From a virus (Duplodnaviria > Caudoviricetes): DNA of 64,000 nt. The notes beneath the pieces were generated by a model. That model was not told the origin of the DNA and made no database searches. It was given only the letters and a program-made list of their open reading frames with translations. Positions within the stretch are counted from its first letter, which is position 1; the number at the start of each line of letters is the position of its first letter. A program made the position numbers and the translations under genes. Positions 1 through 64,000 of this stretch are shown here, one piece after another. Location of the stretch: positions 1 through 64,000 of the IMG/VR virus record IMGVR_UViG_3300021399_000005. One strand, given 5' to 3'.

Positions 1-850
1 TATGGAGATTGATTTAGTTCTTGGAACAATAAATTCTCATGAAGTGGACTCTGTTTTATATGCAAAAGAAATTGCAGTTTTAACTCAAATACAAACAAAT
101 GAAGGAACAACCATCAATGAAAAAACAGCAAGCATAAATAAAGATGGATTAAAAGTAGATGGTTCTGCTGAAGTAACAGGAACAACTATTTTAAAAAATT
201 TAACTACGAGTGGAAGTACGTCTATTACAAATGATTCTGAAAAAGGATTATCTGTAAATGAAGATGAAGTAGTTCTTGTCGGTGCAACATTAAAAAGCTG
301 TATTTTAGAGGGAGATTTTAAAGCGGAAAAAGCTACCATTAAAGGAGTTACAATTGAAGATGGTTCAATTAAATGAACTGAAGCTGGTAGTGAAGATTCT
401 CAAAATGAAATTTTAAACTTAGAGAAATTACAATTCCACGAAGGAAAAGGTTTGATTTCTAATTTGCGCACATTAAATTTCCATACCGATGCTGGTGCAA
501 TATCTAACATTCGAACCCTTGATTTTAATACTAATGTGGGTTCAATATCTAACTTGCGCACGCTGGGTTTTGTGGGAAACGCAACCGCGACGGGGCTTTC
601 TACTTTGACTTTTGCGCAGAATGGTCAAATTTCAAGTTTAAATAAAATAACTTTTTCGGGAAATAATTCCGCAGTAACAGGATTAAACTCATTAGAAACT
701 AATGAGTTAATAATAGACAACAAAGAACTTAAACAAATTAAGATTCCTTTGAAAGAGGATACAAATGGAAATCTTATTTTTGATAAAGAAGCAACAGAAT
801 CAAATTATACTTCTGTATGAGTCTTTGTTGAGAGAGAGGAAGGAGATTAA
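1..850 (+). CDS. C-terminal part of a tail/virion protein with ~15-aa beta-helix-like repeats (5' truncated; TGA=Trp)
   Basis: Track ORFs 2..376 and 452..820 share a frame and are joined by TGA; reads through TGA 818-820 to TAA 848-850; repeats ISNLRTLNF/ISNIRTLDF/ISNLRTLGF. Confidence 0.65.
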
Positions 851-854
851 GGAA

Positions 855-1016
855 ATGAATAATAATGAAGTAAAACGACAGTTATCAAGCATTATTAAAG
901 CTTTATCAACAATTGCTGTAAGAGGCGATGACGTTTTAACTCTTGCGCAAGTATTTCAAGGTTTAGAATACACTATTGAAAACTTAAAAGATGAAGATAT
1001 TTCAAAGGAGGAATAG
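855..1016 (+). CDS. Small hypothetical protein (53 aa)
   Basis: AGGAG upstream of ATG 855; ends TAG; tightly packed between neighbours. Confidence 0.6.
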   Translation: MNNNEVKRQLSSIIKALSTIAVRGDDVLTLAQVFQGLEYTIENLKDEDISKEE

Positions 1017-1019
1017 TCT

Positions 1020-4000
1020 ATGGCAAATATAACAATATATCCTCCTATTATAGATGGTATTCTTCCAGCTTTTATAAAAAATGAAAAAGGAGAGGGGCAA
1101 TTAATTGTCCCTTTTACTTTTAATGCTGCAACAACGCAAGGGGATTATACTAGTGCAGTAATAAAAGTAAAAACAATTCAAGAAGATGTTGTAATTACTC
1201 AAGCAGAAACAAATACTATAGATTTAAATGAAAGTTGAGCAGTTTTTGATTTAACTGAACCTGTTGGAGATGGAAACAAAACTTTGGGAGACTTCTTTGA
1301 AATTGGTGCTCATTATAAAATTCAACTTGCTTTAAAAAATGATGTTACAATAGGGTGATTTTCTTCTGTAGGAGTAATAAAATGTACTTCTCAACCAAAA
1401 GTAACTGTTTTTGGTGGTGGTGGAGAATCCGCTGTTGAATTGGATGAAAATTATGGTAATCAAAACTATCCTTATTTTATTGGTGTTTATTCTCAGGGAG
1501 ATGGGTCAGAAGATACTTCTTCCTATTTTTATGATACAAATGAACGTATTTATTCTAGTTATTTTGAATTATATACAAAAGATGAGGATAATAATAAAAT
1601 TTTGGTAGAAAAAAGTGAAGAGGTTATTCACAATGGAACTCTTGACACAAATATTAATGAAGCAAGAGAAGAATGGTATCCTTCTATTGATTTAAATTCT
1701 GGAGAGAATTATTATATAAAATTTCATGTAACAACTGTTAATAATCTCCAATGCGCGAGTGTTAGTTATCCTGTTTTTGCAACAGAAGCAATTCCATTAG
1801 ATATTCCAGCAGACCTTGAGGTTGATTATGATGAAGAAAATGGTGTTGCCGCACTTTATTTTAAAGCTCATAGTCCTTCTGCTAGAGCAACTGGAAGATT
1901 TGTAATATCAAGAAAAGATATTAATTTAGATAATAACTGAAGAATTGTATATAAATTTTCACTTGCAACTGAATTGCCAGATGGTTTAATTTGAAGAGAT
2001 TTTACTGTTGAACAAGGAGCAACCTATTCTTATGCTATTCAACAATTTAATGAATCAAATGTATATACTGGAAGAAAGATTTTTACTTATTATAATGAAA
2101 ATGGTTTTCCACAGGAAGAACTAACAATCAAATTTGACCATATGTATCTTTTTGATGGTGAAAAACAGTTAAAAATAAAGTTTAATCCAAAAGTTTCATC
2201 TTTTAAAACACAAATTTTTGAAGCTAAAGTGGATACTATAGGAAGTAAATATCCTTTCTTTTTGAGAAATGCGATGGTGGCCTATAAAACTTTTCCTATT
2301 TCTGGTTTAATTTCTATGTTAATGGATGATGATGAACTTTTTACTTCTTATGATTCAATTGAAAGACCTTATAGAAATCAAACAAGAGAAAAAACTCCAA
2401 ATAGAGTGAGTTCTTTATATAATTATACTGAAACTGATTTAAGCTGGAAGAACATTGAATCAGAAAGATTGTTTAAATTAAAAGTTTTAGATTGGTTAAA
2501 TGATGGAAAGTTGAAGCTATTTAGATCGCCTCAAGAAGGAAATTATTTGGTGCGATTAATGGAAAATTCTTTAACTCCAACAGATAGTTTAGGAAGAATG
2601 ATTCATACATTTAACTCAACTGCTTATGAAGCAGATGATGTATCTTATAATACTTTGGTTAAACATAAAATTATTTCAATTCCTACAAGTTTAAATACAA
2701 TGAGTCAAAAGGTAAAAACGGTTCAGTTAAAAAATTATGCGGTTTATGATAATAATCATAAATTAACAGGGGTGGAAGATATTTTAAGGTATTCTGTGGA
2801 AATAGAAATTGGTGAAGCTAAAGTTCCAAAATGGTTTTCTCGTTATGAAGGCCCTATTACTAGAATAGACTTAAGAGATATTTTACCTGGTACACAATTT
2901 AAAGTAATTTTTTCTAAAGATCGTGAAAGAATTATTACGATAGGAAAAACAGGTGCATATACTGTAAAAGATATTAACCCAATTCAGGGTTTGCAAATTT
3001 TATTACCAGAAAAAAGTGGAAACTATGAAATTCCATTTAAAACAGGAACAGTTTATACAAATATTTATGAAAGAGTTTTAAAAGGAGATGCGCAAATCTA
3101 CTATCAAGCAACTTCTACAACAGGATTTGATTCTATTTCTGGAGAAAAGGTAGACCCTCAAGCCTGCGCGCAAATATTAGATAGTCCAACCAATTTTCCA
3201 AATAATTTATCAAATATTGCAGAACGACCAGTAAAAATTAATTTACTAAATGTTCACAAAAAAGATATTGTAAATTTATATGTTACATTAACAAAAGATG
3301 GCACATTGCCGGATCCGTTTGGAAGTATATCTTTAACAAATGAAGAAAATTATATGCCAGATAATGCAAAACCTCTTTTATATTTTGATAGAGATTGTAG
3401 GTATCAAGTTTTTAAAGACACAAACTCTGAATATAATTTAGTTCCTAATGCTTTATACAATATTCGCTTTGTGCGTCCAGAGCATTTACCTTTAGACCAC
3501 GGAGTAGAAAGAGTTGTAATTCCAGAAAAACAAGACCCAAATGCTGAAATGGCTGATGTGGGTGGTTTGGGCCAAACATCAACCGTAACACAAAGGGAAA
3601 GTGCAGATGCATTTTATGTGTCAAGACAAGAAAAAATGGATAATATTGATAGACTTTCTGGAGATTTGTTCTGACAAAATGATTTGTATTATGAAGAAAC
3701 TAAAGATAGTGAAAATGTTTATTATGAAAATCTTTTAGATTACCTTTATGATGCAAGAACAAATAAATTAATTAAAAAAGAAGATTGAGACCCTTCTTTT
3801 ACTATTGTAACAAAAAGACAAAGTACAAAAATAGATTTAAGAGAAATTGAAAACTATAAGCTAAAAGAATTGATTCCAAATGAAGATTTTGTTTCAATTA
3901 GTTTTGGAAATGGTGTTTATGCAGATTGTTTTTATCAAAACCTTCATTTGACTTATGTTTTTCAAAATCAAGCTTCAAAATACTTTAAATCTGATGCTTA

Positions 4001-4145
4001 TAAGGCTACAATAGATTATGAAAAAGCTTTAAATAATTGAACTCCAAGTAATCCCTCTATTGAGGATATAGAGCTAAAAAAAGAAAATTTAGTAAATACG
4101 TTACAAGGTTATTATGATCAATGAATTTCATTAGAGGAGGAATAA
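1020..4145 (+). CDS. Putative tail/baseplate structural protein, 1041 aa (TGA=Trp)
   Basis: ORFs 1020, 1440 and 2142 are co-frame and separated only by TGA; first TAA at 4143-4145; GGAGG RBS; structural-gene context. Confidence 0.75.
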
Positions 4146-4148
4146 AAT

Positions 4149-7040
4149 ATGAAGAATCCTTTACATGACAAAATTTTTTTAAGAAATTTAGACTTGCATC
4201 ATAACCATAACATTCATGCAAAAATAATTGTTTTAGATTTTAATGAAAATCCAAAAGAAGAAATTACTGGAAGGGTTACTGGCGGTTCCATTTCTGTAGA
4301 TGGCACTTCTGTTGTAAGAAGAACTTGTTCTTTAACTATGGTTGCAAAAGATTTAAATATGTCTAACTATATTTGAGGATTAAATTCAAAATTTAAATTA
4401 GAAATAGGATTAGAAAATGAGATTGATGAAAAATACCCCAAAATTATTTGATTTAAACAGGGAATTTTCTTAATTACAAGCTATAATATTTCAACTTCTT
4501 TAAATAATTATACTATTTCAATTCAAGGAAAAGATAAAATGTCTTTATTAAATGGAGACATTGGAGGAGTTATTACTCAAATAGGTGTTGACTTTGCGGG
4601 AATATATGAGGTAGAATACTCTGGCGCGACAGCGACGACAGTAAGAAAGAAATTCCCTATTAAAGATATAGTTTTAAATGCCGTTCATGACTGGGCTAGA
4701 GAACCTTGACATAATATTGTTGTTAATGATTTAGATGATTATGGTCTTGAATTGCTAGAATATCAAGGAGATAATCCGCTTTATCTTTTTATTACTAAAA
4801 ATGCAGTTGACACTACTTCTGGAGCGAGAGAAGTTAAACAGATGTATTTTGAAAAAGATGATGTAGATGTATATTTTGAAGGATTCCCTAATACAGTTTT
4901 TAAAATTAGGGATTTAGAAAATGCTGAAATCGGTGGTACCTATGACCCGCTTTTAGACGATTCGACCATTGGAAAAGACTTTCAGAGTGTTGCTTCTCGT
5001 GTTTGTTTAGTGGGAGACGAAACCAATGCCGCATACACAGTTTTTAAAGCAGAAAAGGGGTCTGTTGTTGGGTATCGTTTAACAGACATCACATATGCAG
5101 GAGAATTAATTCTTAATGTTGGTTCAACACTAACTCAAATGTTAGATAAATTAGTTCAAATGTTGGGTAATTTTGAGTATTTTTATGATGTAGATGGTCG
5201 TTTTATTTTTCAGAAGAAAAAGACTTATGTAGATGTTTCTTGAAACTCTATAAATGGAGAGCATAATTTTTCAACAGAAACTTATGCTAATAATGCTTTG
5301 CAAACATCTAGAGAAGTTTATCGTTTTGAAGATGATTACCTAATTTCTTCATTTCAAAATACTCCAAATCTTTCGAATTTAAAAAATGACTTTTCTGTTT
5401 GAGGGGTTCAAGAAGAAGCTGGATCTTCTGTTCCAATTCATATCAGATATGCAATAGACCACCGACCTTTAATGTATCGAATTATAGGATATAGTGATTT
5501 AGTAGATTATGATGATGAAAGTCAAAGTCTTATTTATAAAAAAATATCTTATAAATATCAAGGTAGTTTTTCTCCAAAAAAATCTGGTATACCAACAGAA
5601 GAAAAAGAAAGGTTTATTGAAGGAAATTTTTATATAAAAACAGAACTTGGAGATTACATTATTCCAGATTGAAGAAGTGATGATATATATTCTCATCCTT
5701 TTGCTTATTATATAGCAGAAGAAGAAGATACTGGACAAGACTATAATCTAGTTTTTTTAGCGTCTTCAGATGTGCCTTATAAAAAACAGGAAGAAAAAGA
5801 TATTGTTTTTGTTGTAGATTGAAGAGAAATTATTTATCAAATGGCAATGGACTATAGAGCACATGTTCAAGAAGATGATTTTTTGCAAAGAGTAGCTCAA
5901 AATAATTTAATGGAAAATGGTGTTTCATATTATCCAACAGGTTGAACGGGGTATGAGCAGTATTATCAAGATTTTGAAATGGCTTCAAGACATAAAGTTC
6001 AAGCTTCAGCAAAAACAAGTGGAGGTTTTCCTATAAATCAACAAAAAATAATTAGTTATTGAAGGGAAATTTATAATCCATGTCTTGCAATAAAAGACCA
6101 CTTTCTTAGTAAAACTGACCCAATATGAAGAAATACCTATAAGTACAATTCATTGGGGTGGAGAGAGGATATACAAGATAATCCTCAAGCAATTCATTTT
6201 TGATTTGATTTTTTAGATTCTTATGGAGAAATAAACAGATATTCAATTCCAAATATAGGAACAAGGTCAAAAGCGGTTAATGATAATAAAGTAAAAGCCA
6301 TTTATTATAGAGAAATTCCAAATGTAATTTATAGGATGTCGTCTGAAGATATAGATAAAGAAAGCTTAAAAGAACAGAATTGAGTTAAACCTGGTTATGT
6401 TTATCTTCAGGTTTCAGACGATAAAATGGGTTGGTTTACTATGAGCGCACAAGGCAAGAGCGCAATAGATGTTTTAAAAGAATGGCTAAGCGATTATACT
6501 TATTGTACAGAATCTGTTAGTTTTTCATCTACGATTCCTATTTATTACCTTGAACCGAATACAGTTGCGTTGATAAAAGACAATGATACTGGAGTTAGTG
6601 GATATTATGTAATAAAACAATTTACAATTCCTCTTGACCCAAAGGGGCAAATGTCTTTAACCGCAACAAAATTAATGAATTCTTCTAATTCTTTGGTTGG
6701 CGAAAGCAATCCTTTAGATATGACTACTGTTATAGATACAAGTCCTTCTCAACAGAATTTATTAGAAGTTCAAAATCCAGAATTTATTATATCTGTAAAA
6801 GAAGACTCTGAAACTAAAGATGGCATTCTTTACATTACACAAGGTAAAAATGAACCAGAAAAAGATAGAGATATTCGTATTGCAGTAAAAGAAAAGGATG
6901 GTCAAGAAGGTCTACCTGAAGAAGAAAAAGAATATATTTTATATATTGATAATGCGAACAGAGGAGATAAAGAAGCTGAGGCTTCAATAAAACTTGACGA
7001 GATTATCAAAGAATATTTTGAGAATGAAAAGAAAGGATAA
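4149..7040 (+). CDS. Putative tail/baseplate hub-type protein, 963 aa (TGA=Trp)
   Basis: ORFs 4149, 4752, 5472 and 6426 are co-frame and joined via TGA; N-terminal 'EEITGRVTGGSISVDGTSVVRRTCSLT' and C-terminal 'IPIYYLEPN..GYYVIKQFTIPL' resemble phage tail hub proteins. Confidence 0.7.
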
Positions 7041-7047
7041 AAGAAAA

Positions 7048-7437
7048 ATGGCAAGAGATATTTTTCAATTTCGTTATTATAACGATAACAATCCTTTAAA
7101 TTGACCTATTGGGGCAACGTTTGAGGACTGGTCGGCTTCGACAACCGCAAGTCCAAGTGCAAAAGCATTTACAGATTTTAGTGGGGAAGGAGAAAAAATC
7201 CCCACTAAATCTTCTATTATTCAGCTTGGGATTCAAACAATACCGGGGACCAAATTTTATTTAAATGGTTCTAAATATCCTATTACTGTTGGTGTGACGG
7301 GTATTTATGAAATATCTTTAGAAGATAATATTACTATTGAGTCCTTGGTTTTTAATAGAATCTCAATGGAAAGAATAAAGGATAATGATGGAGCGTACCT
7401 CATTGTGGATATGCTAGTGAGAGAGGAGGAAGATTAG
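7048..7437 (+). CDS. Hypothetical structural protein, 129 aa (one TGA=Trp)
   Basis: Missed by the track; ATG 7048 to TAG 7435-7437; 'IQLGIQTIPGTKFYLNG..ITVGVTGIYEI' resembles an internal segment of the 1020..4145 protein. Confidence 0.7.
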
Positions 7438-10400
7438 ATGAGTTTTTATGGAAATATTAGAGAAGATATGACAAAAGCTCAGTTTCAATTTGATAGAATT
7501 TATTCAAATAGATTTGCAATGGATTCTGCTATTGGTAATACGTCTGATCTTCAAAATGTAACAGATGGTGTTTTTGTTGGCCGTTTTGTTTTAGTAGACT
7601 ATAACTTAGACCCTGAACAAGGTAATGCTTCTAGCGAACTTGGCTATGTTGGGGAGAAAATAAGTGGAAATTATTTTACTCTAAAAAAATTAAGTGATGA
7701 TACTTATTATTATGAAGATGAGCTTGATGAAAAATTGCCTACAGATGGGTTTCAGTTAGTTACAGCAATAGAAACTTCAAACGATGTTTCATATATAGTT
7801 TACTATCAATATTCTAAAAAGAATAGTCCTCATCAACAAGAGGCTGCGGCAGAAACATATACAGATGAAAATAATGAAGAAGTAACTAGATATAAAGCTT
7901 TATTTACTCAATATAAATTTGTAAAATTTCAAGGTGCAAAAGAATTGGAAACAGATGTTTCAACTGAAGAAGCAGTTATTAGGGCTGCAAATGCGGAAAT
8001 TGATACTGAGTATTATGGAGGCGACTATGATGCGACTGTTTGACAAAAAATTGTAAACAGCAATAAAGAAGAGTACCTTTTAGTTGCTAGATTAAATTCA
8101 AAAATGCCAACTTTGACAGGATGGGCAATTGGACCTGCTGAAAAGCCACAGGTAAAAATGAGTTCTTTAACAAACTATTTTTTAAAAATTCCCGACCCTT
8201 GAAAAGTCAAAGGTACCGTTAATATTAATGAAAATGACCCTGTTGTAAATGAAACAACTCGACTTACAAGTGCGCAAGTGGATGATTTGGGAAATGACTC
8301 AGTTGAAATTCGGCAAATAAGAGACCCAAATCTTTCAGAAAGATATCAGAATACTCGTGGTGGATATCGCTCTGATGCAGACCAGCCTAATGATGTTTTA
8401 GAATTTGCTTTTAGCTTACCTGGTTTTAAAAAAGTTTTAAATAATTTTTGAGATTTAATTTATGGTGGTAACGGAGATGACACTACCAGAAAAACAAATT
8501 TAAATTTCTATGGAAAGACAGTTCATATTTCCGGCACCAATGAAGCTGGTAATTACACCACAAAAGATGTTGATTTGATGACAGAGGCTGATTGAGCTAC
8601 TGTAAAAAAACAGTTTGACCCTACTACAGTGGGTGGTTTAATTAATTTAATTCAATTATATCTAGGAAAAGGTGCAATACCAGTTGGCGCTTCTGCGCAG
8701 AATTGAAATGCTATTGAAGGTGAGGCACAAAAACAAGATCAATTAAGAGTATGGTATAATAATAACTATATTATTCCAGAAACTGCAATCCCTTCTTCAG
8801 ATGGTGTAGACAAAGCTGATTTCTTCGGCTTAAAATATGTTCAAAAAATTAGTAATTTTAAACGTATTAATACTGAAGGGTCTGGTTTTACAATAGATAG
8901 CACAGGAACTATTTCTAAAGTTCCCGAAAATGTTTCTGTATTTAAGAAAACTGGTGAGAATGTTTATGAAAGAACTACTGTTGCTGAAGGAAATAAAGAT
9001 AATGAAAATTTATATTATTTAGATGGCTATACTTATGAACTAAGAAATGTTCTTGCTGGAGATAGTATTTTAGAAATTCTAGCAGAATTATATAAAAAAT
9101 TTAATTTTGGAGACCCTCAGTCAAGAGACCCAGAAACAATAATGGGTTTATTTAATGAGTTAAAAGACAAAATAAATAATTTGTCTGAGCAATTAAGAAA
9201 TGATATTGTTTGAGATGTTTCTAATCCAGATGATGCCACAATCATGAAACAAGTCTTTGGTAGTGATGCGGTAGATGAGCGAAGGGAAGCCGATTATCCT
9301 TATTATACTCTTGATGATGTAATTCGTAGTTTAGGAAACACTTATCAAACAGAAGCAAAATCTCATTTAATTAGAACAGTAGAAAATGAAAATAATGAAA
9401 TGAGTGCCCGTTTAGTCTTTGCGCAAAGAGCTACTGAAGAAGAAAAGAAAGATTTAACAGAATCTCAAGGAATTGTTTATGATGGTTCTGTATATAAAAC
9501 AAGCGCGATTAGATTTTTAGATAATGATGTTGAATATGGAAAGAGTAAGGTTACAAAAGATGTTTTAAATACTGTTACGACAGGAGATTATTATATACTT
9601 GATGGAGATAATAATTTCCAGAAAATAGATACTTTTACTTTTAATGTTGAAGATGATCCTTCTTCAAGCGATGACAGTATTGTGATTGTAACTCAAAGTG
9701 ATAAAGAAGACGAAAATGATTTAAATTATGATTATTATTATTTAACAGCTAATGAAGATTTATATATAGGTAATGCGGCAAACAACCCTGGAAATGGTAT
9801 TTCTATTGGGTCTGGAGGCTTAACTGTCTTAGGCTCAGGAGAGGGTCCAAGTCTTTATGAAAAATATGTAATAAATAATGGAGAAAGTGCTATTTATCCA
9901 AATTCAGAAGAATTAGTTTTACTTTCTGACAATGAGATTCGTCTTTATGCAAATTTAAATGATTATAAGGCAGAATGAGATGAATATGGAAAAGTTAGTA
10001 ATGCAAACTATATTGCATTATTAGATAGTATGAGAGAATATGGAAACATTTATTATAAACTAGATGATGCAAGAACTCAGTTAGCAGAATGAAGAGAAGA
10101 TGCAGATAGTTTCAATGAAGCTATGCAAAGATATATTTTATATCTTGGATACAGAAAAACTAGAGAGTCTTATGAAAGTCATTGAAATACTGTCACTGGT
10201 TCTGTTGAAGGCGAAGCAAGAATTAATAATAGTTTTGATTTAGTTAGAAATGTAAATGGAGAAAATTATACTGTATGAAATCCATCAGATGAAAGAATTC
10301 AAAATGAAAAAATTCCAAACTCTGTTTATTTAGAAAGAATTGAAACTAGTGAAGAGGTAAATAACTCTGCATATTATTACTACAGAAAAGTAGATGGAAA

Positions 10401-11400
10401 ATATCAGTTATTGGCCATGACCTCTTTTAGCGCATCAGAGCCACAAGAAGAAATATATGGAAAACTTTATTTTTCAAATCTTTATAAATTGCCTGCGAAT
10501 CCAGGTTTTTCTTATGTAAAATTTAGAAATAGCCAACTTGTTACATTAAAACCAGGAATAGACTTTGATGCTAATGAAACTCGACCAAATATTACAAGTT
10601 ATTTAAAAAATATTTATTCTGAAGATGAAAATTTGTATTTTACTAAAATTTCAAACAGTTCTGAAATTCCGGGAAGAGATTTTTTAATTTTTACAAAAAA
10701 TGCTGAAACAAATACTTTTATCCCTCAAAGCTGTACTTTTTCAGATAGTATTATAAATCAATCTTTAATTTCTGCTGGGCCTGAATATTTGAGAGGTTTC
10801 TTAATTTATCAGGGAGAATATTTATGGCCTCAAAACATGGAAAGTAATGATTACTATGTTTTAAATACAGAAATTTCATTAAAAGAAGAAATAGACAGTA
10901 ATAAAGATATTAAAGAATATAACTCTTCAGATGATGTTGCTTTTGGTTATAGTAAAACAGATGTAAAATTCTTAATAAAAGCCTCTGTTGTTTTGGGTGC
11001 CACAGTTAATCAAAATCCAATTTTCCCAGCAGTAGATAAGGCATCTGTTAGTTTTAGAAGAAATGCTTATGTAGGAAGAGTAAGTTCTTCAGATTCAACG
11101 TTCTTTTTAATTTGTTCAGAAGCTGATTTTGCAAGATGTTCTGAAATAAGAGAAATAAAATGGACATTGGTGACTCCAAATATTGAAGATTATAGAGTTT
11201 TAACCCTTAGTAAAAATGGACTAAAATTTTCTTCTTTACAAATTGGAGAAAACAATATTTTAACAGAAGACTCCTCTGGTTCATTGGTTTTAAATGATAA
11301 TAGAGTTATTTATGATAATAGTAGAGTAACTTGAGGACTTGAAAATCCTGATGATAACAATGGAAAAATAGGGGATTTATATATACAATTAAGAGAGTAA
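7438..11400 (+). CDS. Large acidic putative virion protein, 1320 aa (TGA=Trp)
   Basis: ORFs 7438, 9244 and 10411 are co-frame; ends TAA 11398-11400, followed by a terminator. Confidence 0.7.
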
Positions 11401-11423
11401 TTAAAAATTACTCTCTTTTCTTT
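11391..11423 (+). terminator. Intrinsic terminator
   Basis: AAGAGAGTAATT-AA-AATTACTCTCTT hairpin followed by a T-rich tract. Confidence 0.7.
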
Positions 11424-11441
11424 TAGAAAGGAGGAGTTTTT

Positions 11442-12227
11442 ATGGCTGTTCATTATGTCCAGTTTTTTAGAGGCTCGCCGCAAGCGTATGCAGACCTTTT
11501 GCAAAAGAATGATGATACACTTTATTTTATTTTTAGTGAGAATGATAATAAAGCAAAGGTATATCTTGGAACAAAAGAAATAACTGGTTCAGTATTTGGA
11601 GTATCTACTTTAGCAGATATTGGAGATATTGAAATTAATAACGGGAGCTTAAATACTGGAGATATTTTAGTCTATGATGATGTAACTCAAAAATGAACTT
11701 CATCTGACTTTTCCGCAATAGCAGAAACAATGGTTGGGGCTACGGAAAATGCGGACGGCTCTTCTGGTATAGTACCAACTCCAGTTGCTGGAGACCACAA
11801 TAAGTTTTTGCGAGGGGATGGCACTTGAGCAGCGGTTGATTTAAGTGAACTACAATCAGTTGTTACCACTTTCATAGGTTCGGATACCGGTAAAACGGCT
11901 CGCGCAATTGCGGCAGAAGAAGTTGCAAAAGTTGTAGCAGATGCTCCAACAGCTTTTGATACATTACAAGAAATTGCGGCTTGAATACAAGATCATCCTG
12001 ACAGTGCATCTGATTTAAACAATCGTTTAACCGCAGTAGAAGGAGATATGGATTCACTAGAAACTAGAGTAGAAGCTTTAGAATTGTCTAGTGTTTATGA
12101 TGGAGACTTAAATGCAACTATCTCAGCTTTACAGCAAAAAGATAGTGAGTTAGAAAACGCTTTAGAAGTGTTAGACAATAGATTAAAATGACATGAATTA
12201 ATAGAGGAGGGAAGCAATAATGGCTAA
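11442..12227 (+). CDS. Tail fibre-associated protein with C-terminal coiled coil, 261 aa (TGA=Trp)
   Basis: Reads through TGAs to TAA 12225-12227; motifs 'GIVPTPVAGDHNKFLRGDGTW' and 'APTAFDTLQEIAAWI' are typical of phage fibres, with TGA at both W positions. Confidence 0.7.
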
Positions 12228-13830
12228 TGTAAGTTTTAAAAGAGGCTTGCAGTCTAAACTTTCAACAGTTACAGTTACAGACGGAACTTTTTATTTAACT
12301 ACAGATACACATAGATTATATGTTGGTCAAGGTAATCAAATGGTTCCTGTTAATGAAGGTGTTACTACTGTTGCTAATGTTGCAGCTTTGCAAAACATTA
12401 TTCAAGACTCTGAGACTAATGCTGGTTTAGCTGGAAGTTTTTATTATGCTACAGCAGAAAACATTTTATGCGTTTGAAATGGTAAAAAATGAGTTCAAAT
12501 TAACCCAGACACAAATACATATGTAGAGGATGCAGATTGGGTATTAGCTAATAAAAGTATTAAATTAGCTTTAAAAAGAAATGATTCAAACAATACAATA
12601 AATACGCCAAACATTACCTTTTCTGGAAATAATGTTACTGTAAGTAAAGATGCAACAACAAAAGACATTACGGTTGATATAGACGTTCCAGATTTAGGAG
12701 TAACTTGGACTGCTGCAGAGGGTTCAGATAGAGAAAAGCTTGCTGTTGATTTAGGGGATGGAGGTTTTTCTTTAATTGGTGGTCAAAACATTGCCTTAAC
12801 AAAGAGTCAAGAAGGTAATAATGTTACTATTTCTGCAGCAGATATGAGACCTACTGGAGCAACAATTTCAGCGAAGGCAAATTCTGCAGATGGTTATAAT
12901 GTAGTTGTAAATATGCCAAATAGTAGTACTACAGCTGCAACAACGTTTGACCCAAAAGTAAAAACAGATTCAAGTAGTACAAACTATTTACATTTTAGAG
13001 GGGATATTTTAGATTTATCTGGAACTTATTATACTCAAGCTGAAGTTGATAAGAAAATTCAAGATTTTAATGCTGTTGAATATAAGGGTGTTTGACCGCC
13101 TACTGGTCAGACAAACTGGGCTTCAACAGACCCTTATCCAACTGCAAATGTTAAAAATGGTTCTATGTATCTGGTGCGCTTAGAAAATGCGCCAGCTCTA
13201 TCTTCAGGAGGAGAAACTCCAAAGGTTGGAGATTTAATTATTGCACAGGGAACAGAAGGAACCAATGGCTATTTAACTAATATTACTTGAGTAAGAATTC
13301 CTTCGGGTGATGAAGCACAAGTAGATACCACTTATAGCTTTGTTATGGATGGAGAATCTTCATCTGTTGGAGTAAATGTTAGCTCGACAGCAGGAGGATC
13401 AACAAATGCTACTGAAATGTTTAAGATTAAAGAGGGTAATAAAATTGATGTTACTAGAGCAAGTAACTCAAAAGAAATTGTTGTTTCTCATGAATCAACA
13501 ACATTTACTCCATCAACTCCTAGTTATGCTATAAATTCAAACGGAAAGGTTTCTGTTTTAACTGGAATTTCAAAAGATGATTATGGACATATCTCTGGTA
13601 CTAGTACAGTAGCAATGCCTGCACCAGTTGAATTAAATACTCTTACTTCTAGTGCAAGTGTTACAAATAATGTAGCAACAATTACTACTTCTTTAACTCA
13701 AAAATACATTGACAATTCTAGTACATACGGAACTGCTAAGACTGCAACTGTAAATCTTGCCGGACAAGGATTAGATGTAAGTGCTAGTGGAAATACAGTT
13801 ACCTTTAGTCTTACTTGAGGAGAATTTTAA
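12220..13830 (+). CDS. Tail fibre-like protein, 536 aa (TGA=Trp)
   Basis: ORFs 12220, 12844 and 13345 are co-frame; N-terminal 'FKRGLQSKL..DGTFYLTTDTHRLYVG' fibre-anchor-like motif; Ser/Thr-rich. Confidence 0.7.
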
Positions 13831-13852
13831 TATATAGAAACGAGGTACAAAT

Positions 13853-16800
13853 ATGTCAACAAAATTTAGACCTGTTAGAGGAAAAGAGGAAAAAATTTTA
13901 AGCCAAGAAATTACAAATGGTTATTTTTACTTAGCAACTGATACAGGAAGAATTTTTATTGATACCTCTGATGGTAGAGTTTCTGTTGGAGGAGGGGCTG
14001 GCGCAAGCCTCTTCTACGCAGGAGCCGTGGGCAATGAGATTCAAAAAATAAGTGAAGATACAAGTGATAAAAATTATTTATTACCTATTTCTTCTCTTGA
14101 AAACCCAGAAGTTCTACCAAAGAAAAATGATTTAATTTTAAATTCAGATGGTAGTTTTTTCAAAATTCTTTCTTTTGAAGGAGATCAAATTCATTGTTTA
14201 CTATTGACTGTTAGCGGATCTGGTTCTGGCGGAGGTGGTGGCGGTGAAGCACAAGTAGCTGATTTAACTTTAACTGTTAACTCTTCTACAATTACCACAA
14301 ACCAAACTTTAATATATGGTCAAAAACATGAAGCAATTTTTACTGGTACCTCAACAGAAGATTCATACGTAAACTTTGAATTTAAAATTACTGGCTTAAA
14401 TGGTTGGGAGAGAACTTTCTCTAGACCTGGAATTCCTTCAGGCGAACCTTATGCTTTAGATTTATCATTTTTGCCAGTAGGAACATTTAGAATTACCGTT
14501 TCAATTTCTTCTGACAACACAAGAATGAAGGAGATGCCTACAAGAGTTATTTCTAACATTAAAGTAATTGAAATGGGATTAGAAAAATATGGAGAAAATC
14601 CAAACAGTGTTGTAAATATAAATGGTAGTGATAGACATCAAGTTAGTTTTATTCCAAGAGGAACTGGATTAAATTTAACTTTACATATATTTTCAGATGG
14701 TTCAGAAATTGAAACTAGAGCAATTACAGCTGGTTCTATTGGAACTGTAAATACAATTCCTTTACCACATCAATCTCATGGTGTTCATAATATTTCATTA
14801 AATTTAACTACTGAATTGAATGGAGAAGTTTATACTTCAACTAGTATAGAATATGAATGCGCTTGATACGATCCTGCGGACTCCACACCAATTATTTGGA
14901 TAGGAGATTATAATTCTACTGTTGTAAAATATGAAAAATGTATTATTCCTTTCATGGTTTATGACCCAGAAACGGCAGTAATAGATGGTGAAGCAACCGT
15001 TCGTTTATATTTAAATGGTACGGAACTTCCAAACTCTCCAATTCAAAAGAAATATGATTTACAATGGACAAATTGAGATGTAACTTCACATTATCAAGAA
15101 GGAAATAACGTTTTAACAATTGCTTGTGGAACAACTTCAAAAAATATTAATATATATGTTACTTTAGAAGGTTCTAGAGATTTGGATTTAGTAAAAAAAG
15201 ATTGGTTACAACTAAACCTTTCTTCTGTTGGTCGTTCTAATCTTGAAAATAGAACAAATAGACAGATTTGAGCTTATAAAAATTTCAATACGACTTTTAA
15301 TAATTTCAACTGATATAATAATGGATGGAGAGAAGATGAAACAGGCACTTTCTTATCTGTTGCAAATGGTGCTTCTGCATCAATAAATTTTCAATCTTTA
15401 ACACTTAACAATCAAAATGATTATACTTTTGAAATTAGATTTAGAGCAAGAAATATTAGAAGTTATTCAACTTTAATTAAAACAATTCCAAGATACGAAG
15501 TTAATGAACAACAAGGAGCTTATACAGTAGAAGAAATTGAAGAAAATGGTTATACTTATAAAACCGATGAAGATGGAAACTACGTAATGGATAAGAGTGC
15601 ATCTACTAAAGAAGCTTCATCTAATACTGGAGTTTGTTGCAAAATGATGGACTCTAATGGAAATGGTTTCTGCATTGGTACACAAGAAGCTTATTTCTCT
15701 GCTGGTGGAAGTATTGCTAATGTTCGATACAAAGAAAATGAGGTTATTAATATTGCCTTTGTTGTTTCTGCAACAGATAAAAACCTATTAATTTATTTAA
15801 ATGGAATTTTATCTGGTGCAATTAGTTTAACAGCTGTATCTTCTTTTATTTTAAATACTAATGTTATTGAAATAAATTCTACTTATTGTGATTTTGATTT
15901 ATATAAAATAAGAGTATATCAATCTGGATTAACTATGCCAGAAATTATTCATAACTATATTTCTGATATTGGAGATATTGATTTATATGATCAAAACCAA
16001 TTAACTGCAGATACAGATCCAACAAGACTTCTTTATACAAAAGTAGTTGAGTATAATGAAAACCAAAAGGAAAAAGTTACTAAAGATAATCTTGATAGTG
16101 GATTATTAATGCCTTATGCAGTAATAGAAACTTTAGAAGACGTAAAAGGTATTAAAGACCCTAATGATGCAGTTCATGTAAATACAGATGATAGATTACC
16201 TTATTTTAAAGGAAATGACAGATATTGTAAAATTACTTTTGTAAATCCGGCTTTAGATTTGGCATGAGAAAATGGTTGAATTGATGATAATTTTTATTTA
16301 ACCCATTCTCCAAGTTATGTAGTCGTTGGTGCAGAAATTAATGTTCAAGGAACTTCTTCTCAAGCTTATCCTCGTAGAAACTATAAAACAAAAATGAAAT
16401 CTGCGTCTGGAAGTGCGCCAGAAGGTTGGGTAGATGACGAAAACTACGCTTGAGGTTGGTACTATACCAATGGGCCAAAGAAAGGCGAAAAATTTAAAAA
16501 ATGAAATATGGATAGCGCAAGTTGCGCAACCAATAAATTTACTTGGAAAATTGACTATATGGAATCTTCTGGTTCTTATAATACTGGTTTTGCTAACTTA
16601 ATGGGAAATGGACTTTATTCTAAACATCCTCTTGAATATTATGATGATGACGGAATGAAGGGCGCAGCAGTTGGACATAGAACTTCTGTTTATGGCTTCC
16701 CTGTAATGGTGTTCCATAAGCATAATAAAGCTGGAAAATATGTTCCTTCAAATCAGCAAAGCCAAGCTTATGATGCAATTAGAAATCAATATGCTTGAAC

Positions 16801-19800
16801 TGGTAAAGAAATTAATGGCGAAACTGATGAGTGGAAGGCTTATGAATATATAGGTAGATATAATTTAAACCTTGATAAAGGTTCAAATGAATTTTATGGT
16901 TTTGAGGCAGAAGTCGAACAACCTTTTGTTAATGAACCTTGAATAGATTCTGAGACTGGAGAAGAACATGATCATCCATATATAGCAGGCGTTGCAGAGT
17001 GTTGAGAATTAAGAGATAATCAAGGAACTTGGTGTTCTTTCAAATATCCTGAAAATGTAACAAGTTTTGCAGCTTTAACAACAGAAAATACTTTAGAAGT
17101 AATAAAACATTTTGAATATCGTTATCACCCAGAAGATAAGCTAATGGATATGGTAATTGATAATACTGTTAGACCAGAAAATACTGCTGTGAAAGGATAT
17201 AATGGAAAGAAATATGATATTTCTACTCAATCAAATCTTAATAGTTATGCGAGACAAAAGTATTCTAATTTAGAAAGATTGTTTACTTGATTAAATTCAA
17301 CAAGAATTGACACTGTTCCTGCAACAGATACCGGAACCCCTTTAGCAGAGCCTGTTTCTTTTGAAGATGATATTTCATATATGGTAAGATATGAAAAGGA
17401 TGAACAAGGTAACAATACTACTGTTTTCCATTTTGTAGATTCAAGTGGAGCAGATTATGCTGGTGAAGTAATTATAAATAATATTGAAGGTAGAGATGAC
17501 CTATTTGATTTCGCAAGAGATGAAGAAAATAATATTATTACATCAATTCAAGCTCCAAAAGAATATGAGGGTGATGCAATCACAAGAAAAACTTTAGTAA
17601 CCTTTAATACAGATTGTAAAGATTATCGTTTACATAAGTTTAAAACAGAGTTTAATAATCACTTAAATTTAGATTACTGTATTCTTTATTTCATTATGAC
17701 AGAATTGCTGCTTTGCTATGATTCAAGAGGTAAAAACATGATGTTGGCATCTTTTGGACCAGACACAGTTGGAGGAGATTATATTTGATTCCCAATTTTC
17801 TATGATATTGATACTCAGTTAGGTTTAAACAATATCGGAGCAGCTTTATGAGATTATGACACAGATGCAACAATAGAAGGAACTTTCTCAACAGCAAGAA
17901 GTGTATTATGGACAAATTTGTTTGAAGTTTTCTATACTTCAATTAAAGATACTTATAGAAATTTAAGAGCAAGTAAATTAAGTCAAAGCTTTATTGAAGG
18001 TGCTTATTTATGTGACCCTAAAGTATTTACTTCTTCATACGCAATGAAAGGTTTGCGTCCAATTATTGCGCTTGGTTTGGATGAATATGTTAAATATATT
18101 GCTTGTGGTTCTTTAATTACTGGAGGCTATTATAATCAAACAGATGGTGAAGTTGTAACGGATAGTGCTTATGTTTATGCTTGTCAAGGAGATAGAAAAT
18201 TATCTCGTTCATTATTAATTAGAAATAGATTAAACTATATTGATTCTTGGTGGCTAGCAGGAAATTATACTCCAGCTCGTGTAAAGAACGAAATCATGAT
18301 TCGCGCAAACGCGAACGATAAGAGCACTTCAGATATTTACTTAGATAGCAGTAGAATTCAATCTGCTGTTGAAGGATATACATTAGCACAATATCCAGTA
18401 AAATATTTTGACGCAACACCAGAGTTTACAATAACACCTTTCTTAAATCAATATGTAACAGTTTTCTATGATGAAGACCCAGTACTTCCTTCTAAGAAAT
18501 ATAGTGGAGAAAGACCAGTTACTACTTCATTTACAACTTCGGTTGAAAATGGATATAGAACAGAGCATCCTTATAACGAACAGCTAGTTTATTTACCAGC
18601 TGGAGATAATCTATCTTCTTTTGGAGATTTAAGTACAAAATATCCTTCTCACTTTAAATTAAGTTCTGGTAAAAATTTAACAGAAATAATTTTAGGTAGC
18701 GATATTCCAGGATATAGTAATGGTCTTTTAGGTTCTGGAGAGGGTACTTTTGACCTTCACGATAATGGAACATCTGATGACCAGAGAAAAGGTTTATTGT
18801 CAAAAATTATTTTGACAAATATTCCAAATATTACTCAACCTCAAGATGTTAGAGGTTCTGAAAAATTAGTAGAATATAGAGCCTTAGGTACAAAAATTCC
18901 TTATACTACTTTTGCGGATGGCGCTCCTTTAGATACAATTCATTTACCAGATTCTACACAACAATTAACTTTGGTAAAACCAGAAAACCTAAAAAGAATT
19001 TTAACTTCAAAACCTGTTGTAATGCAAGAGGGAAGTAATGGAGAATACACTTATATAAACAGAGATTTATATAAAGGATTGTATATTGAAGGCGTTACAG
19101 ATGATGCTGAAATTGAAGATAAATTTTCAAGATTAAAAATTGTTGGTGGTGGACTTGGATATGATTCTTATTTATTACTTGAAAAACAGGTAAATAAGAA
19201 GAAAAATGTTGCGGATAAATATCTAGAAATTGACTTAGAAGATGTTCAATGGTGTCCATACTCTTTAGTTGAAAATGGAGAGGCTTATAATGAAAGTCAA
19301 ACTTATTTCTTATTAACTGACCATAACTCATTTGAAAATTATTCTTATGTAGATAATGAAACATGGGTAAAAGATTTGTTAAATGAAAGAGTCTTCATTG
19401 AAAACGAATTAAGTTCTAAGAGAAATAGCATTCAATCTTTAGATTTGTTAGATATGTTCTTAGAAGATTATCAAAATACAAGCACAGATAAAAATAATAA
19501 ATGAAGAAATGCTACAAGTGCTTCAACAAGAACTTTACCAACAATAACTGGAACAATGTATATTGATAATCCTGAAGAAAATAAAATTAATGAAGTTGAT
19601 TTATTAAATATTTATAGAGCTAATTGGCCAAGTTTAACTATCTATGCAGCACATTTAAATGAATCTTATATTTCTAAGTTTATTCAAGTTACGGATAATG
19701 GAAAAGAAGAAGTTGTTGATTTATTAAGAACCAATAGTACAACATTTAGTTTAACTTCAAAAATTCCAGTAAAAACTTATTATGATTTCATTGGTTGGGC

Positions 19801-20953
19801 AACTTCTCCAAACGCAGAAGATATTTTATATAATTATTCTGCGGACACAGGTGAGTTCACTCTCCAAGACGGAGCAAGCGCACCTACATTCTCTGAAGAA
19901 AATAAAACGATTGTTTTATATGCAATTTTTGATAGACATGAATATACTATTGATTACTATTTAGACGATGAGACTTTCTTTGAATCTAAAAAAGTTGCTT
20001 ATGGAGATTTAGTTGAGCTTCCTAGTCAAATACCATATAAAAATGATTCTAATCTAGCCATAGATAGAACATATAAATTTATGGGTTATACAACTTCTTT
20101 AGAATCTAATAGTTTTGTTAATCCTGCAAAGATTATCGCACAAAGAGACATGAGTTTCTATTGTAAGTTTAAAGAAAGTTCAGTAAGAGATAATGTTAAT
20201 TATGATTTGTTTGTCTTTGAAAGAGCAACTTTCACAGACAATATTTCTGGAGAATCGTTCTCTGGATATGCAATATCTCCAAAAGTTACTTTACAAGGAA
20301 AAATTACAATTCCAACAACTTATCAGAATGAAAAAGTTATATCTTGTAGAGGATTTAGAAATCAGACAGAGTTAACTCATCTATTTGTTCAAAGTCCTTC
20401 AGCAGCAGAAATTGTTCTTCTTGAAACAAGTTGTTTTGAATCTTGTGCTGGTTTAAAACATTGTGAACTTTTAGAATTAGATTCTTTAAGATATATTTAC
20501 GAAAGAGTATTTGCAAATTGTACAAGCTTATGCAATCGTACAATAGGTGGAGATAACCTTCATTTTATTGGAAATGGTGCTTTTATAGGTAGTTTTGGTG
20601 GAGATGTTACAGAGCCTTTAACTATTGCTCCTTCAGTAAAAAGATTAAACAATGGTACTTCTGGTATTTTCTATAACTGTCCAGTTGCTTTAGATAGTTT
20701 TGTGATTGGCGCACCTGGCCAACCAACACAATTAACAAACTGGAATACCGGAGATGTAGCACCTATTTTCTGGTGTGGAAGTATTTACCTTTCAATGGTA
20801 AAAGCCATTACAATTTATTGTAGTCCAGAAGATGCGCAAAGATTTAATGATTTAGTTTATAATTCTTCTTACACTTACTTTAGCACAGAAGTTAATCCAT
20901 TGTTTGGTACAAATACATTAGATTCTACTACTGTAGAAATAATTACGGTTTAA
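13853..20953 (+). CDS. Giant multidomain virion protein, 2366 aa: anchor, Ig-like, LamG-like, CotH-kinase-like, LRR, InlB-B-like repeats, BspA-type LRR (TGA=Trp)
   Basis: Six track ORFs (13853, 15587, 16508, 17381, 17918, 19556) are co-frame and joined via TGA; motifs QGTSSQAYPRRNYK, YDSRGKNMML..WFPIFYDIDTQLGLNN, YDFIGWATS, IGNGAF. Confidence 0.75.
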
Positions 20954-20965
20954 AAGGAGGTTTCT

Positions 20966-21184
20966 ATGATAAAAAATATTACATATACATATTTAGGAAC
21001 TAATGGAATATTAACCACTCCAATTCATTTAGAAGGTATTTATTCAACACAAAAAATTACCTTAATTGCAGAAAAAGGGAAAAAATTGACGAAAGACAAT
21101 GGAAAAACTTTTGTTAAAAAAGTTACTCTTTTAAGTGATAGTGAAGATTTAGAAAAATATATTGAAGTGGACGATATTGAATAA
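20966..21184 (+). CDS. Small hypothetical protein, 72 aa
   Basis: AGGAGG RBS; ORF track; directly follows the giant gene. Confidence 0.7.
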   Translation: MIKNITYTYLGTNGILTTPIHLEGIYSTQKITLIAEKGKKLTKDNGKTFVKKVTLLSDSEDLEKYIEVDDIE

Positions 21185-21267
21185 TCTTACTTAAAGAAAA
21201 ATAAAAATAATAAAGAGGGGAAGCTTTTGCTTCCCCTTGCCATTTATAAAAAAGGAGGTATATACAA

Positions 21268-23343
21268 GTGATTACTTATGTAAATGCGAAGAATGCCGCT
21301 AAGTATCAAATCTTGTTTGATAAAGCTACAAAAGTTTTAAATGATAATCCTACTAGTGAGGGGTCTATTACAATAAGCTCTTTAGCAAGATATTTTAGCG
21401 TTCTTAGAGATTTAATGGAATTAGATCCAACCTTTATTAGACTTCCTCTTGATGAAGAGCCTTTTGAGATTGATTTAAACACAAGAAAAATTGCAATTCC
21501 TAGTGATTTTGCTAAAAATGGAGTCGGAGTAAAAGGCGATCAGTTAGCTGAAATTATTTACTTTAAAGTTAATCGTTTCTTTGATGCACAAGACTTAAAG
21601 AATACAGATATTTATATTGAATGGTCTACTGGAAAACAAAAAGGTATTTCAAAAGCTTTTTGTGTAGATACTAAGTCTTCTGTTGGTAATATTATTTTTG
21701 GTTGGGCTATTACATCTGCAATGACCCAGGATGGAGGAGCTACATTAACCTTTGCGCCGCGTTTTGTAAAAGAAACAACAGTTTCAGAAGATTCAGTTAC
21801 ATTAACATACTCTTTAAGTACCACTCCACACACAGTAAAAATTTTAGATACTTTAGATTTAAAAAATACTAAAGATGTTGCTATTGACAATACTGATGCA
21901 GATTTAATTTTTAGTAGAATTGTAAATAGTAATTTAGATGGTGAAGATGTAATTGTTATTGACAAAGATGGAAATGACTTTTATTGGTCTAATCAGCCGA
22001 CAGGTGAAATTTGGTTTAAAGGCGATGCTGGAAGAACTGTTTTTGCTGAAGCTTGGGCAAGAGAAGGTCGTTTAAGTTATCAATGAGAAAAACAAAGTGG
22101 AGAAAACTGGTCTCCAATTAGTGGTACTTCAAATCAAGGTGATTTCGCAGTTGCTTTTGATTATACCTTATTTAGAGATGCAGGAGTTTCTTCTTTCTTA
22201 CCTAATGTAGTTTATTATGAACAAAAAGAAGATGGGGTTTATCCTGGATATTTGTATAATGATCCAAATACAGAATTGCATTTTTCTATAACAACAGATG
22301 AATCTCCAGTTAATGGAAAAAATTATTATATAATTTACACTGGAGATGATACTACCTATGGAAGAATTTTAGAAAATATTGTTTATTATGTAAAAACGGA
22401 AGATGGAAAAGGTTATCAAACTTTAGATATTAAAAAATATACAACAGGAGAAACTTTCCTTGGAAAAGAAGTAGAGCCTGCTTTAATTAAATATGGAAAA
22501 ATTTATAAAATACGAACTTCTTATACAATAATTAAACCTGGTACTTATAGAGCAAAAGCAATTGTTTCTTCAGATGGTCCAAACTCAACTGAAGTAGCAA
22601 CAATTTATTCTACTTCTGTAACAGCACCAGCCCCAGAAGAAGTAAAAACTTCAGAAGTTGGAAGTTTGAGTGCTTTCAACAAAGCAATTTCTAGTGAAGT
22701 TCAAGAAAATGTAAAATATTACTATGAAGAAACTTTAGAAGAAGTTGACCATAGTAAAATTGCTGTGTCACAAACTTTAACTGTTGATGCAACATCTATT
22801 CAAAACTTATACCCTCATAGTGATATTACTTATCAATGGGTAAAAGATGGTGTTGATATTGAAGGTGGTACAACTTCTAATTATACTGCTACTGAACCTG
22901 GTGTATATACAATTAAAGTTACAAACAGCGTAAATGGAGCAAGCAAAGAACATTTAGATACTGAAAACTTTGCTAATATTACAGCTCTTCCAAATCAACC
23001 AGTTGCCGATTGAACTGAAGGTACTGCTGCTGGTAATGTAACAAAAGGACAACCATTAAAAGTTGTTATTTCTCAAGATTTACCTTCTGAAGGTTTGTAT
23101 TTTGCATGAAAAAAAATGGTTCTTGACCCAACTCAAGAGTCTAGCATTGATACAAATATTAGCGAAAACGATATAAGTGTTTGGGGTACTGCATTGTTAC
23201 CAGAAAAAACTCAAGCAGGTACTTTTGAAAATACTTATACTCCAGATGAAACTGGTGTTTATTACTGTTTAGTTTATAATTCATTAAATGGAATTTTATC
23301 TAGTCCTTTAAAAGTTGGTAATTTCACAATAGTGGAGGGATAG
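21268..23343 (+). CDS. Baseplate upper protein (BppU)-like N-terminus plus Ig-like domains, 691 aa (TGA=Trp)
   Basis: ORFs 21268, 22252 and 23116 are co-frame; 'TYQWVKDGVDIEGGTTSNYTATEPGVYTIKVTN' is an Ig-like signature; GTG start with AGGAGG. Confidence 0.7.
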
Positions 23344-23347
23344 TCCT

Positions 23348-23950
23348 ATGATAACAACGGCGAATGAATTTTACTCTTATTATGCAAGAATACAAGATGA
23401 AAACGCGCCGTCTCTTGCGGTCCTTCTACCTGGGGAGGAACCTATTTATAATGTAAATTTAAACACAAGAGTAATAGATACTCCCGATTTTTTAAGCGTC
23501 TCGGCAGACCATTTATCAGAAACTATTTATTTTAAAGTAGATAGATATTTTGATAATGTTGATCTTACCACTACAACTTGCGTAATTAGATATATTAATG
23601 CGGATGGTGAAGGTGGAATTTATCCCGTTCCTTATTATGATATAACTACTCTTGGAAAAGAAAATAAAATTATTTTTCCTTGAGTGTTAGATGGAAAAGT
23701 TGCAAAAAAGTCAGGAAAGGTTCAATATTCTATTAGGTTTTATAAAATAAATTTAACAGACAACACTTTTACCTATTCTTTAAATACTAAAACTTCTGAA
23801 AGTTTGATTCTGTATGGAATGAAAGAAATTTCTGGCGAAGAAAACTTTCAGTTTAATGCGTCTGAAATTGATGCAATTTATGATAGAATAAATCAAATAA
23901 ATTCTTGACAAGATATTTATTGAATTGATTTAGATGGAGAGGAAGATTAA
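23348..23950 (+). CDS. BppU-like protein, paralogue of the preceding gene's N-terminus, 200 aa (TGA=Trp)
   Basis: Shares 'EP..I.LNTR.I..P.F...D.L.E.IYFKV.R.FD..DL' with the 21268 gene; TGA aligns with its TGG ('IIFPW' vs 'IIFGW'); ends TAA 23948-23950. Confidence 0.75.
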
Positions 23951-23968
23951 TTCCTCTCTTTTTTTTTA
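23938..23968 (+). terminator. Intrinsic terminator
   Basis: AGAGGAA-gattaa-TTCCTCT followed by a long T run. Confidence 0.6.
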
Positions 23969-24009
23969 TCAAAAAATATGATATGATATAATAAAAGGAG
24001 GTCTGTTTT

Positions 24010-25032
24010 ATGACAGTTTATAGTGCGTCTTGTAGTGGAAATCATCCAAATGGTTATGGAACAATGGTAATGGAAGTTTCATATGATTCAAGCAGTCCTA
24101 ATACCGTTAAGTATTCATTGTATTATAATACAGATTATTATACAACGTGATATAGTTGTACAGTTTATTTTCATGTTGTGATTGGTTCAACATCATTTGA
24201 TTTAACTATTGGTGCCCCAGATAAAGGGTCTTATGGATACCAAAAAATATATTTTGTTAATAAACAAAGTGTAAGTGTCCCAATTTCAGATGGAGGAAGT
24301 TATTATTGTGCTTTTACTGCGAGTAATAATAATAGTTGAGGTCCAATGGTTCTTAATGATCCTCATACATTTTTAACAATTCCTCAAAATCAATGAAAAA
24401 TTAACTATCATAATCTTAATGGTGCAGAAAACTGACCAGAAAATCAAATAGTAAATAAAGGTAGCTCAACAACGATATCTACATTAGTTCCACAAAGAGC
24501 TTCTCAAACCAGGACAGATAGTAATTTTATTGTTACTTTTAACGGAAATGAAGGGGCCGTTGGAGAACAAACCTTAAGCACAAATGAAGGAAATACTTAT
24601 TATTATACTTTTGGAGGATGAAAAACTTCTGAAGATGCAACAACTGCAACTTATCAACCAGGAGCATCTGTTACACCAAGTAGTGATATTAATTTATATG
24701 CGCTTTGACAAGAAACCGTAGTTTCAAACGGAGGAAAAGTAACTCTACCATATGGAAGTCGATGAGGATATACTTTAAAAGGATGGGGCACGTCAGAAAA
24801 TGCGACAACAACCATTGGTGCAGCAGGCGCGCAATATACACCAAGTCAAGATACCACTCTTTATGCAATTTGACAAGAAGACCCAGAAAAATTAACTTCT
24901 TGTTACGTAAAAAATAATAATAGTTGGAAAAAGGCTACTAGTTTTTATATAAAAAATAATAATAGTTGAATTAATACTACTCCTTTTGTTAAAAACGAAA
25001 ATAATTGACATGAAGTGGGAAAGGGTCAATAG
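24010..25032 (+). CDS. Virion accessory protein with InlB-B/Listeria-Bacteroides-like repeats, 340 aa (TGA=Trp)
   Basis: Missed by the track; AGGAGG plus ATG 24010; 'YTFGGWKTS..INLYALW' and 'GYTLKGWGTS..TLYAIW' repeats; ends TAG 25030-25032. Confidence 0.7.
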
Positions 25033-25143
25033 TTTTGGGCTATTTTGGTTAATAATATAAAAAGCTTCTTAATTCTTTATTAGAATAAGAAGATTTTTCT
25101 TTTTATTTGGTCAGTAAGATACGCAATTAAGGAGGAAAAATTT

Positions 25144-25521
25144 ATGGCTTTATTTAAAATTAATAGAGGTAATAAGCAAAGTTTGCCAACTACTTTAAAA
25201 GACGGCTGGGCTTATTTAACCTTAGATGATGAAAAATTTTACATTGATTATGTTCCAGATACTGGGACTCCCAAAAGAATTGAAGTGAATAAAGATCACC
25301 TTCAAGAAATTGGTTTAAATAATAATACAAGAGTCTATCTTTCTGGAACGGTTGAGTTGCCTACTGGTAATAAGAATGTAACTACTACTGGTTATGTTGA
25401 TTCTGGAGTATTTTTAACTACAACTCCAGGAGAATTAAATGCAACTCAATATAAAATTAGTGAACGTGCTTATATGAGTTATGATAGTGAAGATGAGGCT
25501 GTAGGCTTTACTTTTCTATAA
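25144..25521 (+). CDS. Short fibre anchor/adaptor protein, 125 aa
   Basis: N-terminus resembles the 12220/13853 anchors (FKINRG..L...DGWAYLTLD..FYID); C-terminus resembles the ends of fibre genes 27919 and 32598. Confidence 0.7.
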   Translation: MALFKINRGNKQSLPTTLKDGWAYLTLDDEKFYIDYVPDTGTPKRIEVNKDHLQEIGLNNNTRVYLSGTVELPTGNKNVTTTGYVDSGVFLTTTPGELNATQYKISERAYMSYDSEDEAVGFTFL

Positions 25522-25533
25522 GAGGTAATATTT

Positions 25534-27903
25534 ATGGCGTTAAAAATTTGATTACCTCTTGATGGAAGCTTGCGCAACCTCGGTACGGACAATCCGCAAA
25601 TTACTAATAACGGTGCAACTATTGATAATAATGGAAAAATTGGTAAATGTTATAGTTTTGGAAATAATAAATATTTTAAAATTGAAAATTATGCTACCGA
25701 ATTTTTAACTTACAATGAATTTAGTTTAAGTGTATGATTTAAATGTACAGCACAAAATACTGCGCATGGAGGGTCTGCTTTAATCTCATGTGGAAACTGA
25801 AATCAGCCTGCAAATTTATTGAATTTAGCACTTGGATATTTTAGTTCTGACCATTATACTCGTCTATTGGTGAGTGGGTCTGGTGTTTGATCAGAAGGTT
25901 ATTCGTATAATTTTTATCTTAATCAATGATATAATGTTGTGCTTACTAGCGGAAATGGTGCGGTTAGAGCATATGTAAATGGAGAGCTAATTGGCGATAG
26001 TTATGCAGCTTTTAAACCAGCATCTTTAGAACAAACATGAATTTGTATTGGGAATGGAACTTATGTTCAAGTTTTTCCTTTTTATGGATTAATGAATGAT
26101 GTTCGTATCTATAATAATTGTTTATCTGCTCTTGAAGTTAAAGAATTGAGTCAAGGTTTAGTTTTACATTATAAATTGGATGGTTTATTAGGTGGTGTTG
26201 GAGAGAATTTGCTTCCTTGTGGAGGTTTGTATACTAAAAAAAATCCTTGAACAACAACATTAAATCGAAAAGATGGGTACGCTTGGGTTCCTAATAGTGC
26301 TTTTGAGGGTAAACCTTCTACGACTTATACTATTTCTGTTGAATGTGATGGGACTTTAAATGATAGGCATGGAAGTTTAGGTAATTTAACAATTGTAGAT
26401 AAACCTTGAACATTTTGATTATATGTTAGTAATGTAGATACTACAAAATCTTGATCTACGGGATCGTATGATTCTGCAATTAATTTAACAAGTGCAAATC
26501 ATAATTATCAAAAAATTGGCAATACCCATGTTTGAACTTATACTTTATCAAGCTCTCAAAAATATATTTCTTTAAGAACAAATTCATATAGCGATGGAAC
26601 AAACAATGTTACTATTAATTGATGAAATATGAAGATTGAAGAAGGAGATACTTTTACTTCATATATACAACCTCTGTCGGATTTAAATTTAGATACTACT
26701 AAAATTTATGATTCTTCTGGTTATGGTAACGATGGAATTTTGACTGGAATATTAGAAACATCTAATGATACGTCAAAGTATCAACTATCTTCTTTTTTTA
26801 ATGGTATTGATACAGCTATACAAATTCCATACAATGCAACAGTTTGACAAGATAATTTTACGATAAATTTATGATTTAAAAAAAATGAGTTAGGTAGTAA
26901 AAATTATGAAACTCTTATTGGAGGGCCTTCTGGTTTTGAAATGGATACTAGAGCAGGTAGTGCTACTACTTTAAGCTTTTATATGGCATCTGTACGAGGC
27001 GGCAATGTATATTCTCCATTTAATTTTGGAGAATGATATATGGTAACTTTAGTTAATAATGGAATCAATGAATTATATTATGTTAATGGAAATTTAGTTA
27101 AAACAATAGAAAAAAAATCTATGCCAACAGGTAATTATTTTATAGGTGCTTGACAGACCAAAGCAAAACAAAATTATAAAGGAGAAATGTCTGATTTTCG
27201 TATTTACGCGACTGCTTTAGATGAAAAGGCAATTAAGAAACTTTATAATACTCCAACAGAAATAGATAAAAATCATAATTATCACACAATGGAAATTGTA
27301 GAAAATAATGGTGGAGGAAGGGAGTTAATGGCTGGTTTGGTTTGAACAAGCCCTTATAATAGACATGATCCCACAACTTACCCACATACTATTTTTAATT
27401 CTAAAAAAGAACATTATCTTGAGGGGAGTAATATTTCAATAGGTTCTGAATATGTAAAAATTAATCCAGTAGGAAAAACCTATTATTATGATATGGAAAT
27501 ATCTGTTTCTGCGGGAAATCAAGTTTACATAGGATTTGAAAGATATGATAAGGATAAAACATCTCGTGCTAATAATGCTTGTATTTATGCCAAATCAATT
27601 AAACCTACAACAGATTTAATTCATAAGCGGTATTTTGGAACTATTAATTTGGCTACAGATGGTACAAATCAAACAGATACAATAGCTTTAAGAATTTTAA
27701 ATGGTTGAGGAGGAACAACAGAAAATAGTACAAAAATTATGACAATTCATTATTTAAGTTTACGAGAAATAGATGGAAATATAACGCAACCACGAATAGA
27801 AAAAAACGGAATTACTTTTGGAGATGAGTTTATTGAAAAAGATAGCGATAATACATTTTTTAAGAATGGTTTTATAGGTGGTTCTGTTTTAATAGAAAAG
27901 TAG
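25534..27903 (+). CDS. LamG/concanavalin-like lectin domain tail protein 1, 789 aa (TGA=Trp)
   Basis: ATG 25534 MALKIW(TGA)LPLDG; LamG motifs 'W YNVVL..YVNGEL..GLMNDVRIYNNCLSALEVKEL' and 'DSSGYGNDG'; ends TAG 27901-27903. Confidence 0.8.
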
Positions 27904-27918
27904 AAAGGGGAATAAGAT

Positions 27919-30078
27919 ATGGCTATATTAAAAGATTCTACAGTTACTGGTAATCTAAGAGTAACTGGAACTATATATGGGGATGTTCCCCTTGATGACT
28001 TAACTGGCGCAGACGATTTAAAAGCCATTGAAGATATAAGTGCAGTTAATGGTATTCTAAGAAAAACCGCTGCTAATACTTGGGAGTTGGTTAATACTGT
28101 AACTCCAAGCTCTCATGCGCACGGTAATATAACTAATGATGGAAAAATTGGAACAGAAGCAAATAAAGCTGTTTATACTGGAACTGGTGGTGTCGTAACT
28201 GCAGGAGTGTTGCCTGTGTCTGCCGGTGGAACTGGAACTACTGAAGGAGTTCTTTGAAATAATATTGGCGGCAAGCCTAGTAGCTACACCCCATCAAGTC
28301 ATGCGCACGGAAATATTTCCAACAATGGAGAATTAGCTACTGCTGATATGGCGGTTGTTACTGGTGCAAATAAACAAATTACTACTGTAAATTTAGCAAG
28401 TGAAGATCCTGATGCAGAAAGTACTACTTCAACGACTTTTATTGACACAATAAGTCAAGATTCACTTGGAAAAATAACTGCAACTAAAAAAACTTTACCC
28501 GCTTTACCTGTAGCTAGCACAAGTGTAGCTGGAATTGTAAAACTTGGAACTGGAGATAATGATGCAGCAACTGGAACTCATGTGCATAGTTATGCAGCTT
28601 CTAATAGTCCAGGAGGTTCTGCAACTTCCGCAATAGGTTTTGCAACAGCAAAAACAATAGCTTTAACAGGGAATGTAACTGGTTCAGCCACAGGTGGAAA
28701 TGGTAATAATGGATGGTCTATTGCTACGACAATAGGAAATGGCGTTGTAACCAATGCAATGTTGGCTAATTCTAAGATGACAATAGCAGGGAATGAAATT
28801 TCCCTTGGTGGGTCTTTAACTACGGCAGCATTAAAATCAGATTTAGGATTAAAAGCATTGGCATATAAAGATAGCCTGACTGCTAGTGATGTAGGAGCGT
28901 TACCGCTTACAGGAGGAACGCTAACAGATGCTTTAACATTAAGTGGGCCACCAACTGAAAATCTTCATGCGGCAACTAAGCAATATGTAGATGGAATTGT
29001 TGCTGCTAATGACGCAATGGTATTTAAGGGCACGCTTAATGGTGGTACTACTACAACATATACTCCAGCAGCTAATTGTGGAGATACTTATAAAGTAGCA
29101 ACTGCAGGGCTAATAAATGGTGAACGTGTTGAAGTTGGAGATATTTTAATTTGTATGGCAGATGGAGTTGTTCAAGCTACTTCTTCTAATGTAAATACAG
29201 TTAAAACAAGTTGAGCTATAGTTCAAAACAATGTAGATGGGGCAGTATTTAAATCAACAAATACATTTACTGATGGGCAAATTTTAGTTGCTGATGGAAC
29301 AAATGGAAAAATTAAAACTTCTGGTTATACTGTTACTAACGTTTTAAAATGACATTCAACCACAAGTAAAAGCACAGAATTATATGATTTTGGTTTTTAT
29401 GTGAATGCAAATGCTGCAGCAGGCACTGGTCCAACAGGTGGAAATTACTTTGCAGTTTTAAATTTTCCATATAGAAAAGCTGCCGGAAATACCAAAGCTG
29501 ATTGAGGGTGGCAGATTGGTGGAAGTACAGGAAATGATGGTAGATTACTTTATAGAACTACTGGAGATAATGTTTTTGGTAGTTGACAAGAAATTGCGCA
29601 TGCTCCGCAAGGTTCTAGCAATATAGGTAGCGCAACCCAGCCTGTATATATGACTTCTACTGGTGTTATTACAGCAGGTACTGCTTTAAAAGCTTTGGCG
29701 TATAAAGATAGTTTAACTGCAGCAGATGTGGGAGCAGCTACAAGTGGACATACACATACTACTTCATTAGCATCTGGAGGAACATCAACAGTCAATCTGA
29801 GTGCAAACACTGTATATACTTTAACTGCGGGAGGTACTTCAGTTGTATTTAAAACTCCAGCAGATAGTGATACTAAAAATACAGCTGGTTCAACCAATAG
29901 TAATGATAAATTATATTTGATTGGTGCTACTTCACAAGCAGCCAATCCGCAAACATATAGCGACGAACAGGTATATACAAAAGATGGACAATTAGATGCT
30001 AATAAGATTAGAGTTGCTGAAAATGTTACTTTAACATATAATTCTACAGAAAAAACTCTGGACTTTGTTTTTGCCTAG
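27919..30078 (+). CDS. Tail fibre protein 1, 719 aa (TGA=Trp)
   Basis: ORFs 27919, 28348 and 29650 are co-frame; SHAHGNI, LPLTGGTLT, HAATKQYVD fibre motifs. Confidence 0.8.
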
Positions 30079-30111
30079 ATTTTTGATATAATATAGAAAG
30101 GAGGCAAAAAT

Positions 30112-32580
30112 ATGAGTCTTAGAGTTTGACTTCCTCTTGATGGAAGTTTGGAAAATAGAGGTATTAGCGATATAGAAATTATTAATAATGGTGCAACCAT
30201 TGATAATAATGGAAAAATTGGAAAATGTTATAATTTTAATGGCAGTTCTTATTGTTATGAAAGTACTTATGATTGGAGTAATTTTAATACATCTGCTTTT
30301 TCACTGTGTTGTTGATATAAAGAACCAAGCCCAGTAGCTTCAGGAAATTCTCAAATAGTTTGTATAGGGACTTCTTCTGGATGAAATAATATTCGTATTG
30401 GTTTATTAAGAAGCACTTCTAGTGGATATCCGATGTTTAGTGTTTCAGATGGGTCTAATGCAATTAAGTATAATTTTACTGCCACTTCTTTTTCTTTAGA
30501 CACTTGAAATCATATTGCAGTAACTTATAATAATGGAACCCTGTCTATGTATATAAATGGGATTTTAGACAAAACAGAAAACACAACAATAATCCCTGTA
30601 TTAAATTCGTCTCAACATCTTGGAATAGGAAGTGCTTCTAATGGGGCAGAAAAATTAACTGGTTATCTTAATGATGTTCGTATTTATGACCATTGTCTTT
30701 CGCAAAAAGAAGTTAAAGAAATTAGTCAAGGATTAATATTGCATTATAAATTAGATATGCCAACTAATAATTTAATTTTAAATGGAAATATCCTTAAAGA
30801 TAGAGTTTATTGAGGCGATTGACGTAGTAGTTCTACTGGAAATGCGCAGCCAATTAGAAGTGTTGCAACTATTAATGAAAAAAAATGATTAAAAATAAAG
30901 ACAGATGGAGTTACTGGGGTTTGAGTTGGTTTTAATCAAACAAGTTATGAAAACGGATTTGATATAAATTTTAAACCAAATACTGACTATACAATTAGTG
31001 CAACAATGTATGCAACATCGGCAATAAATGGAAGGCTTTGATTTCATATGCGTTCTTCCGATGGTGGAGCAAATTTATCTCAACCACTACAAACTATTAG
31101 TTTAACAACAACTCCAACTCGATACTCCTATACTTTTAACAGTGGAACAAACGATTCATATAATATAAATAGATTTAATTTTATGATAGGTATTTCAAAT
31201 AACACTGCTGATATTGAAGCATATTTTACAGATATAAAATTAGAAGAAGGTAATATTGCAAGTGATTGAACCCCATGTTGTCAAGAAATGGGTATAGATA
31301 TTACTAAAGTTCCAGATTCTTCTGGTTATGGAAATGATGGAATTGCAATGAATTCTCCTTCTGTTGAGACAAATAAAGATTCCCGCTATGGTGTTTGCAC
31401 TACTTTTAATGGAAAAAATACCTATATTAATGCTGGCAATAATGTAAAACCTAGAGATGCACTTACTGTTGCTTGATGGGGGTATATGGACGATTGATCA
31501 CAGTTTTCAAAAATTTGCTCTTGTACTCAAGCAGGGGGTTGAAATATAAATTATAATTCTGCAAAACACATGCAGTTTATGCATGGAACAGGAGGAAGTT
31601 CAAACACTTATAAATATCTTGCTTTTGGAACTGCGCTTGCGGATTTAGCTTCTGGATGGCATCATTTTGTCGTTAGCTATGATGGACTTGAATCAAAGGC
31701 TTACTTAGATGGTGTTTTAGATGGATCTGCAACTGATTTTTCAACAAAAACACTGTTATTTTACCATGCCTCAAATTCTCTTTTAATTGGAGCTGAAGTT
31801 GGGACTGGTGTGTTACCAGAAGGTTCAGATTATTTTAATGGAAAATTATCAGATTTCCGTATTTACGCTACAGCGCTTAGCGCAGAAGACGTTGCGACAC
31901 TTTACCACACCTCTGCGCAAGTGGATGATTTAGGAAGTTTTCATGGGTTTGAATTAAAAGAAGAGTCTGGAAATCAATTTGCCACAGAAGAAATTATTAA
32001 AAATTCTGCTACTTCTGTGGAATGAGATAGTGAGAATAAACGATATATAATAACTTCTCCAGTTGGAACTTCAAGTTGAGGATATGGATTTAAAATAAAA
32101 GGTGATGTTGAAGACAATAGAAAAATTATTCCTTGAGGAAAAACAAGTATTTTTACTTTTGAGGTATATTCTCCAATTGCCACTATTGGGGCTACTGACT
32201 ATAATAATTATGCAATAGATAATTCTCAAACTGGTGGAAATGATAATGATGGAGCAAGAGGAACTGCTAACTTTGATATTCCTGCTAATATTTGAACTTT
32301 ATGCACTTTAAGTTTAACCAATAATAATTCAACAAAAAATCCTAATCAAGTTGCTCTTTATGATTGTTCTACTTTTGGACTTAGAACGAATGGAGTGTCA
32401 GAACCTTTGGTATGATATGTACGCAATCCACAATGATATTTGGTAGAAACAGAGAAATTTCAAGTGGAGCAAAATGGTGTTTTTATAACAAACTTTATTA
32501 AAGAAGATGATTTAAAAGATTATGTTTCTTTTAGAGATAATGAAAAAGCTGCTTGAGCAAATAATTTTATAGAAAAATAA
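30112..32580 (+). CDS. LamG domain tail protein 2, 822 aa (TGA=Trp)
   Basis: MSLRVW(TGA)LPLDG; paralogous to 25534; ends NNFIEK-TAA 32578-32580. Confidence 0.8.
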
Positions 32581-32597
32581 AGGAGGTCGGTGCGAAG

Positions 32598-34532
32598 ATG
32601 GCACAACTTAGGGATTCTATTATAACTGGTGACCTTCGAGTTACCGGCACGATATATGGAAATGTACCACTTAATGATTTAACTGATGCTGATGATTTAA
32701 AAGCTATTGAGGGATTATCGGGAACATCTGGCTGATTAAAAAAGACAGCTGCAAATACTTGGGCTTTGGGAACACTTGCTGCTTCTGACATACCAAATAT
32801 TGATGTAGGCAAAATAACAAGTGGTACTTTACCAATAGCTAGAGGTGGTACTGGTTTAACTGCTAGCCCAAGTATGTTAACAAACCTAGGAAGTACAACT
32901 GCCGAAAATGTATTGCAAGCATCACCTAGACCTGGTATCACTGGGACTCTTGGTGCCGCAAATGGAGGTACGGGGAAGACAACATTAAAAGATTCTGCTA
33001 ATGCATTAATTAACGCATTAGATACTGGAAGTAGTAATTTAACTTCAAATGACTATGTTATCACTCAATATGTTGGCGGTGGAACGGCTACAACAACCTA
33101 TCATCGCAGACCTGCTAGCGCATTAAGGGTAGGTGGATTGCTTACTGCAAGAAAATTAACAATTGGTTCTACTGGGAAAAATTTTGATGGTACTGCTGAT
33201 GTTAGTTGAACACTTGCAGAAATAGGTGCTGCAGCGAGTAATCATAATCATGATTCTACTTATGTTAATGTATCTGGCGACACTATGACAGGAGCGTTAA
33301 ATTTTGCAAATGGTACATATAATAACATCGGTGATGATGTTCAAATTGGAGATGTTAATAAAGCTGGTAGATTAGGTATAAAAGGTCTTAATGGTGCAAC
33401 TGGAATTGAATTTGTTCCATATTCTGGTTCAACATCACAAAGTTTTACAATTGATGGAAATAACATGGCAACATTAACTGGAGATATGACAATTACTGGA
33501 GATCGTATTAGATTTGGGAACGGCACTGCTGCATACTTAATTGCTTCTACTCCAGGTCGCACAGACAACGTTTTACTTGTTGGCGGAGGTAAAAAAGCAG
33601 CTGGAGATGTTAATGGTACTGCAATTAGACTTGGTGCAGGAGGTTTAACTCTTATCGGTGGTGGAGAGTATGCAAATAATAGATATAATGTTGCAGACTT
33701 AAATGACGGAACTGAACAACTGTATCTTGGTTCTGATACAAATGTTTATATAGAAACAAATGCACAAACAATAGAAAGTAGGAAAACGTTTACCTTTGAT
33801 TCAAATGGCATCTTAACCGTTCCAAATGGGGTTTCTTCTCCGGCAATTGAGTTAAGTGGTATGTCAACGTCTGCAAACAGTGGTGGGTATATTGATTTTC
33901 ATTGAAATAACAGTTCAGATGATTTTACGAGTAGAATTATTGAAAACGCTAATCACTCACTTCAATTTAGAACAAATCAAATGCAGCTATATGGAACAGG
34001 TTCTTTTTTAATTGCGAATTCAGCAATTAATGCTTCTCTTGCAAATAATAATGTTTCATCTGTTCAATATCCAGCCTTTTATATTACAGATAACGCTGCA
34101 CGAGTTATAACCAGATTAGAAAGTATTATTTGACCGAATGGAGATATAGGTTCTCAATGATATATACGTAATTATAATACTTCTGGCACTTCTGTTGCGC
34201 AAAAGGGTATTAAAATGGTAATGAATAAGTCAGGCACTTTAACTTGAACTGTTGATGAAGCAGAAAATTTTAGAACTGCAATAGGATCGCCAGAAAAATC
34301 TGTATTGCAATCAAATGCAACCGCAAATAAGTGAAGAAAAGTTACACTTGGCTCTCAATATTTTGACAACATTAATGGTACCGTTACAGAACAAACAGGT
34401 CAACTTTATATAAATTCTCAATTAGAATTTAATACTTCTGCTGGAACTTTAAAAGCAACTGAATATTCGGTAAATGGCAACGCAACTCTCCAATATAATT
34501 CAACTACAGAGTCATTAGATTTTGTTTTCTAG
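32598..34532 (+). CDS. Tail fibre protein 2, 644 aa (TGA=Trp)
   Basis: MAQLRDSIITGDLRVTG is paralogous to the 27919 N-terminus; LPIARGGTG and 'FDGTADVSW(TGA)TLAEIGA' motifs; ends LDFVF-TAG. Confidence 0.8.
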
Positions 34533-34592
34533 GAAAGATTTGTTCTTTCCTAGAAATTTATGTTATAATTTAAGAAAAGGAGGGTTGCTATT

Positions 34593-37118
34593 ATGGCATT
34601 AAAAGTTTGATTGCCTTTAAATGGCAATCTTAAAAATATTGGAACGGATGGTGGAGAGTTAACAACTTCACAGACAAATATATGAAATGATAATGGGAAA
34701 ATAGGAAAATGTCTTTTAGGTAATGCACAGGCTTCTGCTACTTTTCCTAGCTTAATAAATACTACAAATTTTTCAATTGCTTATTGACTTTACATTGATT
34801 CTTCTTTAGCAATTCAAAATTGATACGATATTTGAAATGTTTTTTGCACGATTGGAAGTACAAGTGCAAATATTAGAGATGAATTTAAAAATGCTGCAGG
34901 AGTGCATCAAGTGTTGATTGGAAAAGACACTACTGTAGGAGGTAATACTAATAATTATTATGGTCTAGGAGTGAGTGATTCCAATGCAAAAGATAAGTGA
35001 GTACATATCACAATAGTAAAAAGTAATTCAGATGTAAAAACATTTATAGATGGAGTTTTATCTAATACAATAATAAACTCAAATTTTGAAAATTCTCCTC
35101 AAAAATTAACAGGGAAAATTACACTTGGAAATATGACCACTAGTACAGCTGCAAGAATAAATGATTTTCGTGTTTATGACCATTGTTTGTCTAAATTAGA
35201 AGTTAAAGAGGTTGCGCAAGGGTTAATTTTGCATTACAGATTAGATGGCTTTAATAGTGGAGTTGGAGAAAATCTTCTTCTTGGTAGTAGAATGGACTAT
35301 ACTCCTATTAGCACTGGTACTAATTATACTGCAGATCCAATAAGATATTATAATACAAGTAGTTCTAATTGTATTGTTGGAAATGGACAGGCGACTATTT
35401 TGCTCAATAGTACTAGTAATTTAGGAATTGCTTTTGAGAGATTAGCAGAAGAAATAGATTTAGATACTTCCTCTTATTATACGTTGTCTTGTGAAGCAAA
35501 ATGCACTCAAGAAAATGCTTATTTAGCAACTGGACTTAGTTATTATAAAACTACAGATGCTGCAGTCTGGAGAGGTGGCACAAACAAAAAAGCTTTTACC
35601 TCTATAACAGATTGACAAAAGTTTTCTTTAACTTTTAAACCAGATGCAGATACAAAAGCTATTTGTTATTGTTTTACTGTTAATGGGCTGTCTAATGGAA
35701 CAGAACATTTTTATCTCAGACATTGTAAACTAGAGAAGGGGTCTGTTGCAACTAAATGAACTCCTTCTATTGAAGAATTTGGCAAAGATGAAATTAAAAT
35801 TGTTGATTCTTCTGGCTATGATAATAATGGTTTTTTAGTAGATGGAACCAATGAAATTATAGAAGTTGATAATGGCAGATACCAAGTGTGTACTAATTTA
35901 CTAGGTACAACCGTAGATTTAACTAGTAATACCATTACTGGGGCACAATATTTATATGCTCCATTTAAAATGCCAGCTTGAACTGCAATAACAGTAGCAT
36001 GATGAGGAAATAATATTTCTTATGGTAGAGGCGGAATTTTTGAAACTACAGGAACTACTGGTAATATATGAGAAGGTAGTGATTATAACACAACGGCAAT
36101 AGCAAATTGAGATTCAAATTTTGGAATTTATAATGGTTCAGCAAGAATTAATATTTTTAATAATTTTGTAAAAGATTCGACTTGACATCACCATGCAATT
36201 ACTTTTGATGGAACAAATGTAAAGTATTATTGTGATAGTATATTAAAACAAACCTCTGCTTTAACTGGAACTTTACCTGCAATTACAGGATTTAAAATGG
36301 GTTTAGGTAGAGCTGGAGGAGTTTATCGACAAATTAAGCAAAAACTTAACGATCTTCGTATCTATACTACGGCACTCTCTGCAGACGACATTTTTGCTCT
36401 TTACAAGACCTCTGCGCAAATCGACAAATCAAAAGCTTTCCATACTTTTGCAATATCAGAAAATAGCGATAAGGCAATTAGAAAAAATGGAATTACAGAA
36501 ATTCAAAATATATCTGAGTTTGATGCTCTTTCTTATTTAAAATATGACCCAAATCTTCATATAGAGCCAGATGGTAGCGTATGAGTTCATATATATCATC
36601 ATAATCATCCAGATTTAGGCTCTTTTGCAAGCACAGACACTTTCGCTGCTTCAGTTAAAAAAGATGAAAATAGATGGTTTAATGGAACTCAAGTCTGTAA
36701 TCAATTAAATAAATGAGAGTTTTTAATTAAATATGCCTTTACAGAAGGTGGAATAGAATATAAAGAGCGTTGGATTCAAACTAAAAATCCAGAAAATGCG
36801 GTTTTTGGTGATGTAGATGCCGCAGACATTACACGAATTACTGGAGATGGGTATAAAACTGGTACGTGAGGTGGATTATATAAGAAGAATTCTAATGCCT
36901 ATTGGATAATGAATGATGGTAGTAGTGGTCACTGATATGGTGCTACTGGAAGTTTTTCAATTTATCAAGGTGGCATTCCTGGATATGGAGGAACTGTCAC
37001 AACAACAGGATATAATGATTTATACGTAAGAATTGACAATGTTTTATCTGTTGTGTCTACAAATGGTAGAATTACAAAAAATGGAATTTTAATAGGTTCT
37101 AATTTTATAGAAAAATAG
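34593..37118 (+). CDS. LamG domain tail protein 3, 841 aa (TGA=Trp)
   Basis: MALKVW(TGA)LPLNG; paralogous LamG motifs; ends SNFIEK-TAG 37116-37118. Confidence 0.8.
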
Positions 37119-37131
37119 GAGGTGTTGACTT

Positions 37132-38610
37132 ATCGCAGTTTTAAAAGACACTTTAGTTGCAGGTGATTTATCTGTAACTGGTAATATATATGGAAAACGA
37201 TCTAATCTTGATAATAATTTAAATTATTTTACTTGCGCAACGGCGGCTGGGACGGCTGCCAAAGTAGCAATCGCAGAAAACCCCAATTTGAATAGTCTTG
37301 CTCTTATCGCTGGAACAACTATTTTTGTAAAATTTACCAATAATAATACAGTAGCTAATCCAACTTTAACTTTACATAAATCAGATGGCACCACTGTTTT
37401 AGCTTCTGCAGAAAAAATTATGCGCTATGGAACTACTACAGCTTCAACTAGTTCAGCAACCTCTTGAAGACCTGGTGCGGTAGTAGGACTTACTTATGAT
37501 GGAACTAATTGAATAGAAGTTACTGCTGTTGATGACAATTCTAATACCTATGATCGAGAGTATGCTGGTGGATATCCTTTTTTAGCAGGAACTGGAGGTC
37601 TTCAAAATTATTGTCTTTGTATGATAAATAAAGACCAAAAATTGTCTGCGTTTACTACTACAGCAGGAACTGGAACAAGTAAAACCAAAAATACGGTAGG
37701 TTTTTTACCTTCTCCTCAAATTTTTTATTATAGTGCAAATGGAACTTTAGCTGCCAATGCACGAGTTGGGAATAACACAGTTTACACCTCTTTTCCTTTT
37801 GATTCAAGATATTCTTTAAATGCAACTGTTGGTTATAATAACCCTTTGTATATTGTTTTTACCCAGGGAACAGATGGTTATTTGTATTTAGATAGCCCTT
37901 GATATGCAACCGCCTTGCCTACATCTGATAATGGAAAAATTTATTGTCTTGCTGGATATTGCTATAGCAGTAATAATTATTCTGTAGACCTCTTTCATTA
38001 TAACCCAATGTTTATTTATAAAAATGGGGCAATTAGATTATATTCTGGATATGCAGAAACAGCTCATAAGGCAAGTTCTCCAGAATCTACAGACGCGGTA
38101 TTAAGAAATATTGGGTATGGATCTTCTTCTCCTTCTGGAGGAGTAAATGGAGACGTTTATTTTCAAATTGGAGATGAAAGCTTAAAAACAACTTTATTAA
38201 ATCTTTTTTATCCAGTAGGAAGTATATATATGAATTATAGCAATTCAGCAAATCCTGGAACTTATTTAGGAGGAACTTGAGTTGCAATTAATAATGTATT
38301 TTTGTTAGCAGCAGGTGATAGTTATGCTGGAGGAAGCGAAGGTGGTTCTACAACACACACTCATGGACATGGTAATTACAAAGCTGCAATTGGTGCAACT
38401 GGATCCGATAGCAGCGCAATTGGATATGTAGCAAGTGATATAAGTTCAGATTCAGACGCACCAACAGCCACAAGTGCATATACAATTCGTGGTACAGTAA
38501 CATCAGGAACGCGAAGTTTTAACCATTATACACCAGTTTATGGAACAAGTAGTTCTGGAGGAGCATTACCTCCATATCGAGCAGTTTATGTTTGAAGAAG
38601 AACGGCTTAA
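37132..38610 (+). CDS. Tail fibre protein 3 with terminal 'YPVGSIY...PPY.AVYVWRRTA' domain, 492 aa; apparent ATC start (TGA=Trp)
   Basis: ATC-GCA-GTT-TTA-AAA-GAC aligns with MAILKD of its paralogues; AGGAGGT just upstream; ORFs 37621, 37915 and 38302 are co-frame; TAA 38608-38610. Confidence 0.7.
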
Positions 38611-38616
38611 AAAATT

Positions 38617-38667
38617 TTTGGACAATTTTAGTTCAAGAAATTGATGGAAGTTCTAAATATATATGAG
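38617..38667 (+). promoter_or_regulatory. Candidate phage late promoter (TTTGGACAATTTT-N24-TAAATA.A.ATGA)
   Basis: Same bipartite motif with identical spacing occurs on the - strand at 55791-55840, upstream of the TGA-containing homing endonuclease. Confidence 0.45.
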
Positions 38668-38716
38668 GTTGAGTAGATCAACCTGGTTTGCTAAAAAGAA
38701 AGAAAGAGGGAATAAT

Positions 38717-39064
38717 ATGTATAATAATCCATATCAACCTTATATTAACTCTTTTATGCCTCAAAGACAAGAGGTTGTAAGAGTTAATGGTCGAAATGGT
38801 GCTAATGCTTATCAAATGGCTCCAAATAGTAGTATTTTACTTTTGGACGAAACTGCACCAGTTATTTGACTAAAAACAACTGATGGAGCTTCATATCCTA
38901 CCATAACGGGATATACTATTACCCCATTGGAAGAAGAATTATCAAAAGACAATACTTATGCTGAATTAGAAAATAGAATTGCTAAATTAGAAGAGGTAGT
39001 GAAGAACAATGAAAAATCCAATGTTAAATCAGTTAACAAAACCGTCATTAAACAACAACAATAG
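38717..39064 (+). CDS. Hypothetical protein, 115 aa (one TGA=Trp); first gene of a five-gene accessory cluster
   Basis: MYNNPYQPY..VVRVNGRNGANAYQMAPNSSILLLDETAPVIW(TGA)LKTTDG; ends TAG 39062-39064. Confidence 0.75.
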
Positions 39065-39227
39065 TAATAATGAGGTATTTCAAAATCTTTTAGCAAAAAA
39101 TCCACAAATAAATATGCTTATAAATCAATATGGGAATGGAGACCCAAAAACTGCTTTTTATGAGTATGCTAGAATGACAGGAAGAGATCCCGACTTAATT
39201 TTAAATATGATTAAAAAAATGTTGTAG
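39009..39227 (+). CDS. Small Asn/Gln/Met-rich hypothetical protein, 72 aa
   Basis: GAGGT RBS; ORF track; overlaps the previous gene. Confidence 0.65.
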   Translation: MKNPMLNQLTKPSLNNNNSNNEVFQNLLAKNPQINMLINQYGNGDPKTAFYEYARMTGRDPDLILNMIKKML

Positions 39228-39274
39228 GATAAAAGATCTTTTTAGCAAACGAATAAAAAGGAGGAGTTTAAAAG

Positions 39275-39913
39275 ATGGAAAACGGAAGTTTAAGCGCGAG
39301 CGATGTTGCTCTGTTAAACGGTAGAGACAGTCTTGACATGTTTGGTGGAAATTCTATGATGTGAATTTTTGCCCTATTAATTTTAGCCGGAGGAGGCTTT
39401 AATGGCTTTGGTGGATACGGTCAGCAATATGCGACCTCAGCTGAAGTTCAAAGAGGATTTGATACTCAGAATTTACAGACACAGACGTCAGGTATTTTAA
39501 GTGCTGTTAATGCAGGAACCGCACAGGCAGTAGCAACAACTAATCAGACATTCCATGATACTCTTAGTGCATTGAGTGATAAATATTCAGAGCTTCAGAG
39601 AGATATTGGAGGTTTAGCTGTTGGTCAAGCTGGACTGTTAGCCAAAGAAAACGAGTGCTGCTGCAATACTTTAAGAGCTATTGATGGTGTAAACTATAAT
39701 AATGCTATAAATACAGCCGCCATTAATGCTAACACAACAGAACAGACACAAAAAATCTTAGATGCTATTACTGGAAATAGAATGGCAGATATGCAAAATC
39801 AAATTAATCAGCTTCAAATGCAGCAAGCCATGGCGGGGGTAGTTCGCTATCCAAACGCTAGTACCTATTATGCTGGAACAAATCCGTTCTGTTCTTGTGG
39901 AAACAACCTTTAA
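39275..39913 (+). CDS. Membrane-anchored Gly-rich/coiled-coil protein with CCC motif, 212 aa (one TGA=Trp)
   Basis: AGGAGG plus ATG 39275; 'MMW(TGA)IFALLILAGGGFNGFGG', 'ECCCNTLRAID', 'QKILD..MQNQINQLQ'. Confidence 0.8.
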
Positions 39914-39924
39914 TTGGTTAAACT

Positions 39925-39957
39925 AAGGGGAATGGATTTATTCCATTCCCCTTTTTT
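39925..39957 (+). terminator. Intrinsic terminator
   Basis: AAGGGGAATGGA-tttat-TCCATTCCCCTT plus T run. Confidence 0.75.
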
Positions 39958-40002
39958 AAATTTTTAATAAAGAAGGATATAGGTAAGGGAGGTTTATTAA
40001 AA

Positions 40003-40401
40003 ATGCTTGAAGTTTATTCTAAAAATTTAACAACAACAACGGGAGAATCAATTTCTCTTAATAATATTGCATTATTAAAAGGAACAAGTGCGCAAATTAT
40101 AGGATCAAATACAATTCAATTAAATAAATGTGGAATTTACGAAATTACAGTAACAGACAATGTGGTTGGTAGTGGAACAGGAGAAATTATAGTACAGATG
40201 CAAAAAAATGGTGTTCTTCAGCCACAAGCTATTATGTCAACTGCAGCAACAGGACAAACAAATATGTCTTTTTCAACTTTGGTTCAAGTTCCACAAAATA
40301 ATAATATCAACTGTCCTTGCTCAATTCCTACCACAATTAATTTTGTAAATACTGGAATTGAAGCAACCCACTCAATTGATGTTATTGTAAAAAGGATTTA
40401 A
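40003..40401 (+). CDS. Beta-sandwich protein (BclA C-terminal/C1q-like appearance), 132 aa
   Basis: GGAGG RBS; 'IQLNKCGIYEITV' strand pattern; CPC motif. Confidence 0.6.
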   Translation: MLEVYSKNLTTTTGESISLNNIALLKGTSAQIIGSNTIQLNKCGIYEITVTDNVVGSGTGEIIVQMQKNGVLQPQAIMSTAATGQTNMSFSTLVQVPQNNNINCPCSIPTTINFVNTGIEATHSIDVIVKRI

Positions 40402-40403
40402 TT

Positions 40404-40931
40404 ATGGTTGTTGAAGAAATTTTTTCTGAAATTTCTGCGCACATGATAAAGGGCTTAATGGTTCATGACCAAATGGCAAGATATTATTGTTTTTTAAATT
40501 TAAAGAGTTATGAAGAATGTCATAAAAACCATTATTTATGTGAAAGTAAAAATTATTCAGATTTAAACTGTTATTTTTGTTCTCATCATGAAAAATTGAT
40601 AAAAGAAAAGCCAGTTTCAGACCCAAAAATAATTCCTACTGCATGATATTCTTATCAGAAACGAGATGTAGATGCAACAACAAAAAGAAATGCAGTGAAG
40701 ACTGGTCTTGAAAAATGAATAGAATGAGAGCAAGAAACTTTAGACTTATATTCTAAAATGTATAAAGAGTTGCTTGAAATTGGAGAGGTTCTTGATGCTG
40801 CATATATTTTAAAATTAATAAAAGAAGTAGATAAAGAACTAGTAAATGCAACGTCTTTTTACTTAGATAAAAAATCATGCGATTTTAATATTAATAATAT
40901 TATTAACGAACAAAAAGGAGAGCTATTTTAA
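40404..40931 (+). CDS. Ferritin-like four-helix protein, 175 aa (TGA=Trp)
   Basis: Reads through three TGAs to TAA 40929-40931; helical, with E/H spacing (H..H...E..H...E; W.EWEQET..LY) reminiscent of ferritin-like folds. Confidence 0.55.
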
Positions 40932-40965
40932 AGCCCTCCTTTTTTAATTTAATAGGAGGGCTAAT

Positions 40966-41829
40966 ATGAGTGAAAATAAATTAAAAATAAAAACGCTTCC
41001 TTCAGAAACAGACCCAAATATCATAGTACCTGTTGTCTCTCCAAAAGCCGTACAGGGAACTTTTCCAAAAATATTAGAAAAAGACACAACAAATGCAAAT
41101 CTTGATGAATTTTTAACTGATTTAAAAAGTTACCTTGAAGGTTTGGGTACAACTATCTCAAATGTGATAGACTTAGAATTTAATAAAAGGTTTCCAGCTA
41201 GTGAAGAAACTGGAATTTCTTGAGAACAAACTTTACAAAATCAATGTAATGATTTGAAAACAAGAGTTGGGCAAATTGAAGATACAATGTTACCAGTAGG
41301 AATGATAATAAAATCTTATGATTTTGAACATTACCCAGATGGTTCAACTATTGAGTGAGTGAATGATGAATTTAATCTTAGTGACACTCCTTCTGGTTGA
41401 GAATTGGTGGAAACACAAGAAGTTTTAACTTGTTTTAAAACAATAGTAAGAACAACTAGTTATCAGACTGACGCTGAGAATATTTGTACCATTGAAGAAA
41501 TGTGAAATTTTTTTAAAGAAAAATATTCTGATTTTGAGGCTCCTACCTTTGGAGATGTTGATTCTTATAAAATTATTGACGGAAAGGTTAAAAAAATTCA
41601 AGAAGATATTCAAAGTCGTCTTTTTGGAACCGTTGTTAATGGAGATGCAAATCCTAAATCTACTGGTCGTCAACACCATATGGAAAGTTTGCATTATTTA
41701 CCTCAAGGCGATTCTCATTTGGTATATGTTGTTTGACAAATGTATAATGATGGAAAAATATCTCCAATGCGTTTTAATGTAACTTTTAATACACTAAGAC
41801 CATGTTTTGTTTGAAGGAAGGTGGGTTAA
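40966..41829 (+). CDS. Putative baseplate/fibre protein, 287 aa (TGA=Trp)
   Basis: LPVGMII motif and C-terminal 'FVW(TGA)RKVG'; TAA 41827-41829. Confidence 0.65.
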
Positions 41830-41832
41830 AAA

Positions 41833-42687
41833 ATGGCAGAAGAAAATATTAATGCAAGATTAAAGGTTTTGCAACCTGATGATAATTCTGCTTATGTTAA
41901 TCCAGTAACAAAAGCAGAGGCGGTAAATTACAATAATACTACAGTAAAAGCTTTTTTAGATAGTTTAAACGAAAGAATTTCTAGAATAGAAGGAAATGCT
42001 GATGCGCAAATTACTATAACTAATATTGATAACTGTATTGTTCCTGGTAAGGTGTATAATTATACTGGAACTCAGAATACGCCAAGCACAACAAAAAATA
42101 AATGAATTATTTGGGCCTATCCAGGAAATAACATGATTGTTCAATATGCTAGTGATGGGCAATCAACTTATGTTAGAACTGGAACAAAAACATCTGGTTC
42201 AACTTATAATTTTTCTTCTTGAGTAAAAATGTTCTCTTTAAATGAAGCTTATCCTGTTGGAGCTATTTATATTGGTTTACAAGATATAAATCCATCAACT
42301 TTAATGGGCGGCTCTTGAGAAAAAATTGAAGATGAATATTTTTTACGTGCGGCAAGCGCTAATGTAGGCACCACAGGCGGCCAAAATAGTTTTATGTTAC
42401 AAAAAAATCAACTGCCTCCTCATAAACATTTATTTCATTCACAAGATTATAGTATGACTTGAGGTAGGGGTGATATGAATGTTTGACTTAATACTCTTGC
42501 TTATAGTGGAATTCAGCAAGCGGGTAATTTTTTGGGAACATATCAAGGAAAAAGAAATGATGGGTTAGGTTCAAGAGCAACTAGTGACAAATTAGTAGAA
42601 ACTAGTGAATTTGATGAAATTGTTCAACAAAATATCAATAATCAACCAGCCTATATAAATGTTTATATGTGAAAGAGGGTGGCATAA
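41833..42687 (+). CDS. Putative baseplate/fibre protein, 284 aa (TGA=Trp)
   Basis: AYPVGAIYI..NPSTLMGGSW(TGA)EKI..QLPPHKH..NNQPAYINVYMW(TGA)KRVA; TAA 42685-42687. Confidence 0.75.
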
Positions 42688-43514
42688 TGTCGATTTTAAA
42701 AATGAAATTTTTACAAGGCAAATCTGGAGATCAATATAACTACCCCGTAACAAAATCAGATGGAGTTTTTTTTGACGACCAAGGGAACAAAACATTAAAA
42801 AGTTTTATTGATAGCGACTTAAAAACTTTATCATGATTACCTTCAAAAAGCATAGAGAATAAGCATTTAAAAAACGCAAGTGTAACAAGAGATAACATTG
42901 GGACAGGTGCAATATCAACAACTAAAATAGCAGATGAAGCTGTTACAAATCAAAAAATAAAAAAATATGAAGCAAATAAACCTGGTTCTGGAATTCAAAC
43001 AGATAGAATAGCAGATGGAGCTATTACAGATGCAAAAATTCTTGCTTTTAATGGCGACGTTGGAGGCATTTCTGGAGATAAAATTAAAGATGGCGCAATT
43101 ACTTTAGAAAAAGCTGCTTTTGGGCAAATAGAGTTAATTTATTCTGGAGTTCCAGTAGGAACAAGTGGTAAAGCGAATGTAACTGGATTAGATAAGTATA
43201 GATGTTTAATTTTGGGCGTTACAAATGGAGGGCCTTCCACTGTTGGAAGCGATGGAAATCAAAATGGAGGAAGTATGTTGGCAACAATAATGATTCCTTT
43301 AATTAAAGAATCAGAAGGCACTTTTGCTTATAGGCCTTTTACTAATGTTCATCAAGCCTTTTTTCCAGATATAAAAGAAGATGGAACAGGAAGTTATAAT
43401 ACTTATTCTGCTTGGTTTCAATTTGACTCTAATTCAACCTCATCTGGGAAAGTTTGATTGGCAGAAAGAGCAGGTGCTTCATACAGTGGCTTAGTTTTAT
43501 TCGGTATAAAATAA
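42687..43514 (+). CDS. Tail protein with 'IADGAIT..KI' repeats, 275 aa (TGA=Trp)
   Basis: TAATG coupling; KIADEAVT/RIADGAIT/KIKDGAIT repeats; co-frame with ORF 43212; TAA 43512-43514. Confidence 0.7.
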
Positions 43515-43534
43515 ATAAAAAGGAGGAATTTTTT

Positions 43535-43783
43535 ATGAAAATTAATTGGAAATTACGTTATTTAAACAAAACTACTTTAGTTGCTTTAGTAACAACAACA
43601 GTAGCTTTTATTTATCAGCTTTTAGGTATTTTTGGAGTTGTATCTCCTATTAGTCAAGATACAGTTACAACTTTAATGATGACTATTATTAATATTCTGG
43701 CAGTTTTAGGTATTGTGATTGATCCAACCACGAAAGGTATTAATGATAGTGTCAGAGCGCAAGGATATAAAGAACTTGGATAA
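43535..43783 (+). CDS. Holin, phiLC3 family, 82 aa
   Basis: MKINWKLR..NK, two hydrophobic segments, LGIVIDPTTKGINDS signature; AGGAGG RBS; its Trp is TGG. Confidence 0.9.
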   Translation: MKINWKLRYLNKTTLVALVTTTVAFIYQLLGIFGVVSPISQDTVTTLMMTIINILAVLGIVIDPTTKGINDSVRAQGYKELG

Positions 43784-44030
43784 TTTTGAAGAATACTTAG
43801 AAAGTATAGATAATTTAGAAAAATGCTCATTTTTTCGTCTGCCTCCTAAAATTACTGTTGGGCAGACGAAAAAATTATTCAATAAATACCTAACGCTTCT
43901 TGATGAAAATAGTTTTTTGGTTAGAGAAACAAAAAATCAATTAAAAATTTTAAGTTATTATCCAGACCATTGACTTGCAGCAGAAGCGTTTCAAGTGGAG
44001 GGATTAGTATGCAACCATACGAAAAGTTAA
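43776..44030 (+). CDS. Small hypothetical protein (start uncertain; one TGA)
   Basis: Fills the gap between holin and lysin; track ORF 43719..43973 extends through TGA to TAA 44028-44030. Confidence 0.4.
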
Positions 44031-46258
44031 AAAAAGGTGCCCACGAAGTAATGCTTTTCCCAACAACATCTTGGTCTGTTTCTCAATATTGAGGACCTCT
44101 TGATGGAGGGTCACATTGTTGTGGGAATCCTATGGACATTGGAAACTCTGTATTATACGCTCCTTGTACAATGACAAAATCTACCTATGGGATAGACCCT
44201 ACAACAAACTGTGATTTATGATATTCTTCTGATTCTGCGGGACACCCTGCAGAAGTATGAGTTCCAAGTCGCAAAGAACCTGTTATAGTAACTCTTATTG
44301 TCGCACATCAAGATTCCCCTATGCATAGAGGAGGAACTGTAGTGCCACAAGGAGGACCCTTAGCTCATGGACTTGGAACATTTATGGGTGGTCATTCTGG
44401 AGGGTGCCCACCTCACGTACATATTGAATTTGGAATTTCTCCAGATGGAAGCAATGTTTTAATTCAAGGAGGCTGCACAGGCCCTATTGTAGGAACTTGC
44501 TATCAATGTCAATATACAGACCCATATTATGATGTATGTTTTATGAATGATACAAATGGAGCAGAAAGCAGTCCTTTTGCTTCACATCATCAATTTGCAA
44601 AAGGTTTAAGCTGATTTGTGCCTGCTGAAAGTAGGAGTTTAGCTGCTACAGATGATGAGATGTTTAATAATATGCGTTGCGTATATGGTTTTTTTAAATG
44701 TTTAGATGAAATAGACGGTTTAAATGAATTATATAAAGCCAAGGCTACCGCATGAACAGATGGCGCAATAGCTGGTATGTTAGCAAACATGCAAAATGAA
44801 TCTAGTGTAAATCCAAATAGATGAGAGAATAATACTCCTTATGGTGTTACCATAGGTGGAGGTCCGAATGGATATGGATTAGTTCAATGAACTCCACATA
44901 CTAATATAATTAATATTTTACAAATTATGATTGGAGAAAGCGGTCAGCCAATTTGAACTGAAAAAGATAGAGACCCAACTGTTTTAGGAAATGCAGAATG
45001 TCAAGAAATTTTTATTGAATATTGTCAAGGACAACAATGAATTGCTGTTGATGGAGTAAGCTGAGAAACTTGGGCACATAGTGATGCCTATGACTCTGCG
45101 TCCGGCGCGAGCACTGCCGCTATGATTTTTCAACAAGATTATGAAAGACCTTCTCAGATTGACTCAGATCGAGGAGTGTTAGCAACTCAAATTTATCGAA
45201 GAATTAAAGATGAAAAATGAGATAAAGAAATGCCTGCGGGAATGCTTAAAGCAGAAATTATTAATCCTTGAGATTTAGCTACTGTTGTTGAAAATGGTAT
45301 ATTTAAAATAAAAAAAGATTTTATACCTGTTTATTGATGCCCTAGAGATCCAAAAAGAAAAGATGCTATTACTTTTGAACTTGACCATTATTTATTTGTA
45401 AAAGATGGAATTTTGCCATATGAAAGAGTTTATTTCGGTCCCGGCGGTTTCCCCGCAAAAGACCCAGATAGAGCAATTGTAACAACTTGATTTGCTTGAG
45501 GTGGAAATGAATATGGGCATTATTTTGCTCCTTCTGTAAACGCAATTACAGAATCTCAATCAATTTTTTTGGCACCTTATAAAAAAACTGGAAATGAGTT
45601 CGAAGTAGATAAAGATTTCTTTGAAGTTTACTTTCCTCTTGAACAAGAGAAAAGTTTAGTTGAAGAACCATATAATAAAAAGGTTCTTTTCAAAAGTGAT
45701 GAACTTCCAATTCAATATGATTTACTTCAGGTTGGAAGTTATGATGAAAGAGGAAAAAAGATTAGAAAATCAGCAGAAAAAATTCGAGTTTGAGGAGAAG
45801 AAAAAAATGCAGATGACACTTTTGTTTCTCTTTCTGAAAGTTCAACAACCTCACATTTTGTGGTAGACTCTAATAAAATTATTCAAATGATTTCTTTAGA
45901 CAGACAAGTTTATGCTTCTGGAGTATATGTTGAAAATGTAATTGATATTCATCTAACAAATACCGCAGATAATAATAATATGGAATTAGCACAATCTTTA
46001 ATAGCAGAACTATATTATTTTGAATATGTTAAAAATACCAATTCTTTAGATAGCGTTTTAAGTTTAAATGTTGCTACAAACATGCCTTTCAATGCCAGCT
46101 CTTTTAAAAGTGGAGTTATTCAAAAAATACAAAGGTTAAGACAACAAAGCTTAAATAAAGAACAGTCTAAAATATTGGCAAAAATAAAATCTCAAAAGAG
46201 ATATGAAACATATTGAAATAGAATAGGGGATATTTTAAATAAAAAGGAGTGAGAATAA
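44009..46258 (+). CDS. Multidomain peptidoglycan hydrolase: M23-like, phage tail lysozyme, degenerate amidase-like; 749 aa (many TGA=Trp)
   Basis: H...D and PHVHIE motifs; 'AW(TGA)TDGAIAGMLANMQNESSVNP..GYGLVQW(TGA)TP'; ORFs 44321, 45569 and 45860 are co-frame; TAA 46256-46258. Confidence 0.75.
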
Positions 46259-47709
46259 TGGATTATAATACCTTTTATAAGACATTTATAGGAACCGGTT
46301 GAGATGTTGATGGCTACTATGGCAATCAATGTTGAGATGGATACGCAAAATGGTGTATCGAAAATGATGTTCCTTTTTGCTATTGCACAAATAGCGGATA
46401 TGTAAAGGATATTTGAGAGCAGAGATATTCAAATGGAATTTTAAATTATTTTGATGAAGTAGAAACGCTTCAGCCAGGAGATGTTGTTCTTTTTACAGAG
46501 AATGCATATACTCCGTATAGTCATATTGCTTTATTCCATTCTGATATAGACGGAAGTCAAGGTTACTTTATGGGACAAAACCAGGGTGGATATAATGGTA
46601 ATTTTGATCTTTGCGCGCTGCCTTATTGAGGAACCTACACAACAGCATTTAGATTAAAAACAGCTACCCCAGCAGCAAATCCTATTGATGAATTAATACA
46701 AGAAGATGGTATTGCCACATTAACTGTAAGCGATGTTCGTGCAAGAAAAGGCGCGCCAAGTGGAGAAATCGTTAGAGTTTATAACGAAGGAGATAAAATT
46801 CATTATAATTGAAAGTATATTGGTAATGGTCATCGTTATATTGTATGACAAGAAAATGGAGAATATATTTTCTTAGCTATTTCTGGAACAGAAGACAGAA
46901 GTGAAATGTGGGCTACTTTCTCTGACCCTAATGAAACAACAGACAATCCTTCTGCTGGAGAATTTAATGAAGATACAAAAGAAGAATCTGTTAAAAAAGT
47001 TTTTGGATATGGAGTAGACATTTCTTCTTATAATGGAGATATTGATTTAACTCCTTATGATTTTGTCATTATTAGAATTAATGAAGGGGTTAAAATTGAT
47101 TCTATGTTTGAGACTAATGTGCGCAAATGTGAAGAATTAAATATTCCTTATGGGGTTTATTGATATGACTATGCGCTTAACCTTGATGGGGCCGCAGAAC
47201 AAGCAGAAATGGTACTTAAAGCAATTGAAGGAAAAAATATTTCTTGTGGAGTTTGGTTTGATATGGAAGATGCTGATGGCTTTAAAGCCGCAAATGGCAT
47301 TTTAACAAAAGAACACATTACTCCTCTTGTAAACAAATTCTTAGAAATCATCTCAAAAGCTGGATATTACTGTGGTGTCTACAGCACAGAAATCTGGTTT
47401 AATACTTATATGCCAGAAGTAGAATGTAATAAATGGATTGCTTTCTGGGGAATTAATGATGGAGAAGTTCATGGAGATTTCTCAGATAAAGCAGTTATGC
47501 ATCAATATACATCAGTTCCTCTTGATAAAGATTTAATTTATGTTCCTATTTCAGAACTTTCAAATAAAAAAGAGGAAAAGCCGTCTGAAGGTGTTACACC
47601 AGCAAAACCGCAAACTCCTACAGAAGAAGAAGAATTAGGAACTGGTTTTATTGCTTTATTAAAAAAGTTTTTAAAATGGATTAAAAAAATATTTAAAGAG
47701 GAAGACTAG
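46258..47709 (+). CDS. Endolysin: CHAP, SH3b-like and GH25 muramidase domains, 483 aa (7 TGA=Trp)
   Basis: DVDGYYGNQCW(TGA)DG...PGDVV...SHIAL...GQNQ CHAP motif; GVDISSYNG, VWFDMED and HQYTS GH25 motifs. Confidence 0.85.
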
Positions 47710-47725
47710 TTCTTCCTCTTTTTTC
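47697..47725 (+). terminator. Intrinsic terminator
   Basis: AGAGGAAGA-ctagt-TCTTCCTCT plus T run. Confidence 0.7.
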
Positions 47726-47749
47726 TTTTTTGAAAGGAGATTAGATATT

Positions 47750-48385
47750 ATGGCAACAACAAAAAAGAATTATAATAGACTTTCTGATGCACAAATTGCA
47801 GAAGAGATTTTAAATGGTGGTCTTTCTGATATTGAAGAAAGAAAAAAGATTTTAGGAAACAGATATGAAGCTATTCAATATTTAGTAACAAATAAATTAA
47901 TGACAGAAAAGAAAATAACTTCTCCAAAGAAAGGAGAAGATACTATTGTAAAAGATATTGCAAATGGAAAATGGGGAACTTCTGAAACAGACATTAAAAA
48001 AAGATTAAATATGTTAGGTTATGCAAACGATAAAGAAATTTTGAAAAAAGCTGATACAATTCGACAAAAGAAATATAAAGAATTTGCCGAACAGTTTAAT
48101 TCTAAAAAAATATCTTATGTTCAACTGTTAGAAATGTTAGATAAAGAAAAAATTAATTATTCTAAAATTCAACCATATGTGCGCGAACGTTCTGGAGATA
48201 TTCAAGTTGGCGATTATGTGCAGATTAAGCAAGGCGCCACAGATTTAAAAACAGGAAAAGCAATTCCAAATTATGTTATTCAATCTCAATATTTAGTGAA
48301 AAAAACCAATAGAAAAACTGTAACTATTGGAGATAAATTTAAAGAAATGGGAGTTATAGACAAAAACTTTATAATTAAACAATAG
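47750..48385 (+). CDS. Basic protein with Cpl-7-like cell-wall-binding repeats and no evident catalytic domain, 211 aa
   Basis: 'IAEEILNG..ERKKILGNRYEAIQ' and 'IVKDIANGKWG..RLNMLGY' resemble CW_7 repeats; C-terminal 'IQVGDYVQIK' is SH3-like. Confidence 0.6.
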   Translation: MATTKKNYNRLSDAQIAEEILNGGLSDIEERKKILGNRYEAIQYLVTNKLMTEKKITSPKKGEDTIVKDIANGKWGTSETDIKKRLNMLGYANDKEILKKADTIRQKKYKEFAEQFNSKKISYVQLLEMLDKEKINYSKIQPYVRERSGDIQVGDYVQIKQGATDLKTGKAIPNYVIQSQYLVKKTNRKTVTIGDKFKEMGVIDKNFIIKQ

Positions 48386-48396
48386 GGGGAATTAAA

Positions 48397-49596
48397 ATGG
48401 CAATAACATTTACATACGACAACGAGGTATATACAGTTCCCAATGACTCTGCGCTATCAGAAAATGGACAAATAAAAGTTCAAATTGGTTCTCATTATAA
48501 TCCAGATTCTTCTCGTTTAAAAATTGCTGTTCAATTTATTCATAATAATCCAAGATACCCTGGAACATACTATTGTCCAGAAGGTGGCGATGGAGTTGGA
48601 TACGGAACTGGGGGGCCAAATGATGGAAATTCTCATGCGGTTAGATTTAGATGAACTCTTACTCAAAATAATGCTATGTACCGTCAAGGAACAGTAAACT
48701 CAATAAATGTTTCACCAAACGCCCCTCAAACAATAATTCTTTTTAATCAAGTATTAAGTTGAGAATCTTTAAAAGAAGTGTTTCGTTTTAATTTTAAATG
48801 AGATGACAGTGTTATATATAAAGGATACTATGGAATTTACCAAGGAATTTATTATTGGGTAGATTTAAATTTTAATTTAAACTTATCTTTTGATTTATCT
48901 TCTGCTACTAATTCTTTTTATAGATTACAATACATCTCTAACTTAGACTCACCTTTTCGTTTAAAAGATTGACCAGAGAATAAAATTAATAATAAATATC
49001 CTAATGATACGAATTATAAGGTTTTAGCTGCGCCTGTATTAGAAGAAGGAAATAATATCGTTATTTCTTTTACTCACCAAGACTGGAAATATGAAAAAAC
49101 ATATCTCTGTAAATACGAGATTCCTCCCGTTTTCTTGTATTGAGAATCTGATACTTCAATGGATGGAAAAGATTTGGACGGAAATAAAAAAAGTGGAAAA
49201 GTTTGATACCCAAACGAAATTATTACTTCAAATTTTTTAGGAGGAACAATTAGCTTAAAAGCAATTTGACTTACATCTAGCACCAATCTTTCTCCTGTTG
49301 TAATAGATTTTTCAGATGCTACTCAAAGAGTACTAGAAAATTTTTCTGATGTTTCTCAATATGATGGTTGACTGGGGTCAAACGGCATAATATATCCTTT
49401 TGAAGGAAAAGATAAATTTTCTACCAATTTTACTTTTGTTTTAACTATAAATGAAGATGAGCATAGTCTTATTTGAGTAAAGACAGAAGATGGATGAAAG
49501 AAAGGTTTTCTTTGAGTAAAAACTTCTGATAGTGAATGAGAAAAGAGCCGTTCTGTTTTTGTAAAAACAGAAAATTCTTCTTGGCAATCTTCTTAA
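48397..49596 (+). CDS. Putative virion accessory protein, 399 aa (TGA=Trp)
   Basis: Reads through TGAs to TAA 49594-49596; C-terminal triple (W/F)VKT...W repeat like the 24010 gene. Confidence 0.7.
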
Positions 49597-49611
49597 ATTT
49601 TTTGTTATAAT
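49581..49611 (+). promoter_or_regulatory. SigmaA-type extended -10 promoter for the small ORF-hsp20-tRNA unit
   Basis: TGtTATAAT at 49603-49611; weak TTGGCA upstream. Confidence 0.55.
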
Positions 49612-49637
49612 AATAATAGAGAAAGGAGTAGATAATA

Positions 49638-49805
49638 ATGAAATTGAAAATTCGACAAAAAGACTTTCCTCAAGTAGAATTTCAATTATTTAAAACTATT
49701 TTTTTGCACTCCTTTTCTCTTGTAATATATTTTTTTGACAGTGATGAGGTTTACTATTATAGCGCAATCCCATGGGAAAATGGTTTTACTCTTGTTACTG
49801 TATAA
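49638..49805 (+). CDS. Small hypothetical protein, 55 aa
   Basis: AAGGAG RBS, ATG 49638, TAA 49803-49805; Trp encoded by TGG. Confidence 0.5.
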   Translation: MKLKIRQKDFPQVEFQLFKTIFLHSFSLVIYFFDSDEVYYYSAIPWENGFTLVTV

Positions 49806-49848
49806 GATTTTTTAGCCATTATAATAGGCAATAGGAGGTTATTTAATT

Positions 49849-50220
49849 ATGTATACTTATGATGATTTGTTTAATTTATTCTGGAACAAAGGTTCTTATT
49901 CTTTTGATAGGGCTGTACACGACATGTATCCTTATAAAATCAAAAAAGAAAAAGACAAAATAGTATTAATTCACAACGTAGTAGGAATTAATGAAGATGA
50001 CTTGATTATTGATATTGAGGAAAAAGATGGAAAAAATTATTTGGTAGTAAAAGGAGATACTAAAGACGAGGTCTTTGGAGACTACTCTATTAATTCCTCT
50101 TTTGAAATTAAACCAAATAGTTTTGAAAAAATTCAATATGAAGTTAAAAATGGAATTCTTCGCGTTTATTTGTTTAAAAAAGAACCAGAAGAAAAAACTT
50201 TACAAATCGAAAAGATTTAG
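49849..50220 (+). CDS. Small heat-shock protein (Hsp20/alpha-crystallin family)
   Basis: P.Y.I......L...V.GI..DDL.I....L.VKG..SF.........V.NGILRV.L.K.EPE...LQI pattern; AGGAGG RBS; no TGA. Confidence 0.8.
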   Translation: MYTYDDLFNLFWNKGSYSFDRAVHDMYPYKIKKEKDKIVLIHNVVGINEDDLIIDIEEKDGKNYLVVKGDTKDEVFGDYSINSSFEIKPNSFEKIQYEVKNGILRVYLFKKEPEEKTLQIEKI

Positions 50221-50251
50221 TATCATGGCGCGCATAGTAGCGCGCTTATAT

Positions 50252-50537
50252 ATGGGAGTAGTTTCAATGGTAAAACGATGGTCTTCAACCTGAAGGGTTA
50301 CTTCGGAAATTGGTGCCTTATAGTGGGGACATTGTAAGTGAAGGTGATGATATCGGTGAAACCTAAGTCTTTTAGATATGGTAATACCGAGGGAACGAAA
50401 GGCCCGTAGAGACTAGATAATCACCCGACTAGAACAGTCGAAGATATAGTCCAGCCCACAAACATAAAAATGGCGATGAAAATCGTAGATGGGAAGCAAC
50501 ACCATATTTGGGGGTTCGAATCCCTCCTCCCATGCCA
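50252..50537 (+). tRNA. tRNA-Trp(UCA), UGA-decoding suppressor, split by a group I intron (exons 50252-50285 and 50497-50537; 75 nt spliced)
   Basis: Acceptor ATGGGAG/CTCCCAT, G73, encoded CCA; D stem GTTT/AAAC; anticodon stem ATGGT/ACCAT; spliced loop CT-TCA-AC; T arm GGGGG-TTCGAAT-CCCTC; 4-nt variable loop. Confidence 0.9.
50286..50496 (+). ncRNA. Group I self-splicing intron (211 nt, no ORF) inside the tRNA anticodon
   Basis: Preceded by U and ends in G; core elements ATCGGTGAA (P), AATACCGAG (Q), GTAGAGACTA (R), AAGATATAGTCC (S); P7 GACTA/TAGTC; P3 GGTGAT/ATCACC. Confidence 0.9.
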
Positions 50538-50575
50538 GACAGAGTTCCTCACAACAGCGAGGTAAATATAAACAT

Positions 50576-50621
50576 AAAAATAGGGGAGTAACTTTAATTA
50601 GTTACTCCCCTTGCTTTTTTT
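50576..50621. terminator. Bidirectional terminator at the convergence of the + and - gene blocks
   Basis: AAAAA-t-AGGGGAGTAACT-ttaatt-AGTTACTCCCCT-tgc-TTTTTT. Confidence 0.7.
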
Positions 50622-51197
50622 ACTATCTTTTTTTACTTGATCTTGATAATCAAATATACTATGCATTTCTTTATCAATTTCATCATGTTCATTTGGAACA
50701 ATTGGTAAGGTTACTGCTCTTTTATAATATAAATCTCCTTGACTGTTTCCACCTAAAGCTTTATACATTTTATACCATTCAGTTAATCTATCAAATTGAT
50801 ATTGAGTCATTTCTCCAACTGCAAGATATTCTTTACAAGTATCAATTAATAAATATTTATAAAATAAAACATCTTGCTCTTTTAATACTTCAAATTCTTT
50901 TTGCGTATCATTTAAACGGCCAATCGCATCTCAATACATCTTTTGCCAATAATCATAAGTTGCTTTTGTTTCGGTTTGGAAAGAGGATAAATCTTCAATT
51001 AATTCTTTTTTTAACTGTTTGTTTGATTCTGTAACAATTTTTTCAATCTCTTCTCGTAGATTTTTTTCTTCAAATTTTTTTGCCTTTTCATTTTTTTCTT
51101 CTCCAACGCTTTTAATTCAATCAAGAAAAGCTTTAACTAAAAAACCTCCAACAGCAACTAATATATATGCAAGCACCTCATCTGCCGAAATATTCAT
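50598..51197 (-). CDS. Membrane-anchored coiled-coil protein with Y..Y.ALGGN motif, 199 aa (two TGA=Trp)
   Basis: GGAGG RBS, ATG 51197; N-terminal hydrophobic segment; TGA at 51119 and 50933; joins track ORF 50598..50810. Confidence 0.7.
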
Positions 51198-51249
51198 ATA
51201 AAAACCCTCCTCTATCTTTGAAATTAAAAAAGGCGTTATACGCCTTTAT

Positions 51250-51771
51250 TTAATTTGACCAGTCAAAATTTCCATTTTTAACTTTTCCAAACTTTGTCAT
51301 ATGAGTACCTATACAAATAGCATCGCTTTCATCTTGAGTAGCTTTTACCCCATATGTATTTAAAACAAAGGTTTGGGCATTTTTCTTTTGAACTTGTCTA
51401 GTTTTACCACTTATTTTTAAAGTAGATTTTCATGTATTTGATGAAACTATAGAATATGGTATATTAAGCTCTTGCGCAAGCTCTAATACAACTCCATAAA
51501 CATTTGCTAAAACTTTAAAAGTTTTTACATTATTTCCAACAGAAGCTTGTAATTGAATATCTTCAAAAGCTATTTGGTTTATTTGATATTTTTCTATGAG
51601 CTTAACTAATTCCTGTCTAATTGTAACTAGTCGTTTTCCAATTTCCTCTTGTTCTGTTCGTATTTTTCCTCAATCTTTTAGTTCCCCGTTCTGGAAATAC
51701 GCTCAACCCGACAACTTGCTCGCTTGGTCTAGGGCCAAAAGCCTAGTTTCCTGTGCTGCCGAATCCGCCAT
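51250..51771 (-). CDS. ruvC: RuvC-like Holliday junction resolvase, 173 aa (three TGA=Trp)
   Basis: Missed by the track; LLALDQASKLSGW(TGA)AYF, IAFEDIQ, NTW(TGA)KS, QDESDAICIG acidic catalytic motifs; overlaps the dUTPase 3' end. Confidence 0.85.
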
Positions 51772-52261
51772 TGCGCTCTCCTTCAGCATTATCATTTTCT
51801 ACTTTTGCGTAAGGCAAAATAATACCCTGACCAATTTTATCTCCTTTTTTAATAAGAAGATTAAATGGAGATAGGTTAAGTACTTGGAACATAATATGTC
51901 CTTCATTGTCTGGGTTATCTACATAATCTGCATCGATTATACCTACCCCATTAGCGAGAATCAGCAGATTTTTTAAAGCGATTGAACTACGAATTGAGAG
52001 TTGTAAATATTGATTTTCATCTAAATAACATTTAATTCCAGTTGGAATTAAAGTAGGCTTAATTCCAAGAGTTTTATTTAATTCTTGAGCATCAACTAAA
52101 GTTTTTTGAATTCCCCTCATGTCTTGAACAAGATTCTCATAAGCTGGAACAAAAATATCTTCTGCTGCGCAAAAATCGTAACCAGCGCTTTGCGCAGTTG
52201 ACCTTTTTGGAAGTTTAATTCCTAGGTCTTTATAAGCAGAAACGACTTCAAACTTAGGCAT
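51743..52261 (-). CDS. dut: dUTPase (trimeric family)
   Basis: SAGYDF, IPTGIK, RSS, GIIDADY, GDKIGQG, RNGGFGSTG motifs. Confidence 0.95.
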   Translation of the reverse strand: MPKFEVVSAYKDLGIKLPKRSTAQSAGYDFCAAEDIFVPAYENLVQDMRGIQKTLVDAQELNKTLGIKPTLIPTGIKCYLDENQYLQLSIRSSIALKNLLILANGVGIIDADYVDNPDNEGHIMFQVLNLSPFNLLIKKGDKIGQGIILPYAKVENDNAEGERNGGFGSTGN

Positions 52262-52514
52262 AGCGCACCTCATCTGGGCTATATTCTACTTTAATTCTGC
52301 GATCTGGCTCTTTTACATCTGTAATTCCCTTGGTGAGTGACACCACCCAGTATTCGTCAATAATTTCGCCCTTGCTCTTGCGGGTCTTATATTCGCTGCT
52401 ATATTTAATTAATTCAAAAGTTGTTTGGTTTTTATTATCTTCAATTAAAAAATTTGCTTCTTCTTCTGTATCTACTCTATAGGTTTCTACTGTTTTGCAT
52501 AAATATTTACTCAT
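52254..52514 (-). CDS. Hypothetical protein, 86 aa
   Basis: ORF track; translationally coupled overlaps; Trp=TGG. Confidence 0.7.
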   Translation of the reverse strand: MSKYLCKTVETYRVDTEEEANFLIEDNKNQTTFELIKYSSEYKTRKSKGEIIDEYWVVSLTKGITDVKEPDRRIKVEYSPDEVRYA

Positions 52515-52770
52515 GTACTTTTACATCGATTTGGTTTCTTCCAAATCTACTCCCTTCTATTATTTTCATTTCTTCTTTTACTTTTTGACCTTGCCAACCA
52601 ATAAGATGAACATTAAAAGTATTTTTCTCATAACATAATGAAACTAATGCTTTTGGCAATTCTTCAATAGTAAACTCACCTATTGTTTCATTTGGTCTTC
52701 CAACATCTTCTTTATATTTTACTTTATGTTTATATACAAATTCATTTACATTACAGTTAATTACTGACAT
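52507..52770 (-). CDS. Hypothetical protein, 87 aa
   Basis: ORF track; coupled overlaps; Trp=TGG. Confidence 0.7.
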   Translation of the reverse strand: MSVINCNVNEFVYKHKVKYKEDVGRPNETIGEFTIEELPKALVSLCYEKNTFNVHLIGWQGQKVKEEMKIIEGSRFGRNQIDVKVHE

Positions 52771-53261
52771 TCTATCACTCCCTTGTTATATGGGAATAAA
52801 TATCCAATGAAAGCTTCTTGACTTCCTTTTGGAACAACCCAAAATTCAACAGCATCCTTTTCTTCTGTAGTTCCAATTCCTTTTATATCTCCTATTGATT
52901 CTAAACATTCAATAACAACATCTTCAAACTTTGTCTTTGATTCTGGATTAACAATTAAGGCTGTATAATATCTTAAATCATGGGACAAAAGAAAAAAATA
53001 TTTACAATCAGACATTCCATTTTTCCATTTTTGAATATCTTTTTTTGCTAAAAATATACTTTTTTCTGTAAAAGTTTCGGCTTGCGCCATTGCTTGCTTA
53101 TTAATCTGATATAATGACATCGTTGGTTTTTGTGGTTCATAAAGAACCCATTCTTTATTGTGATATTGATATATTCGTCTTGTATCTGACACTAGAACGA
53201 TTTCATTTTCTTCTGGTCTTTTTAAAGCTAGTAAAGCTTTATAACTTGGAACAATGTTCAT
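52761..53261 (-). CDS. Hypothetical protein, 166 aa
   Basis: AAGGAG RBS; preceded by TGaTATAAT; three Trp, all TGG. Confidence 0.75.
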   Translation of the reverse strand: MNIVPSYKALLALKRPEENEIVLVSDTRRIYQYHNKEWVLYEPQKPTMSLYQINKQAMAQAETFTEKSIFLAKKDIQKWKNGMSDCKYFFLLSHDLRYYTALIVNPESKTKFEDVVIECLESIGDIKGIGTTEEKDAVEFWVVPKGSQEAFIGYLFPYNKGVIECQ

Positions 53262-53285
53262 TAAAAAGCTCCTTTCTTTATTATT

Positions 53286-53314
53286 ATTATATCATATTTT
53301 TTTAAAAAAATAAA
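53286..53314 (-). promoter_or_regulatory. SigmaA-type extended -10 promoter
   Basis: TTTATT-17-TATAAT with TG extension. Confidence 0.55.
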
Positions 53315-53327
53315 AAACCGAGAGTTT

Positions 53328-53882
53328 TTAAGAACCCTCGGTTAATAACTGTTGTAAGAATAGTGCACCCGCCGTATTGCCTAAAACTATTGTTAAATAT
53401 TTTATTATATTTATAAAACTAATATTAATTAAAAGGTATGGAAAATCTGCAATACAGTGTTCAGCACCAATTAAAATAAATCCCATTACACATAAGACTG
53501 TTATTAAATCTTGTTTTATTGTTACTGCTAAATGAATTAAAATTCCGCATAAATAGGCTTTTGCGAATAATGCCAAAAAGTCTTTTGAAAATTTTGCGGC
53601 TGCCGCAGTTTTTAATAATTCAGCTAAATTCTCGTTAGCTATACAAGAGAAAAAAACTAATGCTCCTACTCCAATTAAGTTTAAGAGTAAAACTTTCGTT
53701 TTATAATTCCAAGTAAATTGAGGAAAACCAACTTTTCCAGTAAATAATGGAAGTTTTAATTTTATAATAGATAAAAGTCCAAGACTAAAAAGAAAACTTC
53801 CTATAATTGAATTTTCTGCGGTTAAGTTGGCAACTACGCCAATTCCAATTAATATTCCAGCTAAAACCATTATCTTCTCCAA
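53328..53882 (-). CDS. Formate/nitrite transporter (FNT/FocA-like), compact form
   Basis: LAGILIGIG, FSLGL..LFTG, CGILIHLAV, FILIGAEHCIAD, GNTAG motifs; multiple TM segments; start at 53882 or 53870. Confidence 0.85.
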   Translation of the reverse strand: MEKIMVLAGILIGIGVVANLTAENSIIGSFLFSLGLLSIIKLKLPLFTGKVGFPQFTWNYKTKVLLLNLIGVGALVFFSCIANENLAELLKTAAAAKFSKDFLALFAKAYLCGILIHLAVTIKQDLITVLCVMGFILIGAEHCIADFPYLLINISFINIIKYLTIVLGNTAGALFLQQLLTEGS

Positions 53883-56800
53883 TCTTTTAAAGACTCACTA
53901 TGTTTAATTCTCATTTCAGTTTCTTGTTGCTTACCTAGATTGAAAGCAGTTTTATAGTCACCAGTTAAGTAACCTGTTACTCTACGCAATCTTTGAATAT
54001 TTTTGCTTCCACAAATTGGACATGTGTCATTCATCTCATCTGTGTATCCGCAATCTAAACAGGTATCATTTGGAACATTTATAGCGAAATAAGGGATATC
54101 CTTGTCCATGGCATAGTTGACAATAGATTCTAATGCATCAAGATTATTTTTAACAGTAGATTCTAATTCTACATATGTAATGCAACCAGCGTTACTATAT
54201 CCAGTTAACTCTGCCTCAATATCAATTTTTTCAAAAGGTGACAAGTTTTTCCAAACCGGAACATGGATTGAATTAGTAAAGAAATCATTTTCTGAAATAC
54301 CTGGTAATTTTCCATATTTTTTCTGGAATGCTTTCATTGCGGTGTAGCACAAATTCTCTGCCGGGGTGTAGTACACACCAAAGTTCAAATGTTCTTCTTG
54401 TTTAAACTGTGCGCATCTGTCTTTGTAAAGCTGTTCAATACGTTTTGCTAATTCCATGCCCCTTTTTGTTGTGTGGTCACAACCGATAAGAATTTGAAGC
54501 GTTTCCGCGAGGCCGATTTGGCCAATAACTAGTGTACCATGTTTAAGCGCACTACGCACACCCTCTTCAGGTTTATAACCTGACATTACGCCATTTTCAT
54601 ACATAAATTTTGCTGAATTAGGACTTTGTGAACACATATATTCGTATCTTTCTTTTAACATATCTCTTGCTTCATGTAATTTAGTATCAAGTAAAGACAT
54701 AAAATTCTCAACAGCATCTGCTTCGCCAGTAGCATCATACTCTTCTTTTGCAGCGTTTAATGCATCCATAGCTAAGAAAGGTAATAAAATTGTAACTGGT
54801 GCTAAGTTTCCTCTACCATCCTTCTTTTGCGGATTAACTCCAGGTTCTGCATTGATGTCTGCGCCGTTATATGTTCTGCACATTTTCTCTTATGTTACCA
54901 TAAGAACTGACTATATCTTCTATCTTTCGATAGCCTCCCGCTTGGACCTGGTGCTTATCTCCAGGCCTACTCCCTTACATTCATCAGGGATAGTCGATAC
55001 ACTTTATTTTATAAGTTCTATAATATATCCATCTGGTTGTGGACGTTTTTTTTGGACAATTTCTGAAATTTTTCTTCTTGATATTGGTAAATTCTGTTCT
55101 GCCTGGCTATAACTTTTATAAACTGTTATTTCTCCTGTTTTTAAATTAGTTACTTTTATTTTATTGCCAGTGCGTTCATGATTTTTTTTAACTGTATAAT
55201 CATCAATATATTCATCTTGTTCGTATGCGATAAGTCATTCATCTTTATATAAACTTTTTACTTTATGTAAACATCTCCTAGAACAAAATTGATGATTTGT
55301 TTCATTAAAAAAGTCTCTCATCTGCGCTTGTGTTTCAAAATGATATTCTTCACCAGTATTAATATTTTTACATTTTACTCCTGTTGCATTTGGATTGTTA
55401 CCGCCTACTTTAGACTGTCTAATTTTTTCTTTAATTAAAGACAATTCTTCTGGAGTTTTTGTTTGATATGTGTTGCCACCGCTTTTATATTCTGCAGCAG
55501 TTTCATTATATCCATTTTTTATACTATCATAATAAATAATTCAATCATGTTCTTTTTTTGTTAACTCTTCTTGACTTGTAGCAGTATCAATAACTTCAGT
55601 AACAAAAGAATCTGGTTTATAATACCTAATAGCTCTTGCAAAATGAGTATCAATGACGTTGTTTAAAGCATCTGTTTGATGACGTTTTCATCTGCTTTCT
55701 AATGAATTAACAGTTTGTCCAATATAAACTTTGTTATTTTTTGTGTTTGTTATTTTATATATTATCATTTTTATTAAACCTCCTATGCTTTCATTTTTAT
55801 TTAAAAATGTGCGGCATAAATTTAATAAAAATTGTCCAAAACTTATAAAATCTTAGCACGGTCTCATCCTGTTTTACGAGGACCTAACCGTTAGCTTACA
55901 ATATTTTTGTAAACACCCGCGAGCGCGGTTCAAGAGGTTTTAGATGAGCTACAGTTTACACTTACCCATCGTGCTTACGTATGTCTCAGGATCGTTACGA
56001 TCATACCCTGCATTAGTAGACCAGTCAACATTTACATAGTTTGGATATAATCTTTGCGCAGTTGACTTTAAAGCCAATCTAAATAAATCATAGTTAGGGT
56101 CACCTGGCGCACGATTAACACCTTTCATACATTGGAATATACCACAAGGGAAAATTGATGTTTTATGTAATTTTCCAAGACCTTCAATAGAAACATTTAG
56201 GATTTCTTCAGTAACCATTTTACCCTCTGGGAGAGTGCATGTGCCGTAGTTGATAGATGTAAAGGGTAATTGGTTACCAGACCGTGATTGTAATGTATTA
56301 CATTTGCATTCACACAAGTTCGTTAAGCTTGTGCAGTTCTCTTATGAACTTCTTTATGTCGCCATAAAGATTAGACTATATCTTCATCCTCTTTTGAGGA
56401 GGTTACCATTTCGGATTACTTAATCCTACTCTCCGTTTTATGGAGATAGTCGTTAGGCATTTATCGTATCATCATAATATTTTAAGTGGTAGCCCTTTAA
56501 GGTTTTACCTCTACCATTGCATAATTTTGAAATGTTTGTCGCTGGAATTCCTAATTGTCTACTACACTCTTGAACAGATTCATAAACAGTATTTAATTCT
56601 TCACAATAAACTTTTCTTTTGTTTGGATAATTTTGAGATAATTTCTTTTTCTTTTCTTCTGAACAGGGAACATGTCTATTTTGAGCCGCAATAGATAATT
56701 TTTGTTTATGCTCATCAGTAAATTTTCTTCCTTTTTGAGCATTACTTATTTTTTTCTTTTTTTCTTCAGAACAAGCATGTCCCAATCCATTTTTATTGCC

Positions 56801-58219
56801 CATTAAAGCATGAGAAATTTTTTCTTTAGTTTCTTTATTCATAGAAAATACTTCTCCGCCAGAAGTAGAATTATATCCATATTCTCTATTCATTGCATTA
56901 AATTTTTGTATAAGTTCTTGCTCTTTTAAACAAGCTTCTTCTTTTGTTAAATTAGTAAACAAAATATTATGTTCAAAATTATCCCAACCATATTTTTGAA
57001 TTGCTGAATAAAAATGAGGACTTGATTTATAATTGCATCCATTTGAACCCCATCTTCGTTCTGGTATTTGAGATGTTATGCCAATATAAACTTTATTATT
57101 TATTTTATTTTTATGTTGATAAACAATATACATAAAGCCCTCCTTTCTTTTAAATAAATGATACGAATTTAGCACGGAGTTGTCTACGAGAGAGTTTCTC
57201 CGTTTAGGTAACTATGTTCTTAACATTACTGTTAAGTCGCCCTAATATTTAAGGTTGTGGTACATACCTTCAACGGCCTGGTGAATTTCTTTTTTTGTCA
57301 TTGCCATTGCATATTTATGAGCGCTTTTGTCTGCGTACAAACTATCATTATAAATTGAATAATCCTCTGGGTCTATATTATAAGTCCAACACTGTGGGTC
57401 TGTTTGTTGTTCATTAATACAGATTCTATCAGGTTCTCCATTAAAAAAGCTTATTTTTTCTGGTGTTAAAAAAGTTAAACCATCTAAATAATGTTTCCAA
57501 AAAGATTTTCTTACATATGGCACCATAGTCCAGTCAATATGGCTTGCGGAAACTCCTCCAAATTGTTGTAAAGATTGAAGCTGAAAAATTACTGCAACAA
57601 GTTGAAAAGCAGTATTTACTGAATTGGCTGGACGCACATCAGTTTGACGAGTATTAAATCCTTCCGCAAGTAACTTATCAAAAGGAATCGTAAGACAATT
57701 ATGCATTCCGATTGCGTAACTGTCTAAGTCATGAATATAAATGTAATTATTTAAATGATTATTTCGTGACATTTCTGACATGCAATAATCAAGAGCAAAT
57801 TTCTTGGTTAAGACTCTATTAGCTTCACCCATTCTTCCACCAAAAGAGCGTTCATCAACATTAGCATTTTGGTTTTGAACATCAGTTGCATCAAGTTTTT
57901 TTGCAACTTCTTGCATAAACTGAGTATTATATTCTCTTACTTTTGTTCTATCATATCTATATTTAATATATGCTCTAGCAACATCTTTTCTTTTACAAGA
58001 CATTAACCCCTGTTCAACCAAATCTTGAATTTCTTCAATTTTTAACATATGGTCTTGTTTCTCAGCATAATCATAAATATAATCTGCAATGTTTTTTGCT
58101 TTTGTCATGGCATATTCTTCTATCTTACCATCAACATCCTGGAAAGCAGCTAAAACTGCACTCTCAATTTTACTTTTGTCAAAATTTTTAATTCGACCAT
58201 CTCGTTTAATAATTTTCAT
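53870..58219 (-). CDS. nrdD: Anaerobic (class III) ribonucleotide reductase, three exons (58219-57252, 56300-55964, 54880-53870; 771 aa spliced)
   Basis: ATP cone, YIHDLD..NC, HNL^NTLQSRSGNQLPFTSINYG, TMG^CRT, TPAENLC, CxxC..CxxC, RRVTGYL glycyl-radical motif; exon lengths sum to 2316 nt, in frame. Confidence 0.95.
55004..55768 (-). CDS. GIY-YIG homing endonuclease in intron 2, 254 aa (three TGA=Trp)
   Basis: AGGAGG RBS; MIIYKITNTKNNKVYIGQT...SRW(TGA)KRH...E...GYN; TGA at 55690, 55543 and 55237; TAA 55006-55004. Confidence 0.85.
55791..55840 (-). promoter_or_regulatory. Candidate late promoter inside intron 2
   Basis: TTTGGACAATTTT-N24-TAAATAAAAATGA, same spacing as 38617-38667. Confidence 0.45.
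56301..57251 (-). mobile_element. Group I intron 1 of nrdD (951 nt)
   Basis: Splits AAC-CT^T-AAT-ACA; U before and G at the end; CTAACGACTA (R) and GAAGATATAGTCT (S). Confidence 0.9.
56453..57133 (-). CDS. GIY-YIG homing endonuclease with NUMOD3/NUMOD1-like repeats in intron 1, 226 aa
   Basis: MYIVYQHKNKINNKVYIGIT..RRW..GYN; 'SEEKKKKIS' repeats; AGGAGG RBS; both Trp are TGG. Confidence 0.9.
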   Translation of the reverse strand: MYIVYQHKNKINNKVYIGITSQIPERRWGSNGCNYKSSPHFYSAIQKYGWDNFEHNILFTNLTKEEACLKEQELIQKFNAMNREYGYNSTSGGEVFSMNKETKEKISHALMGNKNGLGHACSEEKKKKISNAQKGRKFTDEHKQKLSIAAQNRHVPCSEEKKKKLSQNYPNKRKVYCEELNTVYESVQECSRQLGIPATNISKLCNGRGKTLKGYHLKYYDDTINA

Positions 58220-58312
58220 TTAAAACCTCCTAATTATTTAAATTATTTCTAGGATTCTATATTGATCCAAAATATTATAACAAATCTTTTAATAAAATTA
58301 AATAAAAATAAC

Positions 58313-58339
58313 CAAAAGAGAGGAATCTTTATTCCTCTC
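58313..58339 (-). terminator. Intrinsic terminator after dnaE
   Basis: GAGAGGAAT-aaag-ATTCCTCTC-TTTT on the - strand. Confidence 0.65.
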
Positions 58340-61300
58340 AAGCTCCTTGCGCTCTTGCTGAAGTTAAGCTAATATCTTTTCCATCATCAGAAATAGAAGT
58401 AATTCTATATAGCTGATGGTTTTCTTCATCGTCTTTTCTCTTATATTTTTTTGCCATAAAAGAATCTTCTGTTTTAATTCCCTGAATAACAATTAAACTT
58501 CCTCTATCAAACCAACTTTTTTCAATAATATGTTTTTTACCATCTTCTCCAAGAGCAGAAATTCTTTTATCAAACAAAGCGAAATGTTCTTTTCTAAATT
58601 TTACTTCAACAACACCTTTTGGAGTTAACAAAGTAATAGAAGAATGACTCTTATTTTTAGCAATACAAGTTCCATAAATTTTATGAAGTTTAAAGATATT
58701 AATTTTTCTACCATTTTTAGTAAAGAAGCTTCTTTCAACCTCTTGTTCTTCTGGTAAATCAAAGAAATCTGACAAACCATATTTTTCTTTATTTACATTA
58801 ATTAATTCATGTTCATGGTAATAAAAACATAATACCTCCATTTCCCAAGAAGAAATAGAACCTTTTGCATATTTATTCCAACTTTCCATAAAGATTTTTT
58901 CATTTAAACTTTGAAGAATTTCTTGACTATTTTCTTTTAACCAATCTCTAGCGGGATCCATATATCCTTGATAATACTTATCCCATTTCTTTAAGTCTAA
59001 AGTTTTATCTGGTTCAATTAAAAACTCTAAATCTATTGAAGTTAAAAAATCTATTGCCCTATTATCTAAATGTCCATTTTTACAAATTGCTCTTAAATAT
59101 CTGTTAAATTCAAATACTCTCTTTTCAAAGTTTAATTCTTCTGGAATCATTCCACTTTTCACTAACCCGGCAAAATTCTGTAAGGTTAATCTTTTTTTCT
59201 TTTCACAAGTTTCCCAAATAAACCATGCCATTACAAATTTTCTATCATAAAATTGGTCAAATGCGCCAGCCTTAATTAAAGAAATCATGGCAGTTTTATT
59301 TAATTTTACTTTTGAATAAAAATCTTTTGGAGAAACGTAAGGTCTATTTTTTAATATTTCTTCCACTACGTTTTCACCGACATCCAAAATTCCATTTAAA
59401 CCAAACATAATGACATTGTCTTCAATATTTGGAGAAAAAGTTCTTTGAGATTTATTAATATCAACTAATCCTATTTTAATTCCTGCGGCTTGAATATCAC
59501 CTAAAGCCTTTGCAATTTTTCCATAGTTTGTGGAACCTCCTGTTAAAGCCCCACTATTAACTCTTAAACATGCAGTATTCCAAAATATTGGATTATAGTT
59601 TGTGCCAAGATACAAAGTCTGTACACCTACGAAGGAGTACGCAAGCGAATGAATTTTTGAAAAAGAATAACCCATCTGTGGACCAACCCCAGCTCTCCAA
59701 ATATATTCACCCAACTTGTGAGATTTTGCTTGCGCCAATACCTTTTGCCGCAAAGCTGGAATTTTATCCATTTGCTTCTTTCCTACGATCTTTCTGGCGC
59801 GATTTGCTTCCCCCAATGTGAAACCGCAAATATTTTCATCCATCAACATTAACATTAACTGCTCTTGGCTTGGAGGTACTCCATAAGAACTTTTGAAATA
59901 TGGTTCTAAAGTTTTTTCCTCTTCTTTTGTTAAACCAAAGTTATCCATTTCTTTATACCATAAATCAATATTATTTTTAAATCTTACATATTTATCCATT
60001 GGCTGCTCTTCTCCAGGACTTGATGTCATTAATCTCATCAATCCATTACAGTCACTCATTTCTTCAATTGTTCTTGGTTTAATCTTTGCAGCTGCTCTTG
60101 CGCCAACAGATGAATCAAACTGAAATGTATTTAAAACAGAACCCTTTTCTAAAGCATTCCAAATTCTTTCATCATTTAAATTTAATACATTTGGATGTAA
60201 ATATTTATCATAAACTTCTTTTAAAGTTAAATCTTTATCAATTTCTCCATACTCCTGTAACAAATTTATAGTTTCAACAATTTTATCTTGTACATCAGTA
60301 ACTAATATATCAAATTTTGTCATACCAAGATGTTCACATTGATGAAGATCCCATTGAGTAATAATATCTCCACTTGGAGTTTTCATAAATGCACCAAATT
60401 CATATGGATTTTCGTCAAAGAAAATTACACCTGATGCATGACTACCTCTTTGCTTAATCAAATTCTCTATTCCAAACATAATATCCAAAAGTCCAGGATA
60501 TTGTTCTACTTCTTCAATGAAAACTTTTACTGGTTTTCTACCTTTTTCTTTATTTCCATACACAACATCTTGTAAACTCCAAATAAAACCTCTTTCTACT
60601 GGTACAAGAGAAGATAAATATTGAGCTTCATCAACATCTATTCCCTGTGGAAAATCTTCACTTCTATATCCTCTACATGAAGTTAAAATTGCGCTTTTGG
60701 TTGATTCGGTTCCGAACGTTGCCACCAATGTGCAACCCAAATTTTCTCTAGACAAATCATCTAAATCATCATTAAAATTCTTACTTCTTTCTTCCCTAAT
60801 CTTCTGCAATATTAAAGGACGTTTACTTGGACATACATCTATATCAATATCTGGTAATTCTACACGGTCTTTATTTAAATATCTGAAAAAAGGTAAATCA
60901 TGTTCTATTGGGTCTAACTGTGTTACGCCTAATAAATAATGATTCAATCCCGAACAAGACGAGCCTCGGCCTGCTCCAACCGTACTTCCGCACTCCCAAA
61001 TTAAATCAATGTAATGTTGTAAAGTAATTGGATAATCAAACATATTTGAATCTAATTCTTTTCCAATATATGCTTTAACCTCTGCTTCTTCTTCTAATCG
61101 ACCTAAATAAATATTATTATCTTTTCCTAATTCTTTAAGCTTTTTTAAGCATTCATTAACCCAATATCTTTCATGATTGTTTTCAGATTTTCTCATATTA
61201 TAAAGATTTGGATATTTTACCAAAGATTTATCATCAAATTTTTGACTAAAAGGAACCTCAACCCTTGGGATTTGTTGTTTATGAAAAATTGAATATTGTT

Positions 61301-62177
61301 CAATTTTATCATAAATTTCTTCACTATTTTTAACCATTTCTTCATAGTCTAATCCAGATGCAGACAAATGTTCTATTAATTCTTCTTCTGTTTGAAGATA
61401 AGAATATTCATAAAAAGAATCTACTTCTCTTTCTCCTTGTTTAGAATTTAAATATGCCTTATGAACATATCTGTCTTCTTTCTTTAAAAAATGAGCGTCA
61501 CAACCTATTACCATTTTTCTATTATAAGTTCGTGCAATTTGTTTAAGACGCTTATTTACAATAATTTGTTCTGTTGAACATCCAGGCGCACATTCTACAT
61601 AAAAATCATCTCCAAAACATTCGATACAAAAAGTTATGTAGTTATGGATTTGTAATTTTTTTTCTTGTGCTAATTCAGTATTATTATTTTTTTCTGCTTC
61701 TGTTAAAGCTAAAATTGTTTGTCCCAATTCTGAACCAATACAAGCACTAGTCGCAATTAAATGACCTTTTCCAAACTTTTTTATTTTCTCTTGTAATTCT
61801 GATTTTAAAGTTGGAACTCGTTCCAAACCTCTATCCATATAAGAATTCATCCAAGAATAAGAAGAAAGTTCTTTTAACATTTGAAAACCCACTTTATCTT
61901 TTGCAATTAAGATAAAGTGGTAATATTTTGTTTTTGGTTCTCTTACATCTGTTAAATAAATTTCATTTCCTATTGCAATTTTAAAATCTTTATCAATTTG
62001 CTCTTGATATTCTTTAATCTCAACCGCTGCGCACAAACACTCATGATCTGTAATAGCAATTCCAGATAAACCAAGTTCTATGGCTCGGTCTATGAGATTT
62101 TTAGGCTTATTAATACAGTCGATCAATCTGATGTTGCTGTAGTGAGTGTGCGAATGTGGTTCGAAGCGACGACCCAT
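58338..62177 (-). CDS. dnaE: DNA polymerase III alpha subunit (family C), 1279 aa (1282 aa if the terminal TGA is read through to TAA 58331-58329)
   Basis: PHP motifs HSHTHYS, AITDH, GNE; GRGS, PDIDID, HASGV, KFDIL, YSFSKIHSLAYS. Confidence 0.95.
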   Translation of the reverse strand: MGRRFEPHSHTHYSNIRLIDCINKPKNLIDRAIELGLSGIAITDHECLCAAVEIKEYQEQIDKDFKIAIGNEIYLTDVREPKTKYYHFILIAKDKVGFQMLKELSSYSWMNSYMDRGLERVPTLKSELQEKIKKFGKGHLIATSACIGSELGQTILALTEAEKNNNTELAQEKKLQIHNYITFCIECFGDDFYVECAPGCSTEQIIVNKRLKQIARTYNRKMVIGCDAHFLKKEDRYVHKAYLNSKQGEREVDSFYEYSYLQTEEELIEHLSASGLDYEEMVKNSEEIYDKIEQYSIFHKQQIPRVEVPFSQKFDDKSLVKYPNLYNMRKSENNHERYWVNECLKKLKELGKDNNIYLGRLEEEAEVKAYIGKELDSNMFDYPITLQHYIDLIWECGSTVGAGRGSSCSGLNHYLLGVTQLDPIEHDLPFFRYLNKDRVELPDIDIDVCPSKRPLILQKIREERSKNFNDDLDDLSRENLGCTLVATFGTESTKSAILTSCRGYRSEDFPQGIDVDEAQYLSSLVPVERGFIWSLQDVVYGNKEKGRKPVKVFIEEVEQYPGLLDIMFGIENLIKQRGSHASGVIFFDENPYEFGAFMKTPSGDIITQWDLHQCEHLGMTKFDILVTDVQDKIVETINLLQEYGEIDKDLTLKEVYDKYLHPNVLNLNDERIWNALEKGSVLNTFQFDSSVGARAAAKIKPRTIEEMSDCNGLMRLMTSSPGEEQPMDKYVRFKNNIDLWYKEMDNFGLTKEEEKTLEPYFKSSYGVPPSQEQLMLMLMDENICGFTLGEANRARKIVGKKQMDKIPALRQKVLAQAKSHKLGEYIWRAGVGPQMGYSFSKIHSLAYSFVGVQTLYLGTNYNPIFWNTACLRVNSGALTGGSTNYGKIAKALGDIQAAGIKIGLVDINKSQRTFSPNIEDNVIMFGLNGILDVGENVVEEILKNRPYVSPKDFYSKVKLNKTAMISLIKAGAFDQFYDRKFVMAWFIWETCEKKKRLTLQNFAGLVKSGMIPEELNFEKRVFEFNRYLRAICKNGHLDNRAIDFLTSIDLEFLIEPDKTLDLKKWDKYYQGYMDPARDWLKENSQEILQSLNEKIFMESWNKYAKGSISSWEMEVLCFYYHEHELINVNKEKYGLSDFFDLPEEQEVERSFFTKNGRKINIFKLHKIYGTCIAKNKSHSSITLLTPKGVVEVKFRKEHFALFDKRISALGEDGKKHIIEKSWFDRGSLIVIQGIKTEDSFMAKKYKRKDDEENHQLYRITSISDDGKDISLTSARAQGA

Positions 62178-62210
62178 TTCATCATCTTCCTTTCCCTTAT
62201 TTCTATATAT

Positions 62211-62239
62211 ATTATATCATAGCTTTAATATTTTGTCAA
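62211..62239 (-). promoter_or_regulatory. Consensus sigmaA promoter for dnaE
   Basis: TTGACA-17-TATAAT with TG extension. Confidence 0.85.
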
Positions 62240-62244
62240 AAAAA

Positions 62245-63396
62245 CTAGTTTTTTATCACGACTAATTTTTCTACTGCCCTTGTGCATGCTGTGTATAACC
62301 ATCTTTTATGGTCATCTTTCTTAAATGGAAAATTTTCTTCAATAACTAAGACATTATCCCATTGACTGCCTTGCGCTTTATGACAAGTAATAGCATAACC
62401 ATAAGCAAAAGGAACAATTGGATATGGAGCGCCTTTTATTTCTTCTGGAGTAAAAGCTGGAACGCCAGTTAGAAAAAGTTGTTTATCAATATAAACACAT
62501 TCAAACATAGCATAATAAGAATCATATCCTTCTGGCATGAGGTCTATACAATATAATACTCTACCATCGTCCAAATGTAATTCAGATAAATATTCAACAG
62601 TTCCAATAGTTCCATTTACCATACTTTCTCCAATCATATTAGAAGAGTTCCATATATTTTTCAAACAAATAATTTTATCTCCTAGCTGCAACTCTTTTGG
62701 AACATTAGTACCCCAAATGTATTGCCTAATTAGATTATTATAATAATCTCTTTGTTTATTTGTAGCTACTAAAACTTGGTCTGCCCAAGTCAACATTCCA
62801 GAAACTAATTTACTCTTACTTAAAACTTGAACTTCTGTACCTTTTTGCTCTGGTAAATTTTTACCTTCTCTAATACGCAAACTTAAATCTATAATCTCTG
62901 AATCCTGTGCCTGTCTTACAATTTCATCTAAAAAGATATGTGGGTCGTCTAAAACATTATTTTCTTTCCGAACCGGGGGAAGCTGTGCTGGATCCCCAAG
63001 AGCTAACACATGTACTGGATGAGATAGTAATAATTCCCACATATCAAGTGGTAACATTGAAACCTCATCAACAACTACAATTTTGTATGGCTTTTCTAAT
63101 TTTTTTCTAGGATAAAAACGATAGGAACCATCTTTTAATTGTCTAGCATGATAAAGCAATTTGTGCGCAGTTACAGCATTTTCATTCCCATGCTCTCTTA
63201 ATACTAGGGCGGCTTTGCCCGTGAAGGAAACATAAACTACTTGAAAAGAAGGAATGCCCAACGCTTGAATGATATAACTAACCAGCGTTGTTTTACCCGT
63301 ACCAGCCATTCCCGCAATAACGGTGTATTTTTTATGTTCTTTATATCGTTGAAGAGCAATTTCCAAACCCTTTTGTTGCTTGTCAGTTAATTGCAT
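62245..63396 (-). CDS. RecD/Dda-like SF1B helicase, 383 aa
   Basis: GMAGTGKTT, VVDEVSM, GDPAQLPPV, RQ, YAITCHKAQGSQW, LYTACTRA. Confidence 0.9.
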   Translation of the reverse strand: MQLTDKQQKGLEIALQRYKEHKKYTVIAGMAGTGKTTLVSYIIQALGIPSFQVVYVSFTGKAALVLREHGNENAVTAHKLLYHARQLKDGSYRFYPRKKLEKPYKIVVVDEVSMLPLDMWELLLSHPVHVLALGDPAQLPPVRKENNVLDDPHIFLDEIVRQAQDSEIIDLSLRIREGKNLPEQKGTEVQVLSKSKLVSGMLTWADQVLVATNKQRDYYNNLIRQYIWGTNVPKELQLGDKIICLKNIWNSSNMIGESMVNGTIGTVEYLSELHLDDGRVLYCIDLMPEGYDSYYAMFECVYIDKQLFLTGVPAFTPEEIKGAPYPIVPFAYGYAITCHKAQGSQWDNVLVIEENFPFKKDDHKRWLYTACTRAVEKLVVIKN

Positions 63397-63427
63397 ACCT
63401 TTTGTTTTATCCTCCTTTTCTTTTTAT

Positions 63428-63456
63428 ATTATATCATATTATTTATTTATTTTCAA
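63428..63456 (-). promoter_or_regulatory. SigmaA promoter for the helicase
   Basis: TTGAAA-17-TATAAT with TG extension. Confidence 0.75.
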
Positions 63457-63643
63457 TATTACATGTAATTTCCCAGGTTGATCCCATATATTTAGGGCAA
63501 ATTCTTGCCATTAGCATACAAACTCCACAAGGTAATAGGTGAGGGCATTCTGGTGTATCTTGATAATACGATTTTGAATCGGCAGTAGAGGTAGAATCGC
63601 TATAAATCAATTTTGAATTAGTAGTTGTTTTGTTATTAAACAT
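63443..63643 (-). CDS. Small Cys-rich protein, 66 aa
   Basis: AGGAGG RBS; CPHLLPCGVC....CP motif. Confidence 0.65.
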   Translation of the reverse strand: MFNNKTTTNSKLIYSDSTSTADSKSYYQDTPECPHLLPCGVCMLMARICPKYMGSTWEITCNIENK

Positions 63644-63757
63644 AAAATTTCCTCCTGTTTTTTAACTAATTTTTTACATTCTAACATTTGCTCTTAAAAA
63701 TTCCTAGAAAGATTTTTGTTCCAGGTGCGGAGAAGCCGCCATCAGCGCCACAAGCAA

Positions 63758-64000
63758 CTAGAAATAGTATTCTTGTTTTTCTTCTATTGAATAATCTTCT
63801 ATTAAAATTTGAGGAGCATTATCCCAGCCCGTATTTTTAGAACATCTTCCAATAATATCTACTTTTACATAGCCATCTCCAGGGTTTAAATCTTCGTATT
63901 CACTTTCATTTGCTTGGAATTTAATTGCTGTTAAACTTGAGCTTGAGAAAGTAAATTTTAAAGTGTTTTTATTTTTTCCTAGTAAAGAGAGATTGTTTTT
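63758..64000 (-). CDS. C-terminus of a probable RecJ-like ssDNA exonuclease (truncated by the window edge)
   Basis: Open frame ..GKNKNTLKF..VDIIGRCSKNTGWDNAPQILIEDY..YYF-TAG resembles the RecJ OB-fold end; replication context. Confidence 0.5.
   Translation of the reverse strand, partial: KNNLSLLGKNKNTLKFTFSSSSLTAIKFQANESEYEDLNPGDGYVKVDIIGRCSKNTGWDNAPQILIEDYSIEEKQEYYF

What the first reader, a model, noticed from the sequence alone, without database searches (positions are those of the whole stretch)
1..64000. Two genetic codes in one genome: TGA=Trp confined to late genes
Seen: + strand fragments fuse into gap-free, RBS-led genes ending in TAA/TAG when TGA is read through. TGA sits at family-conserved Trp sites (CHAP QCWD, lysozyme GLVQWT, VYVWRRTA, GIY-YIG RW), which indicates Trp rather than Gly or Sec. 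By contrast DnaE (16 Trp), the helicase (6) and NrdD (6) use only TGG despite the AT-rich genome. Established: stop-codon recoding biased to structural and lysis genes is known in gut phages of standard-code hosts. Inference: the host uses code 11 and the phage switches code during infection.
Basis: partly seen in the sequence, partly recalled or inferred. Interest (0 to 1): 0.8.

Follow-up and report, generated by a model that had tools for sequence, protein, structure and literature searches.

The report
Phage late genes read TGA as tryptophan
This 167-kb phage writes its tail, baseplate and lysis genes with the stop codon TGA meaning tryptophan while its replication genes stay readable in the standard code, which is a habit already described for gut and rumen phages; the new part is that its own TGA-reading tRNA gene sits in this window, split by a self-splicing intron that hides it from tRNA finders.

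Summary
On the + strand (1-49,596) ORF coverage rises from 0.48-0.71 under code 11 to 0.94-0.99 under code 4. These 30 genes hold 204 in-frame TGA and 74 TGG. The minus-strand replication block (51.7-64 kb) holds 37 TGG and only 4 TGA: three in an intron homing endonuclease and one as the DnaE stop.

TGA means Trp. Over 33 homologue columns W scores +141 bits and the next residue, Y, -23. TGA also aligns mostly to TGG-encoded W in a standard-code relative.

The decoder is in the window: a tRNA-Trp(UCA) gene at 50,252-50,537, split after U34 by a 211-nt group I intron (Rfam RF00028, E about 5e-9). It recurs, with ten compensatory pair changes, in a second TGA-recoded lineage.

The host was not identified. 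All indirect evidence points to a walled, standard-code Firmicute.

The pattern matches the TGA-recoded 'Agate' phages of Borges et al., including the recoded intron endonuclease, so the dual code itself is known. I found no report of an intron-split suppressor tRNA.

Other follow-ups of this scan reached the same reading on overlapping windows of this same genome.

The parts
1..49596 (+). Late (virion and lysis) gene block written with TGA = Trp: 30 ORFs, 26 of them with in-frame TGA; 204 TGA against 74 TGG. It continues across the circular junction to about 138.3 kb of the genome.
   Evidence: Positive GC skew throughout.
13853..20953 (+). Giant 2366-aa virion protein with CotH-like and BspA-LRR domains; 15 TGA, 19 TGG.
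25534..27903 (+). LamG-domain tail-fibre-like protein; 19 TGA, 1 TGG.
   Evidence: Pfam Laminin_G_3 full-length hit spanning TGA codons; tally.
30112..32580 (+). LamG-domain tail-fibre-like protein; 20 TGA, 3 TGG. It was used for the column tally.
   Evidence: TGA sits in columns with W in 78/79, 54/57, 79/82 and 13/13 homologues.
34593..37118 (+). LamG-domain tail-fibre-like protein; 18 TGA, 4 TGG.
37288..38610 (+). Baseplate protein with a Gp10_C domain; 5 TGA, 0 TGG. Contains the motif VYV-TGA-RRTA.
41833..42687 (+). Second Gp10_C baseplate protein; 6 TGA, 1 TGG.
43970..46258 (+). Tail-associated lysozyme (Phage_lysozyme2, like phi29 gp13); 18 TGA, 2 TGG.
   Evidence: TGA lies opposite W in 73/77, 121/138, 143/145 and 37/48 homologues, and opposite 4 W of the solved phi29 gp13.
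46249..47709 (+). Endolysin, CHAP + GH25 muramidase; 7 TGA, 7 TGG.
   Evidence: TGA at aa 56 lies opposite W in 106/107 homologues.
47750..49596 (+). End of the lysis cassette: a CW_7 cell-wall-binding protein (47750-48385, no TGA) and a 399-aa protein of unknown function (48397-49596; 12 TGA, 3 TGG).
49849..50220 (+). Hsp20-like small gene with no TGA; the last protein gene of the + block.
50199..50226 (+). Sigma-70-like promoter match (TTTACA, 16 nt, TATCAT), 26 nt upstream of the tRNA. It is followed by a GC hairpin at 50228-50245. A consensus match only.
   Evidence: sequence.
50252..50285 (+). tRNA-Trp(UCA) exon 1: acceptor 5' strand, D arm, anticodon stem 5' strand and C32 U33 U34.
50286..50496 (+). 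211-nt group I intron with no ORF, inserted between U34 and C35 of the anticodon.
   Evidence: RF00028: 40 bits, E 6e-10 and 4.6e-9. Its core matches the tRNA-Met introns of other phage contigs. Ten compensatory pairs.
50497..50537 (+). tRNA-Trp(UCA) exon 2: C35 A36, the rest of the cloverleaf, G73 and an encoded CCA.
   Evidence: The spliced product is a canonical 75-nt cloverleaf, by ARAGORN and by minimum free energy.
50582..50611 (.). Bidirectional intrinsic terminator where the + late block and the minus block converge.
50598..51795 (-). The two most downstream genes of the minus block, both recoded: an unknown 199-aa protein (2 TGA) and a RuvC-like resolvase (51250-51795, 3 TGA).
   Evidence: The homologues in the second lineage (L253) carry 4 TGA each.
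51743..64000 (-). Replication and nucleotide-metabolism block readable in the standard code: dUTPase, an FNT-like channel, nrdD in three exons, DnaE (58338-62177, which ends in TGA followed by TAA three codons later) and an SF1 helicase. It holds 37 TGG and no sense TGA outside the intron endonuclease.
54882..55964 (-). nrdD intron 2 (group I) carrying a GIY-YIG homing endonuclease (55004-55768) with 3 TGA and 0 TGG. The intron is absent from a 98%-identical contig.

Best explanation
The window is 38% of a complete, circularly assembled 166.8-kb virulent-type phage genome with GC 33%.

Its virion and lysis genes, plus a few others, use TGA as a tryptophan codon; TGA makes up 68% of their Trp codons. 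These genes lie on the + strand from 138 kb through the origin to 49.6 kb. The others are a resolvase and homing endonucleases.

Its replication genes use only TGG for Trp, avoid TGA in frame, and still use TGA now and then as a stop. Early genes can therefore be translated by an unmodified standard-code host. Late genes, with up to 20 TGA each, give full-length protein only once UGA is decoded efficiently.

The decoder is phage-encoded. It is a tRNA-Trp with anticodon UCA at 50252-50537, at the very end of the late block. Its gene is interrupted between U34 and C35 by a 211-nt group I intron, so the functional anticodon exists only after self-splicing.

Shown here:
- the codon pattern;
- TGA = Trp;
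- the intron and the cloverleaf;
- conservation of the split gene in a second TGA-recoded lineage.

Inferred, not shown:
- the host is a standard-code Firmicute;
- the spliced tRNA is charged with Trp by the host TrpRS;
- the tRNA outcompetes RF2;
- the arrangement delays late and lysis proteins.
For: Codon pattern:
- ORF coverage and ORF fusion under code 4 against code 11.
- Per-gene tallies and Fisher p = 7e-51.
- (TGA+TGG) makes up 1.52% of late codons, against TGG alone at 1.35% of early codons.

TGA = Trp:
- PDB alignment to phi29 gp13.
- 33 TGA columns give W +141 bits.
- Opposite TGA in the standard-code relative G003: 40 W, 14 Y, 6 F.

The decoder:
- ARAGORN with introns allowed.
- RF00028, E about 5e-9.
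- The spliced product is a canonical cloverleaf, and only the U34|C35 junction satisfies 'exon ends in U, intron ends in G'.
- Orthologous split genes in IMGVR_UViG_3300021426_000456 and in two metagenome contigs. They have 10 pairs changed on both sides, including acceptor pair 2-71 U-A to G-C, and their flanks are also TGA-recoded.

Assembly and clade:
- An independent contig spans late block, tRNA and early block at 98% identity.
- No RF1, RF2 or TrpRS gene in the genome.
- Relatives by DnaE (58-67% identity) are standard-code or TAG-recoded.

Host:
- TGA stops make up 14-17% in standard-code relatives. In this phage's early block they are about 10% or fewer, and TAG is 25%.
- Firmicute signals: GGAGG RBSs, DnaE closest to Enterococcus and SPbeta-like phages, and endolysin relatives in Erysipelotrichaceae and Streptococcus genomes.

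Literature: the same pattern is described for Agate phages.
Against: - The host was not identified, and no CRISPR-spacer search was possible.
- No transcript or peptide data exist, so splicing, charging with Trp and timing are all untested.
- The RF00028 score (40 bits) is below Rfam's gathering cut-off of 50, and a first 2-kb scan missed the intron altogether.
- I could not resolve the P1 helix or internal guide sequence by eye. The splice site rests on the U/G rule and the cloverleaf.
- Genes with about 20 UGA need more than 90% read-through per codon. Nothing in the genome that would neutralise host RF2 was found.
- A sigma-70-like promoter match directly upstream of the tRNA would, if real, let the decoder be made early, which would weaken a sharp 'switch'.
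- Four relatives defined by DnaE lack the split tRNA.
Confidence: 0.8

Rival explanations
1. The host itself uses code 4 (TGA = Trp), so there is no code change. The phage simply shares its host's code, and the early genes avoid TGA for some other reason.
For: The host was not identified here. The GC content is low (33%), as in code-4 Mollicutes. Endolysin relatives occur in Erysipelotrichaceae, a lineage near the Mollicutes.
Against: - About 70 early genes hold 205 TGG and essentially no sense TGA, while out-of-frame TGA is abundant. A code-4, AT-rich setting would favour TGA everywhere.
- DnaE and at least 5 other early genes end at TGA.
- The phage carries its own UCA tRNA.
- It carries a CHAP+GH25 endolysin, a CW_7 wall-binding protein and a tail lysozyme, which need a peptidoglycan wall.
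- Clade relatives use TGA as an ordinary stop, or recode TAG instead.
Confidence: 0.04
2. The split tRNA(UCA) is a decaying or non-spliced gene. UGA would then be read by something else, such as the odd phage tRNA-Trp(CCA) at 105961-106036 (a Hirsh-type near-cognate reader), host tRNA-Trp, or an undetected factor.
For: An irregular tRNA-Trp(CCA) with a 6-bp D stem exists in the tRNA array. Borges et al. found a suppressor tRNA in only 35% of code-4 phage genomes. Splicing is untested.
Against: - The exons give a flawless cloverleaf with every stem paired, G73 and an encoded CCA.
- The exons are identical across two lineages except for one compensatory acceptor pair, while the intron has diverged to 79% identity with its helices kept. 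That is purifying selection, not decay.
- The intron retains the catalytic core.
- Near-cognate reading by a CCA anticodon would hardly carry ribosomes through 20 UGA per gene.
Confidence: 0.1
3. The recoding is real but is not a timing device. It would be a by-product of AT-biased drift once a suppressor was present, concentrated in fast-evolving tail and lysis genes. Alternatively it could be a barrier that stops hosts, co-infecting phages or recombinants from using these genes.
For: - TGA share is highest in the most variable genes: tail fibres at 19:1, 20:3 and 18:4.
- It is low in the head-module genes at 139-149 kb and in the 2366-aa protein (15:19).
- TGA columns are less conserved than TGG columns: 43% against 60% W in G003.
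- A host-type promoter match lies upstream of the tRNA.
- Code differs among close relatives.
Against: - Complete absence from about 70 early genes needs selection, not drift.
- Homing endonucleases and the resolvase, which are not fast-evolving virion genes, are recoded too, as are the resolvase and its neighbour in the second lineage.
- The same module bias recurs in unrelated phage clades.
Confidence: 0.2
4. Artefact: a chimeric assembly of two phages with different codes, or late genes that are pseudogenes.
For: It is a metagenome-assembled genome.
Against: - Only TGA interrupts the frames, 245 times, and never TAA or TAG.
- Pfam domains run across the TGA codons.
- The contig is circular with a 127-bp overlap and has uniform GC.
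- Independent contigs cover the junction between the late and early blocks.
Confidence: 0.01

Closest known systems
TGA-recoded 'Agate' phages of Firmicutes (Borges et al., bioRxiv 10.1101/2021.08.26.457843; later Nature Microbiology 2022)
   Same: - Large virulent phages of about 127-154 kb.
- TGA = Trp in structural and lysis genes, with DNA replication genes in the standard code.
- Tail and lysis-proximal genes are the most recoded.
- A group I intron homing endonuclease inside an early gene is preferentially recoded.
- TGA stops are depleted and TAG stops raised.
- Close relatives use the standard code or TAG recoding.
   Different: This genome is somewhat larger (167 kb). Its suppressor tRNA is split by a group I intron, which that paper does not describe; it found suppressors in only 35% of code-4 genomes.
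'Jade' phages with a code-change operon (TrpRS + RF1 + suppressor tRNA; same paper, Fig. S6)
   Same: TGA to Trp in a Firmicute host. The code-change element lies next to the lysis cassette and is itself free of TGA.
   Different: This genome has no TrpRS, RF1 or RF2 gene. The only code-change part found is the tRNA.
TAG-to-Gln recoded crAss-like and Lak phages (Yutin 2021, PMC7886860; Peters 2022, PMC9523058)
   Same: Stop-codon reassignment biased to late genes, phage suppressor tRNAs and a standard-code host.
   Different: A different codon and amino acid, and Bacteroidetes hosts. Peters et al. validated only TAG to Q by proteomics. I found no such validation of TGA to W in the papers I read.
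Code 4 of Mycoplasma and Spiroplasma, with tRNA-Trp(UCA)
   Same: The same codon meaning and the same type of decoder anticodon.
   Different: There the code applies genome-wide, RF2 is lost and the cells lack a wall. Here the use is module-specific, in a phage that carries wall hydrolases.
Group I introns in bacterial tRNA anticodon loops (cyanobacterial tRNA-Leu(UAA) and tRNA-fMet, Azoarcus tRNA-Ile; reviewed in PMC3984707)
   Same: A small ORF-less intron in the anticodon loop. The insertion after U34 matches the position I recall for tRNA-Leu(UAA) introns. The core sequences are shared with tRNA-Met introns that I found in phage contigs.
   Different: The interrupted gene is an opal-suppressor tRNA-Trp, and it lies in a phage. 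The 2014 review states that all phage introns then known were in protein-coding genes.

Membership tests
Phage with late-gene TGA-to-Trp recoding (code 4 type, sensu Borges et al.) | In-frame TGA concentrated in structural and lysis genes, and reading TGA as sense restores contiguous genes | tested here: met
Phage with late-gene TGA-to-Trp recoding (code 4 type, sensu Borges et al.) | TGA aligns with tryptophan in homologues, not Gly (code 25) or Sec/Cys | tested here: met
   W scores +141 bits over 33 columns. Against the standard-code relative, 40 of about 93 TGA positions lie opposite TGG-encoded W.
Phage with late-gene TGA-to-Trp recoding (code 4 type, sensu Borges et al.) | Replication (early) genes readable in the standard code | tested here: met
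   No sense TGA in about 70 early genes except intron endonucleases.
Phage with late-gene TGA-to-Trp recoding (code 4 type, sensu Borges et al.) | Phage-encoded UGA suppressor tRNA | tested here: met
   tRNA-Trp(UCA) at 50252-50537, split by an intron. ARAGORN with default settings does not find it.
Phage with late-gene TGA-to-Trp recoding (code 4 type, sensu Borges et al.) | Host uses the standard code | tested here: inconclusive
   Indirect evidence only. The host was not identified. A search for its tRNA-Trp body in 401 genomes of the class of Absicoccus intestinalis, one of the endolysin-relative genomes, found nothing.
Phage with late-gene TGA-to-Trp recoding (code 4 type, sensu Borges et al.) | Trp inserted at UGA in the proteins | not testable with these tools
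   Needs virion proteomics.
Agate clade | Placement in the large-terminase phylogeny of Borges et al. | not tested
Pfam did not identify the terminase among nine large code-4 ORFs outside the window that I scanned (eight of 139-154 kb and the 888-aa one at 115.7-118.4 kb).
Group I intron (Rfam RF00028) | Match to the covariance model at or above the gathering score | tested here: not met
   40 bits against a cut-off of 50. The match is nevertheless full-length with E 4.6e-9 to 6e-10, so it is significant but sub-threshold.
Group I intron (Rfam RF00028) | 5' exon ends in U, intron ends in G, and excision restores a functional product | tested here: met
   A unique junction gives a canonical cloverleaf.
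Group I intron (Rfam RF00028) | Helices supported by covariation | tested here: met
   Ten pairs are changed on both sides between the two lineages. These are only two independent lineages, so the evidence is one contrast deep.
Group I intron (Rfam RF00028) | Self-splicing activity | not testable with these tools
   Needs an in vitro splicing assay or RNA-seq.
tRNA-Trp | Cloverleaf with Trp identity elements | tested here: met
   One search shows G73, A1-U72, G5-C68 and A9. That these are the Bacillus subtilis TrpRS identity elements is from my own memory, not a tool result. The alignment evidence for Trp is independent of it.

The most novel reading that the evidence does not exclude
Self-splicing of the suppressor tRNA is a working part of the code switch. 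It would set when or how fast UGA decoding appears, or shield the anticodon region of the gene or precursor. In addition, intron-split or otherwise hidden suppressors of this kind would account for a good share of the roughly 65% of TGA-recoded phage genomes in which no suppressor tRNA has been found.
Probability: 0.15. Interest if true: 0.75.

Novelty: new variant of a known kind. Interest (0 to 1): 0.45.

Why it matters
The dual code is already in the literature. On that point this is a clean, complete, circular example that standard pipelines would mis-annotate: code 11 leaves about 40% of the late region apparently non-coding.

What the window adds is the decoder. The suppressor tRNA is invisible to default tRNA finders because a ribozyme interrupts its anticodon. 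That gives a concrete explanation, which can be tested, for 'missing' suppressors in recoded phages. It also ties two kinds of RNA-level trick together in one element, namely code change and self-splicing.

Finally, it offers a compact system for testing experimentally whether stop-codon recoding really times late and lysis gene expression. The parts are a 286-nt gene, TGA-rich lysis genes and a Gram-positive host.

Tried and rejected
- ARAGORN with default settings on the window and on the genome found no UCA tRNA.
- I first dismissed the intron-containing ARAGORN hit, because a 2-kb Rfam scan gave no tRNA or intron match.
- Two other low-threshold 'tca' calls, at 97450 and 106662, lie inside ORFs. 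The region of the first gave no Rfam match.
- RF1, RF2 (PCRF and RF-1 domains) and TrpRS: none in the genome.
I used IMG/VR relatives instead.
- Other IMG/VR tRNAs that ARAGORN labelled '(tca)' or '(tta)' with introns (L190, L218, L231, L174, L192, L210) re-parse by hand as Glu(UUC), Lys(UUU) and Met/Ile(CAU). They are not suppressors.
- RF00028 found no split tRNA in four DnaE-defined relatives.
- I asked whether early-gene TGA stops are backed up by a nearby TAA or TAG. The median distance is 4.5 codons against 11.5 for other stops, p = 0.07, which is not significant.
- Host search by the tRNA-Trp body in 401 genomes of the class of Absicoccus intestinalis, one of the endolysin-relative genomes, gave no match. 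'Relatives' cannot be drawn for a virus record.
- Pfam gave nothing for most head and neck genes.
- I could not assign the P1 helix or internal guide sequence with confidence.

Full report
WHAT THE WINDOW IS

The window is bases 1-64,000 of a single 166,804-bp contig. The contig has a 127-bp terminal overlap and GC 32.6%. IMG/VR classes it as having direct terminal repeats and as 100% complete. GC skew is positive from 1 to about 48 kb and negative from 52 kb on, which marks two convergent transcription blocks.

THE OBSERVATION

Under code 11 the + strand of 1-49.6 kb is a litter of short ORFs. Under code 4 they fuse into abutting genes of up to 2366 aa.

Greedy ORF coverage in the first five 10-kb bins rises from 0.61, 0.71, 0.61, 0.48 and 0.53 to 0.98, 0.99, 0.97, 0.94 and 0.94. 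From 60 to 80 kb it is 0.97-0.98 under both codes. Making TAG sense instead does much less.

All code-4 ORFs end in TAA or TAG, and nearly all have a GGAGG-type ribosome-binding site.

Tallies within the window:
- Late + genes: 204 TGA, 74 TGG; 26 of 30 genes are affected.
- Minus-strand genes from 51.7 to 64 kb: 4 TGA, 37 TGG.

Genome-wide tallies:
- Late genes: 245 TGA and 117 TGG in 47 genes.
- Early genes: 17 TGA and 205 TGG in 74 genes (Fisher p = 7e-51).
- Out-of-frame TGA is common in early genes, so the avoidance is specific to the reading frame.
- (TGA+TGG) makes up 1.52% of late codons, about the same as TGG alone in early genes (1.35%). TGG alone in late genes is only 0.49%.

WHAT TGA MEANS

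I translated TGA as X and looked at what homologues carry at those positions.

- In the tail lysozyme, four X align to W of the solved phi29 gp13.
- Against 150 representatives at no more than 50% identity, the same columns are W in 73/77, 121/138, 143/145 and 37/48.
- Endolysin position 56 is W in 106/107.
- A LamG fibre protein has TGA in columns that are W in 78/79, 54/57, 79/82 and 13/13.
- Summed over 33 TGA columns, the log-odds are W +141 bits, with Y next at -23. Eleven TGG columns give W +58 bits.

Some database homologues may themselves have been translated with code 4. I therefore repeated the test on relatives whose DNA I fetched. In the standard-code relative G003, TGA positions lie opposite 40 W, 14 Y, 6 F and 6 L. 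TGG positions show the same profile: 108 W, 20 F, 19 Y. Gly and Cys/Sec are excluded.

WHICH GENES ARE RECODED

The block encodes:
- LamG tail-fibre-like proteins;
- two Gp10_C baseplate proteins;
- a phi29-gp13-like tail lysozyme;
- a CHAP+GH25 endolysin;
- a CW_7 protein;
- a giant CotH/LRR protein.

The TGA:TGG ratio is most extreme in the fibres (19:1, 20:3, 18:4), the tail lysozyme (18:2) and the unknown gene after the endolysin (12:3). It is milder in the giant protein (15:19) and in the head-module genes outside the window.

TGA is not strictly confined to the + block. The two most downstream minus-strand genes are recoded: a RuvC-like resolvase and its neighbour. So is a GIY-YIG homing endonuclease inside nrdD.

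nrdD is in three exons, at 57242-58219, 55965-56317 and 53870-54881. Intron 2 (54882-55964) shows three things:
- it gives a weak RF00028 match;
- it obeys the U/G rule, and joining exons 2 and 3 gives an open frame;
- it is precisely absent from a 98%-identical contig.

THE DECODER

Default tRNA searches find 24 tRNAs and a tmRNA at 102.8-114.1 kb, but no UCA anticodon.

With introns allowed, ARAGORN calls a tRNA-Trp(tca) at 50252-50537. My parse is:
- exon 1, 50252-50285, ending in U34;
- a 211-nt intron, 50286-50496, ending in G;
- exon 2, 50497-50537, starting at C35.

The spliced 75-mer is a perfect cloverleaf. It has the anticodon loop CU-UCA-AC, G73 and an encoded CCA. Of the five junctions that give the same product, only this one satisfies the group I rule.

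RF00028 matches 50290-50467 over the full model at 40 bits, with E 6e-10 and 4.6e-9. This is below the curated cut-off of 50, and a larger scan missed it.

The core sequences are shared with group I introns that split tRNA-Met genes in other IMG/VR contigs.

An orthologous split tRNA-Trp(UCA) is present in three further places:
- IMGVR_UViG_3300021426_000456, at 79% nucleotide identity; its proteins are 26-97% identical, it is syntenic, and it is also TGA-recoded (0.86 against 0.51 coverage);
- two GenBank metagenome contigs.

The exons of the two lineages differ only by a compensatory acceptor pair. Ten predicted pairs are changed on both sides.

A sigma-70-like promoter match and a GC hairpin lie just upstream. 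A strong bidirectional terminator lies just downstream.

The genome encodes no RF1, RF2 or TrpRS.

THE HOST

The host was not identified. These points favour a walled, standard-code Firmicute:
- strong GGAGG sites;
- DnaE is closest to Enterococcus (41.6%) and SPbeta-like Bacillus phages;
- endolysin relatives occur in Erysipelotrichaceae and Streptococcus genomes;
- the phage carries a peptidoglycan-hydrolase arsenal;
- the early genes are TGA-free, and some stop at TGA, DnaE included.

Relatives found through DnaE (58-67% identity) fall into two groups. Two use the standard code, with TGA as 14-17% of stops. Two are TAG-recoded, with TAG most often opposite Q. In this phage's early block, TGA stops are 8 of 76 and TAG 19 of 76, a shift from TGA to TAG.

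COMPARISON WITH WHAT IS KNOWN

Borges et al. describe exactly this pattern for the Firmicute-infecting 'Agate' phages:
- TGA = Trp in structural and lysis genes;
- a standard-code replication module;
- a preferentially recoded group I intron endonuclease in an early gene;
- depleted TGA stops;
- standard-code and TAG-recoded close relatives.

They detected TGA suppressors in only 35% of code-4 genomes.

Peters et al. validated only TAG to Q by proteomics.

I found no paper describing a suppressor tRNA split by a group I intron. A 2014 review states that all phage introns then known were in protein-coding genes. My pattern scan, in contrast, found at least 80 IMG/VR loci that combine a group I core motif with a downstream tRNA T-arm. 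ARAGORN reads 64 of them as intron-split tRNA genes, mostly Leu(UAA), Met(CAU) and Arg.

VERDICT

The dual code is a known phenomenon and this genome is a new member. The intron-split decoder inside the window is the part that looks new.

Other follow-ups of this scan reached the same conclusions on overlapping windows of the same genome. One of their notes made me re-test the tRNA hit that I had dismissed.

Noticed in passing
window 53870-58219 (-): The anaerobic ribonucleotide reductase gene nrdD is split into three exons by two introns, each carrying a GIY-YIG homing endonuclease (56453-57175 with no TGA; 55004-55768 with 3 TGA). Intron 2 (54882-55964) is precisely absent from a 98%-identical contig and from the second lineage, so it is a mobile, polymorphic intron.
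   Followed up: yes
window 53328-53882 (-): A formate/nitrite-transporter-like gene (Pfam Form_Nir_trans, E 2e-16) lies directly downstream of nrdD. Formate is the reductant of class III ribonucleotide reductases, so this may be a phage-supplied formate channel.
   Followed up: no
IMG/VR loci L164-L283: At least 80 viral contigs combine a group I core motif with a downstream tRNA T-arm, and ARAGORN reads 64 of them as intron-split tRNA genes (Leu-UAA, Met-CAU, Arg-UCU, Asn, Ser, Thr and others). A 2014 review (PMC3984707) says no phage tRNA introns were known. Some of the contigs may be misclassified bacterial DNA.
   Followed up: partly
G001 (IMGVR_UViG_3300045988_152410) and G004 (IMGVR_UViG_3300013936_000013): Two relatives with 58% DnaE identity are TAG-recoded. 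ORF coverage is 0.67 under code 11 and 0.89 under code 15, and TAG lies most often opposite Q. ARAGORN at default settings, without introns, called no CUA tRNA. The clade therefore holds standard-code, TAG-recoded and TGA-recoded members.
   Followed up: partly
G003:C1 about 152000-152560 (IMGVR_UViG_3300043105_000140): The otherwise standard-code relative has one gene with 8 in-frame TGA. It is the homologue of the minus-strand ORF at genome 150528-151316 of this phage (7 TGA, 0 TGG). This could be incipient recoding, a dead gene or a mis-called ORF.
   Followed up: no
genome 102839-103143 (-) and 105961-106036 (-), outside the window (L001): A phage-encoded tmRNA (Rfam, 64.7 bits), and an irregular tRNA-Trp(CCA) with a 6-bp D stem that scores better on the tRNA-Sec model (28.5 bits) than on the tRNA model.
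   Followed up: partly
genome 110146-111002 (-), outside the window: Relaxed ARAGORN calls a tRNA-Leu(UAA) with a 771-nt intron that holds a 170-aa ORF (110294-110806). RF00028 did not match there, so the call is unverified.
   Followed up: no
window 13853-20953 (+): A 2366-aa virion-module protein combining a CotH kinase-like domain and BspA-type leucine-rich repeats.
   Followed up: no
window 50240-50545: A methods point: cmscan over 2 kb at E <= 10 did not report the group I intron, whereas the same model over 306 nt, or through the genome search, gave 40 bits. Filter settings can hide sub-threshold ribozymes.
   Followed up: yes

Follow-up and report, generated by a model that had tools for sequence, protein, structure and literature searches.

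An opal suppressor tRNA gene split in its anticodon by a probable passenger group I intron in a TGA-recoded phage

Results

A complete phage with direct terminal repeats, whose genome of 166,804 bp is an IMG/VR record, carries an opal suppressor tRNA gene split by a group I intron that is probably a long-resident passenger, and not a purpose-built device for switching the genetic code. The stretch of DNA analysed here, referred to as the window, is the first 64 kb (positions 1 to 64,000) of this 166.8-kb record, IMGVR_UViG_3300021399_000005. The GC content is about 32%.

Open reading frames (ORFs) of at least 150 amino acids cover a fraction of 0.51 of the window under genetic code 11 and 1.00 under code 4. 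The plus-strand ORFs of the window contain 204 in-frame TGA codons versus 77 TGG codons, and the minus-strand ORFs contain 12 TGA versus 37 TGG. Between 1 and 49.6 kb, the plus-strand ORFs match tail, tail-fibre, virion-structural, and endolysin families, and 24 of the 28 virion and lysis ORFs on this strand of the window have in-frame TGA. From 50.6 kb on, the minus-strand ORFs include RuvC, dUTPase, nrdD, the DNA polymerase III alpha subunit, and a helicase. The ORFs at 60 to 80 kb of the genome contain no TGA at all, either as a sense codon or as a stop. A genome-wide codon count showed that TGA-rich genes reappear on the plus strand at about 130 to 166 kb. This pattern, rich in TGA in the late genes and poor in the early ones, is that described for TGA-recoded phages of standard-code hosts, and it occurs here together with a UCA anticodon, ORFs that need in-frame TGA read as tryptophan, and early genes that avoid TGA.

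We found no gene for a tryptophanyl-tRNA synthetase (TrpRS) or for a release factor in the phage. There are 24 further intronless tRNAs in the phage, none of which reads UGG or UGA. A second UCA tRNA elsewhere in the phage would have spoken against the sequence-only reading of this DNA, and ARAGORN found none. The split gene is the sole UCA tRNA of the phage, and its suppressor function would therefore require splicing. Intron-type insertions are plentiful in this phage: besides the tRNA genes, nrdD lies in pieces in the window, with two GIY-YIG ORFs and a weak group I match between them.

Run on the window in default mode, ARAGORN reported no tRNA; Rfam, used at gathering thresholds, gave no match there. 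With introns allowed, the check that the sequence-only reading had proposed, ARAGORN called a tRNA-Trp(tca) at exactly 50252 to 50537. We set the splice sites by the group I rule, with U before the 5' site and G as the last intron base. Cuts after U 50285 and after G 50496 take out 211 nt and leave a 75-nt product. The 5' exon (50252 to 50285, plus strand), placed by ARAGORN and the splice-rule mapping, supplies the acceptor 5' strand, the D arm, the 5' strand of the anticodon stem, and C32, U33, and U34. The 3' exon (50497 to 50537, plus strand) supplies C35 and A36, the 3' strand of the anticodon stem, the variable loop, the T arm, the acceptor 3' strand, G73, and an encoded CCA. The joined sequence was called as tRNA-Trp(tca) without an intron in the normal mode of ARAGORN, and its minimum free energy (MFE) fold was a cloverleaf. 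The product is of class I, with 7/5 geometry and a 4-nt variable loop. Its anticodon loop reads CU-UCA-AC, with the intron sitting between U34 and C35, and the predicted ligated junction is GGUCUU-CAACACC. CAAC is present at both junctions; therefore, the product is the same wherever in the repeat the cuts fall. We class the split gene as a predicted UCA (opal-decoding) tRNA of the tRNA-Trp type. The two tRNA halves around a 211-nt group I element, first read from the letters alone, were borne out by intron-enabled ARAGORN, Rfam, and covariation, and the 75-nt cloverleaf with its split between U34 and C35 by normal-mode ARAGORN, the MFE fold, and an intronless ortholog.

ARAGORN's own intron placement at this locus gave a 94-nt product, which we discarded, re-mapping the splice sites by the rule of U at -1 and a terminal G together with P9. 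The anticodons that ARAGORN assigns to split genes are often wrong, such as "Stop tta" for Leu(UAA) or Ile(UAU) and "Cys gca" for UCA genes. We also rejected a tRNA-Sec, as the sequence lacks the long variable arm and the 8/5 or 9/4 acceptor/T geometry.

Directly upstream of the tRNA lies a gene for an Hsp20-like protein of 123 amino acids (49849 to 50217, plus strand; Pfam HSP20, 21.3 bits), which is the syntenic anchor of the tRNA(UCA) slot. This gene is free of TGA and has TGG as its single Trp codon in all of the 21 loci described below; the unit could therefore be expressed before the code change. A sigma-70-like promoter candidate (TTTACA, 16 nt, TATCAT; 50199 to 50226, plus strand; 10 of 12 matches) overlaps the end of the Hsp20-like gene. 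It carries little weight because such matches are common in AT-rich DNA, and here 18 were found versus 11.6 expected. A GC-rich hairpin, GCGCGC on either side of a 6-nt loop (50228 to 50245, plus strand), stands 6 nt upstream of the tRNA 5' end. Every one of the 8 lineages compared has a hairpin at this position, its sequence being different in the window. Downstream, a bidirectional hairpin of 12 bp resembling an intrinsic terminator (50582 to 50611) lies where the late plus-strand and early minus-strand genes converge.

The intron (50286 to 50496, plus strand, as are all its elements below) runs over 211 nt from C+1 to omega G, is IC3-like, and holds no ORF; its assignment draws on the Rfam match, covariation, and the MFE fold. 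The whole Rfam model Intron_gpI (RF00028) aligned to 50290 to 50467 with 40 bits, at an E-value of 1.2e-8 in an 801-nt region and 6e-10 in the genome. The Rfam check thus gave a full-model match at a score below the gathering score of 50. The seed of this model is without bacterial sequences, and cut-offs of 18 to 20 bits have been used for tRNA introns (Williams 2020, bioRxiv 10.1101/2020.01.27.920355).

Comparison with relatives gave us the helices. P1 is formed by the exon CUU and the intron CAA (50283 to 50288), which pair with 50310 to 50315 and place the splice site after U 50285. Its pairs (C-G, U x U, U.G, C-G, A-U, and A-U) are unchanged in 8 of 8 lineages, an invariance that neither supports nor opposes P1 by covariation. 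The partner strand is the internal guide sequence UUGGUG (50310 to 50315), in which G 50313 makes the U.G wobble with U34 (U 50285) at position -1; the U x U falls at position -2. The guide UUG also pairs with the CAA that opens the 3' exon (P10), and this shared pairing accounts for the direct repeat of CAAC. Within the P1 loop is a hairpin (CUGAAG and CUUCGG around the loop GGUUA; 50290 to 50306) that varies in sequence and length among lineages. GGGAC (50324 to 50330) was ruled out as a guide; this stretch is a covarying loop and stem of P2.

Alternative helices in competition with P1 can also be drawn. In the window and in L026, UCUUCA (50282 to 50287) can pair with UGAAGG (50291 to 50296), which excludes P1. 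In other lineages, intron positions +3 to +8 pair with tRNA positions 26 to 31 over 4 to 6 bp, with changes on both sides. The U x U mismatch and these competing helices could mean slow or conditional splicing.

P2 (50317 to 50338) has 9 bp and a GGGA loop, and 6 of its 9 pairs show changes on both sides. P3 (50343 to 50348 with 50420 to 50425) is 100% paired, with 2 of 6 pairs double-changed. P4 (50353 to 50357 with 50386 to 50390) encloses P5 (50362 to 50381) within 50353 to 50390, and is invariant and fully paired. P5 carries CCUAAG...UAUGG, which, by its likeness to the Azoarcus intron, we take to be the 11-nt GAAA-tetraloop receptor motif. P6 (50391 to 50405), GGG and CCC with an inner C(GAAA)G, is invariant in all lineages. 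In P7, the guanosine-binding helix, the 5' strand GAGACUA (50409 to 50415, with A 50410 bulged) pairs with UAGUCC (50447 to 50452), which lies inside the conserved element AAGAUAUAGUCC; one P7 pair changes from C-G to G-C or G.U in L341, L349, and L350. P8 (50426 to 50440) has 5 bp, 4 of them double-changed, and the loop AGAAC. P9 (50455 to 50458 with 50490 to 50493) surrounds P9a (50473 to 50486) within 50455 to 50493, with a GAAA loop at 50478 to 50481; double changes occur in 2 of 4 pairs of P9 and in 4 of 5 of P9a. The terminal G 50496 is conserved in all lineages, and both the omega G and P10 are in place. The MFE fold of the intron alone recovered the L1 hairpin, P2 to P6, P8, P9, and P9a, which includes every helix outside the pseudoknot, with a z-score of only -1.5.

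Covariation was assessed in alignment A3, which holds 8 phage sequence lineages, with a P1-P9 model of 51 pairs. Pairing was seen in 95.3% of the cells, a percentage that is favoured because the structure was partly derived from the same sequences; the stronger evidence lies in the double changes, with 20 of the 51 pairs changed on both sides and 48 double-change cells. When the 3' partners were slid by 1 to 3 columns, 29 to 40% of the cells paired and 1 to 4 pairs were double-changed, and 0 of 500 shuffles reached the observed values for pairing and double change. P2, P3, P5, P7, P8, P9, and P9a covary, and P1, P4, and P6 are invariant. The core helices P3 to P9, including the P3/P7 pseudoknot, are all present. 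The lineages that keep the exons and the intron helices are only 45 to 60% identical in their neighbouring proteins. Compensatory changes are a sign of selection for splicing only.

Relatives were sought by an exact-match scan with the 3' exon, a degenerate pattern for the intron core, and, for synteny, an alignment of the Hsp20-like protein. The split arrangement was recovered in many IMG/VR contigs. BLASTN of the locus against GenBank phages gave no match. Scans of viral contigs with a 15-mer of the ligated junction and a 14-mer of the 5' junction returned chance hits, with no tRNA or intron among the matches listed. A search with the single Hsp20-like protein found near-identical contigs only; the alignment query reached wider loci. 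A pattern for the ligated anticodon arm and the T loop identified three contigs (L333 to L335) with an uninterrupted 72-nt tRNA(UCA). Across the junction this tRNA reads GGTCTTCAACACCAT, exactly the predicted ligated sequence, and it scores 62 bits on the Rfam tRNA model. At the level of sequence, this intronless ortholog confirms the predicted splice junction. The order of the slot is common to the window and these contigs: Hsp20-like gene, hairpin, tRNA(UCA), a convergent gene of 215 amino acids, RuvC, and dUTPase. The three contigs are TGA-recoded as well: code 4 raises their ORF cover from 0.66-0.76 to 0.90-0.93.

The Hsp20-like gene led to 23 loci, 21 of which extend far enough downstream. 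The tRNA(UCA) starts 32 to 41 nt past the Hsp20-like gene in 21 of 21 loci. It is split by the intron in 17 of them (about 9 sequence lineages) and intronless in 4 (2 lineages), one intronless gene being a 95-nt variant with an extra arm. The only intronless lineage with enough sequence to test for recoding comprises three of the four contigs. Most lineages (about 9 of 11 by sequence) carry the intron, which is old; the same would be seen for a useful element.

We concatenated four neighbouring proteins into 725 columns and built a FastTree phylogeny, rooted at its midpoint and with no outgroup. In this tree the L333 clade falls among intron-bearing lineages as sister to L315, with a support of 0.95. 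In a short core alignment of low resolution, the introns of UCA tRNAs form one clade apart from the phage's own Leu intron. The simplest history is one old gain of the intron followed by occasional precise loss, and repeated gain could also have produced this distribution.

The bacterial identity set for tRNA-Trp comprises G73, A1-U72, G2-C71, G3-C70, G4-C69, G5-C68, A9, and C34, C35, and A36 (PMC9976931). The spliced tRNA has G73, A1-U72, G3-C70, G4-C69, G5-C68, A9, C35, and A36, and an encoded CCA. G73, A1-U72, G5-C68, and A9, on which the sequence-only reading had based its tRNA-Trp call, are all among them. It departs from the set at two places, with U2-A71 for G2-C71 and U34 for C34. The relatives have G2-C71, and the frame AGGGG...CCCCUG is common to all of them. 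We aligned the endolysin, which has 7 TGA positions, to 111 homologs with a background of 2.3% W. Tryptophan is the commonest residue at 3 of the 7 TGA columns (tied at one): position 31 has it in 31 of 65 non-gap rows, position 58 in 110 of 111, and position 190 in 40. Aromatic residues come first in 4 of the 7 columns and occur often in a fifth. Aligning the endolysin with PDB sequences was uninformative on the Trp positions. A reading of UGA as tryptophan fits these columns, which speak against glycine. The claim that most virion and lysis genes need UGA as Trp agrees both with the TGA in 24 of 28 ORFs and with endolysin TGA columns that are mostly W or aromatic. Charging by TrpRS, including its efficiency with U2-A71 and U34, is presumed.

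A pattern scan, which is no random sample of tRNA genes, gave 70 IC3-type cores: 69 in IMG/VR contigs and the window's own. After re-mapping by the rule of U at -1 and a terminal G, 21 of the 70 were left over, and 6 of these were then mapped by hand. The host genes were about 30 tRNA-Leu(UAA), 11 tRNA(UCA), at least 7 tRNA(CUA), 2 tRNA-Ile(UAU), 1 Ser(UGA), and 1 Arg(UCU). In the CUA genes the split follows U35, and the guide, GGAG, matches CUCU. ORF cover goes up under code 4 at the UCA loci and under code 15 at several CUA loci. The phage itself has a second split tRNA gene, a tRNA-Leu(UAA) (G000, 110146 to 111002, minus strand) whose 771-nt intron contains an HNH ORF. The layout of this intron is as in the UCA gene, and its guide UUUGAG pairs perfectly with CUU/AGA.

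Discussion

In the model that we favour, a UCA tRNA derived from tRNA-Trp would let the late mRNAs, for tail, virion, and lysis proteins, read UGA as tryptophan in a standard-code host. The precursor would fold into P1 to P9, and free guanosine would attack after U34, held in the U.G wobble with the guide UUGGUG. The 3' exon would dock on the same guide through P10, CAA with UUG; the terminal G 50496 would then be displaced and the exons ligated into ...GGUCUU-CAACACC.... Host TrpRS would charge the ligated product. The intron would be a vertically inherited selfish or neutral element, kept splice-competent by selection on the tRNA. We infer that it splices itself and has no regulatory role. 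Since introns that lack an ORF are rarely lost precisely, its persistence would be expected in any case.

The sequence-only reading had cast the intron as a timer or checkpoint for the late programme. Slow or conditional excision, dependent on guanosine, Mg2+, folding, or a factor, would delay the suppressor and set the onset of late proteins and lysis. Several observations lean this way: any UCA tRNA of the phage requires splicing; all 8 lineages keep the U x U mismatch in P1, in contrast to the perfect pairing of the Leu(UAA) and CUA-tRNA introns; competing helices, some of which covary, cover the 5' splice site or the exon strand; a unit with a TGA-free upstream gene could be expressed before the switch; and most lineages have kept the intron. 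We nevertheless think such a switch unlikely, as sister phages hold an intronless tRNA(UCA) in the same slot (4 of 21 loci) and their testable lineage is equally recoded. Moreover, the intron family resides mainly in ordinary tRNA-Leu(UAA) genes, and retention is what the rarity of precise loss would produce. It is likewise doubtful that the intron acts as a tuned brake, in which the U x U defect and the competing helices would make excision rate-limiting or dependent on the state of the cell (GTP, Mg2+, and co-transcriptional folding). If that were true, the ribozyme would set the supply of mature UCA tRNA and hence the late UGA-containing programme and lysis. The timer or checkpoint is thus unsupported. 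Nor did we find support for an intron indispensable to the phage, as splicing alone is indispensable while the intron sits there, or for one special to the suppressor, as the family also occurs in ordinary tRNA-Leu(UAA) genes, including this phage's. The intron may still have a modulatory role.

Two further explanations were weighed. The intron might be protective, for example by keeping a toxic suppressor silent in DNA or RNA contexts where splicing fails or by shielding the precursor's anticodon loop against anticodon nucleases of the host. Suppressor tRNAs (11 UCA and at least 7 CUA) make up about one-quarter of the 70 cores, far above their share among phage tRNA genes; however, the core scan does not sample tRNA genes at random, and intronless alleles exist, so that we hold protection to be very unlikely. 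Alternatively, the split gene might be a dead relic, with UGA decoded by an aberrant CCA-anticodon tRNA-like gene of the Hirsh type or by a host factor. An odd tRNA-like sequence with a CUCCAAA loop does lie in the tRNA cluster (G000, about 105961 to 106032, minus strand), where ARAGORN finds it at a relaxed threshold only; it is a possible reader of UGG and a weak alternative candidate for UGA. The Rfam score of the intron, below the gathering score, would also suit a relic. A relic would decay, however, and here divergent lineages have kept both exons and every intron helix, with compensatory changes, and a tRNA(UCA), whether split or intronless, occupies the slot in each of the 21 loci. We give a dead gene hardly any credence.

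The split suppressor with its passenger intron can be set beside several known systems. The IC3 intron of the Azoarcus pre-tRNA-Ile(CAU), a crystal-structure model, has a GUG guide directly before P2, closes P2 with a GNRA loop and P9 with a GAAA loop, and carries the receptor CCUAAG...UAUGG in P5. These four features can be read in the window, a likeness that we regard as a lead; the Azoarcus intron differs in following anticodon position 36 of its tRNA-Ile.

The cyanobacterial and plastid intron of tRNA-Leu(UAA) is an IC3 group I intron of the type "Leu.3Ug", CUU/a...g/AAAA (Williams 2020, bioRxiv 10.1101/2020.01.27.920355). The intron described here belongs with this class by its insertion after U34 and a 5' exon that ends in CUU; the equivalence of the two positions, asserted in the sequence-only reading, proved correct, with insertion after CUU between positions 34 and 35. 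The short guide followed by P2, the compact P3-P9 core, and the terminal G are also alike, and a member of the class, with its HNH ORF, sits in this phage's own tRNA-Leu(UAA). In contrast, the host gene is a Trp-type suppressor tRNA(UCA) in a phage and not a cellular tRNA-Leu. The guide is UUGGUG and not of the GAG type, leaving U x U at -2 and a P10 adapted to CAA, and the UCA-tRNA introns separate from the phage's Leu intron in the short core alignment.

Suppressor tRNAs of recoded phages were described by Borges et al. (bioRxiv 10.1101/2021.08.26.457843) and Yutin et al. 2021 (PMC7886860). Our phage resembles theirs in the recoding of TGA to Trp in structural and lysis genes, in its standard replication genes, and in encoding the suppressor tRNA itself. 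Those studies used tRNAscan-SE, a program that reports uninterrupted genes (bioRxiv 10.1101/2021.08.26.457843; PMC7886860); the suppressor described here, unlike theirs, is concealed by a group I intron. Studies up to 2025 detected suppressors in only about 35 to 40% of recoded genomes, leaving most TGA- or TAG-recoded ones without, and put the rest down to undetectable tRNAs (bioRxiv 10.1101/2021.08.26.457843; PMC7886860; PMC12386605).

Group I introns are familiar in the protein genes of phages, among them td, nrdB, and nrdD of T4, and in Twort and SPO1 (Hausner et al. 2014, PMC3984707). The same authors noted that the phage group I introns then known were all in protein-coding genes, despite the many phage tRNA genes (PMC3984707). 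Such introns are self-splicing, as ours is predicted to be; they often come with homing endonucleases and are tolerated in essential genes, as appears to be the case in this phage's nrdD. The intron described here differs from them in residing in a tRNA gene. Theta (HDV-like) ribozymes adjoin the tRNAs of recoded gut phages and have been proposed to be part of the code switch, in a study that does not mention introns (Kienbeck et al. 2024, PMC10879173). There too, a recoded phage has a ribozyme physically linked to suppressor tRNA maturation; theta ribozymes, however, cleave at the tRNA end, and the group I intron would be excised from inside the anticodon. Williams raised the group I introns of bacterial tRNAs from 4 to 21 types in a survey of bacterial and archaeal assemblies, not of phage records (Williams 2020, bioRxiv 10.1101/2020.01.27.920355). 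In the full-text literature that we searched, outside of which lie most subscription journals, there was no description of a group I intron in a phage suppressor tRNA. Relative to that literature, both group I introns in phage tRNA genes and the suppressor tRNAs hidden by them (UCA and, in other contigs, CUA) are new.

An intron in a phage tRNA gene is at odds with the 2014 statement that placed these introns in protein genes only (PMC3984707). Intron-split suppressors may also explain part of the "missing suppressor" problem in recoded phages. Neither default ARAGORN nor the Rfam tRNA model sees a suppressor split in this way. Such a split gene is the commoner form in one phage family, and other contigs have amber suppressors interrupted likewise. 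Searches that allow for introns could close part of this gap and improve the genetic-code calls for metagenomic phages. In this phage, the whole late programme would depend on one RNA made by way of a ribozyme, which offers a testable system for asking whether splicing paces a code switch.

Pairing around the 5' splice site of the tRNA(UCA) intron

In alignment A3, which covers eight lineages of the split tRNA(UCA) locus, U33 (window 50284) faces another U (50314) within P1, the splice-site helix, next to the splice-site wobble pair. This U x U mismatch was present in all eight lineages. In contrast, P1 is perfectly paired in the related introns of the Leu(UAA) and CUA tRNAs. Helices that compete with P1 were located at window 50277-50296, corresponding to columns 26-42 of A3. 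The window's version joins UCUUCA (50282-50287) to UGAAGG (50291-50296). The competing helix of other lineages forms between tRNA positions 26-31 and intron bases +3 to +8 (4 to 6 bp), and both of its sides have changed among the aligned lineages.

Related introns in the same and other tRNA genes

Three contigs carry split tRNA(UCA) genes (L341:1900-2177, L349:1903-2181, and L350:1904-2178) in which a single pair of P7, the guanosine-binding core helix, is changed from C-G to G-C (or G.U). Because of this switched pair, these lineages were missed by the scan with the exact core pattern, and pattern-based counts of tRNA introns of the window's kind are therefore lower bounds.

The window's phage also has a split tRNA-Leu(UAA) gene (positions 110146-111002 of its full record, G000:C1, minus strand; also L008:638-1494). 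Its IC3-like group I intron of 771 nt is inserted after U34 and contains an HNH endonuclease ORF. The guide, UUUGAG, pairs perfectly with CUU/AGA. The Rfam score was just 19.5 bits, since the ORF splits the intron core.

Introns of the same family as the window's, inserted after U35, were found in tRNA(CUA) amber suppressor genes of seven contigs: L287:4531-4836, L320:5315-5606, and L296:436-740 on the plus strand and L280:6540-6835, L324:2036-2330, L276:6917-7260, and L318:10720-11033 on the minus strand. Their guide, GGAG, matches exon CUCU, and code 15 (TAG = Gln) raises the ORF cover in several of these contigs.

Long variants of tRNA(UCA), with a hairpin at the position of the variable arm that has a tRNA-Trp-like loop with CCA, were seen in two contigs. 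The one in L310, from a different phage family, is split by an ORF-bearing intron; the one at L346:1897-1991 is without an intron and occupies the syntenic slot of the window's gene.

Neighborhood of the suppressor tRNA

A stable hairpin lies 6 to 9 nt 5' of tRNA(UCA), a position kept in every lineage (window 50228-50245; L026, L270, L309, L315, L326, and L333). Its stem is GCGCGC in the window versus GTAGAGAA.../...TTCTCTAC in the remaining lineages. The hairpin could be a processing site, a late-operon terminator, or a promoter element. Also on the 5' side, the suppressor tRNA is adjoined by the Hsp20-like gene (window 49849-50217), which has no TGA codon. Its sole, invariant Trp is encoded by TGG at 21 of 21 loci (the window and 20 related loci, L336-L357), unlike the neighboring late genes, where TGA and TGG are mixed.

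The nrdD gene for anaerobic ribonucleotide reductase is fragmented (window 53873-58219, minus strand). Between its N-terminal (57245-58219) and C-terminal (53873-54889) parts lie two GIY-YIG endonuclease ORFs, at 56456-57211 and 55007-55852, the latter with three TGA codons and no TGG; a weak group I match falls at 54888-55050.

A possible UGG reader

Elsewhere in the phage record (G000:C1, approximately 105961-106032, minus strand), a tRNA-like sequence with the anticodon loop CUCCAAA (anticodon CCA) is flanked by tRNA-Tyr and tRNA-Thr. Its acceptor strand is followed by 9 extra nucleotides and its D arm is unusual; ARAGORN matched it at a relaxed threshold only, and the Rfam tRNA model gave no match to it. 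This sequence may be the phage's UGG reader.
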